The position numbers were made by a program, and so were the translations under genes. From an uncultured Candidatus Saccharibacteria bacterium (lineage in GTDB: Bacteria; Patescibacteriota; Kazan-3B-28; UBA10110), in assembly GCA_964354145.1 (NCBI GenBank), contig CAYGXX010000002.1, positions 1 through 33,934 of the forward strand: a stretch of 33,934 nt of DNA. The letters are read 5' to 3'. Below, piece by piece: positions 1-33,934 of this stretch (its first letter is position 1; every line of letters starts with the position of its first letter). A model generated the notes under the pieces. The model was not told the DNA's origin, ran no database searches, and saw nothing but the letters and a program-made list of their open reading frames with translations.

Positions 1-185
1 GGGAAAGGTCCAATCCAGAATTTATGCCACGGAACTTGATGGGCAAAAAACTGGCTTGTCCAGAATCTTACAGATTGATATTTTATACGATTCTGGGGTG
101 CGCTCCGCTTACCAGAATGACGATAGTGGAGAAAATAGCCAGGGAGGGAAAAGTTTTATACAATAGAGGAAGTTAATCAAGAGAT

Positions 186-1967
186 ATGGCTAAACAAACT
201 AGACAACACAAAACAGATAAACACAGTAAATTGGCTACATTGCGCCACTCCGCTTCCCACATCCTGGCTGCGGCAGTAGTGGAGATGTTCCCGGAAGCTA
301 GACTCGGGATTGGCCCTGCCACCGAAGACGGATTTTACTATGATTTTGAACTGCCTCGTCCGCTGATACCGGAAGATCTACCCCTTATTGAAACCAAAAT
401 GAAAGAACTAATTGCCAAAGATCTGCCATTCGAAAAAACCACCCTGGCTATTGATGACGCTATCAACAAATCACAAGCCACTCCCCAAATTTATAAAACC
501 GAACTGATGCAAGATTTGAAAAAAGCGGGGGAGACTCAAATTACTTTTTACCAAAGCGGCGAATTCATAGACCTCTGCGAAGGACCGCATGTGAAATCAA
601 CCAAAGAAATCGGGGCAGTTAAGTTGCTGTCTATCGCCGGCGCTTATTGGCGCGGGGATGAACACAATCCGCAGCTCACACGTATTTATGGCACCGCTTT
701 CCCCACTCAAAAAGAACTGGATGAATATCTCGTTATGTTAGAAGAGGCTAAAAAAAGAGACCACCGCAAATTAGGCAAAGATTTAGAGATATTTACTTTT
801 GATGATGATATCGGTCCCGGATTGCCGCTGTGGCTGCCTAATGGAGCCATTATTATCGAACTATTAGAAAAACTAGCCAAAAAGACCGAAGCGGAATCTG
901 GTTATGTCCAAGTGCGTACCCCCCATATTGCCAAGGAGTCCCTGTACCGTACTTCTGGGCATCTTCCCTATTACGAAGATAGCATGTTCCCACCAATGGA
1001 GCTGGAGGGAATCAAATACTACCTCAAGGCGATGAACTGCCCGCACCACCACAAAATCTTTGCCGCTATCCCCCGCAGCTACCGCGATCTTCCTCTGCGC
1101 CTGGCTGAATACGGCACCTGTTACCGCTACGAAAAATCCGGCGAACTATTTGGCTTAATGCGCGTTAGAATGCTCTCGATGAATGACGCTCACATTTATT
1201 GCACTCCGGAACAATTCGCTGAGGAATTTCAGGCTGTCAACCAAATGTATATTAAATATTTTAAACTTTTTGGCATTAAAAAATATGTGATGCGCTTTTC
1301 CACTCACGCGCCGGAGGGCTTAGGTAAAAAATACGTCAACGAACCCGAGCTCTGGCAAAAGACTGAAACAATGGTAAGACAAGTACTTAAGGATGCTAAG
1401 ATCCCCTTTGTGGAAGCTGCGGACGAAGCTGCATTTTACGGCCCCAAAATTGACGTACAGGTTTGGAGTGCTATCGGTCGGGAATTCTCCCTGGCTACCA
1501 ACCAAGTGGATTTTGCCGTGCCAAAACGCTTCGGGCTAACCTATGTGGAGGCTAACGGCCAAGCCGCCACTCCTTTATGTATCCACCGGGCTCCCTTGGG
1601 GACCCACGAAAGACTCGTTGGGTTCCTCTTAGAGCACTACGCAGGTCTCCTGCCCTTCTGGTTGGCTCCTGTGCAAGCCATCATCCTGCCAATTAGCGAT
1701 CAATTCAACGACTACGCTCAAACCGTAGCCAAGCAATTAATTAAGAAAGGTTATCGGGTTAGTTTAGATAGCCGCAACGAATCATTAGGCCGCAAGATCC
1801 GCGATGCCGAGCTCAAAAAAATCCCCTTTATGTTGGTAGTGGGAGAGAAAGAAATGGCGACCGCTAGTGTGGCTATTCGACAATTGCAATCCGAGGAACA
1901 ATTAGTTAAGACTATTCCTGAGACTGTCAAACTATTTCGCAAACAACGCTCACCCCTAAGGCGATGA
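186..1967 (+). CDS. thrS: threonyl-tRNA synthetase, short form without N-terminal TGS domain
   Basis: 593-aa ORF. It begins directly in the editing-domain His motif (LRHSASHILAAAV). Class II catalytic motifs are present (YRDLPLRLAEYGTCYRYE, MRVRMLSMNDAHIY, FYGPKIDVQV), as is the C-terminal anticodon-binding domain (LAPVQAIILPISD). Collinear with E. coli ThrRS from about residue 70 onward (recalled alignment). Confidence 0.95.
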   Translation: MAKQTRQHKTDKHSKLATLRHSASHILAAAVVEMFPEARLGIGPATEDGFYYDFELPRPLIPEDLPLIETKMKELIAKDLPFEKTTLAIDDAINKSQATPQIYKTELMQDLKKAGETQITFYQSGEFIDLCEGPHVKSTKEIGAVKLLSIAGAYWRGDEHNPQLTRIYGTAFPTQKELDEYLVMLEEAKKRDHRKLGKDLEIFTFDDDIGPGLPLWLPNGAIIIELLEKLAKKTEAESGYVQVRTPHIAKESLYRTSGHLPYYEDSMFPPMELEGIKYYLKAMNCPHHHKIFAAIPRSYRDLPLRLAEYGTCYRYEKSGELFGLMRVRMLSMNDAHIYCTPEQFAEEFQAVNQMYIKYFKLFGIKKYVMRFSTHAPEGLGKKYVNEPELWQKTETMVRQVLKDAKIPFVEAADEAAFYGPKIDVQVWSAIGREFSLATNQVDFAVPKRFGLTYVEANGQAATPLCIHRAPLGTHERLVGFLLEHYAGLLPFWLAPVQAIILPISDQFNDYAQTVAKQLIKKGYRVSLDSRNESLGRKIRDAELKKIPFMLVVGEKEMATASVAIRQLQSEEQLVKTIPETVKLFRKQRSPLRR

Positions 1968-2134
1968 GGAAGAAGACCAAAGATACGAATGAGCTTGATA
2001 TCCATGCCGAAAAGCGAGACAAGAAGCTGCGCAAAGAACACCACCTGACCGATAATCGTAAAAGCATACAACTTATTACCCGATTATCTTCTACTCCTAG
2101 ACATAGGAAAAAATCCTCGCCCCGTTAGAAATTT

Positions 2135-2214
2135 AACCCCTCCTTGCCTCCCCTTATCTTAAGGGAAGGGGAAAATAATAATCCCCCTCTTAAGATAAGA
2201 GGGGTTAAGGGAGT
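2135..2214. repeat. family C palindromic elements (CCCCT-rich arm, TTA..TAA loop, AGGGG-rich arm), two adjacent hairpins
   Basis: ccccttatcttaaggg and ccccctcttaagataagagggg hairpins in the thrS-miaA spacer. Related copies at 3941-4040, 9347-9393 and 11762-11807. Confidence 0.7.
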
Positions 2215-2275
2215 TATGAGAGAATATAAGACTAAACAGCTAATTATTTTATTTACTGAACAAAAATATTAATTG

Positions 2276-3184
2276 ATGGGAATTTCTAAGCGGGGTAAAG
2301 CCGTTGTGATTGTGGGGCCTACCTCCTCGGGCAAAACCGAGCTGTCTTTGCGTTTAGCAAAAAAATTCCACGGGATAGTTATTTCGGCTGATTCGCGGCA
2401 GATTTATAAGGAAATGGACATCGCCACCGCCAAAACGACCCGCGCCCAGCAACGGGGCATTCCACATTATATGATTGATGTTCTAAGCCCGGATGAAGAG
2501 TTTAGCCTGGCTAACTATCAAAACACCGTTAATAACCTTCTGTGCTCCATCGCCAAGGACAACCTAAGGCGCAGCCGGCCGATTATCCCATTCATTGTCG
2601 GCGGGACTGGTTTGTACATCAAATCGGTTATTGACGGGTACCGGCTTCCCTTGATCCCTCCCAACCCTGCTCTGCGCGCCCAGTTAGACCAGCTTCCTAT
2701 CTCCGATTTGGCCTCTAGGCTCAAAGAGCTTGATCCTACAGCTAAGGTCGATATCCATAACAAAAGACGTCTTATCCGCGCCTTAGAAATCCTGCAGAGT
2801 CGGCCAGGGAGAGTTCTCTCCTCCTCTCAGCCACCCGACTATGAGTTCTTACAGATCGGCATCTCCCGCCCGCGCCCAGAGATTAAACAGCGAATCGCAG
2901 AAAAAATAGCCGAGATGTATAAAAATGGGTTGGTCAAGGAAACCAAAAAACTACTGGCTAAGGGATACGATTTCACCAAGCCGGCTTTCTCGGCTCATGG
3001 TTATAAGCATATCCGCGATTACCTGCAGCATAAAATTACTCTGCATGAGGCACTGGACCGGATGCGGCAAGACACCCAAAGATACGCCAAGCGCCAAATG
3101 ACCTGGTTTAAAGCCGATCCGCGCATCCACTGGGTCACCGACTACCAAGAGGCCGAAAGCCTCATTCAAAGCTTTTTACGGTAA
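2276..3184 (+). CDS. miaA: tRNA dimethylallyltransferase (IPP transferase)
   Basis: P-loop GPTSSGKTELS, then SADSRQIYKEMDIATAK and GGTGLY motifs. Length ~300 aa. The ATG at 2276 is preferred over the in-frame TTG at 2273. Confidence 0.93.
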   Translation: MGISKRGKAVVIVGPTSSGKTELSLRLAKKFHGIVISADSRQIYKEMDIATAKTTRAQQRGIPHYMIDVLSPDEEFSLANYQNTVNNLLCSIAKDNLRRSRPIIPFIVGGTGLYIKSVIDGYRLPLIPPNPALRAQLDQLPISDLASRLKELDPTAKVDIHNKRRLIRALEILQSRPGRVLSSSQPPDYEFLQIGISRPRPEIKQRIAEKIAEMYKNGLVKETKKLLAKGYDFTKPAFSAHGYKHIRDYLQHKITLHEALDRMRQDTQRYAKRQMTWFKADPRIHWVTDYQEAESLIQSFLR

Positions 3185-3903
3185 GACCCCCGAAGAAGGT
3201 TCCATTTAACCTTCAATAGGTCACGCAACGTTCGGAGGGCATCCCGGCCGGCCCGCACTTTGCTGGCGCTATCGTTGTACCAATCGATACCCACTTCTTT
3301 AAAGGGATACCCAAGGTAGCGGGCAATAGCCAGTGCTTCAAAATCAAAACCAAACCGACTAATTGTTACTCGGCTAAAAATTTCCTGCGCCGGCAAGCGC
3401 TGAAATAATTTAAACCCACATTGGGTATCGTAAACTCCCGGCACCGCTAACCATCTAATTAATAAATTGCTGAGGCGACTCAAAATCGCTCTGTGTCTGG
3501 CTTGCGGGATATGAATCTTAGCCCCCGGACAATGCCGGGAGCCAATCACTACCGGATACTGTTCAATATAAGGCAGCAGTTTGGCAATCTGTTCAATCGG
3601 GGTGGCATTATCAGCATCGGCGAATAAAATATGTTGCCCTCGAGCGGAGAGCACCCCCTCTCGCACCACCGCCCCCTTGCCTCGGTTTACTGAATTGGAA
3701 AGTAGCTTTAGTTGCGGCCAGTCTCGAGCAATAGTATCAACTATTTTGTTAGTGATATCAGTGCTTCCATCATCAACCACTAAAACCTCATAGGAGAAAG
3801 TTTGTCTATCTAAAAACTTTCGCAGTTCAGCCAAAGTTTTGCCGATCCGCCGCTCCTCATTATAGGTAGGGATTATTACTGATATATAGATACTCTCGTT
3901 CAT
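3166..3903 (-). CDS. GT2 family polyprenyl-phosphate glycosyltransferase (GtrB / dolichyl-phosphate glucosyltransferase-like)
   Basis: ISVIIPTYNEE, VLVVDDGSTD, NRGKGAVV and FADADNATP motifs of GT-A/GT2 enzymes. The ATG at 3903 (MNESIY) is preferred over the GTG at 3930. The 3' end overlaps the convergent miaA by 19 nt. Confidence 0.85.
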   Translation of the reverse strand: MNESIYISVIIPTYNEERRIGKTLAELRKFLDRQTFSYEVLVVDDGSTDITNKIVDTIARDWPQLKLLSNSVNRGKGAVVREGVLSARGQHILFADADNATPIEQIAKLLPYIEQYPVVIGSRHCPGAKIHIPQARHRAILSRLSNLLIRWLAVPGVYDTQCGFKLFQRLPAQEIFSRVTISRFGFDFEALAIARYLGYPFKEVGIDWYNDSASKVRAGRDALRTLRDLLKVKWNLLRGSYRKKL

Positions 3904-3940
3904 CACTGTTTCATTATCGCAAAGGATCACCTTTTCATAA

Positions 3941-4040
3941 CCCCCCTCCCTGTCTCATAACTCCCCTTCCCCTCTTATCTTAAGAGGGGCTACTATTCTT
4001 CTCCTCCCCTTAAAATAAGGGGAGGAAGGGAGGGGTTAGG
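3941..4040. repeat. family C palindromic elements, two hairpins
   Basis: cccctcttatcttaagagggg and ctcctccccttaaaataaggggaggaagggagggg, lying between the GT2 start and the methyltransferase stop. Confidence 0.7.
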
Positions 4041-4745
4041 TTATTTAGGGGCGACAAAGAAAATATTAGTAATAGTGGGGTAAATCTTTATTTTACTGAA
4101 TTTCGTGTTCAATAAGTCTTTTAGTTCGCCAACAGACATCTCATTGTGGAAAGGCTCTCTAATTTTATAGTTTCTGGTGTTGGAATGATAAGTAATGCTT
4201 AGGAAACGAAGCTTCCAGAACAATGATTTCCGAGGGACTGAACCAACAAATACCCCTCCATTTTTAAGCACTCGATAGATTTCGCCCACTACCTTTTCTG
4301 GATAAATCAAGTGTTCCAATACTTCGGCGGCTACCACTAAATCAAAGGTGCCATCGGGGTAAGGGATGCCTTCCTCCACATCACATAACTGGCCTTTTGC
4401 CCCCGGCACGTATTTCTTCAAGCGCTCTAAATTGCGCGGATTTAGATCCAAGCCCACCGAGCCAGCCGGTAAATGCCGTAAAATCAAACCTGTCCCACAA
4501 CCTACCTCCAGAGCCACCGGGTTATTTTTGAGATAAGGACATAATAATTTCAGCAACCACCATTCCCGGTATTTATGCAAAAAACTTTCTGGTCCCCGCA
4601 AGTTGTCAGCCGTATCGGTCCAATCGTAGGTTTCCACTTCCTGATAGTACCGATTGGTCAGCGCCTTGTAATCTGACCAGCTTAACTCTGGGGGTTTGCT
4701 TTTCAGTATCTCCCGTTTATATGATGGATGGTTTACGTTGTCCAA
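4041..4745 (-). CDS. class I SAM-dependent methyltransferase
   Basis: Motif I ALEVGCGTGLIL, motif II/III FDLVVAAEVLEHL, and LKNGGVFV. Apparent TTG start that overlaps the upstream gene by 29 nt. Confidence 0.8.
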   Translation of the reverse strand: MDNVNHPSYKREILKSKPPELSWSDYKALTNRYYQEVETYDWTDTADNLRGPESFLHKYREWWLLKLLCPYLKNNPVALEVGCGTGLILRHLPAGSVGLDLNPRNLERLKKYVPGAKGQLCDVEEGIPYPDGTFDLVVAAEVLEHLIYPEKVVGEIYRVLKNGGVFVGSVPRKSLFWKLRFLSITYHSNTRNYKIREPFHNEMSVGELKDLLNTKFSKIKIYPTITNIFFVAPK

Positions 4746-6069
4746 AGATAATAAATTTATAGGTTAAGAAATTCCAGGTCCAGACAACAAAAACTGATAC
4801 AACCTTAACTATATTATAGCGCCAGCCAAACGCCAATCCTGCCCAGTAAGTTTCCGAGGCGGGCAGACCATACTTAATGATCAGGGTGGAAATGCCCAAG
4901 CCGAGCAGATTAACTGCCATGAACAAGCCGAACTGCTGCAAACTCTTTGCTCTCTTATCCTGAAAAGTCCAATATTTAGTAAAAAAATAGCTGTTAGTGA
5001 CTGCCAGCGAAAAAGAAACCACATTCGCCGGCAAGACCGCCCAATGTAATACCTGCACCAGCAAATTCAACACCCCAAAATCTATTGCGGTATTGCCTAG
5101 CCCAACGATGGCGAATTTAATAACTTGATAACTAATTTTAAAATAATGTAACCCCTCGATGCGTTTCCAGAAAGGAAACTTACTCAGGGAATAAGAATGA
5201 TGATAATGCCTCAACTCCGCTCGGCAAATATTATTCCCCGAGCTTGTCGAGGGGTTACCATTATCTTTTCGCGCTAATACCACAATACTGCTACCGAAAG
5301 GAAATTTAGCAACTCTTAACCAGCCGGCTTCAGCTTTTCCTAGCCCAATCAAAATATTATTTACCCACTGAGGTACCGGGATATACTGCTGGGCATCCTG
5401 ATGGGAATATCTAGCCAACCAGCGTTGAATGAAAAACAAAGGGAAAGTCCCACAAAAAATATAGGACGCAAAGATCGGTTGGAAACCATATTGTTTTAAT
5501 AATTTTATTAATTCGGGCAGCGAATATCTTCGATAATGTCCCAATGCCCTATCATGGGGGCCAAATAACCACTGACAGGCTGGTACTGATATAAATAATA
5601 AGCCACGGGAGCACAAAACTCTCCCCCACTCCCCTAATGCGCGCTCTTCCTCTGATAAATGTTCTAAAACATCAAAGGCAGCAACTAAATCAAACACCTG
5701 ATCTTCAAACGGCAAATCCTCTGCCCTCCCCAACACAGCAGTTCCTTTTTGGCTGGCCAATTCAACCGCCAACTCGCTGGTATCCACTCCCGCCACTTTG
5801 CCAAATTTGCCCAGCCACTGGAAATTCTCCCCCGTCCCGCACCCCACATCTAAAATACGCCTCCCGTCATGCTGAACTTGTTTCAGCATCTCTAAACCAA
5901 TATTTTTGGATGTCAGTGATGGAGATCCTGAAATAAATTCAGGATGACGGATAGCAGGCAAAAATCGGTTTAGAATGGATTCCAAAATCATCCGGCGGGC
6001 AATATGCCACCAGTAGGTTTGTTCTTCCTCTCGCAATCGCTGAATTTCCTGGTTATCCATACCTGACAA
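4717..6069 (-). CDS. fusion protein: N-terminal class I SAM methyltransferase plus C-terminal GtrA-like 4-TM domain
   Basis: N-terminal half has ILDVGCGTGENF and FDLVAAFDVLEHL. C-terminal ~130 aa has IKFAIVGLGNTAIDFGVLNLLV, YWTFQD and FLTYKFIIF, typical of GtrA-family flippase-like proteins. Three palindromic elements are translated in frame (see repeats at 5236 and 5865). Confidence 0.75.
   Translation of the reverse strand: MSGMDNQEIQRLREEEQTYWWHIARRMILESILNRFLPAIRHPEFISGSPSLTSKNIGLEMLKQVQHDGRRILDVGCGTGENFQWLGKFGKVAGVDTSELAVELASQKGTAVLGRAEDLPFEDQVFDLVAAFDVLEHLSEEERALGEWGRVLCSRGLLFISVPACQWLFGPHDRALGHYRRYSLPELIKLLKQYGFQPIFASYIFCGTFPLFFIQRWLARYSHQDAQQYIPVPQWVNNILIGLGKAEAGWLRVAKFPFGSSIVVLARKDNGNPSTSSGNNICRAELRHYHHSYSLSKFPFWKRIEGLHYFKISYQVIKFAIVGLGNTAIDFGVLNLLVQVLHWAVLPANVVSFSLAVTNSYFFTKYWTFQDKRAKSLQQFGLFMAVNLLGLGISTLIIKYGLPASETYWAGLAFGWRYNIVKVVSVFVVWTWNFLTYKFIIFGQRKPSII
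5236..5254. repeat. palindrome ccccgagcttgtcgagggg, located exactly at the methyltransferase/GtrA domain junction
   Basis: Perfect 8-bp arms. Translated as NPSTSSGNN in the linker of the 450-aa fusion ORF. A related copy ccttcgacaagctcaggg is intergenic at 10647-10664. Confidence 0.65.
5865..5948. repeat. two GTCAT..ATGAC-bounded palindromic elements (family B) inside a CDS
   Basis: cgtcatgctgaacttgtttcagcatctc (5865-5892) and gagatcctgaaataaattcaggatgac (5922-5948). Translated in frame as RHPEFISGSP...LEMLKQVQHDG, just upstream of SAM motif I. Confidence 0.75.
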
Positions 6070-6126
6070 TTATATCAGGTTAGGGGCAACCACAAAGTAA
6101 TCAATATAGGTACTCGTATAGTTATT

Positions 6127-9042
6127 TCACGTTAGAGTAATAGTGATGCTGCCTGCATAATCACCAACATTTTTGGCATTATAAATCCGTATAGTCGGCA
6201 GCTGAGTAAATCCTCCTAAGCCATCCTTGCCACTGCCAGCCACCGAGGCAGCGGTCACCGCCGCATCCATATAATCCCCCGATTGAGTAGCAATATTGGT
6301 GATCGGCGCGGCATACAGCCCGGTGATGCTATCGCTAATCCAATACATATTATCTTTGGTGATAGTTGAATCGCCATCATACAATTCCGTAGTAACCGCG
6401 GCTGTGCAGGACCAACCCGCACTATTACCGCCCGTTACCCCTCGATTATCCCTAATAGTAATCTCTTCGCCAAGATCAAATGTATATGAATGGTAGGGAC
6501 TGCTGCCAATCTGCCAACTGCCTAAATACACCGCGGAGGGGGCGCTAACGGTCAAATCATAAGACGCGGCGGTCCTAAGAGAAGGATAGCTTTTGCCGCT
6601 ACCTAAAGGAATATCTGCTACCAAAATCTCATCGCGGATATTGAAGTAGTAGATGGTATTGGCATCAGCACTATAATTTTCAATACAATATTCAAATTCC
6701 GTGGTCGTGCTAGCCCGGTGATCAGAGAAGCTGGGGCCGTTTGAATTGCTTTCATTGTGAATCCCCCGATAGTCGGGGTCAGAACCATTCAGAAGCGCTG
6801 AAGGCAGAGTAACATTATCGTCGCCACCCCCGCCACTATAATAACGGAATGGGAAAAGAGTATCTGAAGTTGATCCCACGTTGGTCCAATTTACTTGGTC
6901 GGTACCAAACTGCAAAACCTTGCGGCTGTCGTTTTCGCCTACCCCTGCTGTTTCGGTCAGGTTAATCCGGAGTTTAAGTGGAATGGATTTGCCCATTTCT
7001 ATTTGGGGAGGGGCGGTGTTTTCAGCGGCATATGCCGTCAAAGGGGTGGCGTTAATTTCATCGGCGTACCACTGCCAGTTATTGATTTTAGGGGTATACC
7101 CATTTATCGTCACTGCTGCTTGAGTAACGGGGTAGGTATCAAAGGCGCTGCCATTATCATTAGCGCGGATATCATATTTCTTGGTGGCGCCGGAACCTAT
7201 AAGCGACCATTCGTATTCAGTAAAATTCCATCTTATCATGGTCGTGTCGCCGGCTGGACTGCCAGTTTCTTCCATCTCTCCCGCCGTAAAATCATAGCCA
7301 GTTTGATCAGTTAATTGCCTGGTGGTAACAGTGGCATCAGCAAATTGATCTGATGCCCGGATTTTAATAGGGGCGGCAGAAGTAGTAATTTCTATCCAAG
7401 ACCCGGGCGGTGAATTAACTCGATATTCTAATTTAGGTTGTAGGGTATCTGATTCTGTCCCGTTGTTGCGGATCTGAATGCGCAAGCGAAAATTAACAGT
7501 AGTGCTCGCATCATAGGTAGCCGCAGTATCTATAGCGATGGCGCCATTTTTATCCGTCCAAGCATCGTGGGTTTCATCATCATTATCCTCGTCAAACCAA
7601 TAACTGGTCTGCTCATAAATCGCCGCCCGCCAAGAAAGTGCCGCCGGGCTAGAGGCATAATTCATCGGCGGCATCACGCAACTATCATAAAGAGTGGCGG
7701 AGGGAGTGGCGGGGTTGTCGCCAAAACGGTGGGCGACCCCAGCCGTATTAGCACCCGGGTTAATGGTTACAAAATTCCACTCCGCTACTAATCGCTCGCC
7801 GGCAGAAATGGTTGCCGCCGATCCAGACCAAGTCATCTCTATTTGGCTATTATTAACACCCGATATCCAATTGGTTCCGCTGTTGGCTACGGCGATAATC
7901 GTATCCCCGATCGTGTCATCGGCATCCCAAGTGTAGATCATCCCCCGCAATTGGGCATTAACCGCTGCATTATCAGTGGTGCCATGGACATGGATGAGCC
8001 AAACACCCGCGGGAATGGTTTGGGCCGCCAAAGGCGGCGAAATAAAGGTATTCATCCTATAATTGTAACTGCCACTGCCAGTAGTGGTAGTAGTGTGGAT
8101 ATTAGCTTCCACTCCGCTACCCGGAACTGTGCTCATCCTGCGCGCATCCAAAGTACTGGTTTCAAAACTATCGCCAGTTTGCGAAGCATTCGGTCCTGGT
8201 TCAGGAGGAACCGAGGTATTAGTAAAATAGATGGGGTCAGAAGTATCCACCGTGGTCCCGCCAATAGTAAGATAACTGGCTGGATTGAGATTGGCAGTAT
8301 CCTCCGCTACTACTACATTCCCGCCCCAGCGCACAGTACAACTACGAGAAGTGGCGTTGGAATCGTTCAACAACCAAACCTCCACTGCCAAAAAATCATT
8401 ATTATCGCTAGTGTAGGTAGTAGAGGCGCCTATCGTATTAGTAACTGTCGTGATTCTCCCTTGATCCGTAGCCCCTGCTTCAACTCCGCTGGTAGGACCA
8501 GCCAACATATCCTCCATATGATTGTCAACGGAGTCATAAACATACACATAATATCGCGGGAGCATATTAGCGGCGGGATTGCTTTCATCAAAGGACATTC
8601 CGACCTTAAAAGTGGTACTGTCACCGTTAAATACTGTGTTGATAGCCAGCGGCATAATAAACGTTCGTACCCACATATAATGGGCAGTGTCGTTAACAGC
8701 TTCAGTAACAACTATATTATCTGATGTGTCTGAAACAGCATTAGTAACAGGCCCCGCCACCGGCGCCATTGTATAAGCCGTGGTGCTACCACTAACGGCT
8801 TCTTCACTGGTGTCCGAACTGAATTCCGCCGTCGGACCTGTCACGCCAAAGGCGCCAGTGGCAGTCCGGATATCGCTTTTAAAATAAAAAGTAGTCTGGC
8901 TGGCAGACTGGGCTTCAGTCTTTTTGGGATTCAGCACCGTCACGCTCAAGTCACTGATATCCCAACGCAGCAGAGAAATGCTGGTCGTAAAGACCAACAG
9001 CCAACTAATACCAGCAAGAATAGGTTTGTAGCGGCGACGCAT
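6127..9042 (-). CDS. 971-aa secreted/anchored surface protein, modular head plus C-terminal WxL-like domain (locus A giant)
   Basis: N-terminal hydrophobic signal/anchor (ILAGISWLLVFTTSISLL). T/S/N/G-rich and Cys-poor. The last ~140 aa follow the WxL-type pattern (TVSAPSAVYLGSW..ITIRDNRG..AGWSCTAAV..VGDYAGSITITLT-stop). Confidence 0.85.
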   Translation of the reverse strand: MRRRYKPILAGISWLLVFTTSISLLRWDISDLSVTVLNPKKTEAQSASQTTFYFKSDIRTATGAFGVTGPTAEFSSDTSEEAVSGSTTAYTMAPVAGPVTNAVSDTSDNIVVTEAVNDTAHYMWVRTFIMPLAINTVFNGDSTTFKVGMSFDESNPAANMLPRYYVYVYDSVDNHMEDMLAGPTSGVEAGATDQGRITTVTNTIGASTTYTSDNNDFLAVEVWLLNDSNATSRSCTVRWGGNVVVAEDTANLNPASYLTIGGTTVDTSDPIYFTNTSVPPEPGPNASQTGDSFETSTLDARRMSTVPGSGVEANIHTTTTTGSGSYNYRMNTFISPPLAAQTIPAGVWLIHVHGTTDNAAVNAQLRGMIYTWDADDTIGDTIIAVANSGTNWISGVNNSQIEMTWSGSAATISAGERLVAEWNFVTINPGANTAGVAHRFGDNPATPSATLYDSCVMPPMNYASSPAALSWRAAIYEQTSYWFDEDNDDETHDAWTDKNGAIAIDTAATYDASTTVNFRLRIQIRNNGTESDTLQPKLEYRVNSPPGSWIEITTSAAPIKIRASDQFADATVTTRQLTDQTGYDFTAGEMEETGSPAGDTTMIRWNFTEYEWSLIGSGATKKYDIRANDNGSAFDTYPVTQAAVTINGYTPKINNWQWYADEINATPLTAYAAENTAPPQIEMGKSIPLKLRINLTETAGVGENDSRKVLQFGTDQVNWTNVGSTSDTLFPFRYYSGGGGDDNVTLPSALLNGSDPDYRGIHNESNSNGPSFSDHRASTTTEFEYCIENYSADANTIYYFNIRDEILVADIPLGSGKSYPSLRTAASYDLTVSAPSAVYLGSWQIGSSPYHSYTFDLGEEITIRDNRGVTGGNSAGWSCTAAVTTELYDGDSTITKDNMYWISDSITGLYAAPITNIATQSGDYMDAAVTAASVAGSGKDGLGGFTQLPTIRIYNAKNVGDYAGSITITLT

Positions 9043-9055
9043 AAATTACTTTACT

Positions 9056-10561
9056 TTAAGATGGTTTACGGCGCCGGGGCTTGCTCCGGCGAGGCGGGCG
9101 AGGAGAAGAGGGTCCTTTACTGGACTTAATCTTAATATTAACGGGCCCCGGCAACAGGGGCACCAGGAGTTCTTGCCCGGCAGAGAGCCGATAAGGCCAC
9201 TTTAAGTGATTGAGGGCAATAATGTCTCTCTCGCTTACTCCAACAAACTCCGCCACAGTTTTGACACTATCCCCCGCTTCGGCGATCACTGGCTCTAAGC
9301 CGCTTTCTGTCATTCCGACCAACCCTTTTGTCATTATAGGAAAGCTAACCCCTCCTCTCCTCCCCTTATATAAGGGGAGGTTGGGTGGGGTTACGGATTT
9401 TCCGCGGCGTTCTTCTTTGGTTAATTGCCCTTGCGGGATTAAGAGAATATCTCCCGCCATTAAGTCATAGGGCCACTTCAATAAATTAAATTTGGCGATC
9501 TTTTTAGGATTCACCTCATAAATACTGGCGATCATAGTCAGGGTTTCGCCCTTTTTCACCCGGTGCTCTAAAGTTTTAGTATTCAGGCGCTGGCGAATCA
9601 TAATCCATAGCCAGAACTTACGCACTAGCAACAAGAGAGCCAATCCTATCAACCACCAGAGGATAGTCATCCAAGGAATCAGCCAGAAAACATAGCGCAC
9701 ATCCTGATATTCGTCTTTGATATAATTGCCCTGGAAGTCTTCTTCACCATAATGAATCCTGAAATCAACTACAAACCGCCCGAATTTCGGTGGCTTTTTT
9801 TGCCAAGGGATTCTAGCATTGATTTGCCCCCCTCGAAGGATCATCCCAAATTGAGATTTTTTCTGCTCTCCCGCGGAGCCAAAAATCCCCCGTAATTTGA
9901 CATCCGCTTTCGGAGTTAGCTGGACATTGCCGTCATTGTGCATCGTCATCTGAAAGTACAGCACACCTTTATAAATAGTGTGAGTAACATTCTCAACCCG
10001 GAGTGCTCTTATAATATCCCCCGGCACTGTTAAATACAGCCGGGCGGCGACGCGGGTGACCACCGTCAATTGCCCGGCGCTTTTCTTTGTATCAGCAGTA
10101 GCTGTTGTGTCTTCCCAAATTACTACTCCCCCCGGGTGGCTCCCCACATCGGCATTAGCCGGAACTTTCACGGTCAAATCTATGGTTTGCTGGGTCTTGG
10201 GCGGCAAAGTAACACTGGTGCGGCTTAAAGTAGCCCAGGTCCCCACATCCTTATTAGCTTCCACATCTCTCACCAAAGTATAGCCGCCATCTTTAGTCAC
10301 TGCCCCATCCAGCACAGCAACTTTTAAGGCAACTGTGCTATTGCTATGATTCTTAATTAATACCTTATCTCTAATCTCCGTTCCGGGATCAGCCTCGTAA
10401 ACAAACCAAGACCGCAAAACAGGATACTCTTTGGTGGTAGCCGGAAACACGCTAACGCCGTACCCCTCCATAGCAAAAACCCGCACCGGCGCGAAACTGA
10501 GTATAACAAAAGCCAGGATAACCAGCCCCAGTCGGTGGATTGTTGATTGATGCCCCTCCAT
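9056..10561 (-). CDS. DUF916/DUF3324-like surface protein with single TM and C-terminal 2x LysM tail (locus A)
   Basis: Signal peptide, then WFVYEADPGTEIRDKVLIKNHSNSTVALKVAVLDGAVTKDGGYTLV (DUF916-like pattern). Then ARLYLTVPGDIIRAL..YFQMTMHNDGNVQL (DUF3324-like pattern). TM segment VFWLIPWMTILWWLIGLALLLLV followed by RK..RQR. LysM 1 is HRVKKGETLTMIASIY..GDILLIP and LysM 2 is AEAGDSVKTVAEFVGV..GQELLVP. Basic tail PRPPRRSKPRRRKPS. Confidence 0.85.
   Translation of the reverse strand: MEGHQSTIHRLGLVILAFVILSFAPVRVFAMEGYGVSVFPATTKEYPVLRSWFVYEADPGTEIRDKVLIKNHSNSTVALKVAVLDGAVTKDGGYTLVRDVEANKDVGTWATLSRTSVTLPPKTQQTIDLTVKVPANADVGSHPGGVVIWEDTTATADTKKSAGQLTVVTRVAARLYLTVPGDIIRALRVENVTHTIYKGVLYFQMTMHNDGNVQLTPKADVKLRGIFGSAGEQKKSQFGMILRGGQINARIPWQKKPPKFGRFVVDFRIHYGEEDFQGNYIKDEYQDVRYVFWLIPWMTILWWLIGLALLLLVRKFWLWIMIRQRLNTKTLEHRVKKGETLTMIASIYEVNPKKIAKFNLLKWPYDLMAGDILLIPQGQLTKEERRGKSVTPPNLPLYKGRRGGVSFPIMTKGLVGMTESGLEPVIAEAGDSVKTVAEFVGVSERDIIALNHLKWPYRLSAGQELLVPLLPGPVNIKIKSSKGPSSPRPPRRSKPRRRKPS
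9347..9393. repeat. family C palindromic element inserted in frame in a CDS
   Basis: aacccctcctctcctccccttatataaggggaggttgggtggggtta. Nearly identical to 11762-11807. Translated as TPPNLPLYKGRRGGV in the linker between the two LysM domains. Confidence 0.8.
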
Positions 10562-10646
10562 ATTTACCAGTATATCATCTGATAATTCTAATTAGTAAAA
10601 TTTTGGTGAAGAATTATAATTCTCCTCTCCTCTCATAAAAGGTAAC

Positions 10647-10664
10647 CCTTCGACAAGCTCAGGG
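10647..10664. repeat. palindrome ccttcgacaagctcaggg (intergenic copy of the 5236 element)
   Basis: Imperfect inverted repeat in the spacer between the 529-aa and 501-aa genes. Flanked by further GC-rich inverted repeats (gcctcgcccagggcgggcgg). Confidence 0.5.
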
Positions 10665-10732
10665 ATTATTGTCTGAGTGGAGCCTCGCCCAGGGCGGGCG
10701 GAGTCGAAGACATACTTTAATTTTTTAATTAG

Positions 10733-12322
10733 CTATATTGGGAGGGTTATGAGGTCGGAGCGCTGAAAAATCATCGCTATCTTGTCGCTGTAGAGCAGTT
10801 TCCACTCCTCCGGATGCGCCATAAAGTAATCTCGGGATGTCCGGTTAGAAAACACCAGTGCTAACCCCGCATCATAACGACTCAATACATCAGGGGTGGC
10901 TTCCTGATTTTTACCGACGGTTAAATAATCCGCAAAAATATCTTGAGTAGGGGTTTGCCAAACCGCCATCCGCCCGTCAATAAACACCTGCTTTTCGGGT
11001 AATTGCCAGATCAAATATCCTCCCCAGTTATACTCATTAAATAACTTGCCGGCGGGCTGCTTCTCTTTAATATATTGCGCCGCTTGATAAGGATAGCCGG
11101 CAATTCTCCCCCAGGCAGAGGGGTCATAAGTATAGGGCAAGATCTCATAATACCGCAAATAACCTATATATATAATGATGGGCACCAGCCCCACGACCAG
11201 CCAGCGGTTGCGCAGATAATAATAGATGCCCTTAGGAAAAAGCTGGTCAATCATATCTCCCAGCAAGGGCAGGGCGATCAAAGGGAAAAACGGCAAATTG
11301 CGCCAGCTAGTAAGAGATATAACGAAGAAAATTACCGCTAAACCTAACTTGACGACATCCAACCGGCGCCAAGTCCACGGAAGAAGCAGCAACAACCAAA
11401 CGGTATAAATAATCAAATTCTGGCTTTGCGGGTTGGCCCATTGGACGGGATTCCATTCTGAAATTCCAGCGTACACTGCTGGGTTAAATACGGTGCGGAT
11501 AATTTCGTCATATACTCGCCAAGTATAGGGATTGATAAAAGTAACCCCCACCATCAAGGCAATTACTATGGCTAATTCTATTAACTGGCGCACGGTCAGT
11601 ACTGGCCCGATGAGTTTCTTCTTAGAATAATACTGCCAAATGGTTTTGCCGGTTGCCAGAGCCAAAAATACTCCGGCTAGCAACAGACCAGCGACAAATC
11701 CCCCATGCAAATTGACCCAAATTAGCATCAAAGGCACTAGCCAATAGATCCGATGAAAGGCAACCCCTCCTCTCCTCCCCTTAGCAAGGGGAGGTTGGGG
11801 TGGGGTCTTGGTAGATTGATAATACCAAGCGAATAAGAGATAAAGAGTAGCAGCCAATCCCACCAAAGTAATGACTTGGGCCCGGATGCCGACAATCGGT
11901 AGAGCGACCAGCGCCGCCACGAAGGTAATCAGCACCACTACTTCCCATCGGGCTTTAGATACCGCCGCCGACAATAAATAAGCTGCGACCACCAGTCCAG
12001 CAAATAGAGCCGACAAAAACCAAAACCCCAAGTAGTGGCTGCTTAAATACAATCCCACATCCGTTAGCCATTCATGGGAAACCCAAGGGTAACCGAACAT
12101 AGTATAAGAATAAAGATCGCCTCGCGGCACCCCGAAGCGCAAAATATCGGCGCCGTTACGGAGGTGCCAACCTAAATCCGGGTCAGTCGGTGGGCGCATC
12201 AGTATAATCAAAGCTAATACTAAAACCAGACCGCTAAACCACCAGATAATTCTGTCCGGCGCACCTAAGTGGGTTAACTTATTCGTTTTCTGCGGCGGGC
12301 GCAAGGCCCTTAACCTGGACAT
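10733..12322 (-). CDS. polytopic GT-C-type membrane protein with STT3/PglB-like loop motifs (locus A)
   Basis: 529 aa with about 11-13 hydrophobic segments. First external loop DPDLGWHLRNG..HEWL. Later loop GISEWNPVQW. After the last TM, NEYNWGGYLIWQLPEKQVFIDGRM. Paralogue of 20463-22037. Confidence 0.8.
   Translation of the reverse strand: MSRLRALRPPQKTNKLTHLGAPDRIIWWFSGLVLVLALIILMRPPTDPDLGWHLRNGADILRFGVPRGDLYSYTMFGYPWVSHEWLTDVGLYLSSHYLGFWFLSALFAGLVVAAYLLSAAVSKARWEVVVLITFVAALVALPIVGIRAQVITLVGLAATLYLLFAWYYQSTKTPPQPPLAKGRRGGVAFHRIYWLVPLMLIWVNLHGGFVAGLLLAGVFLALATGKTIWQYYSKKKLIGPVLTVRQLIELAIVIALMVGVTFINPYTWRVYDEIIRTVFNPAVYAGISEWNPVQWANPQSQNLIIYTVWLLLLLPWTWRRLDVVKLGLAVIFFVISLTSWRNLPFFPLIALPLLGDMIDQLFPKGIYYYLRNRWLVVGLVPIIIYIGYLRYYEILPYTYDPSAWGRIAGYPYQAAQYIKEKQPAGKLFNEYNWGGYLIWQLPEKQVFIDGRMAVWQTPTQDIFADYLTVGKNQEATPDVLSRYDAGLALVFSNRTSRDYFMAHPEEWKLLYSDKIAMIFQRSDLITLPI
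11762..11807. repeat. family C palindromic element inserted in frame in a CDS
   Basis: aacccctcctctcctccccttagcaaggggaggttggggtggggtc. Translated as TPPQPPLAKGRRGGV in a loop that is ~16 aa shorter in the paralogue (YRFRRGESRHLWYVPL). Confidence 0.8.
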
Positions 12323-13961
12323 CTGGCAATTTACTTAATAATTCGCGGACGCTCGGGATAGTTAAATCATAATAAGCTAAATAACCCACACCTCCCCTTA
12401 AAGTTAATTTAGAGTATGGCTCAGTGGGGACCCCCCCTTTATTGCGAATGATTATCATATAGGAATCGCTCGGCAGTATCTCCAGCTCATCTAATAAAGA
12501 TAGTTGGTGTTGGTAAGCCAGCATCCATTTTTTATTATCCGGATTATATATCCCCCAAGTAGTATGAATATATACTGGATACTCGGGCAGGTAATACTCA
12601 AACTGAGGAAACCCCCAATTGATAAACGGATCGTCTATGCCAATAAGGGAATTTTGGGGATTAAAATTGCTGCGAATATCCGGAATAATGTTACGCCACA
12701 GCACATTACTCCACCCAATCGCAGAATGAGTACCTTTTTGCATATTAATGTTAGTATCCGGCTTAACATAAGTGAAGACATTGAATCCGGCTATGCCCAT
12801 AGCTATCACTACTATCAATTTAGTTATTAATAACGACTTATTGCCTTGAACGTGATAGGCAGCTAACAGCGCCTCAATCAAACCAATAACTGACACCGCG
12901 ACCAAAATAGTCAGGGCTGGCAGCACCAGAAGAAGATACCCCGGGATAGTAAATACCACTATTAGATAGAACAGCATAGCTGGTATAACCCAGAGGACCC
13001 AAAACCAAAGATTAAGCAGATTCAACTTACGCTCGCCAGCTTGCGGAGCCAGCCAAGAAGCCAAGTAAGCTATTGTAGCAATGGCGGCTAACCCGAAGTT
13101 AAGCAGTAAGTTGTTCCAAATTAACTTGCTATACAAAACTAACTTAGCCAGTCCCTTGTCAAATATTGAGAAGCTGTAGAGCCCGGATTTGCCCAAAAGT
13201 ATGCTGCTGAGGGCATGCCAGAACTTGAGCAGTCCGCCGCTTAGCCACATTGCCGGGAGTAGCCAAGCTAAAGTCCCTCCCAGAATAATCAATATACTAA
13301 TAAGTAGCCCCCGGGAGCTGCGCTGGCGCCATATCACCCATAACCACAGCGGCGTCATAAATATCACCAAGGTGGGGCGGAAACCTCCGCCAATAGCCAA
13401 GATCAAACTTGCCCAAAAAAGCGCTTTGTGATCCTTAGTATCAGTGGCGGCGCGATACAAATAGATCCCTGCCCAAGCGGCGAAGAAAGCATCGCAGGCA
13501 TAATTGAGAGCGACTTGCCCGTAAAACCAAAGCAAGGGGCCGGTAACCAATAGAATTATGCTTAACCAAGCTACCCTTTTCCCATAAACCAACTTCGCCA
13601 AATGAAATACCGCATAAAGAGCCAAGACCGAAAAGATAATACTGACTATTACTAATGCTAAATTGGCATCGTGAGTTAGAAAGTAAAAACCTTTAGTAAA
13701 CAATATATATAAAGCGTAGCCCGGTGGATGCGGCTGGTGCAAACTGATATCATAATGGTCCAGGGCCAAGGCATACAGTGCCGAATCAGTGGAATATAAA
13801 TATTCCGATTTGCCAATCCATCGACTAATGATTATCCCCAGCGCCATCACCCCTAACCAATAATTATCTGACCGCACCACGATTGAATTAAATAAGCTCT
13901 GCGGTTTAATCTTCCGCAGACGGGCACGCAACCTTTTGATTTTAGCGATGAGTTTTTTCAT
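12279..13961 (-). CDS. GT-C glycosyltransferase, PMT_2/ArnT/DUF2723 (TMEM260)-like
   Basis: 560 aa with more than 10 TM segments. The first loop has DSALYALALDHYDISLHQPHPPGYALYIL (acidic residue plus HPPGY motif). C-terminal ~150-aa soluble domain. Present only in locus A. Overlaps the next gene by 44 nt. Confidence 0.75.
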   Translation of the reverse strand: MKKLIAKIKRLRARLRKIKPQSLFNSIVVRSDNYWLGVMALGIIISRWIGKSEYLYSTDSALYALALDHYDISLHQPHPPGYALYILFTKGFYFLTHDANLALVIVSIIFSVLALYAVFHLAKLVYGKRVAWLSIILLVTGPLLWFYGQVALNYACDAFFAAWAGIYLYRAATDTKDHKALFWASLILAIGGGFRPTLVIFMTPLWLWVIWRQRSSRGLLISILIILGGTLAWLLPAMWLSGGLLKFWHALSSILLGKSGLYSFSIFDKGLAKLVLYSKLIWNNLLLNFGLAAIATIAYLASWLAPQAGERKLNLLNLWFWVLWVIPAMLFYLIVVFTIPGYLLLVLPALTILVAVSVIGLIEALLAAYHVQGNKSLLITKLIVVIAMGIAGFNVFTYVKPDTNINMQKGTHSAIGWSNVLWRNIIPDIRSNFNPQNSLIGIDDPFINWGFPQFEYYLPEYPVYIHTTWGIYNPDNKKWMLAYQHQLSLLDELEILPSDSYMIIIRNKGGVPTEPYSKLTLRGGVGYLAYYDLTIPSVRELLSKLPDVQVKGLAPAAENE

Positions 13962-14002
13962 CCTTTATTTTGCACTCCTCCTACCCCTCCCCTTACTTTT
14001 CC

Positions 14003-14150
14003 CTGTCATTCCCGCGAAGGCGGGAATCCAGAAAAGAAAATAAACAAAAACTTTTTCTTTTTTCTGTCTGGATCCTCGGGTCCCTGGCCGGGCAGGCAAG
14101 CCCGAGGATGACGAAGTAAGTAATGCTTCGTCAGTTCAGAATGACAGTAA
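14003..14150. repeat. cluster of GTCAT..ATGAC-type palindromic elements (families A and B)
   Basis: ctgtcattcccgcgaaggcgggaatccag (14003-14031), ggatcctcgggt..gcccgaggatgac, and cttcgtcagttcagaatgacag. The 14003 unit recurs at 17137-17168 and, inverted, at 17501-17529. Confidence 0.75.
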
Positions 14151-14213
14151 CACAAGGAAATAGCAAAGTGAGATTAATCATATCTAATGCTATTGTAATG
14201 AATTTACGGATAT

Positions 14214-14239
14214 TAAAAAAGCGCCCACCCTAGGACGCC
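14214..14239 (-). terminator. rho-independent terminator after the locus A small WxL-like gene
   Basis: On the minus strand: GC-rich hairpin gcgtcc-tagggt-gggcgc followed by tttttt, about 30 nt after the stop codon. Confidence 0.6.
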
Positions 14240-14269
14240 TTAGACGATTGAAATTAACCCTACTAAATA

Positions 14270-14863
14270 TTATGACAGCGTGAAGGTCAGAACAGCGGTA
14301 TAATCACCAGTGACTTCCGTTCCGTCGACGGTCAGGTTAATGAATCCATCATCGTACTGGAATACCCCGGAGGCATCATTAGAACCATTAAATACAACGA
14401 TTCCTGTATCGTTGAGAGTGCCATTGGTGCCGTTAGCTACTTGAGTAACGTCAGCATTTGCCACATTAGTGATATTACCCGCTTCTGCATAACAATTAAG
14501 TCTATCAGAATTGATGATGTTGCCAGAAGCATTAAAATTAGTGGCGGTGGCAACTACTCCCCAAGTTGTTGAGGTCCCTCGATAGTCCGTAACTGTCAAG
14601 CCGTTAATATATTCGTTACCAGTAATGTTATTAGGTGTGCCAAAAGGTTGGGCAGCAAATGCCATTGATGCGGGAGCATTCACGATCGTAAAGGCACCCG
14701 ATGTAACATTGAAAGTCAGAGCAGTGTTGTTAACAGTACCGGCATATAATCCGCCGAATGTGGTTATAACCATTAGCCCAGCGACCGCCAAAAGGATACC
14801 GCCAAACAGCTGTTGCCGAACTTGGTTTTCTGCTTTATATAAGATTGTTTGCTTGGAAGCCAT
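14270..14863 (-). CDS. small secreted WxL-like surface protein (locus A)
   Basis: 197 aa. Signal/anchor LFGGILLAVAGLMVITTFGGLYA. SGAFTIVNAPASMAFAAQPFG, then LTVTDYRGTSTTWGVVATATNF, and it ends TGDYTAVLTFTLS-stop. This pattern parallels WxL domains of Firmicutes. Confidence 0.8.
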   Translation of the reverse strand: MASKQTILYKAENQVRQQLFGGILLAVAGLMVITTFGGLYAGTVNNTALTFNVTSGAFTIVNAPASMAFAAQPFGTPNNITGNEYINGLTVTDYRGTSTTWGVVATATNFNASGNIINSDRLNCYAEAGNITNVANADVTQVANGTNGTLNDTGIVVFNGSNDASGVFQYDDGFINLTVDGTEVTGDYTAVLTFTLS

Positions 14864-14913
14864 TTGTTTAGGTATTTTTAAGCTCTTATGAGCTATTTTT
14901 ACATTATTATCTT

Positions 14914-14942
14914 ATTATACCACTATTTTTCACCTTTGTAAA
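14914..14942 (-). promoter_or_regulatory. sigma70-type promoter for the locus A small gene
   Basis: On the minus strand: TTTACA, a 17-nt spacer, then TATAAT (ctttacaaaggtgaaaaatagtggtataataag). Shares the tggtataataa block with the locus B promoter. Confidence 0.6.
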
Positions 14943-15237
14943 GGATTTTTCACTCTCTCGCCCTAAGGATAGGAAAGAGGGATTTTTGCCCTTTTTTAAG
15001 CCCTCTATCGTACCTTTGCTAGCCCACCCCGGAATTGCAGAGGTCAAGAGCCCCATTGGTATGAGGTTCTGGTAAAAAATTATGCTTGTCCTCCGGGCAT
15101 CCAGGACATACTATTTAGTAAAGCTTTTTCGCCAAATAAATTAATAATTGCAACAACTTTAATATATAAGCAACGTAAAATATATGCAACTATTTTATCC
15201 CCATTTGTCAACTTTTATTTTAGGCATCTCCTTTCCT

Positions 15238-15287
15238 GTCATTCTGGCTTGTCCCTGCCCGTCATCCTGAACTCGTTTCAGGATCTC
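15238..15287. repeat. GTCAT-type elements upstream of GIY-YIG gene 1
   Basis: gtcattctggcttgtccctgccc plus the palindrome gtcatcctgaactcgtttcaggatct (15261-15287). Confidence 0.7.
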
Positions 15288-15299
15288 TATAATAGAGGT

Positions 15300-15599
15300 A
15301 TGAGGAAAAGTTATGTCTATATTCTCACCAACAAACCAAGGGGTGTGCTTTATGTTGGTGTTACCAGTAGTCTTATCCAACGATTAGATCAACATAATTC
15401 ATCTGACATTGAATCGTTTACCAAGAAGTATTGGCTTAGACGGTTAGTATATTTGGAAGAGTTTAATTCCGTAATAGATGCCATTGCCAGAGAGAAGCAA
15501 TTGAAGAAATGGCACCGTCAATGGAAAATCAATCAGATTGAGAGTGTCAATCCTAAGTGGAAAGATTTACTAAGAGATGCTGAAACAAGTTCAGCATGA
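15300..15599 (+). CDS. GIY-YIG nuclease family protein (COG2827/URI-domain type), copy 1
   Basis: YVYILTNKPRGVLYVGVTSSLIQRLDQHN...REKQLKKWHRQWKI. The ATG at 15300 (MRKSYVY) is preferred, because the upstream part of the track ORF (from 15249) only translates a palindromic element. The last 8 codons (RDAETSSA) are another palindromic element (15574-15600). Confidence 0.85.
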   Translation: MRKSYVYILTNKPRGVLYVGVTSSLIQRLDQHNSSDIESFTKKYWLRRLVYLEEFNSVIDAIAREKQLKKWHRQWKINQIESVNPKWKDLLRDAETSSA

Positions 15600-15616
15600 C
15601 GGAGAGAGGTGTTTAG

Positions 15617-15692
15617 TGGTCGGGGTGAGAGGACTTGCACCTCCGATCTCCGCGTCCCAAACGCGGCGCCTTAGCTACTGGGCTACACCCCG
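15617..15692 (-). tRNA. tRNA-Pro (anticodon UGG), CCA encoded
   Basis: Manual cloverleaf of 76 nt. Acceptor CGGGGTG/CACCCCG with C1:G72 and A73. Anticodon stem CCGCG/CGCGG. Loop TT-TGG-GA with G37. T stem GGAGG/CCTCT. The D loop lacks GG and the T loop reads TGCAAGT (G at position 55). Confidence 0.85.
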
Positions 15693-15785
15693 TTAACCAT
15701 TCTCATTTTCCCATCATTCTGGCTTTCCGCCAACCGGCAAATATCAGCAAATTAACCGCACTAGCTCATATGATATGATAAAAAC

Positions 15786-17042
15786 ATGAGATACTCGCAA
15801 AGTTTTATCAAAACCAGCAAGGAGGCGCCGAAAGAAGCAGAGACGATTTCGCATCAATTATTACTCCGAGGCGGATTCATTCACCCCCTGGGCGCTGGAT
15901 TTTATTCGTTGCTTCCGCTGGGCTTTCGGGTATACCGCAAGATCTACAACATCATCACTGAGGAACTAAATAAAATTGGGGTGGAGGATATGATTATGCC
16001 CGTCGTGCATCCCGCCAGGGTGTGGAAAGAGACCGGAAGATTTAGTGAAGTTGGACCGGAACTCTGGAAGATCAAAAATCGCTCAGATGAAGATTTTTGT
16101 TTAGCGATGACTCACGAAGAAGTTATTACTGATGCCGCTAAAGCGATTATTTCTTCATATAAAGATTTACCTAAATTAGTGGGGCAAATTCAAACTAAAG
16201 TACGCGATGAAGTGAGAGCCAGGGGCGGCTTAATTCGCACCAAAGAATTCACCATGCAAGATGCTTATTCATTTGACCGCGATGAAGCTGGGCTGGATTT
16301 GACTTACCAAAAATTCATTGAAGCTTATAAAAATATCTTTAACCGGATGGGTATAGAAACTGTGATGATCGAATCTTCTACCGGTGCAATGGGAGGTTCC
16401 GGCGCTCATGAATTTATGATGATCACTCCTAGTGGCGAGGATAAAATAGTTACCTGCCGAGAGTGTGGATGCGCTGTTAACGCAGAGGTCTTGGGGATTA
16501 TGAAAGAAGGGGCAGATGAACCGGTAGCGAGTTGTAAAAAATGTGGGAGCTCAAACTGCGAGTTTAAACGTGGCATTGAAGTTGGAAATATTTTCAAGCT
16601 AGGCACTAAGTACAGCGTGCCGATGAAGTTACTGTATACCGACGAAAATAATCAGCAAAAACCCGTGGTCATGGGAAGTTATGGGATTGGCTTGGAGCGA
16701 CTGATAGCTTCTGTTGTGGAAGCTAGCCACAATGAAGCGGGCATCGTTTGGCCTATGAATATCGCTCCTTATCAAATCCACTTAATTAGTCTTGATAAGA
16801 ATAAGAAAACCGATTCCATTTATGAAAAATTAACCGCCAAAGGAATCGAAGTTTTTTATGACGACCGCGAGGACATTTCGGCGGGTGAAAAGTTTGCCGA
16901 TGCTGATTTAATCGGCATCCCCTACCGCGCCACTGTCAGCCGCAAAACCAAGGGCAAAATTGAATTAAAGAAGCGCAATGAAACCAACACTCAATTAGTT
17001 ACTCTAACTGAACTCATCAAACTATCCAAACAATTTCTGTAA
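15786..17042 (+). CDS. proS: prolyl-tRNA synthetase, bacterial-type N-terminus but lacking the INS editing domain
   Basis: MRYSQSFIKTSKEAPKEAETISHQLLLRGGFI matches a bacterial ProRS start. Motif 2 region RTKEFTMQDAYSF; motif 3 region GIEVGNIFKLGTKYS..GSYGIGLERL. Only 418 aa. A ~45-aa CxxC..CxxC segment replaces INS. Confidence 0.92.
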   Translation: MRYSQSFIKTSKEAPKEAETISHQLLLRGGFIHPLGAGFYSLLPLGFRVYRKIYNIITEELNKIGVEDMIMPVVHPARVWKETGRFSEVGPELWKIKNRSDEDFCLAMTHEEVITDAAKAIISSYKDLPKLVGQIQTKVRDEVRARGGLIRTKEFTMQDAYSFDRDEAGLDLTYQKFIEAYKNIFNRMGIETVMIESSTGAMGGSGAHEFMMITPSGEDKIVTCRECGCAVNAEVLGIMKEGADEPVASCKKCGSSNCEFKRGIEVGNIFKLGTKYSVPMKLLYTDENNQQKPVVMGSYGIGLERLIASVVEASHNEAGIVWPMNIAPYQIHLISLDKNKKTDSIYEKLTAKGIEVFYDDREDISAGEKFADADLIGIPYRATVSRKTKGKIELKKRNETNTQLVTLTELIKLSKQFL

Positions 17043-17050
17043 CCCTGGAC

Positions 17051-17168
17051 CTGTCTCTGTCATCCCGAGCCATCCCTCCATCATCCTGAACTATTCCTCT
17101 GTCATCCTGAATTCATTAGTCATTTTCCGCCCTTACCTGTCATTCCCGCGCAGGCGGGAATCCAGACA
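17051..17168. repeat. array of GTCAT half-sites ending in a family A palindrome (left flank of GIY-YIG copy 2)
   Basis: GTCAT at 17059, 17101, 17119 and 17139 (plus ATCAT at 17079), spaced about 18-22 nt apart. Terminal hairpin ctgtcattcccgcgcaggcgggaatccagaca (17137-17168). Confidence 0.75.
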
Positions 17169-17185
17169 GCAAAACAAACAGAAAA

Positions 17186-17473
17186 CTAAAAATCTTTGGA
17201 TAGATCTCGCCAATCTGGGTTATCTTGTTCAATCAATCTGATTTTCCATTGACGATGCCATTTTTTGAGCTGTTTTTCTCTGGTAATAGCGCTCTCTGGA
17301 TTATCAACTATTTCGAAATAAACCAACTTATTTACTTGATATTTGGATGTAAACCCAGGTAATTGCTTGTGTTTATGTTTATATATTCTTTCGACTAAAT
17401 CTGACGTTGTGCCAATATAAAGCGTCCCGTTTTTGTTGCTGGCAAGAATATACACATAATACTGTTTGCCCAT
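17186..17473 (-). CDS. GIY-YIG nuclease family protein, copy 2
   Basis: 95 aa. YVYILASNKNGTLYIGTTSDLVERIYKH...REKQLKKWHRQWKI. Shares this block with copy 1 but differs at synonymous sites. Confidence 0.88.
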   Translation of the reverse strand: MGKQYYVYILASNKNGTLYIGTTSDLVERIYKHKHKQLPGFTSKYQVNKLVYFEIVDNPESAITREKQLKKWHRQWKIRLIEQDNPDWRDLSKDF

Positions 17474-17500
17474 AATCGTATTCTACTGCTTTTGTTTATT

Positions 17501-17620
17501 TCTGGATTCCCGCCTACGCGGGAATGACAAAAGAGATGCGGAAATAATTAGAACACAAGCATGACGAATAGAGGCACAGAAATGACATAAGAAAGGGATG
17601 ACAGTACAATAAGGCTATGA
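17501..17620. repeat. family A palindrome followed by an array of ATGAC half-sites (right flank of GIY-YIG copy 2)
   Basis: ctggattcccgcctacgcgggaatgacaa (17501-17529). ATGAC at 17523, 17560, 17581, 17597 and 17616, mirroring the left array. The last one contains the argS ATG. Confidence 0.75.
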
Positions 17621-19503
17621 CTCTGACAGAAACATTACAGGCAGCAATTTCGGAGGCAACCACCCAATTATGGCCGGAAGTTGCCATCCCTCCTTTTGAT
17701 GTGGTAGCGCCTCCTTCTCCTGAGTTTGGGGACCTCTCCACTGCCCTGCCATTAACTCTGGCAAAGTTAGTCTTGGAATCCCCCCTGATGATAGCGCAAA
17801 AAATCCAGGCCCAGCTACAAGCCCGATCATTAGAGTTTATCAAAGAGGTTACCATCACCAGCCCAGGCTATGTGAATTTTTTGGTTGACTTTACTGCCCT
17901 AAGCCACCATCTGCTACCAAAAATCCTCACCCAAAAACATGATTACGGCGCCAGCAAAGAGGACAGGGGTAAAATCCTGGTTGAGCATACCGCAGTAAAT
18001 CCCAACAAAGCAGCTCACATCGGACACCTGCGCAATGCTTGCCTGGGCGATAGCGTTGCTAATATTCTTAAAGTTACTGGCTGGCAGGTGGAGGTGCAGA
18101 ATTACATTGATGATACCGGGGTGCAGGTGGCTGATGTCTTAGTGGCCTTGGAAAATCTGCCTGACAAACAAGGCAATGAGCCGTTTGATTATTTCTGCTG
18201 GAACATCTACACCAAGATCCAAAAAATGTACGAGGTAGATACTGGCCTAATCGCCCGACGGAAAGAGATCTTAAAACTTTTAGAAGAAGGCAATAACCCA
18301 ACCGCGCAAAAAGGACTAGAGATAGCCAATCAAATCGTCAACCGGCACTTGCAGACTTTCGCCCGGCTAAATATTGCTTACAACCTGCTGGTTTGGGAAA
18401 GGGATATTATCGATTTAGGACTGTGGCCAACCGTATTTGAGCAACTCAAAAAAAAGAGGCTCATCAAACAACCTTGGCGTGGTGTTAACAAAGGGGCTTG
18501 GATTGTAGAGTTCGGCAAGACTGAACGGGAGCACAAGATCCTAGTTAGAAGTAACGGAGCAGCTACTTATACCGCTAAGGATCTAGCCTACCAGCTATGG
18601 AAATTTGGCCTCTTGCCAATTGATTTTGAATATTTTGTGAGGAGTCGGCAGTGGAACAATGAGCCGCTTCTAACCACGGCGGGGGGAACTCTGGGACTAA
18701 TCTCCTTGGAACCTGCTGAACGACACTTCCAGGAACCAGATAAAGTTATTAATGTAATTGATGTCCGACAAAGCTACCCTCAAGAAGTGATCAAAGAAAC
18801 TTTGGCCAAACTGGGTTACCCGGAAGCGGCCACCAACTCCATCCACCTTGACTATAATGTGGTCAAACTTTCTTTAGGAGCGGTAAAAGAATTAGGCATT
18901 CATCCCGAAACCGACAAAACCGAATATGCAATGTCAGGGCGGGAAGGTATCGGTGTAAAGATCGATGATCTTATGGATAAAATTGAAGAGAAGATTTCGG
19001 CGATTAATCCTCATCTGCTATCCACGGATGTGCAAAACCTAGCCGCCTCAACTTTGCGCTACTATATACTGCGCAACCGCCCCCATAAAGAAATTATCTT
19101 CGATTTTGACGAAGCGCTCAAAACTGATGGTAATACGGGTGTCTATCTACAATATGCGTATGCCCGAAGTTGTAATATTTTAAATAAAGTGGAGCACTGG
19201 CAACCCTTATCCAATAAGCTAGTCGTGCCAGCTGACTTTACTGAAGAAGCTAAGCAACTAGTACAAATACTGGAAAGTTATTCGGGGATTTTGCGGAAAG
19301 CCGAGGCTGAACTGGACCCTTCCCTCCTAACGGATTATGCTTTCCAGTTGGCGAGCCAATTTGCTAAATTCTATGAAAAAAATCCGGTGCTTTCAGCCGA
19401 TCCGGAGACTAAAAACTTCCGACTGCATTTGGTCGCCAGTGTCAAACAAGTGCTAGAGAATCTATTGAGAGTCTTGGGCATCACTCCTCTCTCCAAAATT
19501 TGA
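17617..19503 (+). CDS. argS: arginyl-tRNA synthetase
   Basis: 628 aa. Class I HIGH motif (NPNKAAHIGHLRNA), MSGREG in the KMSKS position, and a C-terminal DALR-type anticodon-binding domain (LQYAYARSCNIL). Confidence 0.93.
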   Translation: MTLTETLQAAISEATTQLWPEVAIPPFDVVAPPSPEFGDLSTALPLTLAKLVLESPLMIAQKIQAQLQARSLEFIKEVTITSPGYVNFLVDFTALSHHLLPKILTQKHDYGASKEDRGKILVEHTAVNPNKAAHIGHLRNACLGDSVANILKVTGWQVEVQNYIDDTGVQVADVLVALENLPDKQGNEPFDYFCWNIYTKIQKMYEVDTGLIARRKEILKLLEEGNNPTAQKGLEIANQIVNRHLQTFARLNIAYNLLVWERDIIDLGLWPTVFEQLKKKRLIKQPWRGVNKGAWIVEFGKTEREHKILVRSNGAATYTAKDLAYQLWKFGLLPIDFEYFVRSRQWNNEPLLTTAGGTLGLISLEPAERHFQEPDKVINVIDVRQSYPQEVIKETLAKLGYPEAATNSIHLDYNVVKLSLGAVKELGIHPETDKTEYAMSGREGIGVKIDDLMDKIEEKISAINPHLLSTDVQNLAASTLRYYILRNRPHKEIIFDFDEALKTDGNTGVYLQYAYARSCNILNKVEHWQPLSNKLVVPADFTEEAKQLVQILESYSGILRKAEAELDPSLLTDYAFQLASQFAKFYEKNPVLSADPETKNFRLHLVASVKQVLENLLRVLGITPLSKI

Positions 19504-19698
19504 CCGTAAATATAGGGAATATTAATTAAAGTCTGCAATGAAACATTTGCAAGTTGTTTCAAGTATCACTAATATAGTAGTTGTTATGTTTGTTGAATTG
19601 TCCGCGCAGAATTATGAATGATGGGAAAACAAAGGATGCGAGAGTTAAGCAAGACTGCATGAATAAGAGACCGCTTTCGCCAAGAAAGAGAAATGGGC

Positions 19699-19727
19699 TT
19701 GACTAAATTATGGAATGGTGGTATAAT
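19699..19727 (+). promoter_or_regulatory. sigma70-type promoter for the locus B small gene
   Basis: TTGACT, a 17-nt spacer, then TATAAT (cttgactaaattatggaatggtggtataataaa), 12 nt upstream of the GTG at 19739. Confidence 0.65.
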
Positions 19728-19738
19728 AAATTAATAAG

Positions 19739-20383
19739 GTGATTTTAAACCATATAAAACTAAAAATGAAAACTAAGATTGCTAAATTTTTGCAGGACCA
19801 AGCGGAGGTAAACCGACAGATGTTGATATTGGGAGCGGTACTTTTTTTCGCCGGGAGTATGGCAATCGGCACGATTGAGTTGGCACAGGCGGGACTGACC
19901 GGGGACACTAATATAGCCCAGAACGTCAGTGCAGGTAGTTTAGCGCTGACCGTCTCCAACGCCCAGTTAAATTTTAATGCTGGTGGTGTCGGTGATACTA
20001 CCACTGCCAATACTGGGAGTGGAGCGGGCAATGCCATAATTGTCCAGGATACCACTGGTAGCGGAACGGGTTGGGATGTCACGGGTTATTTCAATACTAA
20101 TTTTGTTAAAACTGGCGATACTAATATCCAGATGGCCATCACTGCAATGTCTTGGTATCCTGGCGCAATGACAATATCTAATAACACAGGCAACAACGCT
20201 GATGTAGATGCAGGCACTAACGGTGCTTTTGCTGGTAATGGTGATGGTAATCCTAAAACCCTGGCCAATTCTGATAATGCTCCGGGCAAATTTGATCTCT
20301 ATAACCTCAAATTTAATTACACAATTCCAATAGAGGCAGAAGCGACTGATTACACGACAAATCTAAGGTTGACTATCGCTTAA
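19739..20383 (+). CDS. small secreted WxL-like surface protein (locus B)
   Basis: 214 aa (alternative ATG at 19766). Signal peptide MLILGAVLFFAGSMAIGTIELAQA. SAGSLALTVSNAQLNFNAGG, then IIVQDTTGSGTGWDVTGYF, and it ends ATDYTTNLRLTIA-stop. Confidence 0.8.
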   Translation: MILNHIKLKMKTKIAKFLQDQAEVNRQMLILGAVLFFAGSMAIGTIELAQAGLTGDTNIAQNVSAGSLALTVSNAQLNFNAGGVGDTTTANTGSGAGNAIIVQDTTGSGTGWDVTGYFNTNFVKTGDTNIQMAITAMSWYPGAMTISNNTGNNADVDAGTNGAFAGNGDGNPKTLANSDNAPGKFDLYNLKFNYTIPIEAEATDYTTNLRLTIA

Positions 20384-20407
20384 GATAATCACAGCTCTAG
20401 TTTAATT

Positions 20408-20433
20408 CCTGTGCGATCAAGCACAGGTTTTTT
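20408..20433 (+). terminator. rho-independent terminator after the locus B small gene
   Basis: cctgtgc-gatcaa-gcacagg hairpin followed by tttttt. Confidence 0.75.
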
Positions 20434-20462
20434 GTTAGATTAATCTTTGATAGTATGGGTCT

Positions 20463-22037
20463 GTGACTATCATAAGTAAAAATAGAAAAATGAAAAATGC
20501 AGAAAAACCCGGGCGGCGGATGGGTTGGTTGAGTTCACTGACCATATTGGAAAAATTGGGGTTGTTGCTTTTAGTGGGACTAGGACTGCGACCAATTTTA
20601 GACCCCGATTTTGGTTGGCATCTGCGGGCGGGCACCGATTTAGTGGCTAATTATTTTCATCCCCCCAAATTTGACGTTTATTCTTATACTATGTCTGATT
20701 GGTCATGGGTGGACCACGAGTGGCTAACAAATGGTATTGCCGCTCTAATCCATAACGGGCTAGGGCCGCTGGTGTTAATTATATTGTTCGCTTTGCTGAT
20801 AGCAGGCACTTTTCTTTTAGCAGCATCAATCGAACGAATAGAGCTACCTTACAAAATATTAGCAGCTGTGATCGGTTTGCTAGCCGCTCTGCCTATCACT
20901 GGTGTCAGGATGCAAATGATTACCCTGCTGGGGATGGCTTGGCTCCTGTGGACTCTCTACCGCTTCCGCCGAGGTGAGTCACGACATCTTTGGTATGTAC
21001 CTTTAGTATTTGTAGCTTGGGCGAATTTACATGGTGGATTTTTGATCGGGTTGGTGATACTGGCAGTGTTCTGGATATGTGAAGCTATCAAGTATGCTAT
21101 TTCGCACTGGTGTCCCGTCTGGTACAAAAAGTTACATGTTACTGAAATAACATTAAACTGCCGACAGTTGCACCACTTGGGAGTAATTGGGTTGCTAGCA
21201 GGGGCGGCTACTCTAATTAATCCCTACAGCTGGGGACTCTACTATGATTTCTACAAATTATTTACCAACCCCTTTGCAATTAAAAATATTGCCGAGTGGC
21301 AACCAGTGTCACTAGCATTCAATCACCCCATGGCCCTTGATTTCACATTGTATTTAATTCTGTTCGCGCTGGTACTGATTCTGACCTATCGTAAGATAGA
21401 GCCAACCCGGTGGATACTTAGTGGTTTGTTTCTCTGCCTCTCATTTCTCTATTGGCGCAATTTGCCATTTTTTATGATTATGAGCGTAGGATTTTTGGCA
21501 GAGATCATGCAAGAGCATACCAGTTTAGTATTCAAAACACTTAGTCAAAATAAATGGGTATTAGTGGTGGCTACCTTGATAGTAGGAATAATTATTGGCC
21601 AGCGAATTATTGATGTAGGTAGTAAGATAACTGACCCCCTAAAAAATTTCCGGGCGGGAGGTTACCCCATCGATGCTATCCGCTGGGCTAAGAATAATCC
21701 TGACAAACTAGGGAACCGGATGTTCAATGAATATGACTGGGGCGGTTTTCTGATTTGGCAATTCCCAGAACAAAAAGTATTTGTGGATGGTAGGATGCCT
21801 TTTTGGAAAATTGGCGATCGGTTTCCTTTCTTTGATGAACAATACTCGATTGGAGCAGAACCAGGTTCCATTGAAATGCTAAAGAACAAATATAATGTGG
21901 ATTGGATGTTAATCCGCCCGCAGCGCCCCCTAGCTATTGCCCTAACTGGACAAGATGATTGGATACAAATTTATCGTGATAACTCTGCAGTAATCTACCG
22001 CAAAATTACCAATACAGATAAGAGCACACAACAATAG
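20463..22037 (+). CDS. polytopic GT-C-type membrane protein with STT3/PglB-like loop motifs (locus B)
   Basis: 524 aa. DPDFGWHLRAG..HEWL, WANLHGGF, NIAEWQPVSL, WRNLPFF and NEYDWGGFLIWQFPEQKVFVDGRM. Paralogue of 10733-12322. GTG start at 20463, or ATG at 20490. Confidence 0.8.
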   Translation: MTIISKNRKMKNAEKPGRRMGWLSSLTILEKLGLLLLVGLGLRPILDPDFGWHLRAGTDLVANYFHPPKFDVYSYTMSDWSWVDHEWLTNGIAALIHNGLGPLVLIILFALLIAGTFLLAASIERIELPYKILAAVIGLLAALPITGVRMQMITLLGMAWLLWTLYRFRRGESRHLWYVPLVFVAWANLHGGFLIGLVILAVFWICEAIKYAISHWCPVWYKKLHVTEITLNCRQLHHLGVIGLLAGAATLINPYSWGLYYDFYKLFTNPFAIKNIAEWQPVSLAFNHPMALDFTLYLILFALVLILTYRKIEPTRWILSGLFLCLSFLYWRNLPFFMIMSVGFLAEIMQEHTSLVFKTLSQNKWVLVVATLIVGIIIGQRIIDVGSKITDPLKNFRAGGYPIDAIRWAKNNPDKLGNRMFNEYDWGGFLIWQFPEQKVFVDGRMPFWKIGDRFPFFDEQYSIGAEPGSIEMLKNKYNVDWMLIRPQRPLAIALTGQDDWIQIYRDNSAVIYRKITNTDKSTQQ

Positions 22038-22071
22038 AATATAATATAAATATAAAAGATAATAAAAATCA

Positions 22072-23589
22072 TTGGCGAAGAAAATTAAATCTTTATCTTG
22101 TTTGTTGGTCTTGCTAGTAGGCGTTATGTTACCAGCGTCAGCTTTTGGGCTGGCCGCTAGTGGTATGAGTATTGCGCCAGAGGTAAATGCTAAGTTTCCC
22201 GACCGCAAGGGTTGGTTTATTTACGAAGAAGTGGAACCCGGCGCAGTCATTGAGGATGCAGCCAGGGTAATAAACTTAGGCGACAAGCCCAACACTATCA
22301 CTATCGAAGCTGTGGATGCACTTATGACTCCCGATGGCGGTTTTGCTCTAATAGGAGAACCAAAGAACAATACAGACATTGGCAACTGGATAGAACTCAC
22401 TAAAACCGAAGTAACCTTAGCCCCCAATAAAGAACAAATTATCCCCTTCAAAATTAAAGTGCCCGAAGACGCAGAGGTGGGAGACCATATTGGCGCATTA
22501 GCGGTGTACCGGAGTAACCAAGAAACAGAAGGAACCATTAAAGCTGGGGGCGCCCAAGTAAGTATCAGCACCCGAGTGGGCGCCCGGATATATCTGACCG
22601 TTAAAGGAAATATTACCCGCCAACTAACACTGCTTAAGCGAGCGATGTATGGTCGTGGTCAAAAACTGATCTTCTATTTCAAAATGGAGAACTTGGGTAA
22701 TATTCGAGCTGAAGTAGCAATGACGACCAAGATTTATAGTATTTGGGGACTCTACGACAGCAAAGAAAATATTTCCATCGGGCAAATCTTTCCTAAGCAA
22801 ACTACTACGATTGAAACAACCTGGCCAGGCAAAGGGAGACCGATTTTTGGTCCTTACTTAGCTCTCATTACTCTTGAGGATACCTTCCAAGGGCTAAACC
22901 CAGCTCAAAGCACCATGCCGCCGCCTGCTCCACCGATTCATACCTGGGCACTCTTCTTCTTTATCCCCTACACTCAAATGGCGGTTCTACTTATTCTGCT
23001 TTTCCTCATTTGGTTTATTATTCAAGCGAGACGTTGGAGGCAGATGGCCCGGTTGGCACAAATGCGAGTAGTAGCCCACAGGGTCAAGCGAGGTGATCAT
23101 TTAGTAGATATTGCTGCTCACTACGGAATAAGTTGGAAGCTATTGGCCCAGTTGAATGAAATCAAACCGCCATATGACTTCAAAGAAACCAAAACCATCT
23201 ATGTGCCTGATAGGCAAGGTCAATGCAGATATCTGCCAGTTCCTAACATATTGGCTTATTTGTTTGCCCAAATTCTTCATCCTGGTTTCTTCTTCCGTCA
23301 TCCTGAACTCGATTCAGGATCTCCAGGATCTAGATTCCGGCTCGGAGGCCGGAATGACAAGGCAGAGCCCGGAATGACAAGAGGAAGATCGGACAGAATG
23401 ACAAAAGGGGTTGTCATCAAGCCGACTAGTTACACCATCATTATTCAGCCAGGCGATACCCGGAAGGATGTGGAACAATTCACAGGATTAGCTTGGAAAA
23501 AGATAGTCAAATTTAATCGCCTGAAGCCCAAGTTTCGGCTAAAAGCCGGACTTGAATTGGAGGTACCAGAACAGGATGATGAAAAATAA
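22072..23589 (+). CDS. DUF916/DUF3324-like surface protein with single TM and C-terminal 2x LysM tail (locus B)
   Basis: 505 aa with a TTG start. Signal peptide. WFIYEEVEPGAVIEDAARVINLGDKPNTITIEAVDALMTPDGGFALI and ARIYLTVKGNITRQL. TM segment ALFFFIPYTQMAVLLILLFLIWFII followed by QARRWRQ. LysM 1 is HRVKRGDHLVDIAAHYGI and LysM 2 is IIIQPGDTRKDVEQFTGL..GLELEVP. Confidence 0.85.
   Translation: MAKKIKSLSCLLVLLVGVMLPASAFGLAASGMSIAPEVNAKFPDRKGWFIYEEVEPGAVIEDAARVINLGDKPNTITIEAVDALMTPDGGFALIGEPKNNTDIGNWIELTKTEVTLAPNKEQIIPFKIKVPEDAEVGDHIGALAVYRSNQETEGTIKAGGAQVSISTRVGARIYLTVKGNITRQLTLLKRAMYGRGQKLIFYFKMENLGNIRAEVAMTTKIYSIWGLYDSKENISIGQIFPKQTTTIETTWPGKGRPIFGPYLALITLEDTFQGLNPAQSTMPPPAPPIHTWALFFFIPYTQMAVLLILLFLIWFIIQARRWRQMARLAQMRVVAHRVKRGDHLVDIAAHYGISWKLLAQLNEIKPPYDFKETKTIYVPDRQGQCRYLPVPNILAYLFAQILHPGFFFRHPELDSGSPGSRFRLGGRNDKAEPGMTRGRSDRMTKGVVIKPTSYTIIIQPGDTRKDVEQFTGLAWKKIVKFNRLKPKFRLKAGLELEVPEQDDEK
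23297..23407. repeat. cluster of GTCAT..ATGAC-type palindromic elements inserted in frame in a CDS
   Basis: gtcatcctgaactcgattcaggatct, attccggctcggaggccggaatgac, gcccggaatgacaag and cagaatgacaaaag. Translated as RHPELDSGSPGSRFRLGGRNDKAEPGMTRGRSDRMTKG between the two LysM domains. Confidence 0.8.
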
Positions 23590-26500
23590 ATGTCATTATC
23601 TAAAAATTAAACACCCGCCCTATCTACTCAAGCCTTACAAACTAACTCGGTTTCAATGGTTAGTTTGGTTGGTTGGTATCAGTCTGATCTTCAATATCTT
23701 CGCTCTTATCCCTCTATCTTATGCCGCCACTACCGACGCCATGATCGTCTATGATGATCGGACTGTCGGCAACTCCACCCCCAAATACAAGCAGTGGAAC
23801 GGATCTTCTTGGGGCAGTGCGAGTTCCGCCACTGTGGTGACCGGAGATATCTTGTATATGGAATTAAAGTTCTCACCCGTTGCCGACAAAGCATTATTAC
23901 TAGTTCAGGGCAGCTCGGGAGTATTGTCTGCTCAAACGTGGACCGGAGGTGCCACTAACAGCTGGGGCTCGGTCACTACAATTGGAACATTAGGGCAAGG
24001 CACTCTGGAAGACGCCGGGACTAGTGATGCTGACTACTACCGGTCTTGGGATTTTGAATTTGAACAAACCTCCGGAGATGCCGTAGTGGTCTACAATGAC
24101 GGCACCGCCGATCCGGACTATAAGGTCTGGAGCAACTCTTCCGGTAACTGGGACGGTTCGGGTACTAACATTAACGTCCTGACCGCTGGTTCCCCTAACT
24201 GGATTGAGTTGGCTTCTCACCCAGGCAGTGATCGGCTCGCCATGATCTTGGTGGATAGTGCCGTGGACATCTACGGGATGAGGTGGGATGGTAGCGCCTG
24301 GGATGACATGAACTCTGGCGGAGACGAAGCGGTCTGGGATGCTAGTGCCGCCATCGCTACTCGCAAGTGCATGGATGTGGCCTTTGAGACCACAACCGGT
24401 GACATTATTTTTATTTGGGGAGACACCACTGCCACCGACCAGTATTACCGCGAATATTCCGAAAGCGGAGTAACCTTAGGAGCCGCTACCTTGTTGGATA
24501 TCTCCACTGCCAATACTACTAACTGGGTCCGTCTGGCTGCCGATCCAACCGCCTCCTCTGACCAGATCCTGTTAGGCGTGCAGGACGGATCACTCGACTT
24601 GAACACCCGAGAGTGGAGCGGGACGGGATGGGATGCCGCGCACTCTGAACATGACAGCGCAGTGGAAAACATCAGAAGCATGAACTTCGACATCATCTGG
24701 GAGACTCATTCCAGTAATCCCGGTGAGGCCTGGCTAGTCTACGGGGATGATGCCGGGACATCTTCTCGCCATTGGACCGGTTCGGCCTGGGACAGTATCG
24801 TCGCTCTGACCAGTGATGATGATGCTGCGGTAGTTCGGTTGGCAGCCAACCCTTATGATGGTGCTCTGTTAGCAGCCGTCTATGAAGATAATTCTTCTAA
24901 TTCCGATAATTTAGAAGAATCTCACATCACCGGCGGAGGCAGTGCTTGGTCTGCTCAGGGCGAGATTTGGACTGGACCGGTATATAGCAACACCGCCACG
25001 GAGTTTGGAGGGTCGGGCTTTCGCACAGCCATCGCCGCGGAGATGTATGGTTCTTCTACCGACGCCATGATCGTCTATGATGATCGGACTGTCGGCAACT
25101 CCACCCCCAAATACAAGCAGTGGAACGGATCTTCTTGGGGCAGTGCGAGTTCCGCCACTGTGGTGACCGGAGATATCTTGTATATGGAATTAAAGTTCTC
25201 ACCCGTTGCCGACAAAGCATTATTACTAGTTCAGGGCAGCTCGGGAGTATTGTCTGCTCAAACGTGGACCGGAGGTGCCACTAACAGCTGGGGCTCGGTC
25301 ACTACAATTGGAACATTAGGGCAAGGCACTCTGGAAGACGCCGGGACTAGTGATGCTGACTACTACCGGTCTTGGGATTTTGAATTTGAACAAACCTCCG
25401 GAGATGCCGTAGTGGTCTACAATGACGGCACCGCCGATCCGGACTATAAGGTCTGGAGCAACTCTTCCGGTAACTGGGACGGTTCGGGTACTAACATTAA
25501 CGTCCTGACCGCTGGTTCCCCTAACTGGATTGAGTTGGCTTCTCACCCAGGCAGTGATCGGCTCGCCATGATCTTGGTGGATAGTGCCGTGGACATCTAC
25601 GGGATGAGGTGGGATGGTAGCGCCTGGGATGACATGAACTCTGGCGGAGACGAAGCGGTCTGGGATGCTAGTGCCGCCATCGCTACTCGCAAGTGCATGG
25701 ATGTGGCCTTTGAGACCACAACCGGTGACATTATTTTTATTTGGTCTGATACTACCTCAACCGACCAGTATTACCGCGAGTACTCCCAAAGTGGCGTAAC
25801 CTTAGGGGCTGCTACCTTATTGGATGTTTCAGTGGCAGGAGGCATAGGCCACTGGTTAAGGTTGGCCGCCGATCCCACCGCCTCCTCCGATCAAATCCTA
25901 TTTGGGATGCAAGACGCCGGACTCGACTTGAACACCCGAGAGTGGAGCGGAACGGGATGGGATTCCGAGCACGCTGAACATGACGCAGGACTTGAGGTCT
26001 TAAAATGTATGAACTTCGACATCATCTGGGAAACTTATTCTGGCAACCCCAACGAGGCCTGGCTAGTCTATGGGGATGATGCCGGGACATCCTCCCGCCA
26101 TTGGACTGGTTCGGCCTGGGACGGTATCGTCGCTCTGACCAGTGATGATGACACTAGCCTAGTGCGATTGGCGGCCCTCCCCGACAGTGGGGATTTACTC
26201 GCTGCCTCGTATGAAAGCAATGCTGCCGCTACCGATAATTTAGAAGAATCTCACATCACTGGCGGAGGCAGTGCTTGGTCTGCTCAGGGCGAGATTTGGA
26301 CTGGGCCGGTTGAAAGTAGTACTGCCACGGAGATGGCCGGACCGGGATTTAAAGTAGCGATAGCCGGGGAGATAGCAGAAGGCGCAACATTAGGGATCAC
26401 CGCTCCGGCTGATGTTACTCTAACTACGGGCAATCCAGGCGACATTAAAGAAACTACTTGGAGCGCAGGTGAGAAGGTAGTGGTAACTGACGGCGGGTCA

Positions 26501-26818
26501 GGTTGGAGCTTGACGGTAATTATGCAGACCACTTTGACCGCGGAAGGGTCATATACCATCCCTGATGCGAATATAAAAATTCGCAAAGATGGCACAGTAG
26601 GCGGAGGGGGCGATGCTTATACGATCTGGTCAGGAACTTATACTAACATTACCGAGACCAACGCCACCGAATCATTAGATACATCGCGCACAGTAGGAGT
26701 ACGAAGCAGCGGTACGGGCGGTGATACATCGGAAGTGCGCCCAACCATTCAAGTGGTAATTCCGGTTGGGCAACATCCAGCCGATTACACTGGAGCTATG
26801 AGATTCACCGTGGCCTAA
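23576..26818 (+). CDS. ~1080-aa secreted surface protein: two tandem 442-aa W-x-G-x-x-W repeat modules plus C-terminal WxL-like domain (locus B giant)
   Basis: The ATG at 23576 (MMKNK) is preferred to the TTG at 23552 and overlaps the upstream stop by 14 nt. Signal/anchor WLVWLVGISLIFNIFALIPLSYA. The tail has LGITAPADVTL..VVVTDGGSGWSLTVIM..PADYTGAMRFTVA-stop. Confidence 0.85.
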   Translation: MMKNKCHYLKIKHPPYLLKPYKLTRFQWLVWLVGISLIFNIFALIPLSYAATTDAMIVYDDRTVGNSTPKYKQWNGSSWGSASSATVVTGDILYMELKFSPVADKALLLVQGSSGVLSAQTWTGGATNSWGSVTTIGTLGQGTLEDAGTSDADYYRSWDFEFEQTSGDAVVVYNDGTADPDYKVWSNSSGNWDGSGTNINVLTAGSPNWIELASHPGSDRLAMILVDSAVDIYGMRWDGSAWDDMNSGGDEAVWDASAAIATRKCMDVAFETTTGDIIFIWGDTTATDQYYREYSESGVTLGAATLLDISTANTTNWVRLAADPTASSDQILLGVQDGSLDLNTREWSGTGWDAAHSEHDSAVENIRSMNFDIIWETHSSNPGEAWLVYGDDAGTSSRHWTGSAWDSIVALTSDDDAAVVRLAANPYDGALLAAVYEDNSSNSDNLEESHITGGGSAWSAQGEIWTGPVYSNTATEFGGSGFRTAIAAEMYGSSTDAMIVYDDRTVGNSTPKYKQWNGSSWGSASSATVVTGDILYMELKFSPVADKALLLVQGSSGVLSAQTWTGGATNSWGSVTTIGTLGQGTLEDAGTSDADYYRSWDFEFEQTSGDAVVVYNDGTADPDYKVWSNSSGNWDGSGTNINVLTAGSPNWIELASHPGSDRLAMILVDSAVDIYGMRWDGSAWDDMNSGGDEAVWDASAAIATRKCMDVAFETTTGDIIFIWSDTTSTDQYYREYSQSGVTLGAATLLDVSVAGGIGHWLRLAADPTASSDQILFGMQDAGLDLNTREWSGTGWDSEHAEHDAGLEVLKCMNFDIIWETYSGNPNEAWLVYGDDAGTSSRHWTGSAWDGIVALTSDDDTSLVRLAALPDSGDLLAASYESNAAATDNLEESHITGGGSAWSAQGEIWTGPVESSTATEMAGPGFKVAIAGEIAEGATLGITAPADVTLTTGNPGDIKETTWSAGEKVVVTDGGSGWSLTVIMQTTLTAEGSYTIPDANIKIRKDGTVGGGGDAYTIWSGTYTNITETNATESLDTSRTVGVRSSGTGGDTSEVRPTIQVVIPVGQHPADYTGAMRFTVA
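23730..26382 (+). repeat. intragenic tandem duplication, 2 x 1326 nt
   Basis: 23730-24418 is identical by eye to 25056-25744 (689 nt). The remainder of each unit is clearly diverged, apart from a near-identical ~75-nt patch (24905-24980 versus 26231-26306). The identical antisense ORFs at 23990-24220 and 25316-25546 in the track confirm the 1326-nt period. Confidence 0.95.
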
Positions 26819-26840
26819 AAGATTCACTTCTTCACTCCTT

Positions 26841-26868
26841 GTCATCCCTCGACTGCGGTCGGGATGAC
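26841..26868. repeat. GTCAT..ATGAC-bounded palindromic element
   Basis: gtcatccctcgactgcggtcgggatgac, immediately after the giant gene stop. Confidence 0.7.
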
Positions 26869-26936
26869 AGGAAGAGAATGGTCGGGATAGGGAGACAGAG
26901 ACAAAAATCCAAGGGCTGGATTAAGAAATCCTTCTA

Positions 26937-26965
26937 TTGACGAAGTAGACATTTTATGATATAAT
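26937..26965 (+). promoter_or_regulatory. sigma70-type promoter for the 480-aa gene
   Basis: TTGACG, a 17-nt spacer, then TATAAT (ttgacgaagtagacattttatgatataat), 27 nt upstream of the ATG at 26992. Confidence 0.6.
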
Positions 26966-26991
26966 GAAAAGAATATCTCTTTATTATAACT

Positions 26992-28434
26992 ATGCTAAAA
27001 CAAATACAAAAAACAATCCTAACAGTTTTGAAAGAGGAGTTAATTACATTCCTGGCTCTTCTGATAGCGGCTACCGGAATATTTTTTGCCAAAGCCGAAT
27101 CTGATATTTCTTTCCATCTGACTGTCTACCCCGCTGGTGGATCCATCACAGTAACTGCCCCGAACGGAGGGGAAACCTGGACAGTTAATACAAGCGCGGC
27201 TATCACGTGGACTACACTGGGTCCTATTGATTATGTAAAAATCGAACTACAGAGAACATCTGGAGGTAGCTGGGAAACTATCACCGAATCCACCACCAAT
27301 GACGGGAGTTATTCTTGGCCAGTAACTGCACCTACTACTATCCAAGCTTTGATTAGGATCTCTAAAGTAGGCGATGACACTTTTAATGATACAAGTAATG
27401 CTGTTCTCACCATCCAAAGCAGCGGGGGCGGGGGTGGTGGAGGTGGCTACTCTTATATTCCTACTCAACCAATTCTCCCTAAGGAAACACCAGCAAAAAA
27501 AACCATAGACCTAAAATCGGCTCTTACCATAGTGGATTATTCGCCCAAAATTATTGTCCATGATCGGCCCAATAAACTGTTTGTTTATGCGAAGAAAAAG
27601 GTAGATTTACCAGAAGATTTACTAAAAGATGTGGTGGTGGAGTTAGCAGCTCCGTCAGCGGTCTACGTCGCTACTGTTGCCCGCATAGCTCCAGCCCCTA
27701 ACGATCCCACGCTAATCATCTTAGAATATTTAATTCCGTCTTTTACTCCACCTAAAGGCTTGATAGATCTGAAAGTTGTAGTTCAATCGGAAAAAATAAT
27801 ACTAGCTGATAATTTCAAGATTTTTGTGATCGATGCGTTGCCTCCACAAGAATTAAAAGTTAAAGTACCTGTACTAGATACCCGTACGATAGAAATACTT
27901 TCCCAAGCAGAGAGCAAGATTAGCCTAAGATTTACTAACACCGGGAATCTGGACTGGGATAACCTCTTGCAACCGATCCACATTGGGACCAGCCGACCGC
28001 GCGACCGTAAATCCAAATTCATCCACTTCAGTTGGCCTTACTCTAATCGGGCGGTTCGGGTAGTGTTGCCCGGCATAATCAAACCGGGAGAAAGTTTTGA
28101 TACCGAATTCACAGTCCAAGCTCCGATGGTAAAACGTCCTACCAGATTCACTGAATATTTTGCACTGGTAGCTGACGGTTTGGCTTGGGTGGAAGATTCA
28201 GAATTTAAAGTCAATATTCTAGTTAAACCTTCGCCTCAATCAAAATCTACCACTGTGACAAAGCCTGTTCCGAAACCCTCTACTGGCGGGATAACTCAAC
28301 CTCAAGAGTCAAAGACCCCATCACCCTACCAACAAACTAAAACCCCGCCTTCCGCTATAACAAAAATTGCAGGACAGTTAGTCGGGCTGTTAAATAATCT
28401 CTTCCAGAAAATAAAACCATTCTTCAAGTTCTAA
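26992..28434 (+). CDS. secreted/anchored protein with N-terminal Ig-like module, poly-Gly hinge and C-terminal Ig-like module
   Basis: 480 aa. N-terminal TM/signal LITFLALLIAATGIFFA. ITVTAPNGGETWTVNTSAAITWTT..IELQRTSGGSWETI..NDGSYSWPV follows a Kre9/KNH-like Ig pattern. GGGGGGGG run. NTGNLDWDN..PGESFDTEFTVQAP is an NBR1-FW-like pattern (tentative). P/T/S/Q-rich stalk near the C-terminus. Confidence 0.7.
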   Translation: MLKQIQKTILTVLKEELITFLALLIAATGIFFAKAESDISFHLTVYPAGGSITVTAPNGGETWTVNTSAAITWTTLGPIDYVKIELQRTSGGSWETITESTTNDGSYSWPVTAPTTIQALIRISKVGDDTFNDTSNAVLTIQSSGGGGGGGGYSYIPTQPILPKETPAKKTIDLKSALTIVDYSPKIIVHDRPNKLFVYAKKKVDLPEDLLKDVVVELAAPSAVYVATVARIAPAPNDPTLIILEYLIPSFTPPKGLIDLKVVVQSEKIILADNFKIFVIDALPPQELKVKVPVLDTRTIEILSQAESKISLRFTNTGNLDWDNLLQPIHIGTSRPRDRKSKFIHFSWPYSNRAVRVVLPGIIKPGESFDTEFTVQAPMVKRPTRFTEYFALVADGLAWVEDSEFKVNILVKPSPQSKSTTVTKPVPKPSTGGITQPQESKTPSPYQQTKTPPSAITKIAGQLVGLLNNLFQKIKPFFKF

Positions 28435-28549
28435 CCAAATAATATACTGAAATAACCCGCCAGCCGATCAGAGGCGGACGGAATGGCGAGAAAATAAATA
28501 ATGGACGCCCCACGGGGGGTTTTGGTGAGAATTATTATACAATGGGTTC

Positions 28550-29617
28550 ATGCAAGTACAAGACAAAATCTATATCGGCATAGGAGGGTTATTTATTTTA
28601 TATGCGCTGGCCAACTATACCTATGGCCAACCACCCACAACCACTAATAATGAATCAGCAGAAGTTTCGCTGAAACCCGTAAAAATTATCGCGGTTGGAG
28701 ATATTAATTTGGGGCGTCAAACCGGGCAAAAGATTTTAGCTGGAGAAATCAACTATCCTTTCGCCAATATTTCCGATTATTTAAAATCAGCTGATATTAC
28801 TTTTGGCAATTTGGAAAGCCAATTAGCCGACCTCGGGGGCGAAACCCAATCCCCGACCAACGAGTATAGGTTTGCGGGGCCTCCCACCGGGGCGGATAGC
28901 TTGGCTGCTGCTGGTTTTGATATCATATCCCTTGCAAACAATCATATGTGGGATTATGGCAAGGATCATTTATTGGAAACAATTGATAATTTGGAAAGAT
29001 TAGGAATCAAGTATACTGGTGCCAGCAAAACTACCGAAAATTTATATCAGCCAGTGGTTATGGAAATAAACGGCCAAAAGATTGCCTGGTTCGCTGTGAC
29101 CGCTATTCTAAATGGTTACGAAAATGCGGGGGCCAAAGATTATGTGGCTTGGGCTGATGATGATCGTTTGATTGCTGCCATCCAACAATTAAGAAATCCT
29201 CCTCCAGAATCATCTATAGGAGTAAACTGGATAATCGTTTCGATGCACCGCGGCGTAGAGTATGCCGCCACACCTTCAACGCCCCAGATAAAATTCGCCC
29301 ATAAAGTAATTGATGCCGGAGCCAATGTTGTGATCGGACATCATCCCCATGTACCAGAGGGCATTGAAAGTTATAACAATGGCATAATTTTTTACTCGCT
29401 CGGTAATTTTGCTTTTTGGCAGCCCTTTGACTATTGGACCCAGCATAGTTTTGTCGTGGAACTCACGTTGCATCCGGATGGTAAATTCGATCACCTGATA
29501 GTCCCCATCAATGCTGGCTGGCAGCCGGAGCTAAGCAATGAAACCGACCAAACTAAAATTAAAGAATATCTCCTCAAATTGTCGGATAAACTAAATGGCA
29601 CTAGCGAAAATCAATAG
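28550..29617 (+). CDS. CapA/PGA_cap family metallophosphatase-like protein
   Basis: 355 aa with an N-terminal TM. Motifs VGDINLGR, FGNLES, LANNHMWDYG, SMHRGVEY and GHHPHV are typical of CapA-type poly-gamma-glutamate capsule synthesis proteins. Confidence 0.8.
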   Translation: MQVQDKIYIGIGGLFILYALANYTYGQPPTTTNNESAEVSLKPVKIIAVGDINLGRQTGQKILAGEINYPFANISDYLKSADITFGNLESQLADLGGETQSPTNEYRFAGPPTGADSLAAAGFDIISLANNHMWDYGKDHLLETIDNLERLGIKYTGASKTTENLYQPVVMEINGQKIAWFAVTAILNGYENAGAKDYVAWADDDRLIAAIQQLRNPPPESSIGVNWIIVSMHRGVEYAATPSTPQIKFAHKVIDAGANVVIGHHPHVPEGIESYNNGIIFYSLGNFAFWQPFDYWTQHSFVVELTLHPDGKFDHLIVPINAGWQPELSNETDQTKIKEYLLKLSDKLNGTSENQ

Positions 29618-31118
29618 CGCAGCAATTGTTGGACTAGATGCCACATTGGTTGACGTAGAAGTGGATATTAGCCAGGGTCTGCCGGGGTTTTTGATTGTCG
29701 GACTACCCGATAAAGCAGTGGAAGAAGCCAAAGAGCGCGTAAAATCCGCTATCCGGAATAGCAATGTGCAGTTTCCTAATAAGAAGATTACGGTTAATTT
29801 AGCGCCGGCTGATTTGCGCAAAGAAGGACCGGCGTATGATCTACCGATCGCGGTAGGGATTATGTTAGCCTCCGAACAAATCTATAAACCAGACAGCGCG
29901 GTATTTTTTGGCGAATTAGCCCTGGATGGAAACATCCGCCCAATTAATGGAGCCATTTTATTTGCCTCTATGGCTAAAGATTTGCATATAAAAAATATTT
30001 ACCTGCCAGCTGAAAATGCCTTGGAGGCTTCTTTAATAGATGAAATAGAAATTATTCCGGTTAAGAATTTGAAACAACTAGTCGCCCACCTGCGCAAAGA
30101 AATTAATATTTCTCCTCATCCACAAACTACTGTGGATCCATCACTGCTGGAGCAGAGTTTCGCGACCGACATGAAGGATATTTCCGGGCAAGAACAGGCT
30201 AAAAGAGCTTTAGAGATTGCGGCAGCTGGTCGGCACAATATTCTAATGTCCGGCCCGCCAGGATCGGGCAAAACTATGCTGGCGAAAGCCCTGACTACTA
30301 TTCTCCCGCCCCTGACTGTCCCGGAGATGCTGGATGTCACCAAAATCTATAGTGTGACTGGCTATTTGGCCAATAATAATTCCCTGATATTACAGCGACC
30401 TTTCCGCAGTCCTCACCACACCGCTTCCGCGGTCGCCATCACCGGCGGAGGCAATTGGCCTAAGCCTGGGGAAATCTCTCTGGCCCACAAAGGGGTATTG
30501 TTTTTGGATGAATTACCAGAGTTTACTCGCCAAGTTTTGGATGTGTTGCGCCAACCAATGGAAGACAAAGTTGTGCACGTTTCCCGCGCGGCGATGAGCA
30601 CCTCTTTCCCTGCCAACTTTATGTTAGTCGCCGCTCAAAATCCCTGCCCCTGCGGTTATTTCGGTGATCCTCAAAAATCCTGCACTTGTAGCGCCGGCCA
30701 GATTCATAATTATCAAAAGAAGATTTCCGGGCCGATGTTAGACCGAATTGATTTGCATATCCAAGTCCCCCGCTTAAGTTATGACAAACTCACAACCAAC
30801 CCTAATGCCGAAAGCTCGTTAGTTATTCGGGGTCGAATAATTCTGGCCCAAAAAATCCAATATGATAGATTCGCTGATTCTGCAACCTCCAATAATTCTG
30901 AGATGAATACCGAGGAGTTAAAACAATTCTGTATATTGGATGAAACCGGTCATGAACTCCTCCGCCATGCGGTAGATAAAATGAATTTATCCGGCCGGGC
31001 TTATAGCCGCACCCTCAAAGTTTCCCGCACAATTGCCGATTTAGAGAATGAAGGGAACATAAAACCCCAGCATATCGCCGAGGCTCTAAGTTACCGCTTA
31101 ACCGACAATGAATTTTAG
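29595..31118 (+). CDS. comM: YifB/ComM family Mg-chelatase-like AAA+ ATPase
   Basis: 507 aa. N-terminal LDATLVDVEVDISQGLPGFLIVGLPDKAVEEAKERV, Walker A GPPGSGKTM, Walker B VLFLDELPEF, and Cys cluster CPCGYFGDPQKSCTCS. Confidence 0.92.
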   Translation: MALAKINSAAIVGLDATLVDVEVDISQGLPGFLIVGLPDKAVEEAKERVKSAIRNSNVQFPNKKITVNLAPADLRKEGPAYDLPIAVGIMLASEQIYKPDSAVFFGELALDGNIRPINGAILFASMAKDLHIKNIYLPAENALEASLIDEIEIIPVKNLKQLVAHLRKEINISPHPQTTVDPSLLEQSFATDMKDISGQEQAKRALEIAAAGRHNILMSGPPGSGKTMLAKALTTILPPLTVPEMLDVTKIYSVTGYLANNNSLILQRPFRSPHHTASAVAITGGGNWPKPGEISLAHKGVLFLDELPEFTRQVLDVLRQPMEDKVVHVSRAAMSTSFPANFMLVAAQNPCPCGYFGDPQKSCTCSAGQIHNYQKKISGPMLDRIDLHIQVPRLSYDKLTTNPNAESSLVIRGRIILAQKIQYDRFADSATSNNSEMNTEELKQFCILDETGHELLRHAVDKMNLSGRAYSRTLKVSRTIADLENEGNIKPQHIAEALSYRLTDNEF

Positions 31119-31414
31119 ATGAATTTGGCAATGGCTTGATGAAGCCAAGTGCCAACGGCAGTATTATCGACTAGATAATTGAGGGCGAACAGAGCCACCA
31201 GCATAATTACGGCTACAATTAACAAAGTAATGAGGTCGTGCCGGATAATGGCATGTTTTTGGGCATGAGCCGCCGCTAATGTACCTATTTGAACATCCCC
31301 GGCCATCTCTTGGGCGGTAGGAGTTTGGAGCACCCCAATCGGTTGGCTAGTTTGCTGGTACAGACTACTTAACCTTTGTAACTCTTTAGCTGCTTTTTTG
31401 AATTTCTTCGCCAT
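31115..31414 (-). CDS. hypothetical small membrane protein (C-terminal TM)
   Basis: 99-aa ORF with one hydrophobic segment LITLLIVAVIMLVALFAL. No recognisable family. Overlaps the convergent comM stop by 4 nt. Confidence 0.45.
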   Translation of the reverse strand: MAKKFKKAAKELQRLSSLYQQTSQPIGVLQTPTAQEMAGDVQIGTLAAAHAQKHAIIRHDLITLLIVAVIMLVALFALNYLVDNTAVGTWLHQAIAKFI

Positions 31415-31450
31415 AGGACTACATATTAATTAGTAAATATATTGTATCAT

Positions 31451-31480
31451 AAACAAAAGAAAAGCCCCTTAAAGGGGCTC
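31451..31480 (-). terminator. rho-independent terminator overlapping the stop codon of the 136-aa gene
   Basis: On the minus strand: agcccct-tta-aggggct hairpin followed by tttcttttgttt. Confidence 0.6.
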
Positions 31481-31879
31481 AGGAGGTTGGCCTCCAACCA
31501 AACCTTGTTCGAACAGATCCCTGAGAGGAAAGTTGTACTTGAGCGCAAGACGCCTATATACAACTAACCAATTAGGATCAAATTCATTGAGGTGCACTCT
31601 GATCAGCTTTCCAAGCTTTTGTGCATGGCACAGTTCTTGCAAGGTACCATCAGAAATACCAAATAACCAGAACTCATCGCAGATTCCAACAGCCCGAAGA
31701 CAAAATTCCATTGATTTGTCTCTTCCAATAGGACCATCTTCAAACCTGTCTAGTTCAAATGCTTGGAAAGGGTGAAAAGGACCGTGCCCTCTAAATGTCA
31801 CAAAATCCATGATCTCCTTCGTTTTACTTGCTAATCGTGCCGGCGTGGCGCAATAGACTAGCAGTTTCTTCTTAGGCAT
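31469..31879 (-). CDS. hypothetical protein, possibly nucleoside 2-deoxyribosyltransferase-like/DUF4406-like fold
   Basis: 136-aa ORF. LLVYCATPA near the N-terminus and DEFWLFGISDGTLQELCHAQKLGKLI resemble that fold family. This is a weak, memory-based resemblance only. Confidence 0.5.
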   Translation of the reverse strand: MPKKKLLVYCATPARLASKTKEIMDFVTFRGHGPFHPFQAFELDRFEDGPIGRDKSMEFCLRAVGICDEFWLFGISDGTLQELCHAQKLGKLIRVHLNEFDPNWLVVYRRLALKYNFPLRDLFEQGLVGGQPPEPL

Positions 31880-31920
31880 ATTGGTTAACCTCTCAAAGGA
31901 CTTGTTGATAAATTATTGTA

Positions 31921-31948
31921 CCACAAAAGAAAACTCCCCTATGGGAGC
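31921..31948 (-). terminator. rho-independent terminator after 5S rRNA
   Basis: On the minus strand: ctccc-atag-gggag hairpin followed by ttttcttttgtgg. Confidence 0.6.
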
Positions 31949-31966
31949 TATCTTTTAACCAATTCA

Positions 31967-32088
31967 CTGTCCTGGCACCGACCTACTTTTGCGACCCCGA
32001 AGGGTAACTATCATCGGCGCTGAGATGCTTAACGGCCGTGTTCGGGATGGGAACGGGTGTTGCCACCTCGCTTCGGGCACCAGGACAG
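31967..32088 (-). rRNA. rrf: 5S ribosomal RNA
   Basis: The reverse complement contains cccgttcccatcccgaacacggccgttaag and has terminal helix pairing (ctgtcctggtgcc...ggtgccaggacag). The ends are approximate to within a few nt. Confidence 0.9.
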
Positions 32089-32096
32089 TAAACTCG

Positions 32097-33934: not shown

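What the first reader, a model, noticed from the sequence alone, without database searches (positions are those of the whole stretch)
6127..26818. Mirror-image pair of anciently duplicated four-gene surface cassettes (small WxL-like / GT-C enzyme / DUF916-DUF3324-LysM / giant WxL-tailed protein)
Read in the direction of transcription, both loci have the same gene order. First a small secreted protein (14863 to 14270; 19739 to 20383). Then a ~525-aa polytopic membrane protein (12322 to 10733; 20463 to 22037). Then a ~500-aa protein with signal peptide, Ig-like ectodomain, one TM and two LysM domains (10561 to 9056; 22072 to 23589). Last a ~1000-aa secreted protein (9042 to 6127; 23576 to 26818). 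The loci are transcribed divergently from a ~5-kb core holding tRNA-Pro, proS, argS and two GIY-YIG genes. The paralogue pairs are clearly homologous but strongly diverged, for example DPDLGWHLRNG versus DPDFGWHLRAG, NEYNWGGYLIWQLPEKQVFIDGRM versus NEYDWGGFLIWQFPEQKVFVDGRM, and WFVYEADPGTEI versus WFIYEEVEPGAVI. This points to an old duplication maintained in both copies, not an assembly repeat. The small proteins and the last ~140 aa of both giants follow the WxL-domain pattern, and the third gene follows the DUF916/DUF3324 pattern. In Lactobacillales, Enterococcus and Listeria these families co-occur in csc/WxL surface-complex loci. I do not know of a described version that has a dedicated GT-C enzyme in every cassette, LysM tails, and a CPR-like host. 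The two giants have unrelated heads on a shared tail, as expected for exchangeable adhesin or host-interaction payloads.
Basis: partly seen in the sequence, partly recalled or inferred. Interest (0 to 1): 0.9.

Follow-up and report, generated by a model that had tools for sequence, protein, structure and literature searches.

The report
CPR WxL surface clusters with glycosyltransferases
A tiny-genome candidate-phyla-radiation bacterium carries two old, diverged, back-to-back copies of the "WxL" surface-protein gene cluster known from lactobacilli and enterococci, each with a built-in membrane glycosyltransferase and a LysM-tailed anchor protein, which makes them good candidates for how such bacteria display swappable adhesins.

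Summary
The left cassette has five genes, not four: a 560-aa PMT_2/TMEM260-like GT-C gene (13961..12279) lies between the small protein and the ~525-aa membrane protein.

Three paralogue pairs are homologous at 28-32% identity. The two giants share only a C-terminal domain.

- The third gene passes the Pfam threshold for WxLIP_PGBD (DUF916). Its predicted two-Ig ectodomain best matches solved E. faecium WxLIP structures.
- The small proteins and both giant tails belong to the WxL superfamily by profile evidence.
- The ~525-aa protein has a GT-C fold (closest: DPY19, AglB/STT3/PglB) but belongs to no Pfam or NCBIfam family.

The cassette order recurs in other CPR lineages (Kazan, Moraniibacteriota, Kerfeldbacteria). 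The divergent A/B pair flanking proS-argS recurs in a second species, so the duplication is old.

New points:
- The GT-C family is widespread (Nitrospira, Chloroflexi) and stands alone there.
- The LysM pair lies after the single TM helix and is predicted to be cytoplasmic.
- Giant heads are swapped between orthologous cassettes.
- Each small gene has a strong promoter-like site and a terminator-like hairpin.

Verdict: a new variant of a known kind. The glycosylation target is inferred, not shown.

The parts
14914..14942 (-). Promoter-like site upstream of the left small WxL gene (TTTACA-17-TATAAT with extended -10 TG, 11 of 12 matches)
   Evidence: Best-scoring site in 5900-15300. Consensus match only.
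14270..14863 (-). Left small WxL-like protein (197 aa): conserved N-region, one hydrophobic segment, then a WxL-like domain
   Evidence: Pfam WxL 22.4 bits, E 1.4e-4, below the cut-off of 25. 61%-identical orthologue P0124 carries PF13731 and is named a WxL domain-containing protein. Profile results.
14218..14241 (-). Terminator-like hairpin directly after the left small gene (9-bp stem, T tail)
   Evidence: Top-ranked terminator-like site in the region.
12279..13961 (-). PMT_2/TMEM260-like GT-C glycosyltransferase (560 aa).
   Evidence: Pfam PMT_2 37.5 bits (cut-off 26.1), TMEM260-like 19.9 bits. Orthologues sit at the same position in L001, L002, L004, L010 and L018.
10733..12322 (-). Left GT-C-fold membrane glycosyltransferase of an uncurated family (529 aa, called 'MP' here)
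   Evidence: AF2 pLDDT 90.5. Foldseek matches: DPY19, AglB, STT3, AftA, PglB at E 3.6e-7 to 4.6e-4. No Pfam or NCBIfam hit. Invariant D49, D69, H83, R147 and D449-G-R451.
9056..10561 (-). Left WxLIP-like protein (501 aa): signal peptide, Ig1 (DUF916/PGBD), Ig2, TM helix 297-326, LysM 328-390, LysM 422-468
   Evidence: Pfam WxLIP_PGBD 35.2 bits and LysM 60.2 bits. AF2 model. Foldseek to 9i25_C and 9i1y.
6127..9042 (-). Left large WxL protein (971 aa): lineage-specific head (1-~650), shared module (650-818), WxL-like tail (819-971, nt 6127-6588)
   Evidence: HMM built without window giant tails gives E 2.3e-37. Residues 650-971 are 30-36% identical to giants of L016, L018, L010, L002 and L020.
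3166..6069 (-). Donor-supply genes downstream of the left cassette: methyltransferase-GtrA fusion (6069..4717), methyltransferase (4745..4041), GT2 (3930..3166)
   Evidence: Pfam GtrA_DPMS_TM 78.4 bits, Methyltransf_11, Glycos_transf_2 99.5 bits. The same genes accompany type-A cassettes in L001, L002 and L004.
14864..19738 (.). Core between the cassettes: GIY-YIG (15249-15599 +), tRNA-Pro (15617-15692 -), proS (15786-17042 +), GIY-YIG (17186-17473 -) flanked by 51-nt inverted repeats, argS (17617-19503 +)
19699..19727 (+). Promoter-like site upstream of the right small WxL gene (TTGACT-17-TATAAT with TG, 11 of 12 matches)
19739..20383 (+). Right small WxL-like protein (214 aa from the GTG; a start at the ATG near 19766 is also possible)
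   Evidence: 29% identity to the left small protein. 60% to the L017 orthologue. No Pfam WxL hit itself; type-B orthologues score 14.3 bits. Hit by the CPR WxL-like HMM.
20408..20427 (+). Terminator-like hairpin directly after the right small gene
   Evidence: Top-ranked site in the region.
20463..22037 (+). Right GT-C-fold glycosyltransferase (524 aa), paralogue of 12322..10733
   Evidence: 32% identity, E 4e-81. 61-62% identity to the argS-linked orthologues in L017 and L008.
22072..23589 (+). Right WxLIP-like protein with two LysM domains after the TM helix (505 aa)
   Evidence: Pfam WxLIP_PGBD 34.1 bits, LysM 48.1 bits. 28% identity to the left copy. 52% to L017.
23552..26818 (+). Right large WxL protein (1088 aa; ATG at 23576). 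The head is two tandem ~442-aa copies (23730-25055 and 25056-26381). WxL-like tail at nt ~26387-26818.
   Evidence: Tail E 8.3e-6 with a non-circular HMM. Tail 55% identical to the L017 giant tail while the heads are unrelated. Duplication: first ~650 nt 100% identical, then 67-95%.

Best explanation

Proposed parts and roles:
- A small WxL-domain protein is expressed from the promoter-proximal gene. A hairpin after it probably keeps its level above that of the downstream genes.
- A ~1000-aa protein carries a WxL-like domain at its C-terminus.
- Both dock on a membrane-anchored WxLIP, which has two Ig-like domains plus a TM helix. In the solved E. faecium WxLIP-long WxL complex this docking is direct.
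- The variable head of the giant is thereby presented outward as an exchangeable adhesin or host-interaction module.

The CPR version differs from the Firmicutes clusters in three ways:
- It has one dedicated GT-C-fold glycosyltransferase of an uncurated family.
- The type-A cassette has a second, PMT_2/TMEM260-like GT-C. It is also followed by GT2, GtrA-like and methyltransferase genes that would make and flip a polyprenyl-phosphate sugar donor.
- The WxLIP carries two LysM domains after its TM helix.

My preferred mechanism is that the GT-C enzymes glycosylate the co-encoded Ser/Thr/Asn-rich WxL or WxLIP proteins outside the membrane during or after export.

Shown here: the domain identities, the GT-C fold, the conserved gene order, the age of the duplication and the head swapping. 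Inferred: complex formation, surface display, the acceptor of glycosylation and the sugar donor.
For: Identity of the parts:
- WxLIP_PGBD and LysM score above the Pfam cut-offs in both copies.
- The two-Ig ectodomain plus TM model best matches E. faecium WxLIP 9i25_C and 9i1y (E 5e-14 to 2e-12, ~273 columns).
- The WxL link rests. The giant tails are confirmed.
- Both cassettes meet the published cluster definition of at least one WxLIP plus two WxL proteins within four genes (PMC10599100; PMC9772566).

GT-C:
- pLDDT 90.5. All 13 PDB matches with E <= 1e-3 are GT-C enzymes, most of them protein glycosyltransferases.
- There is an invariant acidic motif D-P-D just after TM1.
- UniRef names homologues 'Glycosyltransferase RgtA/B/C/D-like'.

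Linkage:
- Every cassette-bearing locus whose sequence reaches that position has the GT-C gene directly upstream of the WxLIP gene(s). A small WxL gene lies upstream of the GT-C in all of these but L016 (directly in most, a few kb away in L011 and L014), and a giant with a WxL-like domain lies downstream wherever the locus reaches that far.
- A reduced genome keeps a separate, 32%-identical GT-C paralogue in each cassette. This argues for a cassette-specific partner rather than a common wall polymer (inference).

Donor genes: GT2 and GtrA lie next to type-A cassettes in four lineages.

Expression: matching promoter-like sites and post-gene hairpins flank both small genes.

Head exchange: the R_giant and L017 giant tails are 55% identical but their heads are unrelated, while the neighbouring genes are 52-61% identical.
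Against: - Neither window small protein reaches the Pfam WxL gathering score (22.4 bits; none for the right copy).
- The second Trp-x-Leu motif lacks the Trp (FTL, LTI, ITL, FTV).
- The CPR WxL profile finds no PDB chain by sequence.
- The GT-C family occurs alone, without WxL genes, in Nitrospira, Chloroflexi, Acidobacteriota and many other CPR. Its acceptor need not be a WxL protein.
- N-x-S/T sequon enrichment appears only in some type-A small proteins (z 3.4 and 3.0) and not in type B.
- The LysM domains lie on the positively charged side of the single TM (mean flank charge -1.2 vs +3.1; 23 of 25 homologues have a single TM). That predicts a cytoplasmic location, which the simple surface-anchor model does not explain.
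- There is no expression, localisation or glycan data for any of these organisms.
Confidence: 0.62

Rival explanations
1. The proteins form the same WxL-type surface complex, but the GT-C enzymes do not glycosylate them. Instead they decorate a wall or membrane glycopolymer (peptidoglycan, or a teichoic-acid-like or lipoglycan polymer). This would work like the three-component GtrA/GtrB/GT-C systems, and the decorated polymer would be the docking platform for WxL domains.
For: - The GT2 + GtrA + GT-C trio is the classic three-component extracytoplasmic glycosylation layout (general knowledge of Gtr and CsbB/GtcA/YfhO systems).
- The GT-C family stands alone in many WxL-less phyla. In Nitrospira it sits with a carbamoyltransferase and a GT2, which is a glycan context.
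- AftA, AftB and Emb arabinosyltransferases are also among the fold matches.
Against: - A separate, diverged GT-C paralogue is kept inside each cassette of a very small genome.
- The best fold matches are protein glycosyltransferases (DPY19, AglB, STT3, PglB).
- The second enzyme matches the protein O-mannosyltransferase families PMT_2 and TMEM260.
Confidence: 0.25
2. The cassette builds a fibre or surface layer rather than a simple docked complex. WxLIP would act like a membrane-tethered chaperone that completes the fold of WxL subunits by strand insertion. The abundant small WxL protein would polymerise, and the giant would be the tip or outermost component, possibly as a glycosylated S-layer-like coat.
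For: - After the E. faecium WxLIP entries, most of the other strong fold matches of the WxLIP model are chaperone-usher chaperones (CfaA, Caf1M, FimC, CsuC; E 1e-9 to 1e-7).
- AlphaFold2 predicts that a strand of DUF916 inserts into WxL (PMC10599100 abstract).
- The small gene has a promoter plus a following hairpin in both cassettes, as is typical of major structural subunit genes.
Against: - No usher-like or sortase-like gene lies in or next to the cassettes.
- Firmicutes WxL proteins are not known to polymerise.
- Two-Ig-domain folds are common, so the chaperone matches may reflect only the generic fold.
Confidence: 0.08
3. The gene adjacency is a historical accident. The GT-C genes, LysM tails and WxL genes work independently, and the 'cassette' is only a conserved neighbourhood next to aminoacyl-tRNA synthetase genes.
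For: - The region is syntenic with housekeeping genes (thrS, miaA, proS, argS) in several genomes.
- The GT-C family also exists alone elsewhere.
Against: - The same internal order survives in lineages whose housekeeping proteins are only 44-67% identical, and in loci with different flanks such as L007, L013, L016 and L020.
- The coding regions overlap or are tightly spaced: 44-nt overlap, 13-nt and 34-nt gaps.
- Both paralogous cassettes kept the GT-C.
Confidence: 0.05

Closest known systems
WxL / Csc cell-surface complex gene clusters of Lactobacillales and Bacillales (L. plantarum csc clusters; E. faecium WxL loci A-C; E. faecalis elr; Listeria)
   Same: - Small WxL protein, plus a large protein with a C-terminal WxL domain and variable N-terminal domains, plus a WxLIP (DUF916 + second Ig domain + TM helix), all in one cluster.
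- More than one paralogous cluster per genome.
- Both cassettes meet the published cluster definition.
   Different: - The host is Patescibacteria/CPR, whereas over 91% of known WxL sequences are in Firmicutes.
- One or two GT-C glycosyltransferase genes lie inside the cluster.
- The WxLIP carries two LysM domains after its TM helix instead of ending there.
- There is no LPxTG protein.
- The second WxL motif has lost its Trp.
- The small proteins have a conserved N-region ahead of the hydrophobic segment.
- Window proteins fall below the Pfam WxL cut-off.
E. faecium WxLIP and its complex with long WxL (PDB 9i1y, 9i25)
   Same: The predicted ectodomain of 10561..9056 superposes on both Ig-like domains (E 5e-14, TM-score 0.62-0.65 normalised to the target, ~273 columns).
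   Different: - Only 12-14% sequence identity.
- DUF3324 (PF11797) is not detectable by sequence.
- The CPR protein continues into LysM domains.
- Binding to the CPR WxL-like domains was not tested.
GT-C protein glycosyltransferases (DPY19 C-mannosyltransferase, AglB/STT3/PglB oligosaccharyltransferases, PMT/TMEM260 O-mannosyltransferases)
   Same: - Multi-helix membrane core, with an acidic motif in the first outer loop.
- C-terminal soluble domain carrying a strongly conserved aromatic/Gly motif (Y-N-W-G-G-Y-L-I-W ... D-G-R).
- Fold match at probability 1.0, TM-score 0.42-0.58 normalised to the query.
   Different: - No sequence-level relation to any curated family.
- hhalign against the neighbouring PMT_2-like enzyme gives 2% probability.
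- At ~525 aa it is much shorter than OSTs.
- Acceptor and donor are unknown.
Three-component extracytoplasmic glycosylation systems (GtrA/GtrB/GtrC; CsbB/GtcA/YfhO)
   Same: A GT2, a GtrA-family membrane domain and GT-C-fold transferase(s) are encoded together next to the type-A cassette.
   Different: - GtrA is fused to a methyltransferase, and a second methyltransferase is present.
- Two unrelated GT-C enzymes sit in tandem.
- The genes are embedded in a surface-protein cluster rather than a polysaccharide or teichoic acid locus.
- The type-B cassette has no donor genes of its own.

Membership tests
WxL gene cluster (definition of Hassan, Chaudhuri & Williamson 2023) | [quoted passage not shown] | tested here: met
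   Left order: small, PMT_2-like, GT-C, WxLIP, giant. Right order: small, GT-C, WxLIP, giant. Definition read.
WxL gene cluster | Small WxL protein that is essentially a signal sequence plus one WxL domain (~180 aa) | tested here: met
   197 and 214 aa, each with one N-terminal hydrophobic segment followed by a ~150-aa domain. WxL assignment.
WxL gene cluster | Large WxL protein with the WxL domain at the extreme C-terminus and variable N-terminal domains | tested here: met
   Domain at residues 819-971 of 971 and 949-1091 of 1091 (ORF numbering). Heads are unrelated to each other and to orthologues.
WxL domain (Pfam PF13731) | Score at or above the Pfam gathering threshold (25 bits) | tested here: not met
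   - Left small protein 22.4 bits; right small protein and both giant tails have no hit at E <= 1.
- Met by relatives: P0124 and P0133 carry PF13731.
- 91 of the 146 best hits to the CPR profile match WxL at E <= 0.01, best 6.9e-19.
WxL domain | Two conserved Trp-x-Leu motifs | tested here: not met
   The first motif is kept as W-x-[V/L/C] (Trp in at least 90% of sequences). In the second motif the Trp is replaced: FTL, LTI, ITL, FTV at the C-terminus.
WxLIP (DUF916 + DUF3324 + TM helix) | N-terminal PGBD/DUF916 domain (PF06030) | tested here: met
   35.2 and 34.1 bits against a cut-off of 27.3. Most of the 40 homologues carry PF06030.
WxLIP | Second Ig-like HBD/DUF3324 domain (PF11797) directly after the PGBD | tested here: inconclusive
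   No PF11797 hit in any copy or homologue. The AF2 model does have a second beta-sandwich at 187-294, and the two-domain unit aligns to solved WxLIP over ~273 columns.
WxLIP | Transmembrane helix as the C-terminal element | tested here: not met
   The TM helix is present (297-326) but is followed by ~175 residues holding two LysM domains.
WxLIP / WxL | Physical binding of WxLIP to WxL, and of WxL to peptidoglycan | not testable with these tools
   No multimer prediction or experiment was available.
GT-C glycosyltransferase superfamily | Polytopic membrane core with the GT-C fold | tested here: met
   pLDDT 90.5, about 11 membrane helices plus a C-terminal alpha/beta domain. The 13 best PDB matches are all GT-C enzymes.
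GT-C glycosyltransferase superfamily | Conserved acidic residue(s) in the first extracytoplasmic loop | tested here: met
   The D47-P-D49 motif follows TM1. D49 and D69 are invariant in 40 sequences.
GT-C glycosyltransferase superfamily | Use of a polyprenyl-phosphate-linked sugar donor | not testable with these tools
   Context only: GT2 and GtrA-domain genes lie downstream of the left cassette.
Curated GT-C families (Pfam PMT_2, STT3, DPY19, YfhO and others; NCBIfam) | Significant match of the ~525-aa protein to a curated family model | tested here: not met
   No Pfam or NCBIfam hit at E <= 1. No PDB chain found by profile. hhalign against the PMT_2-like neighbour gives 2% probability. UniRef nevertheless labels homologues 'RgtA/B/C/D-like'.
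PMT_2 / TMEM260-like GT-C (gene 13961..12279) | Pfam gathering threshold | tested here: met
   PMT_2 37.5 bits against 26.1. Orthologues also pass TMEM260-like: 34.7, 25.7 and 25.3 bits against 24.2.
Three-component (Gtr-like) glycosylation system | GT2 + GtrA-family protein + GT-C transferase encoded together | tested here: met
   Glycos_transf_2 99.5 bits and GtrA_DPMS_TM 78.4 bits, with the GT-C as above. This holds only beside the left cassette. Function was not tested.

The most novel reading that the evidence does not exclude
The ~525-aa protein would found a new family of bacterial protein glycosyltransferases, OST/DPY19-like in fold. In some CPR lineages it has been recruited into WxL clusters to glycosylate its cognate WxL proteins. 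The cassette as a whole would then be the host-attachment organelle of these episymbionts. WxLIP would act as a strand-donating assembly platform, and its cytoplasmic LysM pair would couple complex placement to peptidoglycan-precursor synthesis. The swappable giant heads would set host range.
Probability: 0.15. Interest if true: 0.85.

Novelty: new variant of a known kind. Interest (0 to 1): 0.6.

Why it matters
WxL clusters are regarded as a speciality of gut-associated Lactobacillales and Bacillales. Finding conserved and duplicated versions in several CPR lineages extends the system to a very different branch of bacteria. Those bacteria are thought to live attached to other cells, and their attachment machinery is almost unknown.

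The cassettes offer three things:
- Concrete candidate adhesins: giants with swappable heads on a conserved tail.
- A testable link between surface-protein display and extracytoplasmic glycosylation.
- A widespread, uncurated GT-C family (over 570 relatives among species-representative genomes) with a high-confidence model and a defined set of invariant residues.

The LysM domains on the predicted cytoplasmic side are a clear puzzle that simple topology reporters could resolve.

Tried and rejected
(1) N-glycosylation sequon test. N-x-S/T counts were compared with shuffles. They are enriched in the left small protein (z 3.4) and its close orthologue (z 3.0), but not in type-B small proteins, the giants or the WxLIPs. 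This is too inconsistent to support an OST-like acceptor.

(2) Sequence searches of PDB found nothing with the GT-C profile, the WxL-like profile, either giant or the PMT_2-like protein. NCBIfam gave only LysM-level hits.

(3) The idea that the right cassette is a recent horizontal insertion. It arose because the closest relative, L004 (proS 86% and argS 81% identical), has argS followed directly by PGA_cap. I rejected it for three reasons:
- The same cassette follows proS-argS in L008 and L017.
- Its proteins are 52-61% identical to the L017 copies, within the housekeeping range of 44-67%.
- L017 and L018 carry both cassette types on one contig.
Loss in the L004 lineage is the simpler reading.

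(4) The idea that the GT-C family is specific to WxL loci. The genome survey rejected it.

(5) The idea that the two tandem GT-C genes of the left cassette are duplicates of each other. hhalign rejected it at 2% probability.

(6) First-pass HMM of eight small proteins. It hit giant tails in L002 and L001 but not the window giants. Significance came only after adding tails from other loci.

(7) Literature. No paper in the library combines WxL with Patescibacteria or CPR, or describes WxL clusters with GT-C or LysM-tailed WxLIP. No paper describing the 9i25 structure was found.

Full report
WHAT IS THERE

The window is a complete 33,934-bp contig of a Patescibacteria (CPR) metagenome-assembled genome. 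The left membrane protein is found at 100% identity on one NCBI contig of exactly this length. All close homologues are labelled Patescibacteria or candidate division Kazan.

BLASTP between the proposed paralogues gives these results:
- Small proteins: 29% identity (E 3e-8).
- ~525-aa membrane proteins: 32% (E 4e-81).
- ~500-aa proteins: 28% (E 9e-54).
- Giants: nothing significant overall. The only aligned stretch is tail to tail (26% over 154 aa, E 1.4).

The 4.9-kb core holds GIY-YIG, tRNA-Pro(TGG), proS, a second GIY-YIG and argS.

CORRECTION TO THE OBSERVATION

The left locus is not a four-gene cassette. A 560-aa polytopic ORF (13961..12279) lies between the small gene and the membrane-protein gene and overlaps the latter by 44 nt. 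It matches Pfam PMT_2 above threshold (37.5 vs 26.1 bits) and TMEM260-like more weakly. The left ('type A') cassette therefore encodes two GT-C enzymes in tandem, and the right ('type B') cassette encodes one.

Directly downstream of the left giant lie three more genes:
- a methyltransferase-GtrA fusion (6069..4717);
- a second methyltransferase (4745..4041);
- a GT2 (3930..3166).
These are the parts needed to make and flip a lipid-linked sugar.

IDENTITY OF THE PARTS

(a) Third gene.
- Both copies pass the Pfam threshold for WxLIP_PGBD (formerly DUF916; 35.2 and 34.1 bits vs 27.3) and for LysM.
- DUF3324 (PF11797) is never found by sequence, in the window, in related loci or in 40 homologues.
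- An AlphaFold2 model (mean pLDDT 81) shows a signal helix, two beta-sandwich domains (36-179, 187-294), a 30-residue helix (297-326) and two LysM folds.
- Foldseek against PDB ranks 'WxLIP from Enterococcus faecium locus A bound to long WxL' (9i25_C, E 5.2e-14) and 'WxLIP from E. faecium' (9i1y) first. These align over ~273 columns of 251-267-residue targets, which covers both Ig domains.
- So the DUF916 + second Ig + TM architecture of WxLIP is present, with a LysM extension.

(b) Small proteins and giant tails.
- Pfam WxL is the top hit of the left small protein but falls below the gathering score (22.4 vs 25 bits). The right one has no hit.
- In six small proteins from related loci, WxL is the top hit in five, at 14-24 bits.
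- A 61%-identical orthologue (P0124) carries PF13731 and is named 'WxL domain-containing protein' by NCBI.
- An exhaustive profile search found 1931 representatives at E <= 1e-3. They include both ~190-aa proteins and large proteins with the domain at the very C-terminus.
- Of the best 146 representatives, 91 match Pfam WxL, the best at E 6.9e-19. Some are Streptomyces and Nonomuraea proteins labelled WxL.
- For the giants, an HMM of eight CPR small proteins first hit the tails of giants in other loci.
- A model extended with those tails, but with no window giant tail, hits L_giant 819-971 at E 2.3e-37 and R_giant 949-1091 at E 8.3e-6.
- The first WxL motif is kept as W-x-V/L/C. The second has lost its Trp (FTL, LTI, ITL, FTV).

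(c) ~525-aa membrane protein.
- It has no Pfam, NCBIfam or PDB sequence match.
- A 40-sequence alignment gave a model with pLDDT 90.5.
- All 13 Foldseek matches with E <= 1e-3 are GT-C enzymes: DPY19 C-mannosyltransferase, AglB, STT3, AftA and PglB.
- The D-P-D motif after TM1 contains invariant D49. D69, H83, R147 and a C-terminal Y-x-x-G-G-x-L-x-W ... D-G-R block are also invariant.
- It is unrelated in sequence to the neighbouring PMT_2-like enzyme (hhalign probability 2%).

CONSERVATION AND HISTORY

Contigs carrying homologues show the same gene order:
- Type A (small, PMT_2-like, GT-C, one or two WxLIP-LysM, giant) occurs in Kazan RBG_13_50_9 (L001), the complete Kazan genome CP011216 (L010), L002/L012, L004 and L018.
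- Type B (no PMT_2-like gene) occurs in L007, L008/L009, L013 and L017. L011, L014, L015, L016 (Kerfeldbacteria) and L020 also lack the PMT_2-like gene and were provisionally grouped with type B; their order varies more: the small gene lies several kb upstream in L011 and L014, no small gene was detected in L016, and L015 has two tandem GT-C genes.

L017 and L018 are two parts of one 48-kb contig. A type-A cassette on one strand and a type-B cassette on the other flank thrS-miaA-GT2...proS-argS. The type-B cassette follows argS and precedes PGA_cap, as in the window.

Identity of this second species to the window:
- Housekeeping proteins: 44-67%.
- Type-B proteins: 52-61%.
- Type-A proteins: only 24-37%, so type A evolves faster or was replaced.

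In a neighbour-joining tree, type-A GT-Cs form one clade and argS-linked type-B GT-Cs form another. Each window copy falls in its own clade. The duplication therefore predates the split of these species.

The nearest relative (L004; proS 86% identical) lacks type B, with argS directly followed by PGA_cap. This is best read as a loss.

Outside these CPR lineages the GT-C family is common: 570 confirmed relatives among species representatives. They include Nitrospira, Chloroflexi, Acidobacteriota, Saccharibacteria, Daviesbacteria and Woesebacteria. None of these loci has a WxL or WxLIP gene within 10 kb. In Nitrospira defluvii the GT-C lies after a carbamoyltransferase and next to a GT2.

GIANT HEADS

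- The last ~320 residues of L_giant (650-971) are 30-36% identical to giants in five other loci, but residues 1-650 are not shared.
- Against the 80%-relative L004 the head is 51% identical, while the GT-C and WxLIP are 80-82% identical.
- R_giant and the orthologous L017 giant share only the tail (55%); their heads are unrelated.
- The R_giant head is itself a tandem duplication of ~442 aa. The first ~650 nt of the two copies are identical, and the rest is 67-95% identical.
- Neither head matches Pfam or PDB by sequence.

EXPRESSION SIGNALS

In both cassettes the best promoter-like site (11 of 12 matches, with an extended -10) lies just upstream of the small gene. The best terminator-like hairpin lies just after it: 14942..14914 and 14241..14218 on the minus strand, 19699..19727 and 20408..20427 on the plus strand.

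These are consensus matches only. The symmetry suggests that the small protein is made in excess over the downstream enzymes and partners.

HOW IT MOST LIKELY WORKS

By homology with the Firmicutes system, a WxL cluster consists of a small WxL, a large WxL with host-binding N-terminal domains, and a WxLIP that binds and stabilises WxL (PMC9772566, PMC10599100). PDB 9i25 shows WxLIP bound to long WxL.

I therefore infer the following:
- The membrane-anchored WxLIP holds the small and large WxL-like proteins at the cell surface.
- The giant's variable head is the functional payload.
- The CPR-specific addition is extracytoplasmic glycosylation. GT2 and GtrA supply a polyprenyl-phosphate sugar, and the GT-C enzyme(s) transfer it outside the membrane.

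I favour the co-encoded Ser/Thr/Asn-rich proteins as acceptors, for three reasons:
- A reduced genome keeps a separate, diverged GT-C inside each cassette.
- The best fold matches are protein glycosyltransferases.
- The second enzyme belongs to O-mannosyltransferase-type families.

This step is inference. The stand-alone distribution of the GT-C family and the inconsistent sequon signal keep a wall-polymer acceptor as a serious rival.

UNEXPLAINED

The two LysM domains follow the single TM helix on its positively charged side. Mean net charge of the 15 flanking residues is -1.2 on the ectodomain side and +3.1 on the LysM side, and 23 of 25 homologues have one internal TM.

With a cleavable N-terminal signal, this places the LysM pair in the cytoplasm, which is unusual for a peptidoglycan-binding module. 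Either they bind a cytoplasmic GlcNAc-containing ligand or protein, or the topology rule fails here.

COMPARISON AND NOVELTY

Both cassettes meet the published operational definition of a WxL cluster. They fail strict membership on three points:
- The Pfam WxL score of the window proteins is below threshold.
- The second Trp-x-Leu motif is degenerate.
- The TM helix is not the C-terminal element of WxLIP.

The two bioinformatic papers on WxL and WxLIP mention no CPR, glycosyltransferase or LysM. No paper in the library links WxL to Patescibacteria. Automated annotation already labels some orthologues 'WxL domain-containing' or 'LysM peptidoglycan-binding domain-containing', so the individual domains are not new discoveries.

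I rate this a new variant of a known kind. It is a CPR WxL cluster with integrated GT-C enzymes, a LysM-extended WxLIP and exchangeable giant heads, kept as an old divergent pair.

Noticed in passing
window 2128-2179, 3986-4051, 9340-9393, 11755-11806: A ~50-nt palindromic repeat (TAACCCCTCCTCTCCTCCCCTTAT / ATAAGGGGAGGTTGGGTGGGGTTA) occurs twice in intergenic DNA. It also occurs twice in frame inside coding sequence: in the LysM1-LysM2 linker of the left WxLIP, and in a loop of the left GT-C. Both sites are low-confidence regions of the models, and both encode ...KGRRGGV.... It looks like a miniature mobile element that is tolerated in disordered loops.
   Followed up: partly
window 5864-5950, 15259-15290, 23294-23325: A second short palindromic repeat (CCGTCATCCTGAACTCGTTTCAGGATCTC) lies inside the MT-GtrA ORF, at the N-terminus of the first GIY-YIG ORF, and in the inter-LysM linker of the right WxLIP.
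   Followed up: no
window 13999-14050, 17138-17188, 17479-17529: A third repeat (TGTCATTCCCGCG...CGGGAATCCAG) forms 51-nt inverted repeats, 80% complementary, that flank the GIY-YIG gene 17186-17473. A further copy lies in the gap between the left small gene and the PMT_2-like gene. This suggests a small mobile GIY-YIG element.
   Followed up: no
window 23730-26381: The right giant's head is a tandem duplication with a 1326-nt period. The first ~650 nt of the two copies are 100% identical, and the remainder is 67-95% identical. This could be recent gene conversion or an assembly artefact, and it needs read-level checking.
   Followed up: partly
window 26992-28434 (promoter-like site 26937-26965): A 480-aa Ser/Thr/Pro-rich protein with a signal-like N-terminus, a Gly8 run and no family match has its own strong promoter-like site. 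It lies between the right giant and PGA_cap. It is absent at the same place in L017, where PGA_cap follows the giant directly.
   Followed up: partly
window 14270-14863 and orthologues (P0122-P0130, L001, L004): The small WxL-like proteins of type-A cassettes have a conserved ~20-residue N-region (…AENQVRQQLFGG…) ahead of the hydrophobic segment. This is unusual for an ordinary Sec signal peptide and may mean an uncleaved anchor or a dedicated recognition step.
   Followed up: no
L031 (Ca. Nitrospira defluvii FP929003.1) 8020-12583; L007 7153-8835: Outside WxL cassettes the GT-C family sits in other glycan contexts. In Nitrospira it is operonic with a carbamoyltransferase and next to a GT2. 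In L007 a Wzy_C/O-antigen-ligase-like TPR protein lies just upstream of the type-B cassette.
   Followed up: partly
L015 240-3534; L002, L007, L010, L018: Cassette variants exist. L015 has two tandem copies of the GT-C gene. L002, L007, L010 and L018 have two tandem WxLIP genes, the first rich in LysM. L001, L013 and L020 have two small WxL genes.
   Followed up: no
L004 13372-16629: The giant of the closest relative has a ~95-residue insertion inside its WxL-like tail: the HMM match splits into 845-909 and 1004-1086.
   Followed up: no

Follow-up and report, generated by a model that had tools for sequence, protein, structure and literature searches.

Gene conversion between duplicated bacterial sequences is known from the tufA/tufB genes in Salmonella and from the rRNA operons. 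This process is reportedly reviewed by Santoyo and Romero in FEMS Microbiol Rev (2005). Identical repeats are also a feature of Gram-positive adhesins, such as alpha C/Rib, Esp and Aap/SasG. In the spidroins, the repeats of a single gene undergo intragenic homogenisation (PMC3933166, PMC9779670). Direct evidence on recombination is scarce in the Patescibacteria (CPR), since these ultra-small bacteria have very small genomes and remain uncultured. At the locus described here, homologous recombination is seen to be under way within a gene for one of their surface proteins, and the comparison with relatives supports this. The reading that we favor, with a probability of roughly 0.73, is a recent non-reciprocal recombination (gene conversion) between two anciently duplicated units, which overwrote about 690 nt of one of them.

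The window is the whole stretch of DNA that was analysed (33,934 nt), and all coordinates are positions in it. The surface-protein gene is placed on the + strand at 23576-26818 and encodes 1080 aa from its ATG, whereas the list of open reading frames starts it at the TTG at 23552. The sequence-only reading had described a giant gene with two 442-aa units. The gene is large rather than giant, and the length is exact for unit 1 but not for unit 2, which has 443 aa; both lie in the single open frame 23552/23576-26818. The product corresponds at 100% identity to the public protein P0001, which is known from this contig only. It starts with a signal/TM segment, continues with the two propeller units and ends in a C-terminal tail of ~143 aa. 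The N-terminus (23576-23731, + strand) contains a basic stretch and a hydrophobic helix (helix 25-43 in the AlphaFold model), ends in ...PLSYAAT and looks like a signal peptide or a membrane anchor. As it is not homologous to the unit tail, this segment sets the left limit of the repeat. The C-terminal tail (26387-26815, + strand) ends in ...PADYTGAMRFTVA, carries an internal GWSLTV and is modeled with pLDDT below 50. It appears to resemble a WxL-type wall-binding domain, at motif level only.

The AlphaFold model of a single unit (pLDDT 86.5, pTM 0.90) is all-beta. It contains eight groups of four strands, which match the eight Trp-containing (W-motif) sequence repeats of each unit, and the C-terminal strand closes onto the N-terminal strand. 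In a Foldseek search with the single unit the top 11 matches were all PLL/PHL lectins (E ~1e-10, TM 0.66-0.70 on the target), the nearest being the Photorhabdus PLL/PHL and the Burkholderia BP39L propeller lectins, at an identity of ~10%. The full-length AlphaFold model matches tandem-propeller proteins. As modeled, the protein is formed by two tandem 8-bladed beta-propellers. These are predicted to be lectin-like, with a putative role in ligand (sugar) binding. Searches of Pfam (including E <= 10), NCBIfam and PDB sequences returned nothing for the propeller protein. A precomputed PF26696 tag corresponds to a faint PTL_trimer match and was disregarded.

The two units were compared by repeat search, base-by-base comparison and codon alignment. 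Their first halves, hereafter block A, are the same at 689/689 bases, with an offset of 1326. The first copy (23730-24418, + strand, 689 nt) covers unit aa 1-229 of propeller 1, from blade 1 to the second strand of blade 5, and the second copy (25056-25744, + strand, 689 nt) shows no difference from it. The right edge of the block is sharp: both copies read ...TTTATTTGG and then continue with GGAGAC in copy 1 and with TCTGAT in copy 2. To the left of 23730/25056 the similarity is zero and the base-by-base comparison extends the identity by 0 nt; unit 1 directly follows the signal/TM region there, and unit 2 follows the tail of unit 1. The perfect identity and its abrupt end, where TTTGG is followed by GG or by TC, had both been seen from the letters alone, and the exact comparison bears them out, without scattered mismatches. 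Over the 155 synonymous sites of block A there are 0 differences, which places the 95% upper bound on dS at ~0.02. In the codon alignment the longest identical run has 687 nt. When the 156 differences were placed at random over the 1329 columns, in 20,000 trials, the longest run had a mean of 44 and a maximum of 111, and chance is therefore excluded (P < 1/20,000).

The second halves of the units are clearly different from each other. Block B1 (24419-25055, + strand) begins with the remaining strands of blade 5 and runs through blade 8 and the closing strand to the inter-unit linker ...AIAAEMYGSS, and block B2 (25745-26386, + strand) is its counterpart in unit 2, with 76% aa identity. Of the 642 columns of their codon alignment 156 differ, and the offset grows to 1329 beyond a net indel of 3 nt near 24510. 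The differences comprise 73.8 synonymous and 79.2 non-synonymous ones (dS 0.80, dN 0.18, omega 0.23). Within the 60 codons directly past the boundary of block A, dS peaks at 1.7-2.0 and the transition is consequently abrupt. The many non-synonymous changes proposed in the sequence-only reading are thus present, but the diverged stretch is about 640 nt long instead of ~480 nt. Given the upper bound of ~0.02 for block A and the dS of 0.80 for the remainder of the units, block A would be at least 40 times younger.

The diverged half is itself a mosaic, with identical runs of 28-44 nt and one longer patch. The latter, which had been put at ~75 nt near the unit end, has 79 nt with 2 mismatches (24903-24981 and 26232-26310, both on the + strand) and encodes ...DNLEESHITGGGSAWSAQGEIWTGPV in blade 8. 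In permutations of the diverged part only, a 79-nt span with 2 mismatches was found in 0/20,000 trials, and the 44-nt identical run has P = 0.00055. The patch is probably a separate conversion tract, older or shorter than the main one. B1 and B2 differ preferentially in loops, at 31/102 loop positions as compared with 10/85 positions in strands (Fisher P = 0.002). Together with the open frame and the omega of 0.23, this enrichment indicates that both units are functional and not decaying. Both propellers are hence under purifying selection, with differentiation at the level of the loops. The data give no evidence of positive selection on the diverged half, since omega is 0.23 overall and <=0.52 in windows of 30 codons.

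Recombination is not the only process by which two copies can be kept alike. Block A might be held identical by selection on the sequence itself, be it for an embedded RNA, for an antisense gene or through an extreme codon constraint. No specific observation speaks for this explanation, which is barely conceivable: the complete lack of synonymous change beside a dS of 0.8 is beyond the reach of selection at the protein level or on codon usage, Rfam gave no match inside block A and the homologous region is freely diverged between the units of most relatives. Mutagenesis of the DGR (TR/VR) type was rejected for the diverged half. The differing bases of B1 show no adenine bias (A 32, C 40, G 34, T 38), the Ts:Tv ratio is 71:73, and there is no reverse transcriptase among the genes of the window. 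GC-biased gene conversion is not supported: the GC3 of the units is 55-59%, versus 38-48% in most of their window neighbours, and the orthologue units have 40%, like their own neighbours.

The age of the duplication is given by the homologues. A search of 5.8 billion proteins yielded 53 relatives, none of them above 58% identity. Two-unit proteins account for 31 of the 53; virtually all of them belong to Patescibacteria MAGs (Peribacteria, Saccharibacteria, Gracilibacteria, WWE3 and Paceibacterota), and single-unit forms are found in other phyla. No three-unit homologue is present among the 53 relatives, as the multi-unit members all have exactly two units (31/31), and the longer proteins of the family differ solely by C-terminal extensions. 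The junction between the units, in which ...W.GPV.RN.G..R.A.A.Q.Y.SS is followed by [TN][DE]AM.VY, is homologous in 31/31 two-unit proteins. It follows that the duplication was a single ancient event and that the tandem order of the units did not arise as a chimera in the assembly. In the largest clade of the NJ tree the unit 1s and the unit 2s form separate clades, with intra-protein identities of 50-70%. The shared junction and these separate clades show that the duplication long predates the identity block.

In the window the relationship between the units is different. The units of P0001 cluster by protein in the NJ tree and so do those of P0002, its syntenic orthologue: the unit identity is 89% within P0001, 95% within P0002 and 58% between the two. 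The orthologue is encoded at locus L001/L002 (OY968788.1), a complete 560-kb chromosome from MAG MFD04716.bin.1.3. Three segments can be distinguished at L001. The first (10123-10602, 480 nt) has 2 differences between the units, the second (10603-10840, 238 nt) has 53 and the third (10841-11428, about 590 nt) has 1. Such a diverged island between identical flanks reads as the classic signature of a conversion tract. In a third, unrelated lineage, represented by a Peribacteria MAG (L004), 479 nt are exactly repeated (6892-7370 and 8155-8633), directly after 720 nt at ~62% identity. The longest identical runs are 546 nt at L001 and 479 nt at L004. Several further loci have shorter significant runs of 26-62 nt, and others are uniformly 56-66% identical. 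Long identical blocks are therefore found in three lineages, placed differently in each, and their recurrence makes the window block the freshest example of a process that is recurrent in the family. The sequence-only reading had proposed a recent conversion or unequal recombination in an older duplication. The 31/31 shared junctions, the 0/155 synonymous changes next to a dS of 0.8 and the mosaics in two more lineages agree with it.

Two forms of recombination can be considered for the window block. By unequal crossing-over, a misaligned exchange in blade 5 would lead to the three-unit arrangement A1B1-A2B1-A2B2, and a second one near the unit start would take out one period and leave A2B1-A2B2. 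Such a pathway accounts for the identity that begins exactly at the repeat boundary and for the maintenance of the period and of the reading frame; the identical blocks of L001 and L004 also reach, or nearly reach, a unit end. On the other hand, it demands two events, the second of which would have to fall within a few nt of the start, in units that presumably differed by ~20%. Single crossovers cannot make the L001 island with identity on both sides, and neither one chimeric unit nor three units were seen among the CPR members of the family. Unequal crossing-over is thus an unlikely origin of the block.

The divergence, and not the identity, could also be the recent event. The whole unit would then have been homogenised or re-duplicated not long ago, and a diverged B segment would have been imported from another strain. 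Sharp boundaries are explained equally well in this way, and an import of this kind could have produced the L001 island, in which 238 nt with 53 differences lie between nearly identical flanks. However, B1 and B2 are the nearest relatives of each other (76% aa identity versus ~50% to any other protein), and the protein and metagenome searches revealed no donor lineage. The B region is also internally mosaic, with its short identical runs and its 79-nt patch, as repeated internal exchange predicts. An imported B segment is accordingly quite improbable.

The assembly itself must also be considered. The copies of block A might be merely similar or their number wrong, if an edge of the graph was collapsed or duplicated, or one-unit strain variants might have been joined. 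A block of 689 nt exceeds the typical length of short reads, and a short-read graph with the loop A-B1-A-B2 can be printed by walking the A edge twice. True differences between the A copies, if few, could be erased in that case, and extra turns of the loop missed. The perfect blocks are those of the window and of L004, and the L004 contig is named NODE_..., which suggests short reads assembled in the SPAdes style. The orthologue, which is apparently long-read assembled, has 1-2 isolated differences inside its 'identical' blocks. Its attribution to a Nanopore project follows from an isolate name in the Microflora Danica style, compared with that of the Nanopore-based catalogue (PMC12313526). 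A joining of strain variants, however, is contradicted by the ends of the two halves: B1 ends in the inter-unit linker of the family (AEMYGSS/TDAM, and AEIYSSS/TDAM in P0002) and B2 ends in the unit-to-tail transition, as in every homologue. Bubble-popping hides low-level differences only, so the contrast with the ~24% divergence next door is real, and a similar mosaic is present in the independent assembly of a complete chromosome (OY968788.1). The chimera put forward in the sequence-only reading is thereby discarded, the collapse survives only in its weak form and, as a whole, an artefact is very improbable as the source of the mosaic.

Gene conversion would explain these observations by the following steps. 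One ancient duplication gave rise to the two tandem 8-bladed beta-propellers, and in the lineage of the window the units would keep recombining with each other. The second halves would have been homogenised earlier and would have diverged since then to a dS of ~0.8, save the 79-nt micro-tract in blade 8. Subsequently, in a recent conversion, the first ~690 nt of one unit would have replaced their counterpart in the other, with an end point inside blade 5, and all differences between the A copies would have been lost. The mechanism would be of the RecA type. The signature residues single out neither unit as the donor: block A has 6 residues that are unit 1-like and 3 that are unit 2-like, and both B halves are more unit 2-like.

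The tracts end in or just after blade 5 in all three lineages, at unit aa 229/230 in the window, aa 244 in L001 and aa 257 in L004, and two of them end at the same W-x-G-P-V ahead of the closing strand. With so few events this coincidence is only suggestive. It might point to a non-random exchange, at a preferred recombination point or at a structurally permissive seam, through which half-propeller shuffling, deletion and expansion would offer low-cost variation of a host- or glycan-binding surface protein. This idea is doubtful.

The repeat also has consequences for the stability of the gene. By RecA-dependent recombination, perfect direct repeats of 689 bp that are 1.3 kb apart are expected to yield in-frame variants with one and with three units. 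The block would be a strong substrate for an in-frame deletion, which leaves one chimeric A-B2 unit, or for a triplication, and real populations may carry such one-unit or three-unit alleles. The sequence-only reading had taken a variable repeat number in the population to be probable. The family does not favor this: its multi-unit members keep strictly to two units, which suggests that such variants do not persist. Population variants were sought in a metagenome scan, which gave a 38% relative only, and in a look-up of contigs with the exact protein, which gave nothing. A perfect repeat of 689 bp is also a spot at which short-read MAG assemblies can misstate the copy number.

The propeller gene closes a putative operon of four genes in the same orientation, here called locus B. 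It is preceded on the + strand by the genes for a small WxL-like protein (19739-20383), for a polytopic membrane protein (20463-22037) and for a wall-binding protein with WxLIP_PGBD and LysM domains (22072-23589; PF06030 34.1 bits against a cut-off of 27.3, LysM 48.1 bits). The promoter/terminator scan placed a strong promoter-like site at 19699-19727. The last 11-19 residues of the propeller protein resemble the small locus proteins, at motif level only: the small and the large locus proteins end in Y-x-G/T-x-h-x-h-T-h, with a G-W-x-h-T motif upstream. The WxL profile PF13731 has no match in the propeller protein, even at E <= 10, and the small protein of locus A scores 22.4 bits, below the WxL cut-off of 25. 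There is no significant similarity between the large protein of one locus (6127-9042) and that of the other (23552-26818). The gene order of locus B is retained at L001, including the WxLIP neighbour, and the more distant homologues of the propeller protein are found in other gene contexts. The protein is best explained as a secreted or wall-associated surface protein. The window also holds genes for ThrRS, MiaA, ProRS, ArgRS, PGA_cap and a ComM-like protein, as well as the 3' end of a 23S rRNA with a group I intron and a LAGLIDADG ORF. This gene content identifies the genome as one of the Patescibacteria/CPR. The analysis defines an uncharacterised and widespread family of tandem 8-bladed propellers, which the models predict to be lectin-like and which may plausibly act as cell-surface binding proteins of episymbionts.

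Several known systems share one or another of these features. As in the PLL/PHL and BP39L/CV39L lectins (PDB 5mxe, 5c9o, 6t96, 6gxr), which are the best structural match, with a TM of 0.68-0.70 on the target, the blades are Trp-rich and repeated and the proteins are bacterial and secreted. The PLL/PHL lectins have seven blades, whereas each of the two tandem propellers of the present protein has eight; the protein differs further by its tail, by an identity of ~10% and by giving no profile match. The locus resembles the WxL loci of Firmicutes (WxL + DUF916/WxLIP; PF13731, PF06030) in the adjacent gene, the WxLIP_PGBD domain of which is above the Pfam threshold and is accompanied by LysM, but differs from them in that the propeller protein is without a WxL profile match. 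With the identical-repeat adhesins and the spidroins it has in common long tandem repeats that are identical at the DNA level, in the gene of a surface or structural protein, maintained by recombination and potential substrates for deletion or expansion. Those proteins have many short-to-medium repeats in variable number, whereas exactly two partly homogenised 1.3-kb units are present here. Arrays of more than two near-identical repeats with varying number, of the alpha C/Rib/Esp/Aap type, were not found among the multi-unit homologues, 31/31 of which have two units.

The closest likeness in process is to tufA/tufB and the rRNA operons. There, as here, the paralogous copies of one genome are closer to each other than to their orthologues, the mosaic tracts have sharp ends and the reading frames are kept. 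Concerted evolution is recognised by a higher unit identity within than between proteins, by a duplication older than the split of the lineages and by long tracts with sharp ends, and the propeller family presents each of these. Unlike in tufA/tufB and the rRNA operons, both partners lie within a single gene, as its two halves at a distance of 1.3 kb, and this gene encodes a surface protein of Patescibacteria; the exchange spans half of a propeller domain and recurs in some lineages of the family only. The locus is thus a new and well-supported example of a known process, concerted evolution, in an uncharacterised family of CPR surface proteins.

The window carries two surface-protein loci, locus A (6127-14863, reverse strand) and locus B (19739-26818, forward strand), which are alike in organisation and opposite in orientation. 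The stretch between them contains the GIY-YIG, tRNA-Pro, ProRS and ArgRS genes. Both loci encode a small WxL-like protein, one or more membrane or PMT_2-type proteins, a WxLIP_PGBD+LysM protein and a protein of ~1000 aa. The two ~1000-aa proteins share a similar C-terminal motif and, when compared with each other, are unrelated outside it. The orthologous chromosome L001 (OY968788.1) lacks locus A in its syntenic region, where methyltransferase/GtrA genes lie immediately upstream of ProRS. In locus B, a terminator-like hairpin with a T-run behind it (20408-20427), recognised as a match to the consensus scan only, is placed directly after the small WxL-like gene and ahead of the remaining genes. 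The scan returned 6 terminator-like sites in the region versus a mean of 7.1 in shuffles. This candidate terminator may permit high expression of the small protein together with partial read-through.

The propeller units of two relatives are also mosaic. In L004, a Peribacteria MAG, a 479-nt perfect block (6892-7370 = 8155-8633) occupies the second half of the units, while in L001 an island of 238 nt (10603-10840) with 22% divergence between units is bordered by near-perfect flanks on either side. These mosaics are independent, and the ends of the identity tracts are clustered in or near blade 5 of the propeller unit. Both units of the window (23732-26386) have a third-position GC (GC3) of 55-59%, compared with 45% in the C-terminal tail of the same gene and 38-48% in most neighbouring genes. 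GC-biased conversion as the cause is unsupported, because the orthologous units of L001 lack this excess (GC3 ~40%).

Translation with table 11 places 3-12 in-frame stop codons in each unit of several homologues of the propeller gene (L006-L009, L012, L015, L017 and L018), whose MAGs carry the label Peribacteria or Gracilibacteria. These homologues can nevertheless be aligned from end to end. Such a pattern would fit a putative alternative genetic code in these MAGs, such as code 25, in which UGA encodes Gly.

The rRNA region (31970-33762, reverse strand) comprises the 5S rRNA (31970-32084) and the 3' end of the 23S rRNA (32510-32767), together with a group I intron (32862-33115) and an ORF for a LAGLIDADG endonuclease (33277-33762). 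The corresponding end of L001 likewise has a LAGLIDADG ORF. A 23S gene interrupted by an intron is typical of CPR bacteria. A second nuclease ORF, of the GIY-YIG type (15249-15599), lies immediately upstream of tRNA-Pro(UGG) (15617-15692), and its 3' end (15561-15624) shows a 64-nt inverted similarity of 77% to 5842-5905.

Short repeats are found both between and within genes. A 21-nt tandem repeat (2.5 copies, 17060-17111) follows ProRS. A REP/MITE-like palindrome, CATTCCCGCGMAGGCGGGAATC, has intergenic copies at 14007-14028, 17141-17162 and 17505-17526. Related 'CCGGAATGACA' repeats lie in frame (23296-23410) inside the ORF 22072-23589, where they occupy the linker between the LysM domains (encoded peptide ...GSRFRLGGRNDKAEPGMTRGRSDRMTKG). 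Another palindromic element of ~45 nt, AACCCCTCCTCTCCTCCCCTTA..TAAGGGGAGG..GGGGT, is present in four copies (2135-2156, 4016-4037, 9347-9368 and 11762-11783), with none expected by chance. Half of these copies are in frame within intact ORFs, one between the two LysM domains of ORF 9056-10561 and the other within a loop of the membrane protein encoded by 10733-12322, and contribute the peptide 'TPP[NQ][LP]PL[YA]KGRRGGV[SA]F'. Such in-frame palindromes inside ORFs recall the Rickettsia palindromic elements.
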